From NCBI GenBank assembly GCA_050298055.1, contig JBNKTL010000020.1:22265-86264 (forward strand): DNA of 64,000 nucleotides, given 5' to 3'. The notes below the pieces were generated by a model. It was not told the origin of the DNA. It saw only the letters and a program-made list of their open reading frames with translations, and searched no databases. Position 1 is the stretch's first letter. The number at the start of each line of letters is the position of its first letter. This DNA is from Spirochaetota bacterium. Lineage in GTDB: Bacteria; Spirochaetota; UBA4802; UBA5550. Below are positions 1 through 64,000 of the stretch, piece by piece. The translations under genes were made by a program, and so were the position numbers.

Positions 1-1
1 A

Positions 2-451
2 CAGAGAATACTGAGAGGTCTTGAAGTATTCAGGTTTACCGGAAGGCCTATCAGCAGTTTCTATGATACCGTATCCGGGCATGAATCTGCAGAGACGCTC
101 TATATCGGAATTGGTATGGAGAGGGCCCTTTTAAGGGAGAGGATCAGCAGCAGGGTCGACCAGATGATTGCCAGGGGACTGGTTGCCGAGGTGGAATCTC
201 TGCACAATAGGGGGTTCGGCCCGGACCTCAAATCCATGCGTTCTATTGGATATGCTGAGATAAGTCAGTACCTCATGGGCGCAATTGATAAAGATGAAGC
301 TGTAAACAGGATGAAACTTGAGACAGGCAGGTATGCTAAAAGGCAGATGACCTGGTTTCGAAGGAATAAAAAAATAGAATGGTTCAATCATGAAGAAACC
401 GGTCCGCTGGGGAAACTTGTGGATGGCTGGCTGAAAGAGTCGGCTGTTTGA
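2..451 (+). CDS. miaA: tRNA dimethylallyltransferase, C-terminal part (5' truncated by window)
   Basis: Frame is open from base 2 (QRILRGLEVF...). Motifs RI..RVD.MI..GL..EV, SIGY.E and YAKRQMTWFR; directly upstream of hfq. Confidence 0.95.
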   Translation, partial: QRILRGLEVFRFTGRPISSFYDTVSGHESAETLYIGIGMERALLRERISSRVDQMIARGLVAEVESLHNRGFGPDLKSMRSIGYAEISQYLMGAIDKDEAVNRMKLETGRYAKRQMTWFRRNKKIEWFNHEETGPLGKLVDGWLKESAV

Positions 452-531
452 TCACGTTAAACCTGTTAACGGCAAATACAGATAGACCGGTTAACCGGAA
501 ATAAAAAAAAATACGTAAAAGGTTTATTATT

Positions 532-777
532 ATGGCGAAACAATCAAGCTCACTGCAGGACATTTTTTTGAATACTGCCAGAAAGGAAAAGATAGATATC
601 ACTATCTATCTTATGAATGGGGTTCCGATCAAAGGAAGAGTACTCAGTTTCGATACTTTCACAATTTTACTGGATGTTGATAAAAAGCAGAACCTTATAT
701 ATAAACATGCAGTATCAACACTGGCGCCGACAAAGCCGATTTCATATAAGTTGGATGAGAACCATAGTGAGGTTTAA
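532..777 (+). CDS. hfq: RNA chaperone Hfq
   Basis: LQDIFLN, IYLMNGVPIKG, FDTFTILL and LIYKHAVST motifs; miaA-hfq synteny. Confidence 0.97.
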   Translation: MAKQSSSLQDIFLNTARKEKIDITIYLMNGVPIKGRVLSFDTFTILLDVDKKQNLIYKHAVSTLAPTKPISYKLDENHSEV

Positions 778-854
778 TTTCTGATTTATAATAATTTTGT
801 CTGCACCTACTGTTCAATAACAGTGGGTGCGGCTTTTGTGAGATCCTGTTTATT

Positions 855-1748
855 ATGAAGAAGTTTTTTATATTTTTCCTGTTTCTGATAATCATCGCAT
901 TATCGGGCTACCTTTATCTTTTTGCGGTTAAAACACCGGGAGAATGTAGGGTAGGTGTTGTGGAAGATCTCCGAAACCGGAAAGTCGTAAAGGTGTTTGC
1001 CGGGGATAAGCGTTTTATCTGGCAGGGTGCCATGCCCTGGTGGTTTTCAACATATGATATCTCCCTGAAAAGGAATGTGGAATATAATATCACCGTGTAT
1101 CCGCCTCCCCTGGAAAAGTTGAAGAAAAGCTCTTATGAGATCAGGCTGCTTTATAATGTCAGTTATAAAATTGATCCCGAGCGGTATATTGACACTGTCA
1201 ATTCAGGCAGGAGTTCCGATGATATTGACAAAATAATCAGTTCATTTCTCAGGGAGATTTCTGCAAAAGTCGTCTTCAGATACTATGTTCCTCTCTACAG
1301 GGCAGATTTTCTTTCAAGGGAAAAAGACACAATCGTAAAGGAGGTCTCTGCCAGCCTGAAAGCAAAATATGAGAATCTTGTCGGTGAAATGACAGGCATG
1401 AGTCTTACCGGGGATATTGAGTATCCGGACAGGGCTGTATACAACGAGGGAAAAGCTTATATCAAAGAACTTAGAAAGCTGGACCGGGAAAACGAGAAGG
1501 AACTGAGAAGAGTAAAAAACAGGCTTGAGCAGGTAAGGGTAGAGGAAGAGGACCGGTATAAGAACTACCGGGAAATGTCGAAGATAATTCAGGAAAATCC
1601 GGATATTTTAAAATATATTTATATTGACAAAATTGGGGGCAACGTAAAAGTAATCATTTCATCGGATTCGGGTTATCCCTTGAATCTTGAGAGTAAAACC
1701 GGTAAAAGCAGCCGGCAGACTAAAGGTGAGATTAACAATCTCAGGTAG
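855..1748 (+). CDS. Membrane-anchored protein, possibly SPFH/band-7-like
   Basis: N-terminal TM helix, coiled coil, and C-terminal NPDILKYIYIDKIGGNVKVII resembling SPFH tails. Confidence 0.55.
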   Translation: MKKFFIFFLFLIIIALSGYLYLFAVKTPGECRVGVVEDLRNRKVVKVFAGDKRFIWQGAMPWWFSTYDISLKRNVEYNITVYPPPLEKLKKSSYEIRLLYNVSYKIDPERYIDTVNSGRSSDDIDKIISSFLREISAKVVFRYYVPLYRADFLSREKDTIVKEVSASLKAKYENLVGEMTGMSLTGDIEYPDRAVYNEGKAYIKELRKLDRENEKELRRVKNRLEQVRVEEEDRYKNYREMSKIIQENPDILKYIYIDKIGGNVKVIISSDSGYPLNLESKTGKSSRQTKGEINNLR

Positions 1749-1802
1749 TTTTTCTGATGCCGACCTGCTGTATATGAACACTAGTAATAAGAGGAGAGAT
1801 TT

Positions 1803-1898
1803 ATGCCTTGTGGTAAGAAAAAAAAGAGAAAAAAGATCGCTAATCATAAGAGAAAGAAAAGAAGAAGACAAAATCGGCATAAGAAGAAATTAACCTAA
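1803..1898 (+). CDS. Small basic ribosomal protein, bS22/mS38 (AURKAIP1/COX24) family, 31 aa
   Basis: Read manually: MPCGKKKKRKKIANHKRKKRRRQNRHKKKLT, with RBS GAGGAG upstream. Matches the MP(C/S)GKK...HKRKK...NRHKK pattern. Confidence 0.9.
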   Translation: MPCGKKKKRKKIANHKRKKRRRQNRHKKKLT

Positions 1899-1958
1899 TA
1901 CTATAACCTGAATGAGATTGGTTAATCGGACTGCCAATCTCATTTGTTATGGAATTTC

Positions 1959-2675
1959 ATGGCAACCATCGATTACAACAGCAGTTTGAGCTATCAGAAT
2001 TCCTGGAAAAGACGTCCTTCTGAGATAAGAGGATACCACAGAACACTCTATTTAACCTCTGATAACAACGATTACCTAAGGGTTGACTACAACCTGAAAG
2101 AGAAACTTGTGCGATTGTATATCGAAGTTGCCGATGAAGGGGGCAATTCATATTATTCTGTCATTAGAAACGGGAAGATAACCGCGGAGAAGAGTGTTGT
2201 AAGCGGCAGGTCCTTCGGTTTTGCCGATAAATTCAGAGAGAGGGCGGAAATCTTCTCGACAATTCCCAACAGGGAAGTTGTTAAGCTCATCAATAGCAAT
2301 TATAATATTACAGGACCCGGGAAGAAAAAAACCCCGCCTTCTGAAAAAAAGAAGATGCTGGAAGATACCCGGAAAAAGTACTTCCGTCCATCTGACAAGA
2401 CCGGGAAAAAATCCACCGGAAATATTGGCCTTTCCCTCAATGAACTGAAGTTTATTGATCTTATAGATGTACTTATTGGCATGGTCATTTCTGCCGGAAT
2501 ATTCATTCTCCTGAAGTACGATTATATTGCGCTGGGTGTTGTTGCTTCATTTTACGGCATATCCATTGGACTTATTGACATGGCCTTCCGGGGAAGACCT
2601 CCAATAATATTAAAAATGGTCCTCTTTCTCTTTGCAGGTGTCTTCATTTATATCTACGGTTATTTTTTCCCGTAG
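1959..2675 (+). CDS. Hypothetical protein with C-terminal transmembrane helices
   Basis: Long ORF with a soluble N-domain and about 3 C-terminal hydrophobic helices. ATG 1959 chosen over TTG 1944. Confidence 0.7.
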   Translation: MATIDYNSSLSYQNSWKRRPSEIRGYHRTLYLTSDNNDYLRVDYNLKEKLVRLYIEVADEGGNSYYSVIRNGKITAEKSVVSGRSFGFADKFRERAEIFSTIPNREVVKLINSNYNITGPGKKKTPPSEKKKMLEDTRKKYFRPSDKTGKKSTGNIGLSLNELKFIDLIDVLIGMVISAGIFILLKYDYIALGVVASFYGISIGLIDMAFRGRPPIILKMVLFLFAGVFIYIYGYFFP

Positions 2676-2792
2676 GGGGAAATGTCTCACCTTTCTTTTC
2701 GCGGGAAATAAATCGTCCCGTCCTTTTTCCCTTTTTTTCAATTTTATACTTGATTAGTTTATTCACTGTTTTATATTATGTGATGTTTAATG

Positions 2793-2924
2793 GTAACTCA
2801 GTTATGGAGAGAAATCATATTCATTGAAAAATAACTGGTATGTCCCCGCCGCCTTCGGCGGCGGGGACATATTACTTATGTTTTAGTAAATATATTTATT
2901 TTATCCATATAGCTGAGTAGTAAT
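2793..2924 (+). mobile_element. MITE-like palindromic element, copy 1
   Basis: Ends GTAACTCAG...CTGAGTAGTAAT; central hairpin 2839-2871. Flanks GTTTAATG / GTTTAATT give a 7/8 duplication. Confidence 0.85.
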
Positions 2925-3015
2925 GTTTAATTAATCAGCTACATGGCTATTCTTAAACATTGTCTAAAATGCATTAACCTGAAAAATATCTCCGGGATGA
3001 AAAGGGAACAACTCA

Positions 3016-3480
3016 ATGGCTAATAAAGTGGAAACCACAACAACAGCGCTGCAGATAGTCTGTTTTAAGATAGGAAAAGAAGAGTACGGAATTGATATAT
3101 TAAAAGTGCAGGAGATATTGAAACTTCCAAAGGTGACAAAGCTTCCAAAATCTCAGGAATATATTATCGGTGTTATCGACCTCAGGGGAAAAGTTATTCC
3201 CATAACAGACCTCAGTAAAAAATTCGGGACCGAATCGGGAAAGCTTGATGAAAGCAGCCGTGCAATTGTTGTTGATATTGAAGGAAAGAAGGTTGGACTG
3301 GCTATTGACTCGGTAAGTCATGTGATCAAGATCAAGCAGGAAGATATCGAACCTCCACCGCCAATCGTTAAAGGTATATCCGGAAAGTATATTGTTGGCA
3401 TAGCCAAGCTTGAGAACAGTTTTGTGGTGATCCTTGATATCAGCAAGATCTTCTCTTCACAGGAACTCAGGGCCCTTTAG
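3016..3480 (+). CDS. cheW: Chemotaxis coupling protein CheW
   Basis: FKIGKEEYGIDILKVQEI, GVIDLRGKVIP and VGLAIDSV motifs. Confidence 0.95.
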   Translation: MANKVETTTTALQIVCFKIGKEEYGIDILKVQEILKLPKVTKLPKSQEYIIGVIDLRGKVIPITDLSKKFGTESGKLDESSRAIVVDIEGKKVGLAIDSVSHVIKIKQEDIEPPPPIVKGISGKYIVGIAKLENSFVVILDISKIFSSQELRAL

Positions 3481-3481
3481 A

Positions 3482-4654
3482 TTAATATGATGCTATCAGG
3501 ATAGATTCTATCTCACTGGCATTGAGCTGCCGGGGCGTGTTCTCGTTAAAGGGGTAGGATATGGCAAGCTTAGCAATATCCTTTAATGCAGTTTTCGGTA
3601 AATCATATTGTGAGAGTCTCTGCGGAATGTTTATATCGAGCTCAAGTTTTCTAATTGCTTCAACTGCCTTGATAGCAGCTTCAATGACGGTTATATCCCT
3701 GACATCTTCTCCCATAACCTTTGACATCTGCACATATTTTCCCGGTGAAGATGTCAGGTTAAATTCCATAATATGCGGGAGAATGACACTCATTGCGCTC
3801 TCAATATCCATATCGGTTACTGATGAAATGGCAAGAGATATTGAGAGTGTAACTGATAGATAGGCAATTGCAAAAGTGATTCCGGACATAACCGACGCAG
3901 TAGAGAGGTAAGTCCGGGGATTGGGATTTTGAAGATCCCTGTAAGAAAGGGGGAGGTTCCTGAAGATCAGGTCAATTGATTTGAGCGCATATGTATTTAT
4001 GATGTCATTGTTCATGGTTGATATTACTGATTCCGTTGATATTGCCAGCGTACTCAGTGATGACTTCATGGACAGATCTTCATCAATCTTTGTGGATATT
4101 ACAGGGTCAACGATTGTTGCCACCGGGTAGAGGGATTCATGATAGTACGTTTTGTTTGTGGCATGGTGTATCTCCTTCATGAAGAGAACCGGGGCAATTT
4201 CAAAACCGTATACCGGGTATGCAGGCATTGTAATCAGAGAGACCGGCGGATTATATAATTCGGGTTTTGTCAACAGGTCGTAACAGAAGATATAGTTGTT
4301 AATGAGCAGAGCAATCAGTTTCCCGGCATTTATTGAGTGGACTCCCCCCAGCCCGATTACCAGGTCACAGTTTGTTTTTTTTATGAATGAAACCGCAAGA
4401 TCAATATCTTCCGTGTTGGGCATTGCAGGAAGCTGATCGTACACAATACACCCGATATCAGCTCCCTTGAGGAGACGGGTTATCGTATCAACACTATCAT
4501 GGAAAAGGCCAAGGTCTTCCGATGTAATAACAATAATTACCCGTGAACCGTATTTAGATATAATCTGATCAACCTCCTCCAGAATATTCTGCCGGATATA
4601 GATCTCTGTTGGAAGATGAAAGTCGGGTTTTATGCCCTCAATGGTTCTGTTCAT
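3482..4654 (-). CDS. Iron-containing alcohol dehydrogenase-fold protein with degenerate metal ligands
   Basis: Fe-ADH layout (CDLVIGLGG, P.ATIVDP, ILPHIMEFN, IPQRLS, NTPR). ATG 4654 follows AGGGG. Confidence 0.8.
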   Translation of the reverse strand: MNRTIEGIKPDFHLPTEIYIRQNILEEVDQIISKYGSRVIIVITSEDLGLFHDSVDTITRLLKGADIGCIVYDQLPAMPNTEDIDLAVSFIKKTNCDLVIGLGGVHSINAGKLIALLINNYIFCYDLLTKPELYNPPVSLITMPAYPVYGFEIAPVLFMKEIHHATNKTYYHESLYPVATIVDPVISTKIDEDLSMKSSLSTLAISTESVISTMNNDIINTYALKSIDLIFRNLPLSYRDLQNPNPRTYLSTASVMSGITFAIAYLSVTLSISLAISSVTDMDIESAMSVILPHIMEFNLTSSPGKYVQMSKVMGEDVRDITVIEAAIKAVEAIRKLELDINIPQRLSQYDLPKTALKDIAKLAISYPFNENTPRQLNASEIESILIASY

Positions 4655-4764
4655 AGTCCCCTGCGGTGCTGACAAGCCATAAAAAGAGCGGACATAAAAT
4701 CACTATCTCCGCTCTCCATGAATCACTCAGCATCAAATAATTTAGTGAACTAATTCAATCTCAG

Positions 4765-5055
4765 TTACCTCAGAAGGAAATTAGCAATTCTATCAGCTAC
4801 CAGTTCAAGTACTTTGGAATCATTAAAGTCATAGGAGCCGTTAGCAATTTTTTCCTTTATTTCTTTGACTTTTTCAGTCCTTACATCTGAAGCCTGGGTA
4901 ATAAGCTGAGCATCTTTTGCAATTTCAGCAGCTTTTTTACCTTCAGAGGATATCTGTATGGAATCATTCTTCTTGGTTTCTTTTGCACCAGGAGATGGTT
5001 TTGTCTTCTTTGGCTCAACAATGTTATTTACATTTCCTATCTTATTGATAACCAT
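4765..5055 (-). CDS. flgM: Anti-sigma-28 factor FlgM
   Basis: DSIQIS and DVRTEKVKEIKEKIANGSY motifs; sigma28 promoter upstream. Confidence 0.9.
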   Translation of the reverse strand: MVINKIGNVNNIVEPKKTKPSPGAKETKKNDSIQISSEGKKAAEIAKDAQLITQASDVRTEKVKEIKEKIANGSYDFNDSKVLELVADRIANFLLR

Positions 5056-5086
5056 AATAATTTAACCCTTTTATTTTCTGTTTTAA

Positions 5087-5113
5087 TTATCGGTAAAAAA
5101 CAGCAAATCTTTA
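5087..5113 (-). promoter_or_regulatory. Sigma-28 (FliA) promoter of flgM
   Basis: Minus strand reads TAAA-N15-ACCGATAA against consensus TAAA-N15-GCCGATAA. Confidence 0.85.
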
Positions 5114-5179
5114 ATGAAAAGTTCTCTCTTTTTCACATATAGAAGTTACAAAAACGCACTTTATTTTTCAAGTATTATT

Positions 5180-5863
5180 TTATCTCTCATGATTTAAAAC
5201 GGCAATTGTAAACTCTCCCTTTTCCCTTATTTCATCGCTGTTTTCCCATAATTCTTCCGCTGTTCCCGTATAAAACTCCTCAAAAAGTTTGGTCATCTCT
5301 CTTCCGATTATCATTCTGTTTCCGGGAAATATTTCGGCGAGAATTTTCAGAAGTTTTTTAATCCTGTAGGGTGATTCATATATCACAAGAATACCCTTGA
5401 AACTTCTGAGTTCAAGGAGTTCCCGTTTCATTTTTCCCTCTTTTTTACTTAAAAATCCTGTAAAGATAAGCCTCTTTTCGGGAAAGCCTGCAACTGAAAT
5501 GATTGATGTCAATGCCGAGGGACCCGGTATGGGGACAATGTGTATGTTCATTGATCGCGCCCTGCTCACAAGCCTGCTCCCCGGATCAGAAATCGAGGGT
5601 GTTCCCGAGTCGGTAAGATATGCCGCGTTTTTCCCTTCGCTTATCTGTCTGCAGATATTATCAATTTTTCTATCACCGGTATGTGAGTGAAGGGAAGTCT
5701 TTGTTTTTTTTATGGAGAAATTGTTCAGGAGTTTACCGCTCTGTCTTGTGTCTTCACAGATGATAATATCAGCCTCCTCTTTGAGAATTTTTACCGCCCT
5801 GAAACTGATATCGTCCATATTCCCTATGGGAGTTGCAACAATGTAGAGTTTTCCTTTATTCAT
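5180..5863 (-). CDS. rsmI: 16S rRNA (C1402-2'-O)-methyltransferase
   Basis: LYIVATPIGN, CEDTR, DSGTPSISDPG, YESPYR and REMTKLFEE motifs. Confidence 0.97.
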   Translation of the reverse strand: MNKGKLYIVATPIGNMDDISFRAVKILKEEADIIICEDTRQSGKLLNNFSIKKTKTSLHSHTGDRKIDNICRQISEGKNAAYLTDSGTPSISDPGSRLVSRARSMNIHIVPIPGPSALTSIISVAGFPEKRLIFTGFLSKKEGKMKRELLELRSFKGILVIYESPYRIKKLLKILAEIFPGNRMIIGREMTKLFEEFYTGTAEELWENSDEIREKGEFTIAVLNHER

Positions 5864-5905
5864 GGTGATAAATAGTAATTAACTGCTGATCAGTGTAAAG
5901 AAATA

Positions 5906-5983
5906 TTTTGTTCCGAAGGTCCCGAAGGCGGGGTCCCTAAGGGGGGGTCCCGTGACCCCGCCTTCGGGACCTTCGGGATAAAA
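5906..5983. repeat. GC-rich inverted repeat (23-bp perfect arms, 18-nt loop) between divergent rsmI and tgt
   Basis: CCGAAGGTCCCGAAGGCGGGGTC (5913-5935) is the exact reverse complement of 5954-5976. Confidence 0.9.
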
Positions 5984-6053
5984 CTCTTTTTATTCTTGTC
6001 ATAATACCGGTCCTTCTGTCACTTGATACTTCTATTATAAAGGAAAAATCATT

Positions 6054-7166
6054 ATGTTTTTTAAAGTATTATCAACAAACAGCGGTTCCTCCGCGCGGAG
6101 GGGTGTACTTAATACAAAAAGGGGAAGGGTCAATACTCCCGCATTCATGCCTGTTGCCACAAGGGGAACAATAAGGGCAATGGGTTTCCGGGAGCTTGAT
6201 GAGATAGGATTTGAAATGCTCCTTTCAAATACCTATCATATGTATATCAGGCCGGGGCTGGATGTTCTCACAAAGGCAGGAGGACTGAACAATTTTATGA
6301 ATTACCACAGGCCTCTCCTTACTGATTCCGGCGGTTTCCAGGTTTTCTCCCTGGCGGATCTGTGTAAAATTTTTGACCACGGCGTTGAGTTTCGGTCGCA
6401 CCTTGACGGCTCAAAACATCTTTTCACTCCCGAGAAGGTCCTGGATATACAGAGAGTGATCGGTTCGGATATTATGATGGTTCTGGACCAATGTACCGAG
6501 TTTCCCCTTTCAGAGGAAAAAGCAAGGGAGGCTCTTGAGAGGACCGTAAACTGGGCGGAGGACTCGGTTCATTACTGGAAAAAAAGCTTTGATACGGATG
6601 CACAGAAACTCTTTGCCATTGTCCAGGGAAGTGTCTATAAGGACCTCAGGAGAGAGTGTGCTGAAAGACTTGTTCATCTGGATTACCCCGGTTATGCTGT
6701 GGGGGGGTTGTCTGTGGGTGAACCGAAAGGTCTCTACCAGGAGATTACCGAACACACCCTGCAGTTTCTTCCCGAAGAGAGGCCGAGGTACATGATGGGA
6801 GTGGGTAGCCCCATGGAGATTCTCTTTGCCGTTAAACAGGGAGTGGACATGTTTGATTGTGTCATGCCCACCAGGATTGCCAGAAACGGTACCCTTTTTA
6901 CAAGCAGCGGCAGGATAAATATTAAGGGAGCCCAGTATGAGACGGACTTCACTCCCCTTGATGAGAACTGTGACTGTTTTGTCTGTAAAACATATACCCG
7001 GGCATACCTCAGGCACATATACAGGATGGGTGAGATCTCGGCTCTTCTTTATACAACCTATCATAACCTTAACTTTATGAAAAAGTTCATGAACGAAATC
7101 CAGGAGAGTATTGAAAAGGGAGAATTTCTCAAGACATATGGAAAATGGGAGAATGTCTATGCTTAA
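6054..7166 (+). CDS. tgt: tRNA-guanine transglycosylase
   Basis: TPAFMPVAT, NTYH, LTDSGGFQVFSL, DMFDCVMPTR and the CDCFVC zinc site. Confidence 0.98.
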   Translation: MFFKVLSTNSGSSARRGVLNTKRGRVNTPAFMPVATRGTIRAMGFRELDEIGFEMLLSNTYHMYIRPGLDVLTKAGGLNNFMNYHRPLLTDSGGFQVFSLADLCKIFDHGVEFRSHLDGSKHLFTPEKVLDIQRVIGSDIMMVLDQCTEFPLSEEKAREALERTVNWAEDSVHYWKKSFDTDAQKLFAIVQGSVYKDLRRECAERLVHLDYPGYAVGGLSVGEPKGLYQEITEHTLQFLPEERPRYMMGVGSPMEILFAVKQGVDMFDCVMPTRIARNGTLFTSSGRINIKGAQYETDFTPLDENCDCFVCKTYTRAYLRHIYRMGEISALLYTTYHNLNFMKKFMNEIQESIEKGEFLKTYGKWENVYA

Positions 7167-7473
7167 TACATTAAATTAAACTTAATTTTTCTCTGCATTT
7201 CCTGGTTCTTTATCCATCTTCATCCTGTAAATCCTGTCTAAAAATCTTTTCCCGGGATTCCGGAAAGAATTAAACATCTTTATATATTGAGTCATAATGG
7301 TTGTTAGTATAAAAATTCATTTTTTTGTCGGATGAAGCAACTAGTGAGAGGGATATTGCCTGAATTGCACAAGGAGTAATAATTAATCTTGACATCAATT
7401 GTAAAAAGAAATAATATTGTCTTACCTATACTTTCAATTACATGTTACCCAATTTCAGGAGGAACTTAAGGTA

Positions 7474-7809
7474 ATGGATATAAATACAAGATCAAAGGGT
7501 GATATTGTTATTCTTGATATATCAGGTGAAATTGACCTTTATAATGCGCCGGAAATCAAAGACATTATCAACAAACTGATTGATGAGAAGAAGTACAATG
7601 TAGTTATAAATCTTGAAGAAGTTTCCTATATTGATTCCTCCGGAATAGGAGCGCTTATATCGAGCCTTTCCAATTTAAAAAAATACCAGGGTGGTTTGAA
7701 GATCATTAATGTTTTTGCCTCTGTAAGAAAGGTATTTGAGCTGACGAAGCTAACATCCTTTTTTGAAATATTCGATTCGGAAGATGAAGCGATTAATTCT
7801 TTTGCATAG
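7474..7809 (+). CDS. STAS-domain anti-sigma factor antagonist
   Basis: GEIDLYNAP and YIDSSGIGAL motifs; AGGAGG upstream. Confidence 0.93.
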   Translation: MDINTRSKGDIVILDISGEIDLYNAPEIKDIINKLIDEKKYNVVINLEEVSYIDSSGIGALISSLSNLKKYQGGLKIINVFASVRKVFELTKLTSFFEIFDSEDEAINSFA

Positions 7810-7870
7810 TTTTTTGAGCATCTCATTTTTTTTTCCAGGTTTTAATTATCAATTAATAAAGAGGACAATT

Positions 7871-9073
7871 ATGAGGTTTATTACGAAAAGCACTCTTATC
7901 TTAATTTCTACTGTAATTATGCTGGTCAGTTGTGGCGAACCCATCCCCATAAAGGAGATGGCAATGGCAAGGAAAGAGATTGCCCGTGCAATGTCTGTTA
8001 AAGCTGATAAATACGCTCCCAAGCTGACGGAAGAAGCCACGAATAAGCTCATGGAATGCCATGACTTAATAAAGAAAGATGAACTTGAAAAATGTAAAAA
8101 ATCTGCTGAAGAATCTTCTCAGAAGGCGATAGCAGCATATAACAAGGCCATACCTCTCCTTGCCAAAGATACTATTGAAATAGCGGAAAAGAGCATTGAA
8201 GAGGCGGATAAGGCTTATGCGGAAAAGCTTGCCGCCAAAGAATTCCAGTCTTCAAAGGAGCTTCTTGCCAAAGCAAAGGAAGAAAACAATAACAAAAAGT
8301 ACTATGAAGCATATGTTAAGGCACTTGAAGCGGATAAGACGGCAAAGAATGCCAGAAACCAGTCACTGGGGCAGAAGAATATTCTGAAAGAATCCATTGA
8401 TGAGGTGAAGGTTGTTCTGAATAAGGCAAAGGGCTATGAGAAGAGTGATGCTGAATCGGCAAAGATAAGCCTTGCGGAGGAGAACCTCAGGATTGCCGAG
8501 GAGTCCTACAACAACCTCGAACTTAAAAAGGGATTTGCCGCCATAGAGGTGGCAAAAATCAATGCCGATGAAGCGTATATCGGTTCTGCGGGAGCCACCG
8601 CAAAGGAATATGTTGCAAAGGCTGAAACAGGATATGGCAAGGCGGAAGGTTCCGCAGGAGCCTCAGTGGCGGTTGACGAACTGGCTGCTGCAAAGGAATC
8701 CCTTGATAATGCAAAGGCCATGCTTGCAGAATCAAAATTTAATGAATCCATAGAATTTGCCAAAGAGTCATCACGGCTTTCCGCGATTGTCGTGGAAACG
8801 AAAAAAACTGCTGCTACCGGGACAACAGGCCATAAAACCTCCGTCGGGAAGGGAAGCGCATCAGTGAAAGCACCCGGAGAGGATGAGAATTATTACTACT
8901 ACAAGGTGAAGTACAGGGAATCCTTAAAAGATTGTCTCTGGAGAATTGCCGGAAAATATTATAAAAATCCCTGGCTCTGGAAGAAAATCTATGCTGAAAA
9001 CAAGGACCTGATAAGAAATCCTCATTTGATCAAACCGGGATGGATTATCCGTGTGCCAAAATTGAAAAAATAA
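7871..9073 (+). CDS. Coiled-coil LysM lipoprotein (LipL71/LruA-like)
   Basis: Lipobox LVSC, Ala/Lys/Glu helical repeats, C-terminal LysM (DCLWRIAGKYY...NPHLIKPG). Confidence 0.8.
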   Translation: MRFITKSTLILISTVIMLVSCGEPIPIKEMAMARKEIARAMSVKADKYAPKLTEEATNKLMECHDLIKKDELEKCKKSAEESSQKAIAAYNKAIPLLAKDTIEIAEKSIEEADKAYAEKLAAKEFQSSKELLAKAKEENNNKKYYEAYVKALEADKTAKNARNQSLGQKNILKESIDEVKVVLNKAKGYEKSDAESAKISLAEENLRIAEESYNNLELKKGFAAIEVAKINADEAYIGSAGATAKEYVAKAETGYGKAEGSAGASVAVDELAAAKESLDNAKAMLAESKFNESIEFAKESSRLSAIVVETKKTAATGTTGHKTSVGKGSASVKAPGEDENYYYYKVKYRESLKDCLWRIAGKYYKNPWLWKKIYAENKDLIRNPHLIKPGWIIRVPKLKK

Positions 9074-9097
9074 GAGAGAAATATTGTCTCAGGAGTG

Positions 9098-9130
9098 AAG
9101 CGGGAAACGCATAAGGTTCCCGCTTTTTTT
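9098..9130 (+). terminator. Rho-independent terminator
   Basis: AAGCGGGAA / TTCCCGCTT stem followed by a T-run after the LysM gene. Confidence 0.85.
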
Positions 9131-9371
9131 ATGTTAACAATGAAACATAATCCTGCACATAAGACCAATAGTGTATGGGGATAACCGACGCGTCCCGTAG
9201 GTCATTGATGGGGCACATTACGGATATTTTATTAAATTTGTATATTTTAGCTGGAGACGTGAGTAATTTCAAAAAATAATTTTTTTATGTTTGTACTTTT
9301 GTTAAAAAAAAGATAGTATTAGATGTTGACTGATAGATGTTGTTTCTCAATAATATCCATGGTAATATAAA

Positions 9372-10361
9372 ATGAGTCAAAAGGACAATGATTATAATGA
9401 CCTTGACGAAGCATTTGACGGTGAATCTTTGAGACCCGATATAATGCTTGAAAAGCTGTCATCCGAGGACGATAAAAACCACCAGGATGAGACGGAAAAG
9501 AGGAAGGTCCGAAAGAGAAAAAAGAGCAACTTTTCCGATTCTTCGATTTCCTGGTATCTTGAACAGATCAATAAGATACCGCTTCTTTCCCGGGAAGATG
9601 AAGACAAACTCGCACGGGCATCCCGGGAGGGTGATGAGCTTGCCAAGAATAAGATTATCCAGGCCAATCTCAGGTTTGTGGTATCAATCGCAAAGAAGTA
9701 CCAGACAAGCGGTATTTCACTTCTCGACCTGATAAATGAAGGAAACATGGGACTCATTAAGGCCGCGGAGAAATTTGATCCCGACAGGGGCTATCACTTC
9801 ATCTCCTATGCGGTCTGGTGGATAAGGCAGGCAATTATTCTTGCTATTTCCCAGAAGGCCTCGCTTATCAGGCTGCCCCTGAACAGGACGGCCGACATCC
9901 AGAAGATTGAAAAAGTCAACAAGAAACTTGAAAACAAATTGGGCAGGGAACCCACTCCGGCGGAGATAGCGGAAGATATTGACCTGAACGACGAAGAGAT
10001 AAACCACCTGAGGAACATAACCCAGGACTTTATCTCCCTTGATTCCTTCTATGGGGATTCCGAAGATACAACCATCCTCAGCATGATTGTGGATTCACGG
10101 ATTGATTCTCCGGACAGGAAGGTCCTGGATGAGTCTCTTAAGAACGCGCTGGATGATATTCTCAGCACTCTTACCGAATCCGAGAGGGAGATACTGAGGA
10201 TGAGATACGGCCTCAACGGATACGAGCCCATGTCGCTGCAGCAGATTGGTGACAGGTTTCATCTCTCCAAGGAGAGGATAAGACAGATAGAGAAAAAAGC
10301 AATCAGGCGCCTGAGACATCCCTCCAGGAGCCAGAAGCTCAAGAGCTTTTTACAGGACTAA
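9372..10361 (+). CDS. Sigma-70 family sigma factor (RpoD/RpoS-like, no region 1.1)
   Basis: [36 protein letters not shown] and ERIRQIE motifs. Confidence 0.95.
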
Positions 10362-10363
10362 AG

Positions 10364-11434
10364 ATGATCTTCACACTGCTTGGTTTCCTTGCGGGATTCA
10401 TATTGAACTTCTTCCTCCTCGTTCCGGAAACAGGTGCGGGTATAACACCGCAATTTTACGGTTCCCCTGATAATATGGAAATGATTGAGAAGGGGCATTC
10501 TCCTGCCGGAGAAAAATCTGAATTTTCCGTGAAAACCGAAAAGGGGATCTATCTTGTTGATAATACCGGCAGTCTCATTGCCCGGAAGGAACTCTCCGAC
10601 GGACTTGCCGCCGCAAGCGGAAACGGCAGGTTTTTTGTAAAGTATACAAAGACGGGTAATTCCGCCGAACTCTATAACATCAGCGGGGACCGGTTCTGGA
10701 AGATCAGGAGCCTCGAGTATCCCTCTCTCTCTTACAGCGGAAAGCTTATCCTGCTTCTCAACGGAGACCACAGCAGAGTGAGGGCCGTGGATGAGAATTG
10801 CCGTTTTATCCTGAAGGAGGGTATCCAGGGACGATTCTGCACTGTTCTCTCATTTTCCGAAAAGTCGGATATTGCCGCCCTGGGGTTCCTGGATGGGAGT
10901 TACCATGTTGTCAGCAGGGGGAAGGGTGTTCTTCTCAGCGGCCATCTTCCCGCGGGTAACAGTGTAAAGGGAATATCTCCCAGTAACAACGGCAAATATT
11001 GCGCGATACGTTACGGGGACACGGAGAGTGATACTCTGAGACTTGTCAACATTCAGGAAAATTCCAGCAGGAATGTAAAACTTGCAGATGTAAGATATAC
11101 AAAATCTCCGCTCCATGTCACCGATGCCGGGTTTACCACTGTTCTGGGAAAAGAGAGTATTCTTAATATGGGGAGAAACGGTGACCTGATTTTCAGGATA
11201 CTTGTCCCTCCCGCCAGAGATTCATTTGCCAGGATCAGCTTTAACGGCAACTATTATAGTGTTACCTACTCAATGAAATCGGGGGGCTCCAAGCTGATCC
11301 TCTTTAACAGGGAAGGGAAGATCCTCTTCTCCCGGGAGTATGCAGATGAGGCCTACCTGGACAACGAGATTAACGGGCACTTTATCCTGTTAAAAGGTCC
11401 CGGGCATATTTACTGTTATAGACTTCACGGTTAA
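10364..11434 (+). CDS. Hypothetical exported protein, beta-propeller-like
   Basis: N-terminal hydrophobic segment and repeated S.(N/D)G beta-blade motifs. Confidence 0.6.
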   Translation: MIFTLLGFLAGFILNFFLLVPETGAGITPQFYGSPDNMEMIEKGHSPAGEKSEFSVKTEKGIYLVDNTGSLIARKELSDGLAAASGNGRFFVKYTKTGNSAELYNISGDRFWKIRSLEYPSLSYSGKLILLLNGDHSRVRAVDENCRFILKEGIQGRFCTVLSFSEKSDIAALGFLDGSYHVVSRGKGVLLSGHLPAGNSVKGISPSNNGKYCAIRYGDTESDTLRLVNIQENSSRNVKLADVRYTKSPLHVTDAGFTTVLGKESILNMGRNGDLIFRILVPPARDSFARISFNGNYYSVTYSMKSGGSKLILFNREGKILFSREYADEAYLDNEINGHFILLKGPGHIYCYRLHG

Positions 11435-12254
11435 CATCACGGGAAACCCGTTTTAAGATTTCCTCAAGTCTTTTGTTGGACCTCTTTGCCGCTCCGTCTG
11501 CGACCACTTTTATTTTTTTTCTCAGTGATTTGACCGCTGCTTTTTCGTAACCGGGGGGCAGCTCTTCGCGGTCTCTTTCAAGAAGTTTTATAATGGAGTA
11601 GATCCGGAACCTGTCCATGCCCCAGAACCTCGCGGAAAGCTGGTCGCTGTGGCCGCCAAATTTTTTCACATGGTATTCATCAATCAGCCCGGTTTTTTCC
11701 CGGGACGTTATCCTGAGCCAGAGGTCGTAGTCTTCACAGGCGGGCATCTTTTCATCGAAGGTCCCGTATGTCTCCAGGATTTCTCTGTGGATACAGACGG
11801 CAGAGGGGCTGATCAGGCAGAGTTCCAGTGATTCCGTGAAAATATCCCCCTCTCTTTTTTTATGCTTTAACCGGGGGTTGATCCTTTTCCCGTTTCGTAT
11901 CCAGATTTCATTTGTCTGGTGAATGAAGATGCCGTTGTTCTCTTCAATGTATTCCCTGTGGACCCGGAGCTTCTCCTTCATCCAGAGATCGTCGGAGTCG
12001 AGAAAGAGGACGCAGTGTGAATCGCTCTCCTCTATCCCCCTGTTCCGGGCGGAGCTGACCCCGGAATTCTCCTGGCGGATGTACCTGATCTTTCCCCGGT
12101 TGAGTTCCTCAAGCCGGAAGGTCCCGTCCTCGGACCCGTCATCCACAACGATGAGCTCGAAGTCCCGAAAGCTCTGGTCCAGTACGGAGTCGATGGCGTT
12201 CTTCACCACGGCGAACCTGTTGTGGGTGGGAATGATGACGGAGAAGTAGGGCAT
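11382..12254 (-). CDS. Glycosyltransferase family 2
   Basis: SVIIPTHNR, VVDDGSED, FLDSDD and EDYDLWLR motifs. Confidence 0.95.
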   Translation of the reverse strand: MPYFSVIIPTHNRFAVVKNAIDSVLDQSFRDFELIVVDDGSEDGTFRLEELNRGKIRYIRQENSGVSSARNRGIEESDSHCVLFLDSDDLWMKEKLRVHREYIEENNGIFIHQTNEIWIRNGKRINPRLKHKKREGDIFTESLELCLISPSAVCIHREILETYGTFDEKMPACEDYDLWLRITSREKTGLIDEYHVKKFGGHSDQLSARFWGMDRFRIYSIIKLLERDREELPPGYEKAAVKSLRKKIKVVADGAAKRSNKRLEEILKRVSRDVNREVYNSKYARDLLTG

Positions 12255-12257
12255 GGA

Positions 12258-12611
12258 TTAATAAAAATCAGTTAACGATTCAGACAATCTCTTCAATTGC
12301 GTTAACAATTCCGGAATATTTCTTTTGACTGTGTCCCAGACAATTTCATCCTCGATAACATCGTAACCGTGAATTATTACGTTTCTAAAACCTATAATCT
12401 CCTTCCAGTTATCGATATTTGAAAGCAGTTCAATATTGATATTTTTTATCCTGTTTAATGCTTCACCAATTATTTCAAATTCCCTTTCTATTGCGGCTTT
12501 TGTCTTTGAATCGTTAAAATATTCTTCACCATCTAATCCTTCAGTGAATTCCAGGATCAGTTCGCAGGCTTTTATAGCATCTTCAATACATACAAGCGGA
12601 TCATGCAGCAT
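12258..12611 (-). CDS. HEPN/DUF86 (HepT-like) RNase toxin
   Basis: EIIGEA and RNVIIHGY (RX4HXY) motifs. Confidence 0.92.
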   Translation of the reverse strand: MLHDPLVCIEDAIKACELILEFTEGLDGEEYFNDSKTKAAIEREFEIIGEALNRIKNINIELLSNIDNWKEIIGFRNVIIHGYDVIEDEIVWDTVKRNIPELLTQLKRLSESLTDFY

Positions 12612-12897
12612 ATATTTCCCTTACATTTGAAAAAATATATTTCTTTATACGCTGGTTTTTTATGGCACCGGGCATGACAATATCAACAGATCGGTTAAAA
12701 AGTTTTTCAAGTTCAAACTTTATATTCATATATCGCACCATTCCGTTCTCCGGATTATCCAGTTCTAACAAAACATCAATATCACTGCTTTCTTTAAAAT
12801 CCTCGGTTAGTACGCTTCCGAAAACCGCAAGTGACCTCACATTGTAAGTCTGACATATCTTTATAATATCGTCTTTATTTTCTTCGATTATTTTCAT
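12601..12897 (-). CDS. Minimal nucleotidyltransferase (MntA-like) antitoxin
   Basis: FGS-X10-DID motif; overlaps the HEPN gene. Confidence 0.92.
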   Translation of the reverse strand: MKIIEENKDDIIKICQTYNVRSLAVFGSVLTEDFKESSDIDVLLELDNPENGMVRYMNIKFELEKLFNRSVDIVMPGAIKNQRIKKYIFSNVREIYAA

Positions 12898-13095
12898 GTT
12901 TGATCCTTTGATTGCATCATAATAACAATTTCTCATATAAAAAAAATATGTCAATACTGATTTGATGATGTTGATTTGCTTTTTTTTAATCGAGAAATGT
13001 CTGCTTTTTTCCCTTATTTTCTGGAAGGATGGGAGAGAAGTTATATTTTTCTTGTAATATTCATTGTATTTGTTAGGGTGAATTTGAATTTTGTG

Positions 13096-13140
13096 CCCTT
13101 ACCCCCCGTCCCCCTCTCCCAGGGGGAGAGGGGGTGAGGG
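13096..13140. repeat. REP-like GC-rich hairpin upstream of ispG
   Basis: CCCTTACCCC...CCCCTCTCCC-AGG-GGGAGAGGGG-GTGAGGG nested inverted repeat. Confidence 0.75.
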
Positions 13141-13166
13141 AATTAAATATAACCAGGTAAATACCT

Positions 13167-14246
13167 TTGAGAAAACGAAGAAAAACACGAAACGTAAAAA
13201 TCGGAAAAACCGGGATCGGCAGCGATTACCCGGTCTCCATTCAGTCCATGACCAATGTCCCCATAGAGGATGTTCCCGGGACAATAAGCCAGGTCAACGA
13301 GCTTGCTGAGAACGGCGCGGATTTTGTCCGCCTGGCTGTCCGCAACGAGAGCTCCGTTTTGAACTTAAAAAAGATCATTGAGGCGGTGAATGTCCCCCTT
13401 ATCGCGGACATACACTTCAACTATAAAATAGCCATAAAGTCAATTGAGGCGGGGATAAAAAAGATCCGCCTCAATCCCGGCAACATCCCCAACCCGGCGC
13501 ACGTAAAGGAAGTAATCAAGGCGGCAAAGGAGCGTTCCGTGCCCATACGGATCGGTGTAAACGGAGGCTCCATCAACAGGAAGAAGTACAGCCATGTGGA
13601 CCCGGAAAGCCTTGTGGACTCGGCCCTGGAGCATATAAAGATCCTTGAGGAGAACGACTTCCATGATATTGTCGTATCCATTAAAACATCGGATATCTAC
13701 CAGACCATAGACTCCAATATCCTTTTCGCGGAGCAGAGGGACTACCCGGTCCATATCGGGCTCACGGAGGCGGGATACGGCATCTACTGCGCGGTGCAGA
13801 GCTCCCTGGTCATGGGGCATCTTTTGATGCGGGGGATCGGCGACACCATCAGGGTCTCCATGACCGGCAACCCGGTTCATGAACTTGAGGTGGCCCGGAA
13901 CATCCTTGAGACCACCGGCGACCGGAAAGCAAGCGTAAGGATGATATCCTGCCCCACCTGCGGAAGGACCGACACGCGGATTGACGTCCTTGAACTGAGC
14001 CGCAGCGTGGAAAAGGAATGCAGGGAGAGGTTCGGGAAGAAACTAGCGGAGGAGAAGAGGACATTGACCGTGGCGGTCATGGGCTGCGAAGTGAACGGTC
14101 CGGGAGAGGCAGCCGAGGCCGATGCGGGCATAGCGGGAGGCCGTGACGGCAATATGCTCCTCTTTGCCCGGGGAGAAAAGATCAGGATGGTGAAGAGTGA
14201 TGAGGCGGTGGAGATGCTGATAAAGGAAGTGGAGAAGATCGTTTAG
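13167..14246 (+). CDS. ispG: HMBPP synthase (flavodoxin-dependent)
   Basis: IQSMTN, ADIHF, RLNPGNI, GIGDTIRVS, CPTCGRT and MGCEVNGPGEA motifs. Confidence 0.98.
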   Translation: MRKRRKTRNVKIGKTGIGSDYPVSIQSMTNVPIEDVPGTISQVNELAENGADFVRLAVRNESSVLNLKKIIEAVNVPLIADIHFNYKIAIKSIEAGIKKIRLNPGNIPNPAHVKEVIKAAKERSVPIRIGVNGGSINRKKYSHVDPESLVDSALEHIKILEENDFHDIVVSIKTSDIYQTIDSNILFAEQRDYPVHIGLTEAGYGIYCAVQSSLVMGHLLMRGIGDTIRVSMTGNPVHELEVARNILETTGDRKASVRMISCPTCGRTDTRIDVLELSRSVEKECRERFGKKLAEEKRTLTVAVMGCEVNGPGEAAEADAGIAGGRDGNMLLFARGEKIRMVKSDEAVEMLIKEVEKIV

Positions 14247-14274
14247 TTATTAAAAATTCAATTCTCAGTCTTCA

Positions 14275-14350
14275 GAGCCCCCCATCCCCCGGAGGGGGCG
14301 TAAGATTTTATTGCATAAACTCTCTTATGCCCCCTTAGGGGGTTAGGGGG
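14275..14350. repeat. Paired-palindrome REP/BIME-like element, copy A
   Basis: GAGCCCCCCATCCCCCGGAGGGGGC...GCCCCCTTAGGGGGTTAGGGGG; reverse-complement homolog of 19618-19691. Confidence 0.85.
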
Positions 14351-14378
14351 TCTTTCTTCGTGTGAAATCTTTTTATCT

Positions 14379-15356
14379 TTACCTTCCCCTCACAAAGACT
14401 CCCGGATTAATCGGCCTCCCGCTCTTCCTGATCTCAAAGTGGAGGTGGGGACCGGTGGTCTGTCCCGTATTTCCCGAGAGGGCGATCATCTCTCCCCGTT
14501 TAATGATGCTGCCTGTTTTTACCTTTATCCTGTTGAGGTGGCCGTAGTAGCTCCGGTAGCCATGTTCATGACCCAGGATAACCAGGTTTCCGTAACCGCC
14601 CTTATACCCCGTAAAGAGCACCTTCCCCCCCCTGGCCGCGTAGACCCGTGTGTTTATCCTGCATGCCAGGTCCACTCCCGTATGAAACTGGAATTTCCGC
14701 CTGTTAAAGGGATTTCTTCTCATCCCGAAACCGGAAGTTCTTTTTCCCCTCACGAGGGGATACATAAAACCTGTTCCGAGAAAGAGTGAGCGCTGCAGAC
14801 CGGTCAGTTTACCGCAGGGGACAAAGAGAATTTTTTTGGAAAGATCTTCGCTTCCGTTTACCCGTGCCACATACTCCCGGGTAATCCTGCTTCGTTTAAT
14901 GATCTCGTTGATCCTTTCCCTTTCGGAGGGATTTATGATAATTCCCCGCATGTTGGGGATAAAGATGATCTTTCCCGGCCTGATATCCCGGGGAGTTGAG
15001 AGGGAGTTTACGGAGATAAGGGTGTCCATGTCCAGTGATGTCCGGGAGAGAATAATCCAGAAAGTTTCTTCTTTCTTTACCCGGTACCGGTAAAATTTCA
15101 GATCGGGCAGTGTTTCCGTGGGACGCCTGCTCTTTACGGTGAAAATTGATCTTCGGATATCTTTTCTGATAGACTTTAAAAGCTCTGATTTTACCGGATC
15201 AAGCTCTTTGAGAAACGGGATCCTCGGAGGAGTGCCGGAGGAAATCTCCGGTAACATCATCACGGAGATAAGAAGGAGTAATATTTTCAATTTAATATTT
15301 TTTCCGGTCCGTATCATTACAGCAGGCCTTTTTATGTCACTAAGCATATGTTTCAT
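14379..15356 (-). CDS. LysM/M23 family peptidoglycan endopeptidase
   Basis: HTGVD, YGNLV, YGHL and TGPHLHFE motifs, plus a LysM-like segment. Confidence 0.93.
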   Translation of the reverse strand: MKHMLSDIKRPAVMIRTGKNIKLKILLLLISVMMLPEISSGTPPRIPFLKELDPVKSELLKSIRKDIRRSIFTVKSRRPTETLPDLKFYRYRVKKEETFWIILSRTSLDMDTLISVNSLSTPRDIRPGKIIFIPNMRGIIINPSERERINEIIKRSRITREYVARVNGSEDLSKKILFVPCGKLTGLQRSLFLGTGFMYPLVRGKRTSGFGMRRNPFNRRKFQFHTGVDLACRINTRVYAARGGKVLFTGYKGGYGNLVILGHEHGYRSYYGHLNRIKVKTGSIIKRGEMIALSGNTGQTTGPHLHFEIRKSGRPINPGVFVRGR

Positions 15357-15531
15357 TTTCGGTTGATCAAGGGTCCCGGTTAAGGGATATTTTTAGGTTT
15401 TTACTGTTTGACTCAAAAATAAAAAAGTGATAAAAATGAGGGCCTCAGCGGACCATAATGATGGCTGCTGTTATCCTAAAATAAGGAGGAATACTGCCCC
15501 GGGCAATAAAGAGGGGCAGTTGATTTTGCAC

Positions 15532-16074
15532 ATGAAAAATCATTTTATCAGGAAAGTTCTTATCGGTTCCCTGCTTGTTGCTTTTTTTACGGCAACAGGA
15601 TGTTACTACAATTCAACTTATCCCATTGATAACCCGTCAATGAAAAGGGACCCGAAACTCCTGGGGCAGTGGAAACCGGGTAAATACTCCAAGGAGTATT
15701 ACGACATAAAAGCCGGGAAGGGCCCCTTTCTCTACAACATAGATCACTATAAGTATGACAGTAAGTTAAAGAAAGTGGTCCTGAAGATAAAATATACGGG
15801 GTATCTTTCGAGAGTGAAGAGTTATAACTTCATGAATGTGAAAAAGATCTGGGAACTGGACTATAAGGGGAGAGGAAAGAGTATTCCGGCAGGCAGGCAG
15901 AAATACATGTTTTACAAGCTGAACAGACAGGGGGCAAACTTTTCAGCGGATATTGTAACCAGTAATATCAGGGAGAAGTTCTCTTCGTCAAATGATCTGA
16001 AATCTTTTTTCGAAAAATACGCGGACCTGAGCTTTTTTTATCACAGCCAGACTGTAAAATTTCTTAAGAAATAA
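15532..16074 (+). CDS. Hypothetical lipoprotein
   Basis: Signal peptide ending in TATGC. Confidence 0.7.
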   Translation: MKNHFIRKVLIGSLLVAFFTATGCYYNSTYPIDNPSMKRDPKLLGQWKPGKYSKEYYDIKAGKGPFLYNIDHYKYDSKLKKVVLKIKYTGYLSRVKSYNFMNVKKIWELDYKGRGKSIPAGRQKYMFYKLNRQGANFSADIVTSNIREKFSSSNDLKSFFEKYADLSFFYHSQTVKFLKK

Positions 16075-16105
16075 AAGAGATTGAAAAAATTAAAAAATGC
16101 CGGCA

Positions 16106-16193
16106 ATGTGTCCCCGCCGCCTTGAGCGGCGGGGACACATCTATTATTTTTTATTCATTAATATATCTATTCTCAACAGAGCTGAGCAGTAAC
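16106..16193 (-). mobile_element. MITE-like palindromic element, copy 2 (partial)
   Basis: Hairpin ATGTGTCCCCGCCGC-N5-GCGGCGGGGACACAT with end AGCTGAGCAGTAAC. The arm matches copy 3 in reverse. Confidence 0.8.
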
Positions 16194-16323
16194 CTTAATT
16201 CTATTAAAACAAATAAGCAAAAAAATCATATTGACATTTATCCCATATTGAGTAATTTTGAAAAAACAGCGGGACAATTTACCTTTCAAGAGTCATTGAA
16301 TATATTTATATAAAGAGGGAATT

Positions 16324-16752
16324 ATGGCATTCACAAAAACCGGGGAAGTTGTAGATAATATTATCGGTGAGAATTCTTTTTTTACCGGTAATTTCGTTAT
16401 AAACGGGTCCCTTAAAATTGACGGCAGGTTTGAAGGGAAATACCTGCAGGCGGAACAACTCTATGTTGGACAGGGCGGTAAAATAAAAACCAACATAAGT
16501 GCGGTATCGGTCATTGTTGAAGGCCTTATCCTTGGCAATATCAGCGCGAAAAGCCGGGTTATTCTCATGCCTACCGCAATGGTATACGGGGACATTAAGA
16601 CCCCGGAACTTATAATCCAGAATGGCGTAATCCTGGAGGGCAGATGCACGATTTCAAATGATCTCAAGTCCTCTGCCCGTGAGCTTCTTGAAGCAGAATA
16701 CAAGAAGAACAGGATCATACCCAAAGAGTTTCTTGAAAAGAAAACCGGTTAA
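16324..16752 (+). CDS. Bactofilin (polymer-forming cytoskeletal protein)
   Basis: IIG.....G...I.GSLKIDG.FEG and V.GDI....L.I..G...EG beta-helix repeats. Confidence 0.93.
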   Translation: MAFTKTGEVVDNIIGENSFFTGNFVINGSLKIDGRFEGKYLQAEQLYVGQGGKIKTNISAVSVIVEGLILGNISAKSRVILMPTAMVYGDIKTPELIIQNGVILEGRCTISNDLKSSARELLEAEYKKNRIIPKEFLEKKTG

Positions 16753-17725
16753 AATTGGTATAACAATCGGTGATCCCGCGGGCATTGGTCCGGAGGTGTC
16801 ACTGAAAGCCGCGGCCTGTCTTGAAGAAAAATCTCTCATACCTGTGCTTATCGGGAGGAGCGAAGTGGTTACGGAACTCTATCCCGGCCTCTCCAAAGAT
16901 TACAGGATAATTGATAACCCTGACATGGAACCTCTGCGGGGGAACAGGTATTTTTACACTACAGGATCTCACAGGCCTCTCCCGGAACCGGGACGGGGAA
17001 GTCCCGAAACCGGGGGCGAATCCCTTGAGTACATAGACACGGCCCTTGAACTCTGGAAAAAGGGCTTTATTGATGCCGTCGCAACCGCGCCTGTGAACAA
17101 GGGATTTATCCAGAAATCGGGAGTGGAGTTTTCCGGCCATACTGAATATATCGCCCGTAAAACCGGTGAAGCAAGCCCCCTGATGCTCATGTACTCTCCC
17201 GTATTCAGGGTCATACCGGTGACCACCCACATCCCGGTATCAGGTATCATAAATAACCTCAGCGAAGAGAGAATAACAGAAGCGATCATATCCGGGGCAG
17301 GAGCCATTGAAGAGCTTGACGGAAAGAAGGCCCGGGTAGCCGTGGCAGGCCTTGATCCCCACTGCGGGGACAGCGGCGCCATCGGGGACTTTGATGAGAG
17401 GGTCACAAAAATTGCCGTGGAAAACGCGGTGAGGAAGGGGATCGATGTTGAAGGCCCCCTCTCCGCGGACACTCTCTTTATGCGGGACATCTGGAAGAAG
17501 TACAGCCTGGCCATTGCCCTCTACCATGACCAGGGACTCATTCCCTTTAAAGTCCTGGCATTCGAGAGGGGAGTAAATGTAACCCTGGGGCTGAAGATCA
17601 TCAGAACATCGGCGGATCATGGGACCGCGTACAACATGGCCGGGAGAGGGGAAGCAGACCACAGGAGCATGCTTGAGGCCATACTTCTCGCGTACAGGCT
17701 TGTCCTGAATAAAAAAGAGGTTTGA
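16733..17725 (+). CDS. pdxA: 4-hydroxythreonine-4-phosphate dehydrogenase
   Basis: GDPAGIGPE, TAPVNK, GHTEY, YHDQGLIP and RTSADHGTA motifs; start codon uncertain. Confidence 0.95.
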   Translation: MKRKPVKIGITIGDPAGIGPEVSLKAAACLEEKSLIPVLIGRSEVVTELYPGLSKDYRIIDNPDMEPLRGNRYFYTTGSHRPLPEPGRGSPETGGESLEYIDTALELWKKGFIDAVATAPVNKGFIQKSGVEFSGHTEYIARKTGEASPLMLMYSPVFRVIPVTTHIPVSGIINNLSEERITEAIISGAGAIEELDGKKARVAVAGLDPHCGDSGAIGDFDERVTKIAVENAVRKGIDVEGPLSADTLFMRDIWKKYSLAIALYHDQGLIPFKVLAFERGVNVTLGLKIIRTSADHGTAYNMAGRGEADHRSMLEAILLAYRLVLNKKEV

Positions 17726-17734
17726 GGGCGGGTA

Positions 17735-18187
17735 TTACCTTTGCTTTATAAGATTGTTTATATTGACGGTGAGTTTTTTGATAATCTCTTCTCTGGTCCT
17801 GCCGCTGGCTGAGGTAAATTTTATCTCTCTCACTCTCCCTGACCTTTTAAATTTTATCATTGCGCTTATTTTCCCCTTGGAAAAGTACTGTTTAAGGCCC
17901 CCCTTCTCGCTGTATTCAATAATTTCCGCCCCCGATGAATATGAATAAACAAATATTTCGATTGTTCCCGATCCCTTCTGCCTGTCCAGTTTGACTTTTA
18001 TGAGATTTTTAACAGCTTCCGCCCGCAGGTCCAGATCGCTGTTTATTATAACATCCAGGTTCCTGTAGCTTTTTATGTTTTGCATACATCCGGAGAGAAG
18101 TATCGTTGCAAGGAGCAGCAGTTTGATTTTTAAAATTGCTTTTTTTGTTGTACCGGTTGTTAATATCATATATACCCAAAAGTACAT
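17735..18187 (-). CDS. Hypothetical lipoprotein
   Basis: Lipobox LLSGC; start uncertain. Confidence 0.6.
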   Translation of the reverse strand: MYFWVYMILTTGTTKKAILKIKLLLLATILLSGCMQNIKSYRNLDVIINSDLDLRAEAVKNLIKVKLDRQKGSGTIEIFVYSYSSGAEIIEYSEKGGLKQYFSKGKISAMIKFKRSGRVREIKFTSASGRTREEIIKKLTVNINNLIKQR

Positions 18188-18379
18188 TCAGTATCATTGA
18201 ACAGGAAAAATCCAATAATTTTTTCTGCTATAATACTTTTTGTTTTACATTGGTCAATCATGTTAATGAATTATTAGTGATCATTTTACAGAAACCATCC
18301 GAAAATAAAAACAGTTGAAAAAATTATATACGTAATCGATCTTGAGTTCAAATATTGACCGGAAAACCTTTCATCACTT

Positions 18380-18823
18380 ATGAATGAAGCTTTAATTATT
18401 AAATCTGTTTTTATCTTTGTCTCTCTCTGGGGGATCGGGATTGTTATGCTCTGGTTCAGGCCGAGGATCGAGATTTTCTGGAAGATCATCGCGACCCTTA
18501 TTCTGGGGTTCTATATTTGGTTTTTCTTTGATGAGATTGTCAGCGGGCTCAGCACATTCAAAAGCGGGTGGGCCGCCTCATCACTCCAGTTCCTCAAGGA
18601 GCTGATAACCCTTGTCTTTGTAAACATGTTTTTCTTCTGGCCCCTTGCCCTCATCCTCATCTTTTACAAGGCCGATGACATCGGGGCGGAGAAACTTCTT
18701 AAATTCCTCTGTATTCTCACCCTTATACTCTGGATAGTCTTTGTGGTATATTTTACCTTCAGTTCAGGTATTGATAAATACCTCTATGAGAACCTGAAGA
18801 AGATAATTCCCGATGCTCAATGA
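18380..18823 (+). CDS. Hypothetical membrane protein (4 TM)
   Basis: Four hydrophobic segments; overlaps the next gene. Confidence 0.75.
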   Translation: MNEALIIKSVFIFVSLWGIGIVMLWFRPRIEIFWKIIATLILGFYIWFFFDEIVSGLSTFKSGWAASSLQFLKELITLVFVNMFFFWPLALILIFYKADDIGAEKLLKFLCILTLILWIVFVVYFTFSSGIDKYLYENLKKIIPDAQ

Positions 18824-19322
18824 ACGTATCATTTCTCTTCTTTTCCTGTTCTTCCTGATATTCAGCAGTGCTCTCTATTCCCTGGAGAATTCCACGGCAC
18901 TCTATAAAAAGGGGGCCGCCCTTGCCGCGGAGGGAAAGATCTCAGAGGCCGTGGAAGTCTTTAAAAAAGTCATTGTGACAAACCGGTACTACGCTCTCGG
19001 GCATTACGGGCTGGGGAAAGCGTATCTCTATCTTCCGGGTAAACTTGATGAATCGATTATCCACCTTCGACAGTCGGTCCAGCTGGACCGAAGACTTTCA
19101 AAGGGGCACTTCTACCTGGGGATGGCTTACCTCTTCGCCAATAAACTGCCCCGGGCGGCAGGTTCATTCCATACGGCATACAGGCTTGATGATTCCCTGG
19201 TTGAAGCACTCTACAATCTTGGTGTTGTCTATGACAGGATGAAAAATAAATACAAGTCGGAATTTTACTACAGGCTGTATCTCAAGAGGAAATACAAAAA
19301 GGGAGAGGAGAGGATCTTCTGA
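18813..19322 (+). CDS. Exported TPR protein
   Basis: Signal peptide plus TPR motifs (HYGLGKAY, HFYLGMAY, LYNLGVVY). Confidence 0.88.
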   Translation: MLNERIISLLFLFFLIFSSALYSLENSTALYKKGAALAAEGKISEAVEVFKKVIVTNRYYALGHYGLGKAYLYLPGKLDESIIHLRQSVQLDRRLSKGHFYLGMAYLFANKLPRAAGSFHTAYRLDDSLVEALYNLGVVYDRMKNKYKSEFYYRLYLKRKYKKGEERIF

Positions 19323-19327
19323 GAGTC

Positions 19328-19483
19328 CTAACCGGATTTTTCTGTCTGCCTTCTGACCATGTCCCCCACCCGGGGTCCGTAAATGTCCCTGATTGCCCTG
19401 AGACACCTTCTGCGTTCGGCACCCTTTACTCCGTGGATATAACCGGAAAGACAGAGTCCTGCTATTTTTTCTTCAAATTTCAT
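19328..19483 (-). CDS. Small hypothetical protein, 51 aa (not in ORF track)
   Basis: Manual translation MKFEEKIAGLCLSGYIHGVKGAERRRCLRAIRDIYGPRVGDMVRRQTEKSG. GGAG lies 6 nt before the ATG, with a sigma28-like promoter upstream. Confidence 0.65.
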   Translation of the reverse strand: MKFEEKIAGLCLSGYIHGVKGAERRRCLRAIRDIYGPRVGDMVRRQTEKSG

Positions 19484-19501
19484 TTTAAACTCCATAGTAA
19501 C

Positions 19502-19529
19502 CTATCGGCGCAGGTTGAAGGAAAATTGA
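19502..19529 (-). promoter_or_regulatory. Putative sigma-28 promoter
   Basis: Minus strand reads TCAA-N16-GCCGATAG. Confidence 0.6.
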
Positions 19530-19617
19530 TCTCTCACAAGGAAAATCAAAATTTGAAGATCCTGTTTTTGTCTTGTAAAAATAGCGTCTCTTTTCACTAT
19601 TAATTCCCACGCTCTTG

Positions 19618-19703
19618 CCCCCCTAACCCCCTGAGGGGGCACAAGAGTTCAGGAAAAGAATCTTTCGCCCCCTCAGGGGGATGGGGGGCTCAGGGGGATG
19701 GGG
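19618..19703. repeat. Paired-palindrome REP/BIME-like element, copy B
   Basis: CCCCCCTAACCCCCTGAGGGGGC...GCCCCCTCAGGGGGATGGGGGGCTC, plus a partial extra unit. Confidence 0.85.
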
Positions 19704-19717
19704 AAAAATAAAGTACT

Positions 19718-20407
19718 ATGTTAAACACAACGAAAAAACAGATACTTATCATTGAGGATGAACCGGGAATTGCCGATACCATCACCTATTCCCTTGAAAC
19801 GGAGGGTTTCATCACACAGAGGGTCGCTACCGGCCTGGAGGGCCTCAAGGCCCTGAAGGAGGGAGATCCGTCACTTATTGTTCTTGATGTGGGTTTGCCC
19901 GATATTAATGGTTTTGACCTGGTCAAGAAGATCAGGGAGATATCGGATCTTCCCGTTGTTTTTTTGACTGCCCGGGGAGAGGAGATAGACAGGATCCTCG
20001 GGTTTGAGCTGGGGGGGGACGATTATATCGTAAAGCCGTTCAGCCCCCGGGAGCTTACAGTGAGAATAAAGGCCATTTTAAGAAGGGCGGATACGGAGAA
20101 CAGGGGTGAGGACGAAAAGGTCTTCAGTATCGATTATAACAGGAGGACAATTAAATATTTCGGTCAACAGGTGGTCCTGACCCGGTATGAATATGAACTT
20201 CTGGTGCTCCTCATATCAAGGCCCGGCTGGGTCTTCAGCAGGGAAAAGATCATGGAGATGGTCTGGGAGGACCCTGAAGAGAGCTTTGACAGAACAGTTG
20301 ATACGCATATCAAGTCAATCAGGGGAAAGCTCCGGGAGATAAAAGACGATTATGAACCCATCGTCACACACAGGGGCGTGGGTTATTCCGTGAGGGAGGA
20401 CATATGA
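19718..20407 (+). CDS. creB: OmpR-family response regulator CreB
   Basis: REC plus winged helix (EDEPGIADT, DRTVDTHIK, THRGVGY); creC and creD adjacent. Confidence 0.9.
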   Translation: MLNTTKKQILIIEDEPGIADTITYSLETEGFITQRVATGLEGLKALKEGDPSLIVLDVGLPDINGFDLVKKIREISDLPVVFLTARGEEIDRILGFELGGDDYIVKPFSPRELTVRIKAILRRADTENRGEDEKVFSIDYNRRTIKYFGQQVVLTRYEYELLVLLISRPGWVFSREKIMEMVWEDPEESFDRTVDTHIKSIRGKLREIKDDYEPIVTHRGVGYSVREDI

Positions 20408-21840
20408 GGATACGGACGAGGATAATTCTCGGTTACGCGATTTTATTTTCCCTCGGTTTTTATTTTATCGGTGATTTTATGGTCCGTGAAATCAGGCCCC
20501 GTTATCTCGAGGCGGTAGAGGAATCGCTGAATGATACGGTGAATATACTGGCGTCTCTCATTGAGTCCGAACTGCTGGGGGAGCATATGGACCTGGTTCT
20601 CCTCAGAAGGACTTTTTCCTCGGCCTTTAAAAGAAAATTCGATGCCAGGATCTACGGATTCAGGAAAACCGGCGTGGAATTAAATGTCTATGTGACTGAC
20701 GGGAAGGGAATTGTGGTCTATGATTCCAACGGCGGCCTTAACCGGGGGAAGGACTTTTCTGACTGGAATGACGTCCATCGCACCCTGAAGGGGAAATACG
20801 GCGCCAGGTCAACCAGGAGGAACAAAGACGATCCCTCTTCCAGCCTTCTCCATGTTGCCGCGCCAATCAGGAGCGGGGGGAAGATCATCGGATCGGTTAC
20901 CGTGGTCAAGCCCCTTGACAGCGTGACCGTGTTTATTCAGCTTGCCCGGAGCAGGATATTTTTGACCGGTTTTATTGCAGTGGCTGCATTCCTTGTACTG
21001 AGCGTTATCATATCGGTATGGATAAGCAGGCCCGTGATGAAACTGACGGATTACATAAATTCTCTCAGGGAGAAAAAGCACCCGGTCTTTCCGGACTTAA
21101 GCGGCAGGGAGATAAGGGACCTGGGAAAAGCATTCCGGGAACTCCTGGAAGAACTGGAGGGGAAAAAATATATTGAAGACTATATCCAGAGCCTGACACA
21201 TGAGCTTAAAAGCCCCCTCTCCTCCATCCGGGGTGCTGCTGAACTCCTCATGGAGGACAACATGGAGAAGGTCCATGCTGACAGGTTCTGCGGCAATATC
21301 CTTACGGAGAGCAGGAGGATTGACACAATTATTGAGAAGATGCTCCTTATTTCGTCACTTGAAAGGAGGGACAGGCTGGAGAATATTGAGGACATGGATC
21401 TTCACGTTCTTGTTGAAGAAGTCCTGGAGAGCCTCTCCCCGCAGATTGCCCTTAAGAATATCCGGATTGAAAACAGGACAGAAAAAAAGATTATTCTGCA
21501 GGGTGAGAAATTCCTGCTCCGTCACGCGGTTGCCAACCTCATCCAGAACGGGATAAACTTCAGCGGGGAGAATGAGAGGATAATCATCTCTTCGGAGTTT
21601 GACGGTGGAAACCTGCTCATTAAAATATCCGACAATGGCTGCGGTATCCCGGAATACGCGGAGGAGAAGATCTTCCGCAGGTTTTATTCCCTTCCCCGGG
21701 GAGAATCGGGGAGGAGGGGAACGGGCCTGGGGCTGACCTTTGTCCTGGAGGCAGTCAAGCTTCACGGAGGGAGCGTATCAGTCAAAAACAACAGCAAAGG
21801 GGGCGTCACCTCCACACTTACACTCCCTGCAAAGAATTAA
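20404..21840 (+). CDS. creC: Sensor histidine kinase CreC
   Basis: WNDV..TL.G.YGARSTR, LEGK.YIE.Y...LTHELKSPL..IRGAAELL and RFYSLPR motifs. Confidence 0.93.
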   Translation: MRIRTRIILGYAILFSLGFYFIGDFMVREIRPRYLEAVEESLNDTVNILASLIESELLGEHMDLVLLRRTFSSAFKRKFDARIYGFRKTGVELNVYVTDGKGIVVYDSNGGLNRGKDFSDWNDVHRTLKGKYGARSTRRNKDDPSSSLLHVAAPIRSGGKIIGSVTVVKPLDSVTVFIQLARSRIFLTGFIAVAAFLVLSVIISVWISRPVMKLTDYINSLREKKHPVFPDLSGREIRDLGKAFRELLEELEGKKYIEDYIQSLTHELKSPLSSIRGAAELLMEDNMEKVHADRFCGNILTESRRIDTIIEKMLLISSLERRDRLENIEDMDLHVLVEEVLESLSPQIALKNIRIENRTEKKIILQGEKFLLRHAVANLIQNGINFSGENERIIISSEFDGGNLLIKISDNGCGIPEYAEEKIFRRFYSLPRGESGRRGTGLGLTFVLEAVKLHGGSVSVKNNSKGGVTSTLTLPAKN

Positions 21841-21901
21841 TAATATGGCTGAAGAGGAAAAAATTCAAAATTTTCCCATTAAGCTATAAAAAAATCTCCA
21901 C

Positions 21902-21929
21902 TTCACACAGACTTCACAATCAGTTCACA
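21902..21929 (+). promoter_or_regulatory. Triple cre-tag (CreB binding site)
   Basis: TTCACA at 21902, 21913 and 21924 (TTCAC-N6-TTCAC-N6-TTCAC), upstream of creD. Confidence 0.88.
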
Positions 21930-21977
21930 GGGTGCTTTTACAATAATATTAAAAGTAATCGCTAAAGGAGTGTTCTT

Positions 21978-23321
21978 ATGAATTTTGAAAAAATGAAGAA
22001 TTCAACCATGCTGAAACTGGGAATAACCGGTTTTATGACCCTTCTTTTTCTCATTCCCCTGGGGATGATATCCGACCAGGTCAGGGAGAGGACGGTGAGA
22101 AGGGACACCGCGGTCAACGAGGTGAGCGCAAAGTGGGGGTACAGTCAGAAAGTTATCGGCCCCGTACTGGCCATTCCTTATAATCACTACTACCTTGACC
22201 AGAAAAATGTGGTCAGGAAGAAACGCAGGCTGGCATATTTTCTTCCCGAACAGCTGAAAATAAACGGCAGGGTTGAAACGGAGAAGAGGGCCCGGGGGAT
22301 TTTCGAGGTTGTCCTCTACAGGGTGGACAACCTTGACCTGTCGGGAAAGTTCAGGTTTCCCGATTTTAAAAAACTGAAGATCGAAGAAGAGAATGTGTTC
22401 TGGAACGATGCCTTTCTCTCCGTTGGGATATCCGATACCCGGGGAATAAAAAAGAATGTTCTCCTCAAGATGAACGGAAAGAAGTATAACTTTGAACCGG
22501 GTGTGAACAATGTGGGCATATTCGGATCGGGGATTCATGTTCCCCTGAAAAGGATCAGAAATATGAGGGGAAGGGATATCGATTTCGGGTTTTCGGTAAA
22601 TATCCAGGGAAGCTCATCCCTGAGTTTTGCCCCCTTCGGGAAGGAGACCCATGTTTACCTCCATTCCCCCTGGGAGCATCCCAGTTTTTTCGGGTCCTAC
22701 CTGCCTGTGAACAGGGAGATATCAGAGGAGGGATTTAATGCCAGCTGGAAGGTCTCCTATTTCGGACGGAACTTCCCCCAGGAGTGGACAGAGGAGAATA
22801 ACCCGCAGAGCTCTGATATAGACAACGTTATGTTCGGTGTGAGTCTCTATATGCCGGTTGATTTTTACCAGAAGTGTCAGAGGGCAGTCAAATACAGTTT
22901 CCTGGTCATATCCCTCACCTTCCTGGTTTTTTTCCTCTTCGAGGTACTGAACGGTTTGAGTATCCACCCCATACAATACCTCATGGTGGGATTTGCCCTC
23001 TCGATTTTTTATATGCTTTTTCTCTCCATATCGGAGCACCTCAATTTTGTTCTTTCATACATAATATCAGCTGCCGCGACAATCGGGCTGATATCCGCTT
23101 ACAGCATTAAGGTCTTAAAGGCAAAGGGAAGAACATCCGTATTGTCCGGACTCCTGGTCTGTCTCTACGGTTATCTCTTTGTTCTGCTGCAGAACCAGGA
23201 CTACGCTCTGCTCATCGGTTCCCTGGGACTCTTCCTGATACTTGCTACGATCATGTATATTACACGGAACATCGACTGGTATAATATCAAGCTCAACAGG
23301 CGCTTTGTCCGGGAGAGTTGA
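21978..23321 (+). CDS. creD: Inner membrane protein CreD
   Basis: WEHPSF.G.YLP, GF.ASW, RAVKY, IHPIQYLMVG, LSISEH and TRNIDWY motifs. Confidence 0.95.
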   Translation: MNFEKMKNSTMLKLGITGFMTLLFLIPLGMISDQVRERTVRRDTAVNEVSAKWGYSQKVIGPVLAIPYNHYYLDQKNVVRKKRRLAYFLPEQLKINGRVETEKRARGIFEVVLYRVDNLDLSGKFRFPDFKKLKIEEENVFWNDAFLSVGISDTRGIKKNVLLKMNGKKYNFEPGVNNVGIFGSGIHVPLKRIRNMRGRDIDFGFSVNIQGSSSLSFAPFGKETHVYLHSPWEHPSFFGSYLPVNREISEEGFNASWKVSYFGRNFPQEWTEENNPQSSDIDNVMFGVSLYMPVDFYQKCQRAVKYSFLVISLTFLVFFLFEVLNGLSIHPIQYLMVGFALSIFYMLFLSISEHLNFVLSYIISAAATIGLISAYSIKVLKAKGRTSVLSGLLVCLYGYLFVLLQNQDYALLIGSLGLFLILATIMYITRNIDWYNIKLNRRFVRES

Positions 23322-23353
23322 TTGTAAAGCAAAATGAGTTCCTTTTCCAGTTT

Positions 23354-23438
23354 ATAAAATAGGGGATAGGGAGATAAAGAGGGGATATGGGGATAAGTTA
23401 TTATTAAAACTTATCCCATCTCCTTTATCCCCATTTTA
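23354..23438. repeat. Imperfect inverted repeat of GGGGATA units downstream of creD (terminator- or REP-like)
   Basis: GGGGATAGGGAGAT...GGGATAAGTT pairs with AACTTATCCCATCTCCTTTATCCCC. Confidence 0.6.
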
Positions 23439-23565
23439 CTCGGGCATGAATTAAATTCCGGGAAATTATGGTATTAATGCACTTTTAGTAAAAAGTTTTA
23501 ATTAATCTCACTCCTCAATCGTATTAATATTTGGAAAGAATAACTCTCTTTCTGAATTATACATT

Positions 23566-24027
23566 GTGAGGATGGATAATATGAGAACGACTATTAATGC
23601 AGACACATTACTGGTCTTAAGGCTGAGAGAAGCCATGGCTGAAGTTGGTTTGCCAAAGGATGAACTGATCAAACTTTTAATAATACGGACCATTAAGAAA
23701 AACAGCTTTATTCCTCAACCCTGTAAAACAGTGAAGTACCAGGATGGCGGACCGGAGAGAGTTTGGAAAATTGAACATATCAACCTGGAGTCTTTATTCT
23801 ATGAGAAGGTCCTTGATTTGAGGAGACATTTTAAGTTTTCCGTTTCGTGGTTTGTTGCTTTTGCTATTATTAATTATCTTGATGAACTGGTAAACGATTT
23901 AATTAATTCAGGAAATAGTGCAAAAAGTATGGATAACTATACTGGAAATTATGTTTATATCTCTGAAATAATAGGTAATATGCTCGTATTTATCACAATG
24001 ATTAAAACACAAAACAAAAAAACCTGA
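23566..24027 (+). CDS. Hypothetical protein, possibly ribbon-helix-helix/DUF1564-like
   Basis: AT-rich ORF with MRTTIN N-terminus, TVKYQ and RR...SVS..VA.AI segments; family call tentative. Confidence 0.5.
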   Translation: MRMDNMRTTINADTLLVLRLREAMAEVGLPKDELIKLLIIRTIKKNSFIPQPCKTVKYQDGGPERVWKIEHINLESLFYEKVLDLRRHFKFSVSWFVAFAIINYLDELVNDLINSGNSAKSMDNYTGNYVYISEIIGNMLVFITMIKTQNKKT

Positions 24028-24239
24028 AAAAACCGGTATATCCAAATAAGTACGAAATTTTTACTAAAACCAGGCATCCGGTTTCTGTCCCGGATTTTCA
24101 ATCACGCCCTTATACTCTTACTTTCTCTCTTTTAATTTCTCATTTACACATAAGGTTATAAAAAATAGAGTGTCTCATTCGAGGCAATTATTCAATTTTA
24201 TTTTCTCAAATTAATTATTTTGAAAATGGCAATAAAACC

Positions 24240-25748
24240 GTGACAGACTTTCCGGAAAAACATCCATCAAAAACCCTCATGGTACAGGGGACCACTTCGG
24301 ACGCGGGGAAGAGTACCCTTGTTGCGGGGCTCTGCCGGGTCTTTAAGCGCCGCAATATAAAGGTCGCCCCTTTTAAGCCGCAGAATATGGCCCTGAACAG
24401 CGCGGTGACCCTGGACGGAGGGGAGATCGGCCGGGCGCAGGCGGTACAGGCACAGGCCTGCGGGCTGGAACCTCATACGGACATGAACCCCGTGCTTCTG
24501 AAACCGAATACCGATACCGGCGCCCAAGTGATTATTCAGGGCAGGGCGCTGAAGGATATGGATGCCCGGAGTTACCATAACTACAAAGCGGTTGCCCGGG
24601 AAGCGGTGCTGGAATCCCACGGCCGCCTGGCAGAACGGTATGAAAAAATTATCGTTGAAGGTGCGGGGAGCCCCGCGGAGATCAACCTTCGTGAGGGTGA
24701 TATCGCCAACATGGGATTTGCCGAGGCCGTGGATTGCCCGGTGATCCTCATTGCCGATATCGACCGCGGGGGCGTCTTCGCGCACCTTGTGGGTACCCTT
24801 GATCTTTTAAGCCGGCCGGAACAAAACCGTATCAAGGGCTTTGTCATCAACCGCTTTCGGGGTGATATCACTCTGCTGCAGCCCGGACTTGACTGGCTGG
24901 AGAAAAAAACCGGGAAACCGGTCCTGGGTGTGTTGCCCTATCTCCACGGCCTGCACATAGAAGCGGAAGATGCCCTGGTTGAAACTCCCGCAAAGGCGGA
25001 AACAGGTGCCGGAATAAAAATTATTGTTCCGGCGCTGCCCCGCATCAGCAATCACACCGATTTTGATCCGCTTCGCCTGCATCCGCAGGTTGATTTTGAA
25101 TTTATCGGCCCGGCCCGGACCATCCCTCCCGCCGACCTGATTATCCTGCCGGGGAGTAAGTCAGTGCGGAGTGACCTGCAGTTTCTCCGTGAGCAGGGAT
25201 GGGAGCAGGTCATCGGGAAACATCTTCGTTACGGAGGAAAGCTGCTGGGTATCTGCGGCGGATTTCAGATGCTGGGCAAAAAAATTCACGACCCGGAGGG
25301 CCTCGAGGGCCCCGGGGGAAGCTGTGACGGCCTGGGGTTCCTTGATCTTGAAACCACCCTGGAACCGGAAAAGCAGCTGCATGGTGTCAGGGGTGAAATA
25401 ATTTTTCACTGGGGAACTCAGGGAGTAACCGGCTATGAAATTCACTGCGGGATTTCCCGGGGCAGGGCAATGGAACGGCCCTTTGCAAAGATCAGGGATA
25501 CCCATGACCGGGAAAAATTTGACGGCGCTGTTTCGGAAGACGGGCAGATCATCGGGACCTATCTCCATGGTGTTTTTAATGAAAAGTCAGCGCAGGAGAT
25601 CCTTTTGCCCTGGGCAGGACTGGAGCCGGGTTCGGGACAAAGAGGAATCGAGCTCCTGGATTACCGGGAAATATGCGAAGAGGGGATCAACCGCCTGGCC
25701 GATGCCTGTGAAGAGCACCTTGATATGGAGAAAATATTTTCTCTATAA
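24240..25748 (+). CDS. cobQ: Cobyric acid synthase
   Basis: [42 protein letters not shown] and GYEIH motifs. Confidence 0.98.
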
Positions 25749-25803
25749 TTTAACTCTTTATTCCTTAAATTTTTTAGTCTGCAACAAATCTTTTTTTTCC
25801 TGT

Positions 25804-26820
25804 TCAAAAACGGGACAGGAAAAAAAACAGCGCGAAGAGTGCCATTACCAGAAAAGATGCTCTTCCGGCGGTGCGGATGATCCGGACAGCTTTTTCCAGA
25901 TGAGCCCTGCGGGGAATTTCGATGCCGCTGCCTATCCAGCCTTTGTCAACAACACTGTCTCCGTAGACAATGGGTCCCGCAAGGGGAATATTCAATGCCC
26001 CGGCCATAAAGCTTTCCGGATATCCGGAATTGGGAGAGGGGGTGCTGTTCCCATAGCGAAAAAAATCAGATATTGCCCTTTTGAGATTGCCCTTATGTGT
26101 CGCAACCCCCGCTGCCAGGGGAAAAAGCGAAAGCCGGGCGGGGAGGTAATTTAAAATGTCATCCAGTCGCGCCGACGCCCATCCGAAATACCGGTACCTG
26201 TCATTCTTATATCCCACCATGGCATCCAGTGTATTTACGGTCCGAAAGAAGACCGCCCAGATCAAAACAGGGACCAGGGGGTGGTAACCTGAAAAAAGGG
26301 ACACCGCAAGGATTATCATTGTGCCGGATAAAAGAGTGAAGGAGCCGTCTACATAATTTTCCGCAACGCTTTCAATTGCCGCCCTGATTATCCCCGGTTC
26401 ATCCAGGACCTCGGTATTTCTTCCCACCATGTAAGAAACCCGTTGCCGGGCCGCAGCGAGGGAATTTTTTTCCAGGGCAGTGAAAACCTTTTCAGCGTGG
26501 AGAAGCAGGTCTTTCTGAGCGTACATTGAGAAAAAAACATAGATGCCGAAAAGCCAGGTCAGGGGCCTCCAGAGGAAGAACAGTCCCCGGTATGTGAGAG
26601 AGAGGAGTGTCAGGGGAAGAGTGCAGCAGAGCAGCAGGTAGAAAACACCCAGGAGCCGTTCAGCCGTAACATTCTGAAAGTGGTGCCCCTTTCGGATTAT
26701 TTCTTCTATTCTCCGAAAGAGGGTCCCCATCAAACGGACCGGATGAAACCTGTATACCGGGTCGCCGGTGAGTTCATCGAGAAACATTGCAAGAAAAAGA
26801 ACAATAAATGTTTCACTCAT
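25804..26820 (-). CDS. cbiB: Adenosylcobinamide-phosphate synthase
   Basis: GDP...HPV, ESVAEN, NTLDAMVGY, LDD..NYLPARL and SPNSGYPE motifs. Confidence 0.95.
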   Translation of the reverse strand: MSETFIVLFLAMFLDELTGDPVYRFHPVRLMGTLFRRIEEIIRKGHHFQNVTAERLLGVFYLLLCCTLPLTLLSLTYRGLFFLWRPLTWLFGIYVFFSMYAQKDLLLHAEKVFTALEKNSLAAARQRVSYMVGRNTEVLDEPGIIRAAIESVAENYVDGSFTLLSGTMIILAVSLFSGYHPLVPVLIWAVFFRTVNTLDAMVGYKNDRYRYFGWASARLDDILNYLPARLSLFPLAAGVATHKGNLKRAISDFFRYGNSTPSPNSGYPESFMAGALNIPLAGPIVYGDSVVDKGWIGSGIEIPRRAHLEKAVRIIRTAGRASFLVMALFALFFFLSRF

Positions 26821-27905
26821 GATGCGGTGATCCGTTGGAAGGCATGGAGGAGCAGGTCATTTTCTTCCGGACGGGACAGAGCAAAGCGAAAGGCCTCTGA
26901 CCGGATACCGGTAAAGTTTCTGCAGTCACGGATAAAAAGGTCCCGCTGAAGCAGAGATTTCAGGAGATCATCCAGATCAGCTGTTTTTTCCCACTCTCCG
27001 AATGCGAAATTGGCGGCCCCGAACCGGACGGAAATCCCGCTCAGTTTTTTATATTCCCTGTTCAGCCGGTCTTTCTCCCGGGAAAGCTCTTCCCGGGTCT
27101 CTTTTTCATACTCAGTGCATTGTAAAAGAAGCGGGGCCATCCTTTCCGCAATCGAGTTCACCATCCAGGGGGGAGACTTGGCAGACAGTTTCCGGACCAG
27201 GTCCGGATTTGAAATTACAGCTCCGAGGCGGATGCCGGGGAGAGAATAAAATTTTGTCAGCGAATGAAATATGATGATATTGGGTTCATGAACAGAGTCT
27301 TTAAGGAGTGAAGATCTCTCACTCCCTTCTGTAAATTGCATAAACGCTTCATCCACAAGCAGCCACTTATTTCGGTTGGAGCGGGCAAATTGCAGTAACG
27401 GTCCCCCGGGGAAAAGATCTCCCGTGGGGTTATTGGGATTTCCGAGAAAGAGTATATCAGCATCTGTAACGTGGCGGGATAGTTCCTCAGTTGAGAGTTT
27501 CCCGTCCCGCAGCGCCTGTTGGATGGGGATAAATTCTATGGATGAATTATTGACTTTCAAGGCATTTTGATAATGAAAAAATGCCGGGGAGAGGACCGCT
27601 GCCTTCGCGGGTTGCAGGTAATCTGCTACCCGGTAGATCAGTTCCGCGGAACCGTTTCCCGGTAAAATGGACTCAGGAGGAATTTCATACCTGCTTGAAT
27701 AGTAATCTCTCAGGGGGGCCCCTTCCACTGACGGGTATATCATGGCAGACCGGAGCATTTCGGGCCACTCTTCCCGGATGACCCGGGGCGGTCCCTTCCA
27801 GTTGAGGTTTACGCTGAAGTCTGTAAGGGGCCGTTGGGGAATTCCCAGGCGTCGGAACAAGCTCTCCGGTTCTCCCCCGTGCTCATAGCGGTGATAGGTG
27901 CTCAT
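26817..27905 (-). CDS. cobD: Threonine-phosphate decarboxylase (PLP-dependent)
   Basis: HGG, DFSVNLN, GNGSAELI, NPNNPTG, DEAF and SLTKFYSLPGIRLG motifs; coupled to cbiB. Confidence 0.9.
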   Translation of the reverse strand: MSTYHRYEHGGEPESLFRRLGIPQRPLTDFSVNLNWKGPPRVIREEWPEMLRSAMIYPSVEGAPLRDYYSSRYEIPPESILPGNGSAELIYRVADYLQPAKAAVLSPAFFHYQNALKVNNSSIEFIPIQQALRDGKLSTEELSRHVTDADILFLGNPNNPTGDLFPGGPLLQFARSNRNKWLLVDEAFMQFTEGSERSSLLKDSVHEPNIIIFHSLTKFYSLPGIRLGAVISNPDLVRKLSAKSPPWMVNSIAERMAPLLLQCTEYEKETREELSREKDRLNREYKKLSGISVRFGAANFAFGEWEKTADLDDLLKSLLQRDLFIRDCRNFTGIRSEAFRFALSRPEENDLLLHAFQRITAS

Positions 27906-27930
27906 TGCCGTACCCGTCTGTTTCTCATTT

Positions 27931-28788
27931 TCAGATTGAACACGAATATCTTATAAACCTGTTATACGCCACTGTGAGGGCAACCACAAAAAGAGAGGCA
28001 CCGGCGCCAATGGCAATGTTAAAGTAATGAGGAGCAATAAGGGCAAGCCGAATAGTCACCGTGGCAAGCGCGAAACCTGAATTCCTGAAGACAACATGGT
28101 ACGTATGACTGAAACTGAGAGAGATAAGAACAATAAGTATATCCGCAAAAATTAAAATAGTGTAAAATGTCTCAAAGAACTTAAAAAATCGCCCTGTCTG
28201 CAGATATTCAACTATATTAAACAGGCCGATTATCGTGTAGATCCCCAGGAGAGAAAGTGACAATGTCTTTTTGACTGATATAAAGCTTTCCTTTTGATCT
28301 TCGTCTATTACAGGATGGTGACAGATTATTTTATAATAAACAACAAGTGCGGCAAATACAAAAAGGGCCCCCACGGCGCCTGATAATATGGGCAATACCG
28401 ATCTTGATATCTCCTCCCACTCCAGTGGTCCCGAAAAAAATGTAAACTCTTTGAATGACTGCCTGAGCAGTATAAGTGAAAAAATCTCCAGCTGCTTGCC
28501 CATGGCTTCCGAAACGGAACGGGTTATACCGAAAACAAGGTCAACCACTTCAACAAGAAGGAGAAGAGAAAAGGCGATATGTATGGCATAAAACCGGTTA
28601 TCGGGAATGTATGATTCTAACGGCAATGGCAGTAAATTCCTGATATTAAGTTCAATGACCGCAAGGGAGAGGAGGTAGGAGAGAACGAGTACCATCCCTG
28701 TTGATTTTTTCCTGATACCGCCTTCCCAGGTTTCTTCCACCCTGTCATAGAATTTACAAATTGCTGTTAATATCCTGTTCACTTTCAT
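27931..28788 (-). CDS. Hypothetical multi-pass membrane protein
   Basis: About 8 hydrophobic segments. Confidence 0.8.
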   Translation of the reverse strand: MKVNRILTAICKFYDRVEETWEGGIRKKSTGMVLVLSYLLSLAVIELNIRNLLPLPLESYIPDNRFYAIHIAFSLLLLVEVVDLVFGITRSVSEAMGKQLEIFSLILLRQSFKEFTFFSGPLEWEEISRSVLPILSGAVGALFVFAALVVYYKIICHHPVIDEDQKESFISVKKTLSLSLLGIYTIIGLFNIVEYLQTGRFFKFFETFYTILIFADILIVLISLSFSHTYHVVFRNSGFALATVTIRLALIAPHYFNIAIGAGASLFVVALTVAYNRFIRYSCSI

Positions 28789-28885
28789 TATTCAATATAA
28801 GAGGTTAATAATTAACGGCTACTCTTTATCAATTTTTGTTCCCTGTCAAACATTTATGGGTTTCTAAAATTAAATTTACAGCTAC

Positions 28886-29021
28886 GTTACTACCCAAGCT
28901 TTGTATAAAATAGATATATTAGTGAATAAACGATAAGTAATGTGTCTCCGCCGTTGACCGCGGCGGGGATACATGGATGTTATCCTATTAAATATGTTTC
29001 GCCATACGGCTAAGTCGTTTC
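28886..29021 (+). mobile_element. MITE-like palindromic element, copy 3 (degenerate), abutted by a lone perfect end at 29022-29035
   Basis: GTTACTACCCAAGCT...hairpin 28940-28974...GGCTAAGTCGTTTC, followed directly by GTAACTACTCAGCT. Confidence 0.75.
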
Positions 29022-29215
29022 GTAACTACTCAGCTGAATGCAGAGTGACAATAAGGATATCCTGAAAATAATTTATGGAGGTTCTCTTAATATTATTGAC
29101 AATATTTCAGAAGATCTTTCGTTATTGTTTTTTTGTCTCTGAATTGTTTTTTATGTGACAAATAATGTATAATTATATATTATTGTTTTATATAAAAAAA
29201 GATAACTAATTAGAT

Positions 29216-29349
29216 ATTAAATAATTAAATATATGATCAAAATAACCTTTTTCTAAAAGATTAATAATATGTCCCCGCCGCCGAAGGCGGCGGGGACATA
29301 AAAATTATGTTTTTCCATGGATATAATTATTCTAAGCATGTGTAGTTAC
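29216..29349 (-). mobile_element. MITE-like palindromic element, copy 4 (reverse orientation)
   Basis: Hairpin TATGTCCCCGCCGCC-GAA-GGCGGCGGGGACATA with end TAGTTAC at 29349; left boundary approximate. Confidence 0.8.
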
Positions 29350-29479
29350 GCAAAAGTCTTAAATTATATGGAAAGATCATTATTGTTTGGTAGTTTCGAT
29401 TTTTTCTCAGTATGAGTTCCAAAACTTGATTTACAGCTTAAAATTTTTCCCGTATAAATTCAATTACAAGGATAAAACG

Positions 29480-29986
29480 ATGAATATACAAAAGCACAAA
29501 CATGTAAAAATAAATTATTCAATAAAAGATGACAACGGAGGAATAATTGACAGTTCGGAGGCAAGTGGTCCTCTTGAGTATATCCACGGGACAGGAAGTA
29601 TAATAGACGGTCTCGAAGATCTTCTTGAAGGGAAAACCGCCGGAGAGAAAGTCTCTTCGGAAATCCCTCCGGAAAAAGGTTACGGTAAGAGAGACGAGTC
29701 GATGATGCACCAGATGGAAAGGGAGTTATTCAATGAAATTGAAGATCTCCAGCCCGGGATACAGCTCCTCATCCAGGACCAGGAATTAAACCAGGTGATG
29801 ACAGTGGTTGAAGTCCGGGAGGACAAAGTGACCCTTGATGGGAACCATCCCCTTGCCGGAGTAAAGATAAATGTTGATGCGGAGATCCTTGAAGTCCGTG
29901 ACGCAACAACTTCCGAGCTGGAACAGGTGTACAGTGCCAAAATAGGCTGTGACGGAGGATGCAGCAGCGGTTGTGATTCCTGCTGA
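29480..29986 (+). CDS. slyD: FKBP-type peptidyl-prolyl isomerase SlyD
   Basis: PLEYIHG, PEKGYG and DGNHPLAG motifs; Cys-rich tail GCDGGCSSGCDSC. Confidence 0.93.
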   Translation: MNIQKHKHVKINYSIKDDNGGIIDSSEASGPLEYIHGTGSIIDGLEDLLEGKTAGEKVSSEIPPEKGYGKRDESMMHQMERELFNEIEDLQPGIQLLIQDQELNQVMTVVEVREDKVTLDGNHPLAGVKINVDAEILEVRDATTSELEQVYSAKIGCDGGCSSGCDSC

Positions 29987-30005
29987 GTTGTTGAATAGTG
30001 TTATT

Positions 30006-31238
30006 ATGCGCCAGGAACATTATAAAGAAATACTAACTATTCTCAGTAACATTCCTGTCTTCAACGGCCTTGATGACAGTGAGCTGGAAGAGATAGTCCC
30101 CCTGCTTGAACCCCAGGTCTATCCCCCTGACGTCCAGATAATTGAAGAGGGGAGTACGGGAGACTCCATGTTTATCATAAAGAAGGGAACTGTCAATGTG
30201 TCAAAGTCAGAAAACAGTAACGAAAAGGTAAACCTGGGAAATATCTACTCCGGGTCCTATTTTGGTGAACTTTCACTCATTGACAACCTTCCCCGGTCTG
30301 CCACTGTCAGGACTGTTGATGAGACTGAGATATTCTGTCTGAATAAGAGCAATTTCGATAATCTGCTCAGTACGAACAAAAAGATAGCCAATGTTTTTTA
30401 TAAGAACTGTTTAAACGAAACATTCTCCCGGTTCAGGAACATCGTTTCAAACTTCACATTCTCCCAGCATATACTCAGGGAAAAAACCGCGCAGCTTACC
30501 GAAATAGACAAAGACCTCTCATCCGCAAAGGAGGTGCAGAATTTCTTCCTCAGCACAGACGGGCGCAGTTCGGAAAAAGTCTTCAAAAGGATCAAGTACA
30601 CGAACTACTATAATCCCTGTATTGCCATTGGCGGTGATTTTTTTAATATTACCCGGCTTGATTCGGGGAAAATCAGCATCATCATTGCGGACCTTGAGGG
30701 TCACGGTATCACTGCCGCACTGGGTACCGGTGTTCTGAAAAGCGCTTTTTCCATTTTCCTTGAAAAACTTGGTGAAAAACCCATGGAACTTCTCGAGTTT
30801 CTCAACAGGCATTTCTACCAGGTTATTAATCAGTTGTATGCTACCTGCTACTACGCGGTTGTTGACGAAGAGAACAAAAAAATCACCCTGGCAAAGGCCG
30901 GTCATCATCATCCGGTATTCTGGAAAAAAAGACTTGATGATTTCCAGGAGATTGAATGCGGCGGTATCGGACTGGGGATTATACCGGATGGTAAATTTCA
31001 CCAGATTGAACTTACCTATGAAGAAGGGGACAAGATGCTCTTTTACACCGATGGGATAATTGAGCAGATGAATAAAAAAAATGAAATGTACTCAAAGATG
31101 CGTCTCAATTTCATGTTCCGCGAGCTGATACAGAACGGTGAGAAGGATATTCTCGAAAAACTTGTGAAGGACATGGAAAACTTCTCTGACGGGATGCAGC
31201 CTGAGGATGATGTCACCCTTTTACTCTTCGAGTTCTAA
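30006..31238 (+). CDS. cNMP-binding domain + PP2C/SpoIIE phosphatase
   Basis: FGELSLID..PRSATV for the cNMP domain; GGDFF, ADLEGHG, YTDG and EDDVT for PP2C. Confidence 0.92.
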   Translation: MRQEHYKEILTILSNIPVFNGLDDSELEEIVPLLEPQVYPPDVQIIEEGSTGDSMFIIKKGTVNVSKSENSNEKVNLGNIYSGSYFGELSLIDNLPRSATVRTVDETEIFCLNKSNFDNLLSTNKKIANVFYKNCLNETFSRFRNIVSNFTFSQHILREKTAQLTEIDKDLSSAKEVQNFFLSTDGRSSEKVFKRIKYTNYYNPCIAIGGDFFNITRLDSGKISIIIADLEGHGITAALGTGVLKSAFSIFLEKLGEKPMELLEFLNRHFYQVINQLYATCYYAVVDEENKKITLAKAGHHHPVFWKKRLDDFQEIECGGIGLGIIPDGKFHQIELTYEEGDKMLFYTDGIIEQMNKKNEMYSKMRLNFMFRELIQNGEKDILEKLVKDMENFSDGMQPEDDVTLLLFEF

Positions 31239-31279
31239 GAAATAATTTCTCTTTCAATAACTATAAACTTTGTATTAAG

Positions 31280-31420
31280 GTAACTACTCGAGCTTAGTAT
31301 AAGAATAACCATATTCATTAAAAATGATAACTGATATGTTCCCGCCGCCCACGGCGGCGGGAACATATTGTTGATATTTTAGTAAATAGGATTATTTTGG
31401 TCATAGAGCTGAGTAGTTAC
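31280..31420 (+). mobile_element. MITE-like palindromic element, copy 5
   Basis: GTAACTACTCG...ATATGTTCCCGCCGCC-CAC-GGCGGCGGGAACATAT...CTGAGTAGTTAC; lies between convergent genes. Confidence 0.9.
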
Positions 31421-31427
31421 AGGACTT

Positions 31428-32258
31428 TCAGTTGAGAATAGTGACGTGGTAACAGCGTTGTCTTTTCTCAAGGATTGCGTAGAGTTTTCCCTGGTCCTGG
31501 AGTTCTATGAGTGTCTCCATGAGTATGGACCTCAATTGTCTCCGGAGCGCCTCGCCCATCATGTAGCCAATCCTGGTCCTCATCCTGTTCAGCATATCTT
31601 CCGATATCTTGTTTGATACTTCCTGAAGGGGGACTGAAACAAAGTAATTGTCATAGAATATATCGAAGCTTGTCCCATATGAATGGGTTGAAATGAAGCT
31701 CGCGTTCATGTTTCTTTGCATCAGTTTTTTCTGGTAGCTGGCAGGTCTTATGACCGATGAAAGGGCTATCTTTACAGGGGGAAGGTCCGCTCTTTTTTTC
31801 AGGTTTTCCTGAAGCCTCTCCGTTAAAAGCTGCAGCCCTTTGAGAGCATTTTTCGTCAGGTACCTGTATTTCTTTCTCACATTGTGAAAATAATAGAGCC
31901 GGTTCTTCGGTTCTTCGATATTTACCAGTTTTCCATTTTGCGCGCTTCCACTGATCCCGCTGTCATCGGTTACCGGTTTTATTCCGTATCTTTCGGCGGC
32001 ATGAATATGGTCCATTAAAAGGTGTTTTCTCAGTTCCTGTTCCTTTGCCGGTGTGGCAAAATCCCGGTAGATGGGAATATTCTCGATAAACTTCCTCTCA
32101 ATATTATAGGCTCGTGAGAGATAGCTGTTTATATCAACCCTTATTCCTTCGATCTTTTTCTCCTGGCAGGTAAAGGAGAAGTAGTGGGAGATTATCAGGA
32201 CGAATACCAGAAAAAGCAGTATCTTTATTTTTAGGTTAAATGATTTTTCAGAAGACAT
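31428..32258 (-). CDS. DUF5715-like (M15 peptidase-fold) protein
   Basis: SS..R...Q..L...N.NA, STHSYGTSFDI and CYHVT motifs. Confidence 0.7.
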   Translation of the reverse strand: MSSEKSFNLKIKILLFLVFVLIISHYFSFTCQEKKIEGIRVDINSYLSRAYNIERKFIENIPIYRDFATPAKEQELRKHLLMDHIHAAERYGIKPVTDDSGISGSAQNGKLVNIEEPKNRLYYFHNVRKKYRYLTKNALKGLQLLTERLQENLKKRADLPPVKIALSSVIRPASYQKKLMQRNMNASFISTHSYGTSFDIFYDNYFVSVPLQEVSNKISEDMLNRMRTRIGYMMGEALRRQLRSILMETLIELQDQGKLYAILEKRQRCYHVTILN

Positions 32259-32276
32259 AAATTTTTCCTCCCGAAT

Positions 32277-32594
32277 TTACTTCACGGCGGAATTTCCGTG
32301 CCCTTTCAGCTCCTTTATCTTCATCTCCCCCAGGTTCTTTTCCAGAAGTTCCTTCCCTTTTTGAGTGCCCTCCCTGATTTTCCCGGAGACGTGATCAATG
32401 ACCTCCCTGCGGGTTTTGGGGATTTTCTCACCGGTGTAAGAGAGATAAGCAATGTATATGATGATGATCGCTATTGATATCAATGCCATCTTGATCACCT
32501 TCTTTACCAGGGAATATAAAATAAATATCCCCAGGATAATTGCCACTGCAAGATAGAGGTTATTTGAGGTAATTGCTTTGATTATGTTTTCCAT
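32277..32594 (-). CDS. Small membrane protein
   Basis: Two TM helices and a charged tail. Confidence 0.7.
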   Translation of the reverse strand: MENIIKAITSNNLYLAVAIILGIFILYSLVKKVIKMALISIAIIIIYIAYLSYTGEKIPKTRREVIDHVSGKIREGTQKGKELLEKNLGEMKIKELKGHGNSAVK

Positions 32595-32616
32595 GGCTGA
32601 TATTCCGGATCATCCG

Positions 32617-34137
32617 TCAGAGATTTTTTTTCGCGAAGTTGTGGTGTTTAATAATTAACTTATAATAATACCCGCTGTTTATCTTCAACTCTTTTTGTAA
32701 AAATTCACGTCCTTCCCTGTAGATTCTGTCTGCCTCTCTCCAGTCCCGGGCGTTCAGCTTTTTTATGCCCAGGTTGTCGATGAAGATGCAGATATTTCCT
32801 CTGTACTGTTCCCGGTATTTCTGTATGAAGTTTACGTTGTTAAAAACAGGGTCATTGAGCATTTCCATGATCAACCTGCCGTATTTTTTTATATTCTCAA
32901 GGTCTCCGGGAGTGTATTTCTTTCCCAGGAGGGAGTTGAATTCAACAATTGAGTTGTTCCAGAGGCTGTTCAGGATATCTCTGTTTTCCCTGATATATTT
33001 TTTTGCTGTCATTGATTCATTGATAAAGAGTTTAAGTACTTCCCTCATGTTATTCTTATCTGTATTTTTCACCTGTTTCCTTCTTATAGCTGTGACAGCA
33101 TTGCCGGAAAGGACCTCAATGTTGTAGCGGTGCTTGGCTGAAAATCTTTCGAAAATTTCATGGTCCAGTATTTTCGTATATCTCACATATTCTCTATGGA
33201 TCTTTTCCGGATTTTTTTCTATGATACTCCTGGTAAACTGGAATACCTTGTAGAGGGTGTTATTCACAATATAGTTTTCATCACCGGAGCTGAGATATGA
33301 ACCAATGAGGGAAAGTGCAGCAGCCCTGCTGTAACTCTTTTCAACAGGAACTCCGGAATAGTTCATATCCCCTGAGAAGAGAAGAGACCTGTTGTTGTAG
33401 ACCTGGACTACAGCAGAGATGTTGTCCATGGGTATCTTCTTCCTGTAATACACCACATCGAATTTTATATTTTTCTTGTCAAAGATCCTCCTGTACCGGC
33501 CCTTTCCCGCATTGTATGGATCAAAACCGTACCTGTTGGTGGTCTCAACATCGATGGCGGTACCGTTAATATCAATAAGTGAATAGATATGATCCGGTAC
33601 CGATACCAGGCTTGTCCTGTACCCGAAGTATTGGAGAAAGGCATTATAGATGAGTGCCGACTTGTAGCAGTTGAACTTCCCGGAATCCAGTGTCTCCCTT
33701 ATGCCGATGTTGTAACCCGCGGCATTTCCTCTCTGCTGGGTAAGAAAGTATTCGTCGTGCAGAAAATGAAGAAGGAATTCTGCCAGGTTATACCTGTTGA
33801 GTTTTCTGTCATATCCCTTTTCCCTTATAATCTTCCCGGCTTTTTCAACCCTGCTTCTGAAGTTTTCAAGGTAGCTGTTAAAGGTCTGTTCATGGGTAAT
33901 GTCAGAAGAGAGAATGTATAGCCTGATCAGTTTGTCAGGATACTTTACTCCGTCGTCGGCAACAATGGTCCTGTTCATCTCACGGAATTCCAGCCGGCTT
34001 ATCTTTTCCGTAATCTCGGGGTAATCGAATATCCGGAGGTATGAACTGAAATTTCCCTCACGTCCATATAATGCTGCCTGGATAAGAAGCAGCATGATAA
34101 TCAGCAGTTTCTTTTTTTTGTTCAATAATTGTGTCAT
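32617..34137 (-). CDS. Exported transglutaminase-like (Cys-His-Asp) protein
   Basis: Signal peptide; FNCYKSA, DHIYS and DVETT motifs. Confidence 0.65.
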   Translation of the reverse strand: MTQLLNKKKKLLIIMLLLIQAALYGREGNFSSYLRIFDYPEITEKISRLEFREMNRTIVADDGVKYPDKLIRLYILSSDITHEQTFNSYLENFRSRVEKAGKIIREKGYDRKLNRYNLAEFLLHFLHDEYFLTQQRGNAAGYNIGIRETLDSGKFNCYKSALIYNAFLQYFGYRTSLVSVPDHIYSLIDINGTAIDVETTNRYGFDPYNAGKGRYRRIFDKKNIKFDVVYYRKKIPMDNISAVVQVYNNRSLLFSGDMNYSGVPVEKSYSRAAALSLIGSYLSSGDENYIVNNTLYKVFQFTRSIIEKNPEKIHREYVRYTKILDHEIFERFSAKHRYNIEVLSGNAVTAIRRKQVKNTDKNNMREVLKLFINESMTAKKYIRENRDILNSLWNNSIVEFNSLLGKKYTPGDLENIKKYGRLIMEMLNDPVFNNVNFIQKYREQYRGNICIFIDNLGIKKLNARDWREADRIYREGREFLQKELKINSGYYYKLIIKHHNFAKKNL

Positions 34138-34296
34138 GGTATTGAACTTCCTTTATAGATAAAAGCTCCTTTTAATCAAGAAGATTTTTCATACAGATTT
34201 TTCCCAAACCTCCGCTCAACTATTATTAGTTGACATTTTTGGTATTGTATATTAAAAACTGCAGTTGATCTTATTAGTAATATCCGGAAACCAGAA

Positions 34297-34974
34297 ATGA
34301 ATCCTGTTCTCTTTATTATCGCAACACTTGCCGTAACTGTTACTCTTTTAATCAGGGCTGAGTTTGTTGAAAACAGGAAGTTGATCTATCTCTTTAAACC
34401 TCTTTCAACATTGCTGGTCCTCCTGCTGCCGGTCCTGGCCCTGCAGCAGGACATTGCCGGTCTCTATTACATAAAGGCCATACTTGCCGGTCTCATTGTC
34501 TCCCTGGCAGGCGACTGCGCGCTTATGTTCAGGAGCCAGGTCTCATTCAGGGCCGGGCTTTTTTTATTCCTTACTGCGCATCTCATTTACAGTATCGCCT
34601 TCCTGTCACTGAGCGGCTTCAAGATGTTTGATTTTATTCCCGCGCTCCTGATTGCCATTGCGGGAGTGTTCATCTATGTGTACCTCTATCCCGGACTTGA
34701 GGGGATGCAGGTCCCTGTCTTTCTCTATGTGGTGATTGTAAGTTTTATGGTTACCCGGGCCGCGTCGGTCCTTATGGACAAAAATATATTCTTTACAACG
34801 GGACTCCTTGTTACACTGGGGGCTGTTCTCTTTTACGTGTCGGATATTATTCTGGCGGTGGCAAGGTTCAGGAATCCCTTCAGGTATAACCGGATCAGCC
34901 TGGCCTTCTACTACTCAGGCCAGTTGCTTATTGCCCTGAGTACACTTTTTGTGGCTGAGGGACATCCTCTGTGA
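34297..34974 (+). CDS. YhhN/lysoplasmalogenase family membrane protein
   Basis: KPL, SLAGD, GL..FL.AH..Y, GA.LF..SD and YY.GQ.LI motifs. Confidence 0.9.
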   Translation: MNPVLFIIATLAVTVTLLIRAEFVENRKLIYLFKPLSTLLVLLLPVLALQQDIAGLYYIKAILAGLIVSLAGDCALMFRSQVSFRAGLFLFLTAHLIYSIAFLSLSGFKMFDFIPALLIAIAGVFIYVYLYPGLEGMQVPVFLYVVIVSFMVTRAASVLMDKNIFFTTGLLVTLGAVLFYVSDIILAVARFRNPFRYNRISLAFYYSGQLLIALSTLFVAEGHPL

Positions 34975-36365
34975 GTATGAAGTACGACCTTATCATTGTG
35001 GGGGCGGGCCCCGCAGGGATTTTCGCGGCCCTTGAGTATAACAGGCTGAACAGGGGGAAAAAGGTACTCGTCCTTGAAAAAGGGAGGAGCATTGAAAAAA
35101 GAAAATGCCCGAAGAGAAGTACCGGCATCTGTGAAAACTGCAAACCCTGCAACATAACCTCGGGATTTTCCGGGGCCGGGGCTTTCAGTGACGGTAAACT
35201 CATCCTTTCACCGGAGATAGGCGGGTTTCTCAAAGACTACCTCCCGGAGAGTAAGCTCGCGGAACTCATAAAATATACTGATGAACTCTATCTCTCATAC
35301 GGTGCCGATAGAACTGTCTTCGGGATACATGAAAGTGAGACCCTTAAGAGGCTCAGGCAGAACGCCATTAAAAGCAACCTCAAATTTATTGAAAGCCCCA
35401 TACGCCATATCGGTACGGAGGAGAGCTACCAGCTCTATTCAAGGATACAGGATGAACTGATAAACAGGGGGATAGAAATATCCTTCAACAATCCCGTGAC
35501 CGAACTGATTATTCACGATAATATTATCAAGGGTGTGGTTGCCGATAAGGATTACTTTTCCGATGACGTGATCATATCAGTAGGCAGAGAAGGGGCCCAC
35601 TGGCTCAAAAAGATATCAGTGAAGCATGGGATTGAGACCAGTGTGGGCGGTGTTGATATAGGAGTCAGGGTAGAAGTCAGGAACGAAATCATGCAGGAGA
35701 TAAACGACGAGCTCTACGAGAGCAAGCTGATCTACTATACGCCGACATTTGATGACAGGGTGAGGACTTTTTGCCACAACCCGTCGGGAGTAGTCTCCAC
35801 GGAATATTATGACGGGGACCTGGCAGTGGTCAACGGACACAGTTACAAGTCAGGTGACTTCAAGACGGAAAACACGAATTTTGCACTGCTGGTTTCCAAT
35901 TACTTCACTGATCCTTTCAAGGAGCCCATAGAATATGGAAAGTATATAGCGCGGCTGGGAAACCTCCTCTCAGGGAACAAGATCATTGTCCAGAGATACG
36001 GCGATTTAAAAAGGGGAAGGAGGACAACCGTAAAGAGGCTTAAGAGGAACAACATACAGCCCACACTTGTGGATGCCGTACCCGGTGATTTGAGTCTTGT
36101 CCTTCCCTACAGGATAATGCTTGATATCAAGGAGATGATTGAGGCCCTGGACAATATCTTCCACGGAATAGTCAGTGACGAGACACTTATCTACGGGATA
36201 GAGGTGAAATTCTATTCAAATATCATAAAGATAAATAACAGGTTTGAGTCGAGCATAAAGGGCCTCTATGCCGCGGGAGACGGAGCGGGAATTACCCGAA
36301 GCCTTATGCAGGCAAGTATAAACGGAGTAGAACTGGGAAGAATTATCGGGAACTCCAAAAATTAA
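34971..36365 (+). CDS. FAD/NAD(P)-dependent oxidoreductase
   Basis: IVGAGPAG, GAGAFSDGKL, DIGVRVE, EVKFYS and GDGAGITR motifs. Confidence 0.9.
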   Translation: MSMKYDLIIVGAGPAGIFAALEYNRLNRGKKVLVLEKGRSIEKRKCPKRSTGICENCKPCNITSGFSGAGAFSDGKLILSPEIGGFLKDYLPESKLAELIKYTDELYLSYGADRTVFGIHESETLKRLRQNAIKSNLKFIESPIRHIGTEESYQLYSRIQDELINRGIEISFNNPVTELIIHDNIIKGVVADKDYFSDDVIISVGREGAHWLKKISVKHGIETSVGGVDIGVRVEVRNEIMQEINDELYESKLIYYTPTFDDRVRTFCHNPSGVVSTEYYDGDLAVVNGHSYKSGDFKTENTNFALLVSNYFTDPFKEPIEYGKYIARLGNLLSGNKIIVQRYGDLKRGRRTTVKRLKRNNIQPTLVDAVPGDLSLVLPYRIMLDIKEMIEALDNIFHGIVSDETLIYGIEVKFYSNIIKINNRFESSIKGLYAAGDGAGITRSLMQASINGVELGRIIGNSKN

Positions 36366-36384
36366 ATTTTCTTTTTTTAACAAT

Positions 36385-36424
36385 AAAAAAAGCTGTCATT
36401 CTATTTCATCATGACAGCTTTTTT
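36385..36424. terminator. Bidirectional intrinsic terminator
   Basis: AAAAAAGCTGTCAT / ATGACAGCTTTTTT between convergent genes. Confidence 0.88.
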
Positions 36425-36465
36425 GCTTTATCTCTGTTTTTAAGTCATGAGGCTTTTTTATTTGA

Positions 36466-36672
36466 TCAAATGAGTCGCTCCTTCTTTGCAATTTCTCTCA
36501 ATTCAAGTGCCTTCAATTCATCATACTTTATCAAATCATAAAATGAATTGACTTCGTACTCCATGAAGGTCTTTCTGACAACATCATTGAAGCTGATCTT
36601 GCTGATCTTCAGCATCTTTCTGATGTTCATTTCTGCTAAAACTAAATCCGTGAGAAGCTGCTGGTCAACCAT
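36466..36672 (-). CDS. Small hypothetical protein, 68 aa
   Basis: Strong RBS GAGGAGG upstream and a terminator downstream. Confidence 0.75.
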   Translation of the reverse strand: MVDQQLLTDLVLAEMNIRKMLKISKISFNDVVRKTFMEYEVNSFYDLIKYDELKALELREIAKKERLI

Positions 36673-36733
36673 CTATTCCTCCTCTGTATTAAGTTTCCCG
36701 CAGAGGAGCTTATAACATATAACGGGTAATATG

Positions 36734-36802
36734 CAATAGGAGAAATCCCTATTGTTTTGTAATACAAAGGAGAAAAGTTTTGTAGGTGTTTGTCCTACAA
36801 AA
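36734..36802. promoter_or_regulatory. Two TAGG-N7-CCTA operator-like palindromes
   Basis: CAATAGG-N7-CCTATTG (36734-36754) and TTTTGTAGG-N7-CCTACAAAA (36778-36802). Confidence 0.55.
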
Positions 36803-36814
36803 TATCATTATTCT

Positions 36815-36946
36815 GTGACTATTCTGTTATGCATAAAAATTGATATTAATGACAACTGATATGTTCCCGCCCCCTTCAGCGGCGGGAACATATTGTCTGT
36901 TCTTTATTAGGCAGATATATTTTTAGCCATACAGTTGAGTCGTTAC
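36815..36946 (+). mobile_element. MITE-like palindromic element, copy 6
   Basis: GTGACTATTCTG...hairpin 36859-36893...TTGAGTCGTTAC; flanks ATTATTCT / TTTATTTT match 6/8. Confidence 0.8.
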
Positions 36947-36947
36947 T

Positions 36948-37736
36948 TTATTTTTTGTTGATAAATCGTGCAAGCTTATAATAAAATTCATTAGGATTAT
37001 CGTTCATGGGGAAATGACCGCTCTTCGATATGCTCACAATTTGGATTTCGCTTATCAGGTCCAGCACTTTTCTGTGGGAGTTCTTCTCTCCGCAGAAATA
37101 GATTTTTTTGCATTTCAGGTCCTTAAACTTTTGTAATAACATACCGCTGTCAGTCCACCGGACAAGTGATTTGGCACTTTTATTAAAGGCAGCGGGACTG
37201 GATTTTTCAATCCATTCAGCCCAGAGCTTTGTTCCCCTGTCGGTTTTTAGTATGTCAAAGTATTTAAGTCTGTTAAACAGCGTCTGCTTAAATGATTCGA
37301 ATGATGGTGATGTGACGGCACTCCTGCTGATACTGCAGTCAGTATTGAAAAGATTTCCTTCGACGTTGGTGAAGGAGGCAATTCGGCCGGGAGAAAGATC
37401 AATGAGCAGGAGAGCAATTGCTCCCCCCATGCTGTGCCCCACAAGGTGGACTTTATCCCCGGGATATTTTTCCAGGAGCAGCCTGCATATTTCCGCGTGG
37501 TCTTCCAGCCTGTATGAGAATTTACTGTTTTCCGGGGATTCGCCGAAGCCGGGAAGGTCCGGTGATATCAGGGAATAGTCTGTAAGTCTGTGAGAATTCC
37601 AGGCATCAACAAAAGATTCTCTCGTACAGCCCAGGCCGTGTATGAAAAAGATAATTTCGCTGCCGGTATCCCTCACATCTGCTGTGATTTCAATGGTGGT
37701 TTTCCCTTCAGGGATATTTAAGGTAAAAATATTCAT
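36948..37736 (-). CDS. Alpha/beta hydrolase
   Basis: HGLG, DLPGFGES, GHSMGG and GHF motifs. Confidence 0.92.
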   Translation of the reverse strand: MNIFTLNIPEGKTTIEITADVRDTGSEIIFFIHGLGCTRESFVDAWNSHRLTDYSLISPDLPGFGESPENSKFSYRLEDHAEICRLLLEKYPGDKVHLVGHSMGGAIALLLIDLSPGRIASFTNVEGNLFNTDCSISRSAVTSPSFESFKQTLFNRLKYFDILKTDRGTKLWAEWIEKSSPAAFNKSAKSLVRWTDSGMLLQKFKDLKCKKIYFCGEKNSHRKVLDLISEIQIVSISKSGHFPMNDNPNEFYYKLARFINKK

Positions 37737-38039
37737 TATCTGTTTTTTTCTTGATTTCAGCCAGCAGGGGATCAATTGTTCATATGGGTACCTTTAATAA
37801 TTTTTCATAATGATGTATTGTTTCCCGTTACAGTAAACATCATAGGATCGTGATTTTTTTCTGTCCAGAAAATAAAATACTTTTTTTAAGAATATCCGGA
37901 AATGATATATGGGTCCGGACTTCGGAATAGTATTTGAAAGGTCTTTGTTGATTTAAGAAAGTATGAAAAAAACCGGAACTATTGAGCAGTGTATTGCTGC
38001 CACATGGTTGAACAGTAAAATAAAATAAGGATATGTGTT

Positions 38040-38828
38040 ATGAACCAGGACCAGGTAAAGAGAATTCTTCTCAACCTTGAGGAGAATGTTCAGGAATTCA
38101 GTGTTGTCTTCTCAGGAAAAAAGAGCAAGAAAGTTGACGGTCTTTACAAGCCTGAAAGCAGAGAAATTCTCATTCACAATAAGAACTTTCCGGATGACAA
38201 CCCGCTGATCTATACAGCCATCCATGAATTCGCACACCATATTCACCTCACCGGTTCTCAGGGAATAATGTCCGCAAGGGCCCACACGGGCAAGTTCTGG
38301 GAGATATTTCACAGGCTCCTCTACCTGGCCGAAGAGAAGGGGGCCTATGTAAATATTTTCAGAAAGGACACACGCTTTCTGGATCTCACAAAAAAGATCA
38401 GGGAAAATTACCTGAATGTGGATGCGCGTCTCATGAAGGAGCTGGGTTCGCTTCTCCTTGAGGCATTTAACCTCTGTGTTGAGAAACATGCAAGCTTTGA
38501 CGACTATGTGGACAGGGAGCTTAAGCTCCACAGAAGTTCCGCCAGGTCCATCATACATATCCACTCTAAAGATATAAATCCCGATATCGGTTATGAGAAC
38601 ATGAAGATCGTCGCCCGGGTAAGTGACTCTGATGAGATGAGAAAAGCAGAGGAGGCCTTTCTCAAAGGTGACAGTCCCGATATGGTTGTGCAGGAATACA
38701 TCTCGCGAAAGGTCCCGGAGGACCTGCTGGAAAGTCTCCTTGTTGAGAAGTCAAGGACAGAGCAGAGTATCGAAAGGCTTAAAAGGAAGCTGACAAACAT
38801 TGAAGAGAAGATAAAAAAGTACTCGTAA
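38040..38828 (+). CDS. HEXXH (zincin/SprT-like) domain protein
   Basis: YTAIHEFAHH and H...FW motifs; coiled-coil C-terminus. Confidence 0.7.
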   Translation: MNQDQVKRILLNLEENVQEFSVVFSGKKSKKVDGLYKPESREILIHNKNFPDDNPLIYTAIHEFAHHIHLTGSQGIMSARAHTGKFWEIFHRLLYLAEEKGAYVNIFRKDTRFLDLTKKIRENYLNVDARLMKELGSLLLEAFNLCVEKHASFDDYVDRELKLHRSSARSIIHIHSKDINPDIGYENMKIVARVSDSDEMRKAEEAFLKGDSPDMVVQEYISRKVPEDLLESLLVEKSRTEQSIERLKRKLTNIEEKIKKYS

Positions 38829-38905
38829 AATATATTTTTTAGAATTTTCTCTATGTCCTGTTCAGACTTTATAGTATAATTAATACGGATCTCTATGGAG
38901 AATCA

Positions 38906-39286
38906 ATGGCAGTGAAAAATATCTACTGGATATATATACTCCTGTGTGACAACGGAAGCTATTACACGGGATATACCGATGACCTTGTGAAACGTTACCG
39001 TCTGCACAGGAGCGGAAAGGGCGGCGCGAAATATACAAGGAGTTTTAAACCGGTGAGGATCGCGCAATGCTGGAAACTTACGGGAGGAAAGGGAACAGCC
39101 CTGAAGCTTGAAAATTTTATTAAGAGCAGGGAGCGGAAAGAGAAAGAAAAAATCGTTGCGAATCCCGGGCTGCTTGAGAATCTCTTCAGCGGTGAAACAG
39201 GGATTAGTATTGAAATCAACCCCTGTGATCCCGATATAATTGAGAGTGAGGCCGGGAATATCAGACCGGATAAAGGGGCCGGGTGA
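38906..39286 (+). CDS. GIY-YIG nuclease (UPF0213-like)
   Basis: IYILLC..GSYYTGYT.D...R...H..G.GAKYTR and ALKLE..IK motifs. Confidence 0.93.
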   Translation: MAVKNIYWIYILLCDNGSYYTGYTDDLVKRYRLHRSGKGGAKYTRSFKPVRIAQCWKLTGGKGTALKLENFIKSRERKEKEKIVANPGLLENLFSGETGISIEINPCDPDIIESEAGNIRPDKGAG

Positions 39287-42200
39287 AGAGATTGAAAGGA
39301 AGAGAGAAAGAAATCGCGGCCTTTATCGACGAGCTCAGGGACAGCCCGGGAAAGAGCGGCAGGCTTATAAATGGGCTTGTTGAAAAAACAAACCGCCTCT
39401 ATCTGAACTTCCCCTTCATCGGACCGGCCAGGAGGATATCATCTGCTCTCAAGAAAGGCCCCTTTTCATATTTCTATGTTTTCGAAAGAACCCTTGCCCA
39501 CAAACTCCATCCTCTTCTCTACAGGTTTGGGTTCAATATTATCTCCAACAGTGTCATCGATAGCCTCTATGATCAGAAGATGGAATACTATAAACCCCTT
39601 ATGCCTCTGAAAGCCGGTAAAGTCCCCGGCAAAACCGTTGATCTCAAAATGAAAAACCTGGTCATGATGAAGGATCTTATACTGCGGATGGTATTCAAGG
39701 ATGGTCATTTCATGGTCATCAAATACTATGATAACAACTTCAGCAGGCTTGACCGGGAGCTTTCATCTATTCTGAAAAGTATTGAGCTCTCCATGCATAA
39801 TATGAAGAGGGGGCTGACGGATGATAAAAAGAGCAACAGTGAAATGATAGGGAAGAGGTTTAAAATCTTCAGAGAAAACCGGGGAAAGGAAAACGGTCCC
39901 CTCTTTATTGAGAGAATGAAGTGGGATGAAGAGCTGAAGGAATATGCGGATATGCTCGGCGAGCTGAAAGAGGACAGATATGGTGAAAACAGTGACTCTG
40001 ATCTCCGCACAATCGACCTTGAGAGTGGTGAGATTCCCGGTGGTGGTGAGGAAATGAGTGCAGATGAACCTGCCGGTGAAGAGGATGATGATGCCCCAAA
40101 AGACCGGGAGAAGAAGACCGGGATTAACGGTTATGCGGACACCATTAAAGTGACGTACCTTGACACAATCAGTGATGAAGATGCCCGTGCCGTTAAGAAA
40201 ATCCTTGAGACCATATATACCACAAACCGGGAAAAGTCCGGTGAAGCAAAAGCAGAGGAGATCGTAACTGACATAGTCGGGATATGGCTCAATGATGAAT
40301 TAATCAGCGGTGCAAAGAAGGATTTCCTGAGATCTGTACACCGGGAAATGTTCGGCAAGAATGAAGGTGAACCGGATGTTGAGAGGAGACTTGATGCCAT
40401 AAGTGACTTTATGGATAATTTTGAGAAGGAAAATAAAGAACCTGTACCTGAAAATACCCTGTTTCAGAATGAAGATGAATTAAGAGGAGGTGTTCCCCAT
40501 ACTGAAGATAATGATGAACATGAAAGATCTTTCGATGTTGAGGAACCTTTTATAGAAGAGGAGCAAGGGGTTGAGATAAAAGATGATAATGTTCCGGAAT
40601 TGGGTGAGTTCCCCGTATCGGGACCGGGAGAGGTTTCGGAACCGGGTGAGTTCCCCGTATCGGGACCGGGAGAGGTTCCGGAATTGGGTGAGTTCCCCGT
40701 ATCGGGACCGGGAGATGTTTCGGAATTGGATGAGTTCCCCGTATCGGGACCGGGAGATGTTTCGGAATTGGATGAGTTTTCCGTATCGGGACCGGGAGAG
40801 GTTCCGGAATTGGGTGAGTTTTCCGTATCGGGACCGGGAGAGGTTGAGGAGCAGGAAAAACATCTTCTTGAGGGAAGGAACGGCAGTGATACCGGTGATA
40901 TCCGGGAACAGGGAGAGAAGAGATTACAGGAGATAGAGGACCGCCTTGATAAGAGGACCAGGGAGCTTGAAGAGGAGGCCGGTGATATATTAAACGGCAG
41001 TGATGAGGAGAAGAAAACAGCTTTTGTCATAAAGATGCTGGGGAGCGAAACAGGAAGTCAATCCCTCTTTAAAATTCTCCCTGATGCTGAAAGTTCCGGC
41101 GGCGAGAACCTCTTCATTAAAATTGTCCGCAAACTTGAGGAAGGGCCCTTCAGGTATATGACACCTTCGGAAAAAGCCGCTTTTATCCGCAGGCTTATTG
41201 AGGTTTTCAGCGCGGATAAAAAACTCGTATCACAGCTTGAAAACTATAAGAAACTTATTGAAAGTCCTTCTGAGCTCCTGGGAAGCGTTACAAACAACCT
41301 GGAGAGAATAGGGAAAGAGAATCCTGATACCGGGTCAGCCATGGTGAAACAATTGAAGTATCTTGAAGAGGTCCTGAAGAATGAGGAATATGAACCTGTC
41401 TGGTTTACTGTGAAAACACTCTACAAAAATATTATAAAACAAAAAAAGAGCAATGTGATAGAAAATGTTACAGGTGACATGTCCGGGCAGCCGCAGTGGA
41501 AGCAGGCGGTCATTCTGCAATTTCTTAAGAGGTTCTACCGGGGAGACAGCAGGAAACAGGATGAACTGGGAAAGAAACTTGCTTTCCGGGAGCTGCAGTC
41601 ACTCACGGAAAGAATTGAAAATGAAAGGAAGGGGGGAACAGCCGATATTAATGAGATCTTTAAAAAATTCACCGGGGGAAGTGCCGGGATCTCCCAATGG
41701 GCTGAGACCGTTATAAAGGAGCAAAGGAAGAAAAGGCCCGCCGGGGATGATCTTTATGATGAGAAGGAGATGACTCAGGAGGAGAAAATCTACAACAGGG
41801 CTCTCGAGCTGGTCAGGTCCTTCCGTGATAATATGGATGCCCTTGGCCCCATTATCAATGCTCTTGCGGGATTAAACAGGGGGGATTTTCAGTCACAGTT
41901 GATGAATGAATACCGGTCCGGCCTGAAAAAGAGGGAGGTACTTGTTAACAGGACGGTCAATGTTATTAAAACCGGAAAGCCGGACGGGAAACTGGTTGAA
42001 GTACTTCATAAATCACCTCCACTGTTCCAGTATGACTGGAGTGAAAGTGTAAAGAAAAAACTGGGTGCCGGAAGCCTTGAAGAAGCAATTAAACCTGTTG
42101 AAAAAAACAGGGACGCATATAGTGAACTCAACCGCATAGCCATGATAATAAAAACCAATAACAAGAATGATTTTCTCAAAAAGGCAGTTGAGAAGGAGAA

Positions 42201-42789
42201 GAAACTGGTCTCTGATATTGCAGGAGACCTCTCACTTGAAGGACTCAGGAAACTCAAATCCAGGACTGTGAGCATCAGGGACAAGGAGAAGATAAACCTC
42301 TTCAGGGACCTCGTGAAAATCGCAGGGGGGGCTGTTGATTCGACAAAAAACCAATATCAGGCTGTATCTGAGAAAAATGCTGCCGGTGAAGAGAAAAGCA
42401 GAGTTCATAAGAGGGAGGAATCGGAGCAGAAAACCGCAGCGGTGAAAGTGAAAAAAGATAAACCGGAAGAACCGGAAATCCGGAACGGACCGGGTATCAG
42501 GGATATTCTCACTGAGATGAATAACTTTATCAATCTCTGCAAGTCGGAGAGAACCAGAAATATGGCCATAAAGAGCAGTAAGAGACGGGTGACCATTGAC
42601 AGCTTTTTTCAGCACCTGGCATCGGGGGATAAACCCAGTGTGGAAGCAGCAAAGAAAAATACCGATGAATTGATTGAAGTTTTTAAAGGGATCATTAAGC
42701 ACCGGTTTCATAAAGCATTTCCCACTGCGGGACCGGCATTGAAATACTGTCTTGATAACGGACTGATAAAAAGATCGGACCTTACCTGA
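39283..42789 (+). CDS. Large hypothetical protein (1168 aa) with acidic 14-aa tandem repeats
   Basis: Uninterrupted ORF with a GTGA overlap to the GIY-YIG gene; no recognisable domain. Confidence 0.8.
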   Translation: MKRLKGREKEIAAFIDELRDSPGKSGRLINGLVEKTNRLYLNFPFIGPARRISSALKKGPFSYFYVFERTLAHKLHPLLYRFGFNIISNSVIDSLYDQKMEYYKPLMPLKAGKVPGKTVDLKMKNLVMMKDLILRMVFKDGHFMVIKYYDNNFSRLDRELSSILKSIELSMHNMKRGLTDDKKSNSEMIGKRFKIFRENRGKENGPLFIERMKWDEELKEYADMLGELKEDRYGENSDSDLRTIDLESGEIPGGGEEMSADEPAGEEDDDAPKDREKKTGINGYADTIKVTYLDTISDEDARAVKKILETIYTTNREKSGEAKAEEIVTDIVGIWLNDELISGAKKDFLRSVHREMFGKNEGEPDVERRLDAISDFMDNFEKENKEPVPENTLFQNEDELRGGVPHTEDNDEHERSFDVEEPFIEEEQGVEIKDDNVPELGEFPVSGPGEVSEPGEFPVSGPGEVPELGEFPVSGPGDVSELDEFPVSGPGDVSELDEFSVSGPGEVPELGEFSVSGPGEVEEQEKHLLEGRNGSDTGDIREQGEKRLQEIEDRLDKRTRELEEEAGDILNGSDEEKKTAFVIKMLGSETGSQSLFKILPDAESSGGENLFIKIVRKLEEGPFRYMTPSEKAAFIRRLIEVFSADKKLVSQLENYKKLIESPSELLGSVTNNLERIGKENPDTGSAMVKQLKYLEEVLKNEEYEPVWFTVKTLYKNIIKQKKSNVIENVTGDMSGQPQWKQAVILQFLKRFYRGDSRKQDELGKKLAFRELQSLTERIENERKGGTADINEIFKKFTGGSAGISQWAETVIKEQRKKRPAGDDLYDEKEMTQEEKIYNRALELVRSFRDNMDALGPIINALAGLNRGDFQSQLMNEYRSGLKKREVLVNRTVNVIKTGKPDGKLVEVLHKSPPLFQYDWSESVKKKLGAGSLEEAIKPVEKNRDAYSELNRIAMIIKTNNKNDFLKKAVEKEKKLVSDIAGDLSLEGLRKLKSRTVSIRDKEKINLFRDLVKIAGGAVDSTKNQYQAVSEKNAAGEEKSRVHKREESEQKTAAVKVKKDKPEEPEIRNGPGIRDILTEMNNFINLCKSERTRNMAIKSSKRRVTIDSFFQHLASGDKPSVEAAKKNTDELIEVFKGIIKHRFHKAFPTAGPALKYCLDNGLIKRSDLT
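40591..40842 (+). repeat. Coding tandem repeat, 6 x 42 bp (VPELGEFPVSGPGE)
   Basis: Units start at 40591, 40633, 40675, 40717, 40759 and 40801, with no spacers. Confidence 0.95.
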
Positions 42790-42794
42790 ACCTT

Positions 42795-43100
42795 CTATCC
42801 TTTGAAGAGGCTCTTGGCTTTATCCTTCCCGGTGAGATAGAGGTAATCATCATAATCAACAAAGGTCAGTTCGGGGAGCTTCTTCCTTGTCCTTATTACA
42901 ATTTCTGATTTTCCTTTCCCGGCCTCTTTGGATGTTACGTACTTTATCTCCCTGCCGCAGGAAGGACATTTTTCCAGGTCAGTGAGTTCAATCCCGATTG
43001 TTTTACACTTGTGGCAGTGGGCAAACTTATCATCGACCATTATGATGTGCTCTTCAATATCCTTTATATCCATCTCTGTCCATATCCTGATATAATCCAT
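42795..43100 (-). CDS. Small zinc-ribbon protein
   Basis: CHKC...CPSC motif; RBS GAGG. Confidence 0.75.
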   Translation of the reverse strand: MDYIRIWTEMDIKDIEEHIIMVDDKFAHCHKCKTIGIELTDLEKCPSCGREIKYVTSKEAGKGKSEIVIRTRKKLPELTFVDYDDYLYLTGKDKAKSLFKG

Positions 43101-43203
43101 GATTCCTCCTTACATCTTTTTTCTGGAACCATTAATGAGTTCCTTGGAACTAATGACTCATTTTAAACGCTTGCATCAGAATGTAAAATATTTTTTTTGG
43201 TAA

Positions 43204-44250
43204 TTATTCAGACTTATCAGTTATTATGATAGAGTCGGGCAGGAATGAGCTTCTGTCTCTCCCGTTCTCATAATGAAATTCCCTGTATATTTCATGGGGA
43301 TTTCGGGCATAATATCCGTCGATGATCTCTATAATATCATCTATTTTTTCTTTCTGCCTTATGAGAGTAAAAAGATGGTGGGCGAACTTCACGTTTCCTG
43401 AAAAGTAGTAACAGAACCTCAGGCTCCTGCTCTTTTGAAGATTGGGGGGGAGATATTTTTTCAGGGAGAGGAGTGTGCTGATAAAGATTTCTTTCAGGTT
43501 CACCTTCAGGCTGATAGAACCTTCACCATTCAGGATCTTCCTGCAGAGGGTGAAAATCCATGGGGACTTTACCGCTTCCCTCCCTATCATGATTCCGTGA
43601 CATCCATACTTCAACATCTTTGATACACCGGTTTCAGGTTCCGTTATATCTCCGTTACCAATTATCGGGATATCTACATTTTCTCTTATTAATCGTATCA
43701 GGTCCCAGTCGGCCTTTCTCTTGAATGATATTTTCGCGGACCGGGGATGGACGGTAATAAAATCCACTCCTTCGTCTTTCAGCATTTTTACAAAGTCGAG
43801 AAGCCTCTCCTTATTACTGGACGTAAATCCTGTTCGCATCTTAACGGAAAGCCGTGTCTTTACGGCTTTTCTGCAGCTTCGCACTATTTCCCTGGTTCTC
43901 CGGGTATCATTGAGAAGGGCGGCCCCGGAACCTTTTTTGATAATATCCGGCGCAGAACAGCCCATGTTTATATCAATTGAAAAACATCCCCTCTCAGAGA
44001 GAACTCTACAGGCTTCTGACATTCTCTTTTCACAGTTTCCGAGAACCTGGTAAATATAAGGATTGTCAAACTCGTATCTCCCCATCAAAGGCGTGTTGTG
44101 TTCAGCTCCGGAGACAATTGCACCGGCACTGAGCATCTCGGAAAAGGTTATTATTTCGGGGGAAAATAACTTTACCGTTCTCCGCAGGGCAGGGGTTGAG
44201 ACTTCGGCCATTGGTGCCAGAAAAAATGGTGTGGGGAAAGGATCTTTCAT
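43204..44250 (-). CDS. dus: tRNA-dihydrouridine synthase family protein
   Basis: LAPMA, IDINMGC, GSGAALL, TVHPR, GNGDI and GIMIGR motifs; ATG 44250. Confidence 0.92.
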   Translation of the reverse strand: MKDPFPTPFFLAPMAEVSTPALRRTVKLFSPEIITFSEMLSAGAIVSGAEHNTPLMGRYEFDNPYIYQVLGNCEKRMSEACRVLSERGCFSIDINMGCSAPDIIKKGSGAALLNDTRRTREIVRSCRKAVKTRLSVKMRTGFTSSNKERLLDFVKMLKDEGVDFITVHPRSAKISFKRKADWDLIRLIRENVDIPIIGNGDITEPETGVSKMLKYGCHGIMIGREAVKSPWIFTLCRKILNGEGSISLKVNLKEIFISTLLSLKKYLPPNLQKSRSLRFCYYFSGNVKFAHHLFTLIRQKEKIDDIIEIIDGYYARNPHEIYREFHYENGRDRSSFLPDSIIITDKSE

Positions 44251-44251
44251 T

Positions 44252-46522
44252 TTAATTGGGTGAGAGAAGTTCCTCAACTTTGGCCAGGAAAGTTGAGGGT
44301 TCCAGTGGTTTCTGCATGAACTCAAGGTTCTCCTGCTGTATCCCCTTTGCGGAGAGTATGTCGTCGGTATGCCCGCTTATGAAGAGGACCTTGATATCAG
44401 GATTCATTTTCTTGATCTCCCCGTGCACAACCTTCCCGTTTTTGCCCGGCATAACCACATCCAGGATGACAAGATCAATAAGCTCCCTGTTTCCTCTGAA
44501 CATGGATACGGCTTCATCTCCGTCGTTTGCGGTGATGATATAGTACCCCTTCCTCCCAAGGTAGTTTGAAATAAATCTTCTCACGGCCCTGTCATCTTCC
44601 GCTATCAAAATAAATTTTCCCCTTTCAGCAGGGCCTGGTTTTCTTATGGGCATACTTTTGATGTTTGAAACCGGAGCGGCATCACCTTCGGGAATGTAGA
44701 TCATAAAAGTGCTCCCCTCTCCCGTCTTTGTAATTATATCGATATACCCGCTGTGTTGAGAAACGATATTATAAATTATTGATAATCCGAGTCCTGTCCC
44801 CTTTGTGCTTTCCCGGGTGGTAAAGAACGGTTCAAAAATCTTGTTCAGGTTCTCTTCATAAATACCGGTTCCCGTGTCACTGACTATAAGCACCATGTAG
44901 CTTCCGGGAAGAATTGTGGTGCAGTTTCCGTTATAAATATTCCCGGTTCTGAAAGTATCTGTCTTAATGATGAGTCTGCCTCCGTCGGGCATTGAGCTTT
45001 CCGCATTTGTAACCAGGTTGATCAGGATCTGTTCCATCTGGTGTCTGTCTGCATAAACAGCTTTTTCATCATCAATGGTTTCTATGACAAGCTCTATATC
45101 CTCTGAAAGAAGTGTCTTGATAATACTTTTCATATTGGCGATAATATCAAACATGTAGACATTCTCTTTTTTTGTAATCTGTTTTTTCCCGAAAGCCAGA
45201 AGGTTCGAAGTGAGGTTTTTCCCGAGGTTGGCCGCGGTGTTTATCTGCTTTATATATTCTTTGATGTTATCGGTTTTATAGCTTATATCGAGATCAAGGA
45301 GTTCTGTGAAGCCTGTGATTGACGTGAGGATATTATTGAAGTCATGAGCAATCCCTCCTGCGAAAAGACCCAGGGATTCCATTTTCTGTGATCTGAACAG
45401 CTGGTCTTCAAGTTTTTTCTTTTCCGTGATGTCCCTGCTGCTTGACCTTCTTCCGAGGAATTCTCCATCCTGGAAAATAGGGCTGCAGACATGTGAAAGC
45501 CATCGTATTTCTCCGGATTTGGTAACAATCCTGTATTCGATCTCTTCATGTACCGGGGCATTAAAGCTGTCGTGATGGGCGTCATATATTTTCCTGTCCT
45601 CTCGATAGATGATGTCGGTGATAAGCCCCGGTTTTTTTTCAAATTCCTCCTGCTTATACCCGGTGATCCTTTCACAGGATTGTGATATATATTCGAGATT
45701 ACGGTCTTTGTTGATCCAGGATTCAAAATCGTAAGCAAAATCTGAAACTATCATGAACTTTCTTTCATTCTCTGAGAGATCATCCTGATATTTTTTTATT
45801 CCCCTTGAAAAAACAACCAGCAGGCCCATGCCAAAAAACCAGATCAAGAGGTGCGTAATAATAATTGTCCCGCTATTCGATCTCTGTATCAGGTAATAGG
45901 GCTTCATGGGGACTGCGATACTCATTCCACCCCGGATGTCTCCGACGTCGTATCCCTGGTAACCGTGGCATTTTAAACATCTTTTTTCAGTGATATATGG
46001 TGTTAACAGCCTGAGATAGGGTTCACCCTTGATATCCGTAATCTCATAGACTTCCGGGACCCCTTTTTCAAAGAGTGATATCCCCCTGGATTCCCATTCA
46101 TCTGCCTGGTTATTCGGACTGAGCGGATCATCGCTTACTGTCCTGTTTATTGTGGCCAGGGGTGTTTGTTTCTTTAAAAGGGCGTATACCTGTTTTGTCA
46201 TCTGGAACGGGTTTACAAGAGTCAGGAGAGTCCCGTCCGTGGTTTTTATATTTCTCTGTATCCCTTCTGCGAGGTAGCTGTTTTCTTTGTTGTATCCGGA
46301 TATCCTGGCATATACTCCTCCCGTAAATGCATTCCATCTTCTGTATGCCAGATTATGCTGTGAAATTGTCCTGGCTTCAATAAGGGCTTTCTCGACAGTA
46401 CTTTTTCTGTTTTTCTCAAGGTTCCAGAGAATTGAAAATAACAGGAGCAGGGTCCATACAATCATGTATGTACGGGAATGGTTTTGAAACCAGATCTTTT
46501 TTATGATGTTCCTGAGATGCAT
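44252..46522 (-). CDS. Hybrid histidine kinase: periplasmic heme-c (DUF3365-like) sensor, PAS, HisKA/HATPase, REC
   Basis: CLKCH...GDIRGG, AGGIAHDFNNIL, FEPFFTT, GTGLGL and C-terminal LDVVMP motifs. Confidence 0.92.
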   Translation of the reverse strand: MHLRNIIKKIWFQNHSRTYMIVWTLLLLFSILWNLEKNRKSTVEKALIEARTISQHNLAYRRWNAFTGGVYARISGYNKENSYLAEGIQRNIKTTDGTLLTLVNPFQMTKQVYALLKKQTPLATINRTVSDDPLSPNNQADEWESRGISLFEKGVPEVYEITDIKGEPYLRLLTPYITEKRCLKCHGYQGYDVGDIRGGMSIAVPMKPYYLIQRSNSGTIIITHLLIWFFGMGLLVVFSRGIKKYQDDLSENERKFMIVSDFAYDFESWINKDRNLEYISQSCERITGYKQEEFEKKPGLITDIIYREDRKIYDAHHDSFNAPVHEEIEYRIVTKSGEIRWLSHVCSPIFQDGEFLGRRSSSRDITEKKKLEDQLFRSQKMESLGLFAGGIAHDFNNILTSITGFTELLDLDISYKTDNIKEYIKQINTAANLGKNLTSNLLAFGKKQITKKENVYMFDIIANMKSIIKTLLSEDIELVIETIDDEKAVYADRHQMEQILINLVTNAESSMPDGGRLIIKTDTFRTGNIYNGNCTTILPGSYMVLIVSDTGTGIYEENLNKIFEPFFTTRESTKGTGLGLSIIYNIVSQHSGYIDIITKTGEGSTFMIYIPEGDAAPVSNIKSMPIRKPGPAERGKFILIAEDDRAVRRFISNYLGRKGYYIITANDGDEAVSMFRGNRELIDLVILDVVMPGKNGKVVHGEIKKMNPDIKVLFISGHTDDILSAKGIQQENLEFMQKPLEPSTFLAKVEELLSPN

Positions 46523-46878
46523 TTTTTATAACGTATACTCAATTTGTTTTCACTTGGCCATCATGTGTCAAGTAAATCTCTCCTGAATAGTTCCAGAAAA
46601 ATGTATAAATTGGATATCAGATTAAGAAGAATCTAACTATAAATATGAAAAAATATCTGTTTAAAATCAAAAAAAAATGCCATTTCCCGGGATCGGTTAA
46701 TGTATTTTTTATTTTTTGTTTATTATGGTCATAATGATGAGTTACAATTTATTTATCATTTGTGGATAAGTTGTAATTTATGTCTATCTATTTTGTCCCA
46801 AAAGTTGAATATTTACATATCCTTGAGCCGTTACCCTCTCTTTTATATTTGCTTGACAATTGGAATAATAGAATAATC

Positions 46879-47018
46879 GTAACTACTCAACTATGTATAA
46901 GAATAATCATATTCACTAAAAAAGATAACTGATATGTCCCCGCCGCCTTCGGCGGCGGGGACATATTGTTGATATTTTAGCAAATAAGTTTATTATAGCC
47001 ATATAGCTGAGTAGTTAC
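46879..47018 (+). mobile_element. MITE-like palindromic element, copy 7 (most intact, 140 bp)
   Basis: TIRs GTAACTACTCAACTAT / ATAGCTGAGTAGTTAC and a perfect 16-bp central stem. Exact 8-bp duplication GAATAATC at 46871-46878 and 47019-47026. Confidence 0.95.
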
Positions 47019-47051
47019 GAATAATCCTGAATAAATATTTGGAAGGTTATT

Positions 47052-48371
47052 GTGGAATTAAAACGTCAGATTGGCCTTGTCACTGCTGTCTTTATTATTA
47101 TTGCCGATGTTATCGGGACCGGAATATTCATGACCACGGGAAATGTCCTGGGTATGACGGGAAATGCCGGGTCAGTCATTCTCCTCTGGGGTATAGGCGG
47201 TCTTGTGGCCCTCACAGGGTCCCTCTGTTATGCTGAACTTGCTTCAATATGGCCCCAGAGCGGCGGAGAATATATATACCTGAGAAATATCTACGGTTAC
47301 CTGCCGTCGTTTTTGACGGGCTGGATTTCTCTCGTTGTGGGATTTACGGCTTCAGCGGCAATATCCGCCATGCTTGTGGTTATCTACCTCAATGAATTCA
47401 TGCAGGGAGGTATACTGGCCGGAATATGGACACAGAAAATTGTTGCTTCCCTGATTGTGGTTTTTTTCGCGGCAGTCCATATTGTTGGAGTCCGGAGAGG
47501 AAGTATCATCCAGAATCTCCTGACAATACTTAAAATTCTGCTGGTTTTAGCGCTCATTGCTTTTGGGTTTTATGCGGCAGACTGGGGAAGTGCCGGGAGG
47601 CTTACGGCAGTTTATGAGAGCGCCGGGGACAAATCAATCATTGAGTATGGAAGCGCCCTCCTGGTAATAATGTACGCGTATTCAGGATGGAACGGAACAA
47701 GCTATATAGCCGGAGAGATAAAAGACCCGGCCCGGAACCTTCCCCGTGCATTGTTTTTCGGAGTACTGATCGTCGGGGTCATCTACATGCTTCTCAATAT
47801 TGTCTACCTTATTTCTTCACCGGGTCCGGAACTCATGGGCAAAGACGCAGTAGGTGCAATCGCGGCCAGGAACCTCTTCGGGGAAGGGATCTCTCCCGTC
47901 TTCACCCTGGGAATTGCGCTTATTCTCCTCTCATCTGTTTCGGTACAGATCATGGTGGGTCCCCGGGTCTATCATGCCATGGCAGGTGACGGTCTTATCT
48001 TCAGGTTCCTTGACAGGGTCAATTCCAAATATCATACACCCCATACGGCCATAATCATCCAGGCCGGGATCACCATACTCTACGTCTTCCTGGGTATGGG
48101 AAATGTTATATCGCTTCTTATCTACCTGGGATTCGCCCTTGGGATTTTTCCCCTTATGGCTGTAATTGGCCTGATCATTGTGAGAGTGAAACATCCGGAA
48201 CTTTCAACGGGATACAGGGTACCCCTCTTTCCCCTGGTTCCTCTTATCTATATACTCCTCACGGCAGGTATGATGATTACATCTCTTCTTACATCATATA
48301 AAACCGTGCTCACAGCCCTTGGTGTGGTATTTCTCGGAATTGCGGTCTATACCGTGTGGAAAAGGAAGTAA
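47052..48371 (+). CDS. APC family amino acid permease
   Basis: IGTGIF, YAEL...P.SGGEY.Y and YSGWN....AGEIKDP motifs; about 12 TM. Confidence 0.95.
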   Translation: MELKRQIGLVTAVFIIIADVIGTGIFMTTGNVLGMTGNAGSVILLWGIGGLVALTGSLCYAELASIWPQSGGEYIYLRNIYGYLPSFLTGWISLVVGFTASAAISAMLVVIYLNEFMQGGILAGIWTQKIVASLIVVFFAAVHIVGVRRGSIIQNLLTILKILLVLALIAFGFYAADWGSAGRLTAVYESAGDKSIIEYGSALLVIMYAYSGWNGTSYIAGEIKDPARNLPRALFFGVLIVGVIYMLLNIVYLISSPGPELMGKDAVGAIAARNLFGEGISPVFTLGIALILLSSVSVQIMVGPRVYHAMAGDGLIFRFLDRVNSKYHTPHTAIIIQAGITILYVFLGMGNVISLLIYLGFALGIFPLMAVIGLIIVRVKHPELSTGYRVPLFPLVPLIYILLTAGMMITSLLTSYKTVLTALGVVFLGIAVYTVWKRK

Positions 48372-48412
48372 GGGTCTATTTGGGATGAATAAAAAAAGTG
48401 TTTAATTTCAAT

Positions 48413-48437
48413 GTCATTCCCGCGAAAGCGGGAATCT
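48413..48437. repeat. dRS3-type palindrome (ATTCCC-N8-GGGAAT)
   Basis: GTCATTCCCGCGAAAGCGGGAATCT between convergent genes. Confidence 0.75.
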
Positions 48438-48486
48438 ATAATCTGCAATAAAATGACACATTTATAAAATATTTTCAAAAAATCAG

Positions 48487-49671
48487 TTATTTTTCAATAC
48501 GTTCAACTGTCATGAGGTTTGATTCTCCCTTCTTGTAGTTGTATCCGTAACTGAAGGGGAGTATTCCCGTTGAGTATTTTTTCATGGCTTTTTTGAGGTC
48601 CTTCTGCAGCCTGTTCCTGAACATGGGGATCGGCGTGTTGTAGAACCCGTGAAATTTCACCTTCCATTTATCCCGGGTGAAGTACCTTAAGGGGACACCG
48701 GAATCATCCTGAACAATGTACTTGCTTACTGCCAGAAGGGCGGCACGGATCTGTGTGAACTTTATTTTATCATTGTGCATAAGATAAGAAGCTGACTTTA
48801 TCACTGCGGTATAGGGCCCGGCGCTTTTCATGTAGGGGATAAAGTTTGGAGAAAAATTTGTCAGCGCGTTATCTATGACATTCAGCATAAAAAAGCGCAA
48901 TTTTTTCACCGGGCCGTTCCCCTTTCTGAATGAGATCTCGATACCGGGAATTCTCCTGGATTTTGGCGGTGACTGCCACTTAATTCCTCTGTCAGAACTG
49001 ATCCCTTCTGTGAGCCTGCTTTCCGAATCAATCGCGATGTTCCCGGCATCAACGATGGTATAGTCGTTGAGTGAGAGAAACATCATGAGAAGTCCCGTAA
49101 TGCTGTTAAATGACATGTTTCCCAGGTTTTTCTCCATACCCCTGGTGCGGAAAAAGTTATACCTGAATATTGTCTGCAGGGAGTGGAGTAGCCCGTTAAG
49201 TCCCGCAGTGATCTGCCTGTCTGTCATCTCCTGAGGCCTGGGTACCATACCCGGCTTTTCCAGCCCGAACATCAGGTAAAGCTCACCGTCAGGGAAAAGT
49301 GTTAGGGCGTTCATGATGTCCGGTCCGCTGAAGGGGTAGATTATCTTTTTATTGTATTTTGAAGGCGAGTGTTTTTCCCACCATTTGGCAATCTTCACAA
49401 GGTTCGGCTTCTGGAATGTGTTCCATCCCGCTGTCAGTCTCTTTACATATCGTTTATAAAATTTACTCCGGGTATAATGGTACAGTTTTGATTTTTCACT
49501 GATTGGTTTTCCGGCAAAAAATCGCGCGGTATCATCAAATTCCCCTGAAACCGGTTTTTTCTCTGCCGCGTATAGATGACAATATCTGCCGGAAGAAATA
49601 TTAAAGTTAATTGAAAGTATGGTTATCAGAAGAAACGGTGCAAAGATCCGAATATGTCTTTTATTTATCAT
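48487..49671 (-). CDS. Exported hypothetical protein
   Basis: Signal peptide; conserved-looking blocks YPFSGPD, KSASYLMH, QDDSGVP and LPFSYGY. Confidence 0.8.
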   Translation of the reverse strand: MINKRHIRIFAPFLLITILSINFNISSGRYCHLYAAEKKPVSGEFDDTARFFAGKPISEKSKLYHYTRSKFYKRYVKRLTAGWNTFQKPNLVKIAKWWEKHSPSKYNKKIIYPFSGPDIMNALTLFPDGELYLMFGLEKPGMVPRPQEMTDRQITAGLNGLLHSLQTIFRYNFFRTRGMEKNLGNMSFNSITGLLMMFLSLNDYTIVDAGNIAIDSESRLTEGISSDRGIKWQSPPKSRRIPGIEISFRKGNGPVKKLRFFMLNVIDNALTNFSPNFIPYMKSAGPYTAVIKSASYLMHNDKIKFTQIRAALLAVSKYIVQDDSGVPLRYFTRDKWKVKFHGFYNTPIPMFRNRLQKDLKKAMKKYSTGILPFSYGYNYKKGESNLMTVERIEK

Positions 49672-49828
49672 GAGTCAAGTTATCCTTGTTTTTTCCATCA
49701 TATAAATTTTACATGCGGCAGTGTGTCAAGTTTTATCTCTTGTATCACTTTTTATTTTTCCTTGACTAAATACCGCCCCTCTTTAAGAAGAGTAGAATAT
49801 TCGGGAAAGAGGTCCCGAATAACAGATC

Positions 49829-50332
49829 ATGGAGTTAAATATGAAAAACCTGCTGACTTTTATGCTTCTCTTAACTGTGCTTCTCTTCAGTTCGTGTGCC
49901 AAATCACCTGAAGGGGTCCAATCTCCCAGTATAAAGATCGAAGCGGTTACTGAAAATGAGCACACAACATTTAAATTGTGGGTGAGCGGGGGAATCAAGA
50001 ACGAAAACTCCGGCACGGCACTTATTGATTATGCCGGGACATTAAACTTCATTGATCCTTCGGATGGGGGAAAAGTGGTTGAATCAATTCCCTTTAAGCT
50101 TCCGGTGATTCTGCCCTTTGATTCTGCCGTTATTAACGAAACTGTTTCAAGGAGTGAAAAGGAGCTTGAACCGCTAATGAAACTCTTGAAGATCAACAGG
50201 GAAGAGCTGATTAAAGAAGGGAGCGTGGAAAAGATAAATATCCTGAACAGCCTTGTAAAGCTTGACGCTGTTTCTTTCAAAACGAAAGAGATAACTAAAC
50301 TCCTGAAGGAAAAGTTAAATGAAAAAAATTGA
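49829..50332 (+). CDS. Hypothetical lipoprotein
   Basis: Lipobox LFSSC; start may be 49841. Confidence 0.75.
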   Translation: MELNMKNLLTFMLLLTVLLFSSCAKSPEGVQSPSIKIEAVTENEHTTFKLWVSGGIKNENSGTALIDYAGTLNFIDPSDGGKVVESIPFKLPVILPFDSAVINETVSRSEKELEPLMKLLKINREELIKEGSVEKINILNSLVKLDAVSFKTKEITKLLKEKLNEKN

Positions 50333-50846
50333 TGATTCAAAGCTCTATTTCTCTTTTGCCCTGGTCACCCTGGCAATAAGCATTGTACTCGGGATTATAT
50401 CATTCTATTCGATACTTGGTGTAGAGAAGAATATAGTAAACCTGCTGTCCGGGGAAGAAAACAGCGGCAAAAGCTTTGAAAAGGCTTATTTACTTCTGCG
50501 AAAACCGCAGTTTTTTGCCCGTTATCAGCACTTTGATACTGAACAGGATTTGCATGTGAGCCTCTCCTCCGCAAGGAGGTTTGACCTTGAGTCAAAGGAA
50601 TCCCTGAAAAAACTGCTGGAAAACACCTATCCCGGAACTACGGTGATGAAGGCGCTCAGGTATTTTGACAGAAAGGTTTACGCGGGTAAAGGCATCGAAC
50701 CTGATGAAAAAAAGTACCTTGAAGTACTCCTGGACAGGAGAAAAAAGGGTTCACGGCTCGGAAGAAATACCATGATATTTACTCTCGCCCTCTCCCTCTT
50801 TAGCATGTTGTTTTTCTTATATGAAAGGAGAACAGTAAAGGGATAG
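50319..50846 (+). CDS. Hypothetical membrane protein (2 TM)
   Basis: N- and C-terminal TM helices; overlaps the previous gene. Confidence 0.72.
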   Translation: MKKIDDSKLYFSFALVTLAISIVLGIISFYSILGVEKNIVNLLSGEENSGKSFEKAYLLLRKPQFFARYQHFDTEQDLHVSLSSARRFDLESKESLKKLLENTYPGTTVMKALRYFDRKVYAGKGIEPDEKKYLEVLLDRRKKGSRLGRNTMIFTLALSLFSMLFFLYERRTVKG

Positions 50847-50849
50847 CCT

Positions 50850-50872
50850 GTAGCCATGGGTTTTAACCCATG
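50850..50872. repeat. GTAG-type REP-like palindrome
   Basis: GTAG-C-CATGGGTT-TT-AACCCATG immediately after a stop codon. Confidence 0.55.
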
Positions 50873-50956
50873 CCTCGTTCTTTTCCCCGGAATATTTTTT
50901 CCCCTTTCCATTAATTATTTGACTCTTCCTTATAAGTTCTTATTATTATCCTGATA

Positions 50957-51109
50957 GCAACTACTCGGCTATGTAATAAGAATAGTTTTATTCAATAAAA
51001 AGCATAACTGGTATGTCCCCGCCTCAACCGCGGCAGGGACATATTGCTGATACTGTAATAAATAGTATGAGTAAATTCTCATGGCATATTAACTGATAAA
51101 CAGGGTAAC
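50957..51109 (+). mobile_element. MITE-like palindromic element, copy 8 (right end degenerate)
   Basis: GCAACTACTCGGCTATG...TATGTCCCCGCC-N8-GGCAGGGACATA; right boundary approximate. Confidence 0.78.
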
Positions 51110-51123
51110 AGCTTTCTCTAAAT

Positions 51124-52254
51124 ATGAAAAAAAAGATACTTGTTGTAGATGATGATGAGTCTATCATCAAATTAATGAAAAGGATCCTTTCAACGGGAGG
51201 TTATATCGTATATACGGCAATGAATGGCCTGGAAGCCATCAGCCTCCTTGAAACGAAAAAAGTCGATCTTATTATGCTGGATATGATGATGCCCAAAATG
51301 GACGGGATCCAGTTCCTTCGATCGATAAATGAGAGCAGAATTACCTTTGCTCCCGTGCTCATGGTATCAGGCTGTACCGATGTAAAGCAGAGGATTGCCT
51401 GTTATCAGCTGGGAGTATACGATTTTATCGGCAAACCGGAACATACCGAGGTCATTCTCAAGAGAGTTGAAAACGGGCTTAATATCGGAGAGATGCTCAC
51501 TTTTAACAAAACGGTAAAGGATGACCTGGTGATGGCGAACAAGCTGCAGAGTTTCCTTTTTCCCCAATCCTGGGCCATTACGGAGTATTTTGACATCTAC
51601 GCGCTGAATCTTCCCATTGCAGAGATCGGGGGAGACCTCTTTGACTATATTCACCTGGAAAATGGCGGTGTCATTTTCTTTGTGGCCGATGTGTCCGGGC
51701 ATGGCATATCAGCGGCAATTTTTACAGCCATAGTAAAGATGGTTTTTAGAAATGCCGTAAAGGAGACAGAGGACCCGGGTGGAATAATGACCATTATGAA
51801 CAGGGAGGTTGCCGCTACAATTCCCACTGAATCTTTTGTTACCATGTTTTGCGGACATTATGATCCCTCCGTTCAAATTCTTCACTATTCCAATGCCGGC
51901 CACCCCATGCCCTATCTCCTTGAAGATGGCGTGGTCTATGAACTTGACGGGAACGGACCCTTCCTCGGCCCCATCAGTGAAGTCAAGTTTATAAGATATG
52001 AGAGAGATGTCTCAAACAGCAGCGGTATGATAGTCTATACAGACGGTATAATGGATATAACCGATGAGAAGGAGAACCTGGTTGGGAAACGCTTTCTTCT
52101 CAACTTTCTTAACAAGAGGGACCTCTCCTCTTTTGAAAACTTTCAGGATCTCTATCAAAATCTTTTTAAAAAACAGAATGTCTCGATTATTGATGACTGC
52201 ACGTTTCTGCTCCTGAACTTTAAAAATGGAAACAGGGAGCAGCATGAGCAGTAA
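51124..52254 (+). CDS. Response regulator receiver + PP2C/SpoIIE phosphatase
   Basis: VVDDD and LDMMMP for REC; GGDLFD, ADVSGHG, NAGHP, YTDG and DDCT for PP2C. Confidence 0.93.
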   Translation: MKKKILVVDDDESIIKLMKRILSTGGYIVYTAMNGLEAISLLETKKVDLIMLDMMMPKMDGIQFLRSINESRITFAPVLMVSGCTDVKQRIACYQLGVYDFIGKPEHTEVILKRVENGLNIGEMLTFNKTVKDDLVMANKLQSFLFPQSWAITEYFDIYALNLPIAEIGGDLFDYIHLENGGVIFFVADVSGHGISAAIFTAIVKMVFRNAVKETEDPGGIMTIMNREVAATIPTESFVTMFCGHYDPSVQILHYSNAGHPMPYLLEDGVVYELDGNGPFLGPISEVKFIRYERDVSNSSGMIVYTDGIMDITDEKENLVGKRFLLNFLNKRDLSSFENFQDLYQNLFKKQNVSIIDDCTFLLLNFKNGNREQHEQ

Positions 52255-52708
52255 GATCCTTGTGATATCAGATAGTCACGGTAACAGGGATATTGTCAGC
52301 AGGATCATTAAGCATGAAAATCCATTGGACTTTATTGTCCACTGCGGGGATGGTGCAGGTGATATATTTCACGCAGAGATCCCGGAAGGTGCGAAAGTCA
52401 TTAAAGTTATGGGAAATGTTGACCTCTCAAGGAACTATGACATGGAAAGGGTAGAGATCTTTACCGCGGATTCACTGAGAATCATGGTTGCCCATGGGGA
52501 CCAGTTCAGGGTACAGGATGATTATACGGGGCTTATCCGGGAGGCAGGAAAGAGGGGAGCAGACCTGGTTTTTTTCGGTCATACACATAAAAAGCACCTT
52601 TCGGGGGACAGGCCCGTGATTTTCAATCCCGGTCCCGTAAACAGGGGTATGTACGGCATTGTCACCCTGGGGGAAAATGTGGAATTCTCCCACAGGGTCA
52701 TTGCCTGA
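52244..52708 (+). CDS. YfcE-like metallophosphoesterase
   Basis: SDSHG, HCGD, GNVD, HGD, GHTH and NPG motifs. Confidence 0.92.
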   Translation: MSSKILVISDSHGNRDIVSRIIKHENPLDFIVHCGDGAGDIFHAEIPEGAKVIKVMGNVDLSRNYDMERVEIFTADSLRIMVAHGDQFRVQDDYTGLIREAGKRGADLVFFGHTHKKHLSGDRPVIFNPGPVNRGMYGIVTLGENVEFSHRVIA

Positions 52709-52723
52709 TTTTAATGCTCAAGA

Positions 52724-53689
52724 CTATTGCGCTGATTTAACATCCGTAGAGAGAAAGCCTCCGAACACCCATCCTGTCTTATTTTTCCATTTCACCCTGG
52801 ACCATTTGCCGGTTGCGCCGGAGATCGTTATGGTCTCACCCGATTCTTCAAGGAGCTCAACAATCTCTCCCCGGGGGATAACACCGATTTTTGTCCCGGA
52901 AATGTCCGGTGCGTCCCTCATCCGCAACCCTCCTTTGGAAATGATCTTTCGGCTCTTCTCGGTAATGATGATCTCTTTGTTTTCGATAACTGTTTCAGGG
53001 GAGTCACCTTCTTTAAGGGATTGTTCACTAAGGATTTCTTTTGCCAGTTCAGAAAAGAGGTTTCCCGAATCAAGAAGCTTTTTCAGTACGTCCTTGGCTT
53101 CATTTACCTGTTTTTCGGTTGAATCGGCACCGTTCAATATTCTCACTGAATTTTCGTAATTCCTGGCATCGGGTATGAGGTCCGGTTGTTCTGTAAAACC
53201 GCCGTTTACCCATTTTTTATCAACCCATTTCTTTTTCCCGCTTTCATAATAGACATTTCCCGCAAAAATCTGTACCCAGTGGCCCTTTTCCGAGATGACA
53301 AATGCCATGGTGCCCCTGGGTATTTCAAAGTAGACTTTACTGCTCTCATTGTTTCTGAAATAGGCTTTGGTTTTTTCCGTAAAGATAATAGGCCTGTCTC
53401 CAACCTCTGAAATCTTAACATAACCCACAGTGTCATCGGTAAGCTTTACCTTCGCCACTTCAACCGGTTTCCCTTTTCCGGGACTTTTTTCGGTTGCCAG
53501 AAGGTCCATGGGTTCACCCTTGGAGAGAAATGTTATCTGTTTTTTGAGATTGTTCGTTTTATAAACCCGTATGCTCCATTTGGCATACTTCTTTGCCAGT
53601 GAAACATCTTCCTTCTTCTTTTCGCCTTTCTTGCATCCTGTTGACACTAAAAGGAGCATTGCCCCGGTTAATGCAAGATATCTTTTCAT
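52724..53689 (-). CDS. SH3-domain lipoprotein
   Basis: Lipobox STGC; C-terminal SH3 (LRMRDAP...W..V.W....GWVFGGFL); GGAGG RBS. Confidence 0.82.
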   Translation of the reverse strand: MKRYLALTGAMLLLVSTGCKKGEKKKEDVSLAKKYAKWSIRVYKTNNLKKQITFLSKGEPMDLLATEKSPGKGKPVEVAKVKLTDDTVGYVKISEVGDRPIIFTEKTKAYFRNNESSKVYFEIPRGTMAFVISEKGHWVQIFAGNVYYESGKKKWVDKKWVNGGFTEQPDLIPDARNYENSVRILNGADSTEKQVNEAKDVLKKLLDSGNLFSELAKEILSEQSLKEGDSPETVIENKEIIITEKSRKIISKGGLRMRDAPDISGTKIGVIPRGEIVELLEESGETITISGATGKWSRVKWKNKTGWVFGGFLSTDVKSAQ

Positions 53690-53778
53690 ATCTGTCCTCC
53701 GATGGATTGTAATAATATCACTAAGAATATTTAACAGCTTGACTGCGGGTGTTGTCAAGTATTTAATGAGGCTCTTTT

Positions 53779-54414
53779 TTATCTGCTGTAAATGAGGATT
53801 GTTCCGTCCTTTTCAATTTTTTTATAGAGCCTGTTGACTTTTTTACCGGGATCAGAGTCTCCCCTGTAGAGTTTCATTATCCTTTTAACATAGGCAATTG
53901 TTGATTTTACAGGAGGGAGTTTCATCCTTTTTTTGACCACACCGATTCCCGCGTGATACGCCGCAAGGGCCAGGGGTATATCGTTCTTAAAATAGTCGAG
54001 GAGGACCCTCACATGCCGTATGCCGGCTTTCAAGTTCTCCTCCGGATCAAGGGGGTCCTTTACTCCATAGATACGCGCAGTGACCTGCATGAGCTGCATA
54101 AGGCCCATTGCTCCCGCTGCCGATACCGCGTCAGCCTTAAAATCCGACTCCACTTTAATGATGCAGTTTATAAGGTAGGGATCCACTCCGTTTTCTTTCG
54201 ATATCTCTTCAATGAGGTCCTTAAAAGCATTGTTTCTGAATCTTCTTTTTCTGAAGCTCTTCTTCTCATTTTTATTGGAGTAATAGAGGGTCCCGTCTTT
54301 GCCGACTCGTTTATAAATCCGCGACTTCACGCCAGGAGGAGTGAGGAAAATGATGATCGGTGTCAGAAGCAGGGAAACAGTGATCTTTAGGGGTATTTTA
54401 TATTTGGTTAACAT
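53779..54414 (-). CDS. Lytic transglycosylase (SLT domain)
   Basis: IKVESDF, AVS.AGAMGLMQLM and ALAAY.AG motifs. Confidence 0.93.
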   Translation of the reverse strand: MLTKYKIPLKITVSLLLTPIIIFLTPPGVKSRIYKRVGKDGTLYYSNKNEKKSFRKRRFRNNAFKDLIEEISKENGVDPYLINCIIKVESDFKADAVSAAGAMGLMQLMQVTARIYGVKDPLDPEENLKAGIRHVRVLLDYFKNDIPLALAAYHAGIGVVKKRMKLPPVKSTIAYVKRIMKLYRGDSDPGKKVNRLYKKIEKDGTILIYSR

Positions 54415-54575
54415 AACGGTTTCTAAATATGATTAAGATTATTAAAAGCGGTTACAGGAAATGTTTCAACCTGAAAAAATGAGATCATACAAAATTATTT
54501 GACAATTACCCCCCTGATCTTAGAGTGATCTACCTGAAACATTCATTTACAGCAAAACCGTACAGGGAGGGAAAT

Positions 54576-56174
54576 ATGCGCAGGAATAAATTTCTGCTCT
54601 TGACAACAATCCTTTTGATAATACTGAACAGCCTGACAATTGCTCTCTCTCAGGATCTTCCTGAAAGCGGGAAGAAGAACAAGAATAAAGTCTTTGATAA
54701 AGGAAGTGAAAAAAGTTCCGGGGAAGGCCTCGGGGCCGAAATAAAGAAGAACAAAAAACTGAAACTGACCGTTGAACGGGTTGTGGAGTACCTTTTACAA
54801 AACAATGACGATGTGAAAAAGGTCCTTCTTGATTATAAGGGGGCTTCTTCTGACCTCATGGGCTTTCGAGCAAAGTATGATCCTAAACTTTACGGAAGAG
54901 GTTCCTATTCATACATGGAAAATCCGAAGGAAAGTTCACAATTATTCCAGGGAACATCCACAACAACGGGAAGTGCAGGGATCGGCGTTGAGAAAAAGCT
55001 GAGGACCGGTACAACCATAAGCGCAGAGGTAAACGGGATATACCAGAATATTGAGGGTGCCGGAGTGATCATGGGGAATTCCTTGGGGGGTGAAGGATAC
55101 CAGAGCGGCATCAAGGTCTCCCTGAAACAGGAACTGCTTAAAAACTTTTTCGGTTATGAGGACAGGCTCTCCGAGCAGAAGATCGCCAACGCGGAAAAGA
55201 TGAAAAAGCAGCTTGTGAGGGTCAGGCTGGCGCAGCTCCTGGTGGACGCCCTTGTTGGCTACTGGAACGTTGCCATTGCCGAAGAGAACCTGGAGACAAG
55301 CAGGGTCAGCATGAACAGCACCATCAACATCAGGAACCTCATCGGGAGAAAGCTCCGGCTGGGACTTTCCGAGAGGGAGGACATCCTCGACTGGAACGGG
55401 AGGGTGCTTCAGAGCAGGAACGCCTTTGACAAGGCCGAGAAGATGCTCTTTGACGCCCGGCTCGCGGTGATCAGGATCCTCAGCCTTGAGGCGGAGAGTG
55501 ATTTTGAGATCGGAAAGACCTTCAAGACAACGGCCCCGGAGATAAGTTACGAGCAGGCCATCAAGGACGCCTTTCTCAGGAGGGTAGACTGGAACAACCA
55601 GCAGATAAATCTGAAAAACGCGAAGCTTGAATATAAGATCGCCTACTCAGGGCTGAGCCCGTCGCTCCAGCTGAGCATCTCAGCGGGGAACCAGGACTAT
55701 GATGACAGCTCCTATAATAAGACCTTTGACACCATAAACAAAGAATACTCCGTGGGCCTGGAAATGAAGTATCCCCTGGGGAACACCGAGGCCGAGGTGA
55801 GGATGAGAAACGCCCGGCTCAACCTGAAGCGGCAGACGGTGGAGCTCAATGCCCTGGAAAAACTGATCAGGGACGAGGTGACGTCCATAGTAAAAGAGTG
55901 CAGCGTAAACTTCAGGGTCTATGAGCAGACAAAAAAGTCCCGGGAGTTCGCCCAGAACTACTACTACCAGGTCTACCAGAAGTTCAGGAGGGGACGGTAC
56001 AGCGCCCTGCAGCTGAAGCTTGCCCTGGACAGCTTTATCGTCTCCCGGCGGGAAGAGCTGAAGAGCCTTATCGATTACAACATTGCCCTTTTAAAAAGAG
56101 ATTTTTCGAGAAATGTAATATTTAAGAACCTGGGAATAGATGTGGATTCCATACTGAAGTCCCTGGATAACTGA
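54576..56174 (+). CDS. TolC family outer membrane protein
   Basis: Signal peptide, two helical/beta repeats, LSPSLQL...MKYPLGN. Confidence 0.85.
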   Translation: MRRNKFLLLTTILLIILNSLTIALSQDLPESGKKNKNKVFDKGSEKSSGEGLGAEIKKNKKLKLTVERVVEYLLQNNDDVKKVLLDYKGASSDLMGFRAKYDPKLYGRGSYSYMENPKESSQLFQGTSTTTGSAGIGVEKKLRTGTTISAEVNGIYQNIEGAGVIMGNSLGGEGYQSGIKVSLKQELLKNFFGYEDRLSEQKIANAEKMKKQLVRVRLAQLLVDALVGYWNVAIAEENLETSRVSMNSTINIRNLIGRKLRLGLSEREDILDWNGRVLQSRNAFDKAEKMLFDARLAVIRILSLEAESDFEIGKTFKTTAPEISYEQAIKDAFLRRVDWNNQQINLKNAKLEYKIAYSGLSPSLQLSISAGNQDYDDSSYNKTFDTINKEYSVGLEMKYPLGNTEAEVRMRNARLNLKRQTVELNALEKLIRDEVTSIVKECSVNFRVYEQTKKSREFAQNYYYQVYQKFRRGRYSALQLKLALDSFIVSRREELKSLIDYNIALLKRDFSRNVIFKNLGIDVDSILKSLDN

Positions 56175-56204
56175 TTAAGTCTTTTTTGTAATAACTTAGG
56201 CATA

Positions 56205-56693
56205 CTAATAAATTGGAGCAACTATATTGTTACTGCCGTAAAAATATCCGCTTGAACATATTTCGCTATTAATAAATGTTGCTGTCATAAAACCGCTTGT
56301 GTCTTCTGACGGGCCATAAGAGAATAAGCTGCCACTGTTGATACTACAGCTTGCAGATGTTGCACCATATTTCAGGTTTACTGAATATGTGCTCCCTCCG
56401 TCCGATGAATAGATCTTTATCTTAAAGTCATTAGCTGGCTTCCATACCGCGAAGCCGGTGTAGGTGACACCGTCAATTTCCTCGCTGATATATATGCAGA
56501 TACAGCTGTCATCCGCTCCGCAGTTTTCTCCTGCAATGTTATATTCCTTTATATTGCCACCCAGTGAATAGGTGGTATCGAAATCCAGCTCTACATAGCC
56601 AACATCCCCATTATCCGAACTTGAATCGGAACAGGCAGTGAGAGAAAAAAGGGTGAGTATAATTGCGGTCAGGTATATTAATCGCTTCATCAT
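56205..56693 (-). CDS. Hypothetical lipoprotein
   Basis: Lipobox LTAC followed by a Ser-rich linker. Confidence 0.75.
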   Translation of the reverse strand: MMKRLIYLTAIILTLFSLTACSDSSSDNGDVGYVELDFDTTYSLGGNIKEYNIAGENCGADDSCICIYISEEIDGVTYTGFAVWKPANDFKIKIYSSDGGSTYSVNLKYGATSASCSINSGSLFSYGPSEDTSGFMTATFINSEICSSGYFYGSNNIVAPIY

Positions 56694-56919
56694 TTTATTT
56701 ATTACCTTTTATAAATGTACAGATTGGCCAATTTTATTCTCTCTTAAATCTAAGGCAATAATTTTTAGGAATTGTTGCAGAATATTATGTAATAATTCAG
56801 CAATATGGATGAATAAATATTTTCTTTTGATATTGAGTTTTTCTTGACTTATTCGGTTTTTTTACATTATATGTTTCCATTGTACCGAACTTAATATTTT
56901 ACAGAGTGAGGAAAATATT

Positions 56920-57504
56920 TTGAAGAAATTACTGTTTCACGTTGCCTTTATCGCTGTTGTTTTTCTGATTGCCACTCCCCGGAATGCCATGTCAAACGTA
57001 TACACTGATTTAATGGGTGTCTATAATAATACGGGGGATGCCGAAACCCAGTATGGTTACGGGTTTCTTCTCGGTATTGATATTGCTAAGGATTTCAGTT
57101 TTATCGCCAAGGGGATAATGACGGAAATATCTGAAAATGTAAATGATCCCGATGAAAGTAATTATTCACATGATATGTTCATGGGTGGTATGGGCTACGG
57201 ATATACTATCCCGGCTTACCGGCTGGTTTGGAGAAGTTCCCTTCTCATCGGTTATTCATCCACTGATATAGAGGAAAGAGTAAGCTATGTTAAATCCAGT
57301 GCAAACGATAGCGGTATCTGCTTTGAGATAACAACGGGGATCCAGTGGAATGCCACACAGCATGTAGCTCCGTTTCTTGATATCGGTTATCATAAATCTT
57401 ATTATACAAGTAAATTGCAGGACGCGTCCATAGGCGGATTTCAGGCAATGCTGGGTTTCAGGTTCTATCTCTTTGATGTAATGAGTATTGATGAAGGATA
57501 TTAA
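56920..57504 (+). CDS. Outer-membrane beta-barrel protein (about 8 strands)
   Basis: Signal peptide and alternating Gly/aromatic strands ending GFQAMLGFRFYL. Confidence 0.75.
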   Translation: MKKLLFHVAFIAVVFLIATPRNAMSNVYTDLMGVYNNTGDAETQYGYGFLLGIDIAKDFSFIAKGIMTEISENVNDPDESNYSHDMFMGGMGYGYTIPAYRLVWRSSLLIGYSSTDIEERVSYVKSSANDSGICFEITTGIQWNATQHVAPFLDIGYHKSYYTSKLQDASIGGFQAMLGFRFYLFDVMSIDEGY

Positions 57505-57537
57505 AATATATATATGCAATATAATATGATTGATGTT

Positions 57538-57567
57538 AAACCCGGTCAGAAAGGACCGGGTTTTTTT
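57538..57567 (+). terminator. Rho-independent terminator
   Basis: AAACCCGGTC / GACCGGGTTT stem plus a T-run. Confidence 0.88.
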
Positions 57568-57920
57568 AATATCATGGTTTCGTTTTTTTTGAGTCATCGT
57601 TTGCAATTATTATTATATTAAAAGGGGACTCTTAAGAAGAATGAAAGAGCTCACCGGGGGCACTCTTTCCTGTAGATTGTGGGTTTTAACGTGTCCGGAA
57701 ATAAGCGAAATTTAAAAGTTATTATTATAAAAAAGATATTGAAAAATATATACCTGTTTATATTCAGGTTCTTGTGCTTAATAATCAGGAGTAAGTTTAA
57801 GATTTATCTGAAAAAAACAGGAAGGTATATTACTTCAACCGGATTAATAATCTGTACTTCAATTTTCTTGTTTATCTTAATGAAAACCTGTACCATAATA
57901 AATACAACAGAGAGGTTGTT

Positions 57921-58724
57921 ATGAAAATTAATATAACCGGAAGACATTTATCAGTTTCTGACAGATTAAAAGAATACGCGGAATCAAAAATCCAGAAGCT
58001 GGAGAGGTATTTCAACCAGCTGATAGACGCGCATGTTATTCTTTATTCAGAAAAGCTTGATAAAGGGTCCGAAGTGATAATTAATGGAGATGGAATACAG
58101 TTTCATGGAAGGGAAACATCCGACAGTCTCTATTCAGCGATTGACCTGCTTTTTGAAAAGATGGAAAAACAGATTAGTAAATATAAAGAGAAGCACTCAT
58201 CGCATAAAGTCACGCCTCAGTCGGAGCTTATACCCTTTGATTACCAGAGCGATGAAGGCCTTCAGATCAGGATGAACCAGGTGAGCAATAAGCCGAAAGA
58301 TAAGATTGAGGCCTTTTTAGAGATGAAAGTCGACAACAGTGATTTCATCCTGTTCAAGAAAGGAATTCCCCGGGTTGATTCCAATATAGACTATTCAAAC
58401 AAGAGTTATGCCGTTATATACAGGAGCGACAATAACTTTAAGCTTGTCAAAATTCCCTTTGATAACATAAAGGAGAATGAACACAGGTTTGATTCTTTTG
58501 TTGAGTACGACATGAACGTCATAGATGACTCTGTTGCAAATCCTAATATTGAATTTAAGAAAAATCCGGATTGCAGTGTGAAGAAACTTACTCTTCATGA
58601 AGCCATTGAGGAGATAAGAAATACAGATAACCCGTTCATGACCTTTTTTAACACAGAGTCTCACTACTTTAATATTATCTATAAGAACGGAAAAGATTAC
58701 GAAGTGCTGGTTCCTGCTTTTTAA
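57921..58724 (+). CDS. hpf: Ribosome hibernation promoting factor, extended long form
   Basis: INITGRH, Y...KI.KLERYF and LYSAID...KMEKQ..KYKEK motifs; long C-terminus. Confidence 0.92.
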   Translation: MKINITGRHLSVSDRLKEYAESKIQKLERYFNQLIDAHVILYSEKLDKGSEVIINGDGIQFHGRETSDSLYSAIDLLFEKMEKQISKYKEKHSSHKVTPQSELIPFDYQSDEGLQIRMNQVSNKPKDKIEAFLEMKVDNSDFILFKKGIPRVDSNIDYSNKSYAVIYRSDNNFKLVKIPFDNIKENEHRFDSFVEYDMNVIDDSVANPNIEFKKNPDCSVKKLTLHEAIEEIRNTDNPFMTFFNTESHYFNIIYKNGKDYEVLVPAF

Positions 58725-58788
58725 AGATGTTTGATTTTTTCATGGATACGATTTTATTATACAGAGTTGTGTTGTTACGATAAATTTT

Positions 58789-59739
58789 ATGGCTGACAGG
58801 GTTTTAATAAAGGATTTTCTGGAGACTGCAGATGAGTTTGATATTGATCTGCGTCTTCTCGCGGGAAAAAAAGGTATGGAAAAAGAGATCCCTGTTGGTG
58901 ATATTAACAGGCCCGGACTCACCCTTGCCGGTTTTGACCAGTTTTTTGCTTATGAAAGAATCCAGATCTTCGGCCGCGGTGAGCAATCATATATGCAGCA
59001 GCTAACGGAGGAGGAGCGGCGGAAGGTTTATGACCGGTTCTTCTCCTATGATATTCTCTGTTGTATTTTTACTCATAATGTTGAACCTGATGAAGAGTTT
59101 ATCAGGATTTCAGAAGAAAAAAACGTCCCGGTTTTTATTACTGAACGAAAAACTTCCCGGTTTATAAGTTCCCTTGTACATATCCTTGATGAAATATTCG
59201 CGCCATCCATCACACTGCATGGGACCCTTGTTGATGTTTTCGGGGTCGGCATGCTGCTTCTGGGAAAGAGCGGTGTGGGAAAGAGCGAGTGTGCCTTAGA
59301 GCTCATTGAAAGGGGACACCGCCTTGTAGCAGATGATATGGTTCTTATTAAGAAGATTGATGAATCCCTGCTTCTGGGGAGCGGGACTCCCGTGCTGAAA
59401 CATCACATGGAGATCCGCGGGATGGGAATAATCAATGTACGTGATATTTTCGGAATACGGTCCGTGAGAAACCGGAAAAGAATTGAAGTTGTTGTTCTTC
59501 TTGAAGAATGGGACAGCAACAAGGAATATGACAGGCTTGGCCTCGAGGAGAAAAAATATACAATCCTTGACCAGGAGGTCCCCTACATCACAGTCCCTGT
59601 ACGTCCCGGAAGGAACATCCCGGTTATTATTGAAACCGCGTCTCTCAATCACCGGTTGAAGAAACTCGGAATATTCTCAGCACACGAGTTTGACAGAAAA
59701 ATCCAGGAATGGATGAAAAGGGAGAATGCGCAGCAATGA
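58789..59739 (+). CDS. hprK: HPr kinase/phosphorylase
   Basis: NRPGL, GKSGVGKSECALELIERGHRLVADD, EIRGMGII and PVRPGRN motifs. Confidence 0.98.
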   Translation: MADRVLIKDFLETADEFDIDLRLLAGKKGMEKEIPVGDINRPGLTLAGFDQFFAYERIQIFGRGEQSYMQQLTEEERRKVYDRFFSYDILCCIFTHNVEPDEEFIRISEEKNVPVFITERKTSRFISSLVHILDEIFAPSITLHGTLVDVFGVGMLLLGKSGVGKSECALELIERGHRLVADDMVLIKKIDESLLLGSGTPVLKHHMEIRGMGIINVRDIFGIRSVRNRKRIEVVVLLEEWDSNKEYDRLGLEEKKYTILDQEVPYITVPVRPGRNIPVIIETASLNHRLKKLGIFSAHEFDRKIQEWMKRENAQQ

Positions 59740-60005
59740 CAGAAAAGGAAGTTGTGGTAAAATCCGATGCCGGCGTCCACGCCAGGCCGGCAATGATGCT
59801 CGTACGGGAAGCAATGAAATACCCCTGTAGAGTAATGCTGGTTAAGGATAATGTTGAGGCAGATTGTAAATCGATAATGTCGGTGCTCGGTCTAGCAATA
59901 ATATCCGGGAGTAAGCTGACAATAAAAGCTGACGGTGAAGGAGAAGAGGAAATTGTGGAGATACTCCACAATCTTATCCGGAGTGATTTCAGCACAGACA
60001 ACTGA
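59736..60005 (+). CDS. ptsH: Phosphocarrier protein HPr
   Basis: GVHARPA (His15) and KSIMSVL (Ser46) motifs. Confidence 0.95.
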   Translation: MTEKEVVVKSDAGVHARPAMMLVREAMKYPCRVMLVKDNVEADCKSIMSVLGLAIISGSKLTIKADGEGEEEIVEILHNLIRSDFSTDN

Positions 60006-60134
60006 ATCTCCCGTTCCTGCACCGGTTTGTATTAAAATTTCCTGTAGTGACTCAAGCTGTCATTTTGACAAATTGTTATTCATAATGTCATTTCCGTAAC
60101 AATTTTTTTAATATCTACCGGAACTTCTTATTGG

Positions 60135-61922
60135 ATGAAAAAGCTTATCAGCAATAAAAACATCAGGATTGATGAGAACAGGCTGCAGGACCTGGTCTTT
60201 CTTATTGGGATTTTCCTCTTTTTTTCCGTTCTGATTATCGGACTTTATCCCGATTCCGAAACAGTCCCTCTAAAATGGACAAGATTTTTCATCTATACTG
60301 CAATGGCGGTACCGGTTTTTGCCGCTATCTATTTCATTGTCCTCTCGTTCAGGCGAAATTTTTATGTGGAAAGGATCAGTTTCAGTTCAAGTATAAGGAC
60401 CAAGCTGGCAATGGCATTGATCTTTGTGGCTGTGATACCAACACTGGTTATTGTTCTCGCGTCTAATAATTTTATAAACAGGACTATGTCCCTTCTTTTA
60501 TCCGGCAAAACATCAACTGCCCTGAACAGGGCTGTCGATCAGACAAAACAACAAATTCAGGATTTCAGCAGTAACTTTGGCCTTGAAATAGAGAACATGA
60601 GACTGCTTGTTGACAGAGGCATTGTTAATCCGGCTGCGAAAAATGATGTTGCCGGTGCCGCACAGGGGCTTTTAAAAAAGAATATCAAACTGTATGTATT
60701 CAGGACCCTGAAAAATAAACAGGGCAGGGGGTTACTTCCTGTTTATTCTCAGGAGGACAGGTATATGGGCAGGCTTATCCCCTTTGTATCAGGTCTTTCA
60801 GATCCCGGTTCCTTAAAGATACACAGGCTCAGTGTCGATAATATCGATCTCCTTATCGGTACAAGCTTTCATGATAAATTCCTGCTTCTTTTTACTACGA
60901 TTCTTCCGGAGTCCTTTTACACGGACTACAGTTTTTATATGAATTCTCTTGATGAATATAATCAGCATAAAGACCTGAGAGCGTTTTTTAAAAGCGGTTC
61001 CGGGCTTTTTCTCCTTATTTTGACAATAATCATACTTCTTATTTCTATCGTCGTGAGCCTGATACTCTCCAAAGGTATTACCCGGCCTGTACTGGAACTT
61101 GTGGAGTCTACCAAAAAGCTCTCGGGAGGAGACTTCAACATCAGGCTCTACAGAAAATCGGATGATGAGATGGGACTTCTCTACAGGGCGTTTAACCGGA
61201 TGGTCCGGGAGCTTGACAAGAACAGTGAGATGATGTACCAGAAACAAAAACTTGAAGCCTGGAGAGAAATGGCAAAGAAGGTCGTTCATGAAATCAAAAA
61301 TCCCCTTACACCCATAAGATTGTCCGCGGAAAGAATGAGAAAGAGATTTATCGAAAAACATGCGGATATTGAAAAGATCATTGTAAGCGGAACAGACACG
61401 ATAATCGAAGAGGTCAACAGCCTCATGGCAATACTGAGTGAATTTACCCGGTTCGCACGTCTTCCCGAGATGAAGCCCGAGGAGAACGATATTAACCAGC
61501 TTGTTGCCAGCTGTGTAAACCTCTTCTCGGGACATGAGAACATTACTTTTCAGCTTATACTTGATAAAAGAATACCGGCTGTTAAATTTGATCGAATACT
61601 GATAAAACAGGTCATTAACAACCTGCTTCAGAATTCTGTTGACGCCATAACTGACAGGGGGAATATAACGGTTGAGACCCGGTTCGTTAAAATTGATGAC
61701 AGGGATTACGCACGGATCAATGTTATTGATGACGGTATCGGTATAAGCGAGGAAGAGATCAAGAATATCTTCAAACCCGGATATTCAAAGAAGATGAACG
61801 GAACAGGTCTCGGTTTGGCCATTGTTGAGATGATCATCATAGAGCATAACGGTTATCTGAAATGTACCTCGATTCCCGAAAAAGGCACGGAATTTTACAT
61901 AGATCTCCCGGTTGAAATTTAA
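60135..61922 (+). CDS. NtrY-like HAMP sensor histidine kinase
   Basis: AWREMA..V.HEIKNPLTPIRLSAER, EF..FARLP and GTGLGL motifs. Confidence 0.92.
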   Translation: MKKLISNKNIRIDENRLQDLVFLIGIFLFFSVLIIGLYPDSETVPLKWTRFFIYTAMAVPVFAAIYFIVLSFRRNFYVERISFSSSIRTKLAMALIFVAVIPTLVIVLASNNFINRTMSLLLSGKTSTALNRAVDQTKQQIQDFSSNFGLEIENMRLLVDRGIVNPAAKNDVAGAAQGLLKKNIKLYVFRTLKNKQGRGLLPVYSQEDRYMGRLIPFVSGLSDPGSLKIHRLSVDNIDLLIGTSFHDKFLLLFTTILPESFYTDYSFYMNSLDEYNQHKDLRAFFKSGSGLFLLILTIIILLISIVVSLILSKGITRPVLELVESTKKLSGGDFNIRLYRKSDDEMGLLYRAFNRMVRELDKNSEMMYQKQKLEAWREMAKKVVHEIKNPLTPIRLSAERMRKRFIEKHADIEKIIVSGTDTIIEEVNSLMAILSEFTRFARLPEMKPEENDINQLVASCVNLFSGHENITFQLILDKRIPAVKFDRILIKQVINNLLQNSVDAITDRGNITVETRFVKIDDRDYARINVIDDGIGISEEEIKNIFKPGYSKKMNGTGLGLAIVEMIIIEHNGYLKCTSIPEKGTEFYIDLPVEI

Positions 61923-61937
61923 AAAAAGGATAGGAGA

Positions 61938-63293
61938 ATGGCTTCAATACTGATTGTTGATGATGAAAGTAATATCCTGAAAACCTTAAAGTCGATACTT
62001 GAGGATGAGGACCATGCTGTTTTTACCGCCCTCAATGGCGAGGAGGGATTAAACATTATTCAGGACCATGAAGTTGACCTGGCTATTCTGGACGTATGGC
62101 TTCCCGATATAGATGGTCTCGACCTCTTAAACAGGTTTAAAGAGGGTTTTCCTGATATAGCTGTTATCATGATGTCGGGACACGGTTCAATTGATATTGC
62201 CGTAAAGTCCACAAAAACCGGGGCCTTTGATTTTCTTGTGAAACCGCCCTCAATGGAACGGGTCTTAACATCCGTCAACAACGCCCTGGAGCATAAAAGA
62301 CTGAAAAATGAGAACATAAAACTGAGAAGAAAAAGTTTTGCCGAGGATGAGATGATAGGTGAAACTGATTCAATAAAGCGGATTAATGAGATCATCGATA
62401 CCTCTGCGAAGACAAACGCCCGGGTCTTTATCACCGGTGAGAGCGGTACGGGGAAAGAGCTTATTGCCCGGGCCATATACCAGAAATCCAACAGGGCGGA
62501 CCAGCCTTTTGTTAAAGTCAATTGCGCGGCAATCCCCGATGATCTCATCGAGAGTGAACTTTTCGGCCACGAAAGGGGAGCATTTACCGGGGCCGTAAAC
62601 CAGAGGATCGGTAAGTTTGAAAAGGCGCATAACGGGACCATTTTTCTCGATGAAATATGTGATATGAGCCTTGCCGTCCAGGCAAAGGTGCTCAGGGTTT
62701 TGCAGGAACAACAGTTCGAAAGAGTGGGAGGAAATGACGTAATCGATGTGGATGTGAGGGTCATATCGGCCACAAACATCGACGTAAAAAAAGCAATAGA
62801 TGAAGGGAGGTTCAGGGAAGACCTTTATTTCAGGCTCAATGTCATTCCCCTCATCGCTCCTTCCCTCTCCGAAAGAAGGGAAGATATTCCACTTCTCCTC
62901 GATTACTTCATGAACAAATTCTCTATCGAGCACGGGATCGGTATCAAGGAGATTTCGGAGGAGGGACTTGAATTCCTCATGGACTATTCGTGGCCCGGGA
63001 ATGTCAGGGAGCTTAAAAATATTATTGAGCGGCTTCTGATCATGGTCACAAAGAGCAGGATTGAGGTTAAAGATATTAAAAAATATATGGAATCATACGA
63101 TTACAATGACTATATGGGCAGGGAGATCTCTCCTCTTAAGACAGCCCTCCGGGAGTATGAAAAAAAATATATTATCAATGCCCTGAAAAAGAACGACAGC
63201 AATGCCGACCTGGCCGCCAGGGCGCTGGGTATCGAGACACGGAACCTTCATAAAAAATTAAAGCTTCTTGATATAGATATTAACAGGCTCTGA
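61938..63293 (+). CDS. NtrX/NtrC-like sigma-54 response regulator
   Basis: REC, GESGTGKE, GAFTGA, FLDEI, WPGNVREL and a Fis-type HTH. Confidence 0.95.
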   Translation: MASILIVDDESNILKTLKSILEDEDHAVFTALNGEEGLNIIQDHEVDLAILDVWLPDIDGLDLLNRFKEGFPDIAVIMMSGHGSIDIAVKSTKTGAFDFLVKPPSMERVLTSVNNALEHKRLKNENIKLRRKSFAEDEMIGETDSIKRINEIIDTSAKTNARVFITGESGTGKELIARAIYQKSNRADQPFVKVNCAAIPDDLIESELFGHERGAFTGAVNQRIGKFEKAHNGTIFLDEICDMSLAVQAKVLRVLQEQQFERVGGNDVIDVDVRVISATNIDVKKAIDEGRFREDLYFRLNVIPLIAPSLSERREDIPLLLDYFMNKFSIEHGIGIKEISEEGLEFLMDYSWPGNVRELKNIIERLLIMVTKSRIEVKDIKKYMESYDYNDYMGREISPLKTALREYEKKYIINALKKNDSNADLAARALGIETRNLHKKLKLLDIDINRL

Positions 63294-63306
63294 ACAGGCT
63301 GGAGAG

Positions 63307-63957
63307 ATGAAGCTCGCGGATCTGGTGAGAAAAATTCATGAAGGGAAAAAGGTCCCCCTCTATCGCGGTGAGGCGGAACGGGCCTTCCTGGAAAAATGGC
63401 TTGAAGAAAAAAGAGAAAAGCACCCCGTTCCGGAAGAGTCCGGAGACGGACGTACACTCCCTGAAGTTATTGAAAACTGTAAAAGGTGCGGTAATATCTC
63501 CGAGAGAAAAAAAAGTTTTGGGAGCGGTGCCAATGGTGTGATGATAGTCCTTAACGCGCCGGGGATGTTAAGCAGGGATGAACGCGAGTTATACAGGAGC
63601 CGGTCCGTGGAACTGCTCAGGAAAATCGTTGATGCCCTCCCTCTTGTTTTCGATGACTGCTATATCACGAACCTGATAAAGTGCGAGACGTGGGACATGC
63701 TCCAGAAACCGAGCATTATGCTTTTAGAATGCATGACCATTTTTTTAAGGGAGTTAAAAGAGATAAAACCGGAAGTAGTGCTCGTCATGGGTGATATGCT
63801 CCCCCTGCAGAAACTGGTGAATGAGAATCCCGGTATTCACTGGTTCACCATCCACCATCCCATAACAATGATTAAAAACAGCGAATTAAAAAGGCCCGCC
63901 TGGAATACCCTCAAACTTGTCATAGACAGGCTCGAAGAACTGGGACATGTTCGCTGA
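63307..63957 (+). CDS. Uracil-DNA glycosylase family 4-like protein
   Basis: CKRC, YITNLIKC, P.V...MG, HP and KRPAW motifs. Confidence 0.8.
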   Translation: MKLADLVRKIHEGKKVPLYRGEAERAFLEKWLEEKREKHPVPEESGDGRTLPEVIENCKRCGNISERKKSFGSGANGVMIVLNAPGMLSRDERELYRSRSVELLRKIVDALPLVFDDCYITNLIKCETWDMLQKPSIMLLECMTIFLRELKEIKPEVVLVMGDMLPLQKLVNENPGIHWFTIHHPITMIKNSELKRPAWNTLKLVIDRLEELGHVR

Positions 63958-64000
63958 TCTCTATGTACCGTTTCCGGTAAAAGGACCTTTTACCTACCGC
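63947..64000 (+). CDS. priA: Probable primosomal protein N' N-terminus (truncated by window)
   Basis: MFADLYVPFPVKGPFTYR resembles the PriA N-terminal pattern; only 18 codons are visible. Confidence 0.6.
   Translation, partial: MFADLYVPFPVKGPFTYR

What the first reader, a model, noticed from the sequence alone, without database searches (positions are those of the whole stretch)
2793..51109. Dispersed family of ~140-bp palindromic elements with IS66-type ends and 8-bp target duplications (8 copies in 64 kb)
Seen: homologous intergenic copies at 2793-2924, 16106-16193, 28886-29021, 29216-29349, 31280-31420, 36815-36946, 46879-47018 and 50957-~51109, in both orientations. Consensus is GTAACTACTCAGCT-AT-rich arm-ATATGTCCCCGCCGCC(TTC)GGCGGCGGGGACATAT-arm-AGCTGAGTAGTTAC. 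The arms are also imperfectly complementary (AATAATCATATTCACTAAAA versus reverse-complemented AATAAACTTATTTGCTAAAA), so the whole unit is one long hairpin. Copy 7 has an exact 8-bp duplication (GAATAATC); copy 1 matches 7/8 and copy 6 matches 6/8. Established: GTAA termini with 8-bp direct repeats are typical of the IS66 family, including the ISBst12 group. Inference: this is a non-autonomous IS66-derived MITE family, which could reach hundreds of copies genome-wide at this density. No transposase is present in the window, and I do not recognise the family as described.
Basis: partly seen in the sequence, partly recalled or inferred. Interest (0 to 1): 0.85.

Follow-up and report, generated by a model that had tools for sequence, protein, structure and literature searches.

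The report
Miniature IS66-type jumping DNA family
The repeats are copies of a 141-base gene-less mobile element (about 400 per genome) whose ends match a single-gene IS66-family insertion sequence in the same genome, which likely moved them: an ordinary kind of selfish DNA, unusual in that a different miniature element in related genera has the same central hairpin.

Summary
All eight copies are real. Genome-wide there are 397 loci, 0.98% of the assembly. Of 124 near-full copies, 56 have an 8-bp target duplication with at most 1 mismatch, against 1.5 expected.

The missing partner exists. At least three copies of an insertion sequence in this genome carry the same 16-bp ends, and one has an exact 8-bp duplication. 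They are broken at contig ends. Open reading frames of 136 and 162 aa from the two ends of an IS66-family transposase are visible. Full 1.5-kb single-gene copies occur in related genera. A published ISBst12-group element, ISDge4, has nearly the same ends and an 8-bp duplication.

Only the 16-bp ends are shared with the insertion sequence. The interior is a GC hairpin core, and a different 121-bp element (CAGT ends, 9-bp duplications) in sister genera has the same core. One chimera joins the two types.

Copies are old (median 79% identity to consensus). They are enriched between divergent genes and show no orientation bias.

This scan has already reported ISBst12-type MITEs in at least eight other genomes, and this same family once. 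My own scan found such elements in many phyla. Verdict: a new member of a known kind, of modest interest.

The parts
2793..2924 (+). MITE copy 1 (132 bp), flanked by GTTTAATG / GTTTAATT (7 of 8)
   Evidence: nhmmer hit 2796-2921, profile positions 7-138; ends and flanks read
16092..16193 (-). MITE copy 2, truncated (about 100 bp: hairpin plus one arm and one terminus)
   Evidence: nhmmer hit, profile positions 1-103; sequence
28886..29021 (+). MITE copy 3, diverged (GTTACTACCCAAGC... ends), no recognisable duplication
   Evidence: nhmmer 28886-29019
29022..29035 (+). Exact solitary terminus GTAACTACTCAGCT abutting copy 3; together with the right end at 29349 it may bound a 328-bp composite, but no duplication flanks it
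29216..29349 (-). MITE copy 4, one end degenerate
   Evidence: nhmmer 29230-29347, profile positions 3-128
31280..31420 (+). MITE copy 5, full length (141 bp), no recognisable duplication; lies between two convergent ORFs
   Evidence: nhmmer profile positions 1-141, 132 bits
36815..36946 (+). MITE copy 6 (132 bp), flanks ATTATTCT / TTTATTTT (6 of 8)
46871..46878 (.). Left copy of the exact 8-bp target duplication GAATAATC of copy 7
46879..47018 (+). MITE copy 7, the best copy (140 bp, 146 bits): 16-bp inverted ends, AT-rich arms, central 16-bp GC-rich stem with a 3-nt loop
47019..47026 (.). Right copy of the target duplication GAATAATC of copy 7
50957..51109 (+). MITE copy 8, right end degenerate (the profile match ends at 51068)

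Best explanation
The eight repeats belong to a family of 397 copies of a 141-bp non-coding element with 16-bp inverted ends and 8-bp target duplications, and it is likely moved in trans by the transposase of a 1.5-kb single-gene IS66-family (ISBst12-type) insertion sequence that carries the same ends. Shown directly: the ends, the duplications, the copy number, the presence of that insertion sequence in the same genome, and its family. Inferred: the transposase would bind the 16-bp ends GTAACTACTCAGCTAT, make cuts staggered by 8 bp in AT-rich DNA and insert the element. Only the 16-bp ends are shared with the insertion sequence. The element is therefore probably not a plain internal-deletion derivative. 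More likely it is a pair of ends that came to flank a pre-existing AT-rich arm plus GC-hairpin core, which a second MITE family in sister genera also has. The family is old and mostly decayed. Its excess in front of genes is explained in part by an AT-rich target preference, and I see no sign of a host function.
For: Copy number: 397 non-overlapping nhmmer loci (E <= 1e-3), 46,066 bp or 0.98% of the assembly, of which 124 are near full length.

Duplications: at length 8 the mismatch counts 0 to 8 are 23, 33, 22, 21, 11, 5, 6, 2 and 1 of 124. Shuffled flank pairs give 0.22, 1.28 and 5.16 for 0, 1 and 2 mismatches. Lengths 7 and 9 give 2 exact each. Targets are AT-rich: A or T at 47 to 54 of 56 duplications at positions 2-7. 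Short derivatives of 32, 42, 52, 77, 86 and 103-115 bp keep both ends and a duplication with at most 1 mismatch. The 32-bp one is just two ends flanked by an exact TCTTATTC.

Partner in the same genome: C43:44265-44769 and C73:11352-11425 start with GTAACTACTCAGCTAT. C43 then encodes the last 162 aa of an IS66-family transposase (PF03050, E 3e-12). C74:1-488, C75:1-77 and C91:1-77 hold the other end. C74 has an open 136-aa N-terminus that is 63-66% identical to the relatives' transposases. The flank of C43 (TAATTTTT) equals the flank of C75, an exact 8-bp duplication.

Full copies in relatives: these are 1543, 1536 and 1518 bp long, have the same ends and one ORF of 480-482 aa. The ORFs of the first two (L014, L016) were scanned and match NF033517 at 297 and 299 bits (cut-off 180), plus PF03050, zf-IS66 and DUF6444; the third (L018) was not scanned. 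An alignment of IS ends and MITE ends agrees over the first 14-16 bases only.

Literature: ISDge4 of Deinococcus geothermalis, ISBst12 group, has ends GTGACTACTCAGCA and GTAACTGCTCAGCA, a single 449-aa transposase and an 8-bp direct repeat (PMC12898284, passages).

Of these, 22 hold short elements (32-294 bp) with both ends, a duplication with at most 1 mismatch and unrelated interiors.
Against: An intact transposase gene is not shown in this genome. About 0.5 kb in the middle of the insertion sequence is missing from the assembly.

The copies are old. Median identity to the consensus is 79%, the closest pair is 95% identical, and no two are identical. Only 1 of 124 has both 16-bp ends exact and 9 of 124 have at most 1 mismatch in each. 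Recent movement is therefore not shown. 46 of 124 copies have 3 or more mismatches in the 8-bp flanks.

Of the three relatives' IS copies with both flanks in hand, only the deleted one (L015) shows a duplication (7 of 8); L014 and L018 do not.

G012 has a related GTAAC-type MITE family (94 candidates) but no detectable IS66-family transposase in its 94%-complete, 400-contig assembly.

Sharing only 16 bp means that descent from this insertion sequence is not shown. What is shown is that the ends could be recognised by the same enzyme.
Confidence: 0.88

Rival explanations
1. The element is a plain internal-deletion derivative of the insertion sequence: a classic MITE made by losing the transposase gene and keeping the sub-terminal IS sequence.
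For: The ends are identical over 16 bp. A deleted 1085-bp IS derivative exists in a relative (L015). Deletion series of the MITE itself exist.
Against: Beyond base 16 there is no similarity to either end of the own-genome IS or of the relatives' IS. The interior shares its central 45 nt with a MITE family that has different ends.
Confidence: 0.07
2. The copies are host-selected hairpin elements (REP-like or terminator or insulator modules) kept for gene regulation, and transposition is incidental.
For: The simple scan ranks the central hairpins of copies 7, 5 and 4 as the strongest terminator-like sites in 28500-48000 and finds a promoter-like TTGATA-N16-TATTAT in the right arm. The best sub-threshold Rfam matches are to the 3' terminator ends of sRNA models (NrrF 26.8 bits against a gathering score of 60). 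The two sides of the central stem pair in 91.2% of cells against 87.4% after shuffling (0 of 300 shuffles reach it), whereas the ends do not covary (84.6% against 84.0%). The hairpin is identical across genera whose arms differ.
Against: Copies are depleted where terminators are expected: 12 lie between convergent ORFs against 43 expected by length, or 30 by AT-rich 8-mers. There is no orientation bias with respect to the downstream gene (88 against 107), GC skew or gene strand. The T-runs lie 3-8 nt from the stem. Copies decay freely. The duplications and inverted ends show spread by transposition.
Confidence: 0.05
3. The element is moved by another transposase of the genome, such as the canonical three-gene-type IS66 copies on C91, C87 and C14.
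For: Canonical IS66-family transposases of 516-535 aa are present. IS66-family elements also make 8-bp duplications (recalled).
Against: Their ends read GTAAGCGTC... (C91 and C14), and the G011 copies are similar. They match the MITE in the first four bases only, whereas the ISBst12-type IS matches in 16 of 16.
Confidence: 0.04

Closest known systems
ISBst12 group of the IS66 family (for example ISDge4 of Deinococcus geothermalis; PMC12898284, passages read)
   Same: The terminal sequence is nearly the same (GTAACTACTCAGCT here; GTGACTACTCAGCA and GTAACTGCTCAGCA in ISDge4). Both make an 8-bp direct repeat. The partner IS here has one IS66-family DDE transposase gene and no accessory genes, and is about 1.5 kb long.
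   Different: The window's element is 141 bp, encodes nothing, is present in about 400 copies, and shares only the 16-bp ends with the IS.
   Same: Both are abundant intergenic elements of about 100-150 bp with inverted ends that fold into a long hairpin, often close to gene starts.
   Different: Correia elements duplicate TA, have 26-bp ends and no identified parent IS (recalled). This family duplicates 8 bp and has an identified partner.
REP/BIME extragenic palindromes
   Same: Both have a GC-rich hairpin in AT-rich intergenic DNA at high copy number.
   Different: REPs have no terminal inverted repeats and no target duplication, and are tied to RAYT (Y1) enzymes (recalled). Here the hairpin sits inside an element with inverted ends and duplications.
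SPRITE and RUP of Streptococcus pneumoniae (review PMC10969869, passages read)
   Same: These are MITE-type repeats with terminator-like hairpins that cluster and insert into each other.
   Different: They are unrelated in sequence and partner IS. Terminator activity is not supported by the distribution seen here.
CAGT-type 121-bp MITE of sister genera
   Same: The central 45 nt are the same, including the hairpin CCCCGCCGCC-NNN-GGCGGCGGGG. Both have hundreds of candidate copies per genome.
   Different: Its ends are CAGTATTTATTCCT and its duplications in the copies read are 9 bp. Its partner IS is unknown: no PF03050 match was found in G013 or G004, and G011 has only canonical IS66.

Membership tests
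MITE (miniature inverted-repeat transposable element) | Small size and no coding capacity | tested here: met
   The consensus is 141 bp. It is far too short for a transposase.
MITE | Terminal inverted repeats | tested here: met
   The ends are 16 bp, GTAACTACTCAGCTAT, with per-position conservation of 0.64-0.98 over 124 copies and alignment A1.
MITE | Target-site duplication of fixed length | tested here: met
   At 8 bp, 23 of 124 are exact and 56 of 124 have at most 1 mismatch, against 0.22 and 1.5 expected. Lengths 7 and 9 give 2 exact each.
MITE | Many dispersed copies | tested here: met
   397 loci on most large contigs, 8 of them in the window.
MITE | An autonomous element with the same ends | tested here: met
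   In the own genome: C43, C73, C74, C75 and C91. Full copies in G019, G009 and G061.
MITE | Insertion polymorphism or empty sites | tested here: inconclusive
   No close relative was available, no paralogous empty site was found, and contigs of other runs break at the copies.
IS66 family, ISBst12 group (as the source of the ends) | Ends begin GTAA and match ISBst12-group ends | tested here: met
   The window's terminus differs from each of the two ISDge4 ends quoted in PMC12898284 at 2 of 14 bases.
IS66 family, ISBst12 group | 8-bp direct repeats | tested here: met
   for the MITE; for the own-genome IS (TAATTTTT on both sides).
IS66 family, ISBst12 group | The partner has one IS66-family DDE transposase gene and no TnpA/TnpB genes | tested here: met
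   Relatives have a single ORF of 480-482 aa inside elements of 1518-1543 bp. The L016 and L014 ORFs score 297 and 299 bits on NF033517 (cut-off 180) and match PF03050. In the own genome only the two ends of the gene are assembled.
IS66 family, ISBst12 group | Mobilisation of the MITE by that transposase | not testable with these tools
   This needs a transposition assay.
REP/BIME | A bare palindrome of 20-40 nt with no inverted ends and no target duplication | tested here: not met
   In this genome 269 of 332 loose hairpin matches lie inside the MITE family, and the other 63 are unrelated sequences. The copies carry inverted ends and duplications.
Correia/CREE | TA target duplication (recalled) | tested here: not met
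   The duplication is 8 bp.
Any Rfam family | A match at the gathering score | tested here: not met
   0 matches in the window. On copy 7 only sub-threshold matches appear; the best by bit score are NrrF and mir-6095, both 26.8 bits against gathering scores of 60 and 100.
Intrinsic terminator | A GC stem directly followed by a T-run, placed after genes | tested here: inconclusive
   The simple scan flags the hairpins, but copies are depleted between convergent ORFs and no RNA data were available.

The most novel reading that the evidence does not exclude
The 45-nt GC-hairpin core is a portable module shared by two unrelated miniature transposon families of one bacterial family: an ISBst12-type with 8-bp duplications and a CAGT-type with 9-bp duplications. 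The two families swap halves by recombination at the hairpin, and the core is kept intact by selection. The same chassis would thus be handed from one transposase to another instead of each MITE arising from its own insertion sequence.
Probability: 0.3. Interest if true: 0.55.

Novelty: new member of a known kind. Interest (0 to 1): 0.38.

Why it matters
The finding names the enzyme family behind one of the commonest repeats of this genome (about 1% of the DNA). This helps annotation and explains why the assembly breaks where it does.

My seven literature searches found no paper that links a MITE to the IS66/ISBst12 group. Yet the exact 16-base end occurs in bacteria of many phyla and in an archaeal assembly, often bounding short elements with 8-bp duplications. 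ISBst12-type transposases may therefore be a widespread and under-recognised source of MITEs.

The shared hairpin core and the chimera offer a concrete case for studying how miniature elements acquire new ends.

It does not reveal a new kind of mobile element, and no host function is supported.

Tried and rejected
Empty sites.
- Contigs of four other public runs were laid on window 28500-48400. They break at or run through the copies, and no joint skips one element plus one duplication. This says nothing either way.
- A metagenome scan with the ORF at 29949-31238 returned 12 loci, none above 38% identity, so no orthologous site was available.
- In-script joined flanks of the near-full copies (those with 100 N-free bases on both sides, of 124) were searched against the own genome. 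This gave 5 hits, four of them to the query's own locus and one weak (77% over 69 nt), so no paralogous empty site was found.
- Only G000 represents its genus among the 41 relatives searched.

Terminator or promoter role. The scan flags both, but there is no orientation bias and copies are depleted between convergent ORFs. The gene context rests on my own crude ORF caller (at least 100 aa; 3726 ORFs; 85.7% coding).

Partner of the CAGT-type element. PF03050 gives only canonical IS66 in G011 and nothing in G013, G004 or G012. No pair of CAGT ends 1-6 kb apart with a duplication exists in the own genome.

Rest of the own-genome IS. It is not found by BLAST or tblastn. Three small contigs read only N and were left alone.

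Literature. No paper was found that ties a MITE to IS66 or ISBst12. In the listed papers that I opened (PMC3189936, PMC9769881, PMC12888890; passages only), IS66 and MITEs are unrelated table entries. ISfinder could not be consulted.
Full report
OBSERVATION

- The terminus GTAACTACTCAGCT (up to 2 mismatches) occurs 8 times in the window against 0.19 expected. None of 100 shuffles reaches 8.
- The hairpin half-site ATATGTCCCCGCCGCC (up to 3 mismatches) occurs 16 times against 0.27 expected.
- A profile built from 104 near-full genomic copies finds the eight window copies at 2796-2921+, 16092-16193-, 28886-29019+, 29230-29347-, 31280-31420+, 36815-36946+, 46879-47018+ and 50959-51068+.
- The flanks are as reported. 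Copy 7 has an exact GAATAATC on both sides, copy 1 matches 7 of 8 and copy 6 matches 6 of 8. Copies 3, 4, 5 and 8 show no duplication.
- Copy 2 is a truncated half. Copies 4 and 8 each have one decayed end.
- Copy 7 folds as one long hairpin from end to end (DNA -34.7 kcal/mol, z -9.1; RNA -62.7 kcal/mol, z -10.5).
- No Rfam family reaches its gathering score in the window. On copy 7 only sub-threshold matches appear.

GENOME-WIDE PICTURE

The window is G000:C20:22265-86264 of a 4.71-Mb assembly in 199 contigs with 44% G+C. Earlier notes of this scan call the organism an uncultured spirochaete. I did not test that.

After removing the second-strand hit of each palindromic locus, nhmmer gives 397 loci (E <= 1e-3). 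They total 46,066 bp, or 0.98% of the assembly, and 124 are near full length.

For those 124, the number of mismatches between the 8 bases on either side is distributed 23, 33, 22, 21, 11, 5, 6, 2, 1 (for 0 to 8 mismatches). Shuffled flank pairs give 0.22, 1.28 and 5.16 for 0, 1 and 2 mismatches. Lengths 7 and 9 give 2 exact matches each. The duplication is therefore 8 bp and is far beyond chance, although 46 of 124 copies have lost it.

The duplicated 8-mers are AT-rich at positions 2-7 (47 to 54 of 56).

The genome also holds shortened forms with both ends and a duplication with at most 1 mismatch. Their lengths are 32, 42, 52, 77, 86 and 103-115 bp. The 32-bp form is nothing but two ends, flanked by an exact TCTTATTC.

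THE PARTNER

A Pfam IS66-transposase search of the own genome gave four places. Two of them (C91, C14) belong to canonical IS66 elements whose ends read GTAAGCG.... The end of C87 seen has a similar terminal motif, but I did not map its ends.

The fourth, at the end of contig C43, is different. At C43:44265 the sequence GTAACTACTCAGCTAT starts, followed on the other strand by the last 162 aa of an IS66-family transposase, and then the contig stops. C73 ends with the same 74 bases.

The other end of the element lies at C74:1-488. It has an open 136-aa N-terminus that is 63-66% identical to the relatives' transposases. The same end is also present at C75:1-77 and C91:1-77.

The 8 bases before the element on C43 (TAATTTTT) equal the 8 bases after it on C75. 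The genome therefore holds at least three copies of this insertion sequence, and the assembly collapsed at them. One copy has a demonstrable exact 8-bp duplication. About 0.5 kb of its middle is not assembled.

In the same taxonomic family, 8 of 64 genomes (G000 included) have a match to the C-terminal piece. Three of them carry full elements of 1543, 1536 and 1518 bp, bounded by GTAACTAATCAGCT, GTAACTACTCAGCT and GTAACTATTCAGCA. Each has a single ORF of 480-482 aa. The ORFs of the first two (L014, L016) match NF033517 (IS66 family transposase) at 299 and 297 bits against a cut-off of 180, and also PF03050, zf-IS66 and DUF6444; the third (L018) was not scanned.

Of the three relatives' IS copies with both flanks in the locus, only the deleted 1085-bp one shows a duplication (7 of 8).

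An alignment of five own-genome IS ends, four relatives' IS ends and four MITE ends is identical or nearly so over the first 14-16 bases and unrelated after that.

WHAT IS KNOWN

PMC12898284 (passages read) describes ISDge4 of Deinococcus geothermalis as a member of the ISBst12 group of the IS66 family. It has one 449-aa transposase gene, ends GTGACTACTCAGCA and GTAACTGCTCAGCA, and an 8-bp direct repeat. The paper reports its transposition. The ends of the window's element are the same motif.

I found no paper that ties a MITE to IS66 or ISBst12.
- The searches were 'IS66' with 'miniature inverted-repeat transposable' (11 papers), 'ISBst12' with 'MITE' (0), 'IS66' with 'MITEs' (16), 'IS66 family' with 'non-autonomous' (3), 'ISBst12' alone (6), the end sequences as text (7, of which only the Deinococcus paper is relevant), and a spirochaete/MITE search.
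- In the three hits I opened (passages only), IS66 and MITEs are separate table entries.
- A census of MITEs across 183,232 genomes notes that Spirochaetes average 145 MITEs per genome, but in the passages I read it names no IS family (PMC11602168).
- ISfinder could not be consulted.

BEYOND THIS GENOME

They include Bacillus, Paenibacillus, Bacteroidales, Anaerolineae, Methylococcaceae, Thiomargarita, Leptospirales, Elusimicrobia, Desantisbacteria, Babeliales and a Methanotrichaceae archaeon.

In 22 of the 121 loci the other end lies 32-294 bp away and the 8-bp flanks differ by at most 1. The interiors are unrelated to each other. Miniature elements with ISBst12-type ends are thus common and arise repeatedly.

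Earlier reports of this scan reached the same reading in at least eight other genomes, and once for this family in this genome. I looked these up after my own tests.

CONTEXT, AGE AND FUNCTION

I used a crude ORF caller of my own (at least 100 aa; 3726 ORFs). Of 393 copies on contigs of at least 5 kb:
- 195 lie between tandem ORFs, 160 between divergent ORFs and 12 between convergent ORFs;
- 9 lie inside an ORF and 17 at contig edges.

Expected counts for tandem, divergent and convergent are 210, 115 and 43 by intergenic length (chi-square p 1e-9). By the number of AT-rich 8-mers they are 201, 137 and 30. Target preference therefore explains part, but not all, of the excess in front of genes.

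Distances to ORF starts peak at 20-40 bp (96 of 515). Orientation is unbiased with respect to the downstream gene (88 against 107), local GC skew (p 0.54) and gene strand (p 0.42).

The copies are old. Median identity to the consensus is 79%, median pairwise identity is 68%, and the closest pair is 95% identical. Only 1 of 124 has both 16-bp ends intact.

A simple scan ranks the central hairpins as the best terminator-like sites of the region and finds a promoter-like motif in the right arm. The distribution and the lack of orientation bias argue against selection for either role.

The two sides of the central stem stay complementary more often than shuffling predicts (91.2% against 87.4%; 0 of 300 shuffles reach the observed value). 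The ends do not show this (84.6% against 84.0%; 19 of 300). This is a modest sign that the hairpin is maintained. Subfamilies with compensated changes contribute to it.

THE SHARED CORE

In this genome the hairpin occurs essentially only inside this family: 269 of 332 loose matches lie in it, and the other 63 are unrelated sequences.

In other genera of the same family, matches to the element cover only its centre (13 of 41 genomes including G000 have any match). There the same hairpin sits in a different element of 121 bp with ends CAGTATTTATTCCT. In the copies I read, the duplications are 9 bp. The first-look candidate counts were 411, 194 and 335 in G011, G013 and G004.

The consensus sequences of the two kinds align only over positions 40-86 of the window's element, which is the hairpin plus about 17 A-rich bases.

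One genus, G012, has both kinds.
- Its GTAAC-type family (94 candidates) has exact 8-bp duplications in 6 of the 10 copies with both flanks in view, and 8 of the 10 differ by at most 1. It includes 79-105-bp forms that lack the hairpin.
- One element there has a CAGT-type left half (47 of 51 identical to a CAGT copy) and a GTAAC-type right half (52 of 59) that meet at the hairpin.

This is a single example. It shows that halves can be exchanged at the core. It also fits the view that the window's family was built by new ends around an older core and not by deletion of the insertion sequence.

VERDICT

This is a non-autonomous element of the MITE class with the ends and footprint of the ISBst12 group of the IS66 family, and its likely driver is present in the same genome. 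It is a new member of a known kind. The only unusual feature is the hairpin core shared with a second family.

Noticed in passing
G011, G013, G004 (for example L025:1539-1659, L030, L037): A second MITE family of about 121 bp with ends CAGTATTTATTCCT and 9-bp duplications in the copies read. It carries the same central GC hairpin as the window's element. First-look candidates number 194-411 per genome. Its partner IS is unknown.
   Followed up: partly
G011:C1, whole chromosome: The asymmetric end CAGTATTTATTCCTTAAC switches strand with chromosome position among the 51 exact matches listed. It is 13 minus to 3 plus between 0.40 and 1.25 Mb, 16 plus to 0 minus between 1.54 and 3.53 Mb, and 9 minus to 5 plus after 3.55 Mb. 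This looks like an orientation bias tied to the replichores or to gene direction. The window's own family shows no such bias.
   Followed up: no
G012: L028/L003 about 291-425; L069, L070, L073, L075: One chimeric element has a CAGT-type left half and a GTAAC-type right half joined at the hairpin. It is flanked by a 9-bp repeat AAATTTATA if its right end is read as ...GTTACCTG. G012 also has hairpin-less GTAAC-type forms of 79-105 bp with exact 8-bp duplications.
   Followed up: partly
window 29022-29349: An exact terminus starts directly after copy 3. Together with the right end of copy 4 it bounds 328 bp, of which about 190 bp are unrelated to the family. No duplication flanks it. It may be a longer variant or a nested or rearranged pair.
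   Followed up: partly
G000 contigs C91, C87, C14:1-350: Canonical IS66-family elements (transposase frames of 516-535 aa) with GTAAGCG-type ends coexist with the ISBst12-type element. C91 is a 2.7-kb contig made of one such IS plus 77 bp of the ISBst12-type end.
   Followed up: partly
G000: C8:40316, C10:80314, C34:32740, C5:12149, C41:29963: Solitary CAGTATTAATTCCT(G/A)AACTT ends with unrelated sequence behind them and no matching partner end within 6 kb. These may be relics of the CAGT-type family in this genome.
   Followed up: no
G000, all hairpin-bearing copies: The 3-nt loop of the central hairpin reads GAA in 61 copies and TTC in 53, relative to the arm-defined orientation. The loop, or the whole perfect palindrome, therefore appears to flip independently of the arms.
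   Followed up: no
Genome-contig loci L089, L129, L144: The exact 16-base ISBst12-type end also lies near contig ends of an archaeal (Methanotrichaceae) assembly. The element type may therefore cross domains, unless the contigs are mis-binned.
   Followed up: no
window 46969-46996 and 31371-31398: A promoter-like TTGATA-N16-TATTAT/TATTTT lies in the right arm of copies 7 and 5 and points outwards. It matches the consensus only, and no orientation bias supports its use.
   Followed up: partly
G000 contigs C121, C140, C170: Three small contigs (543-696 bp) read entirely as N. The missing middle of the ISBst12-type element could lie in such unassembled or masked pieces. They were not probed.
   Followed up: no
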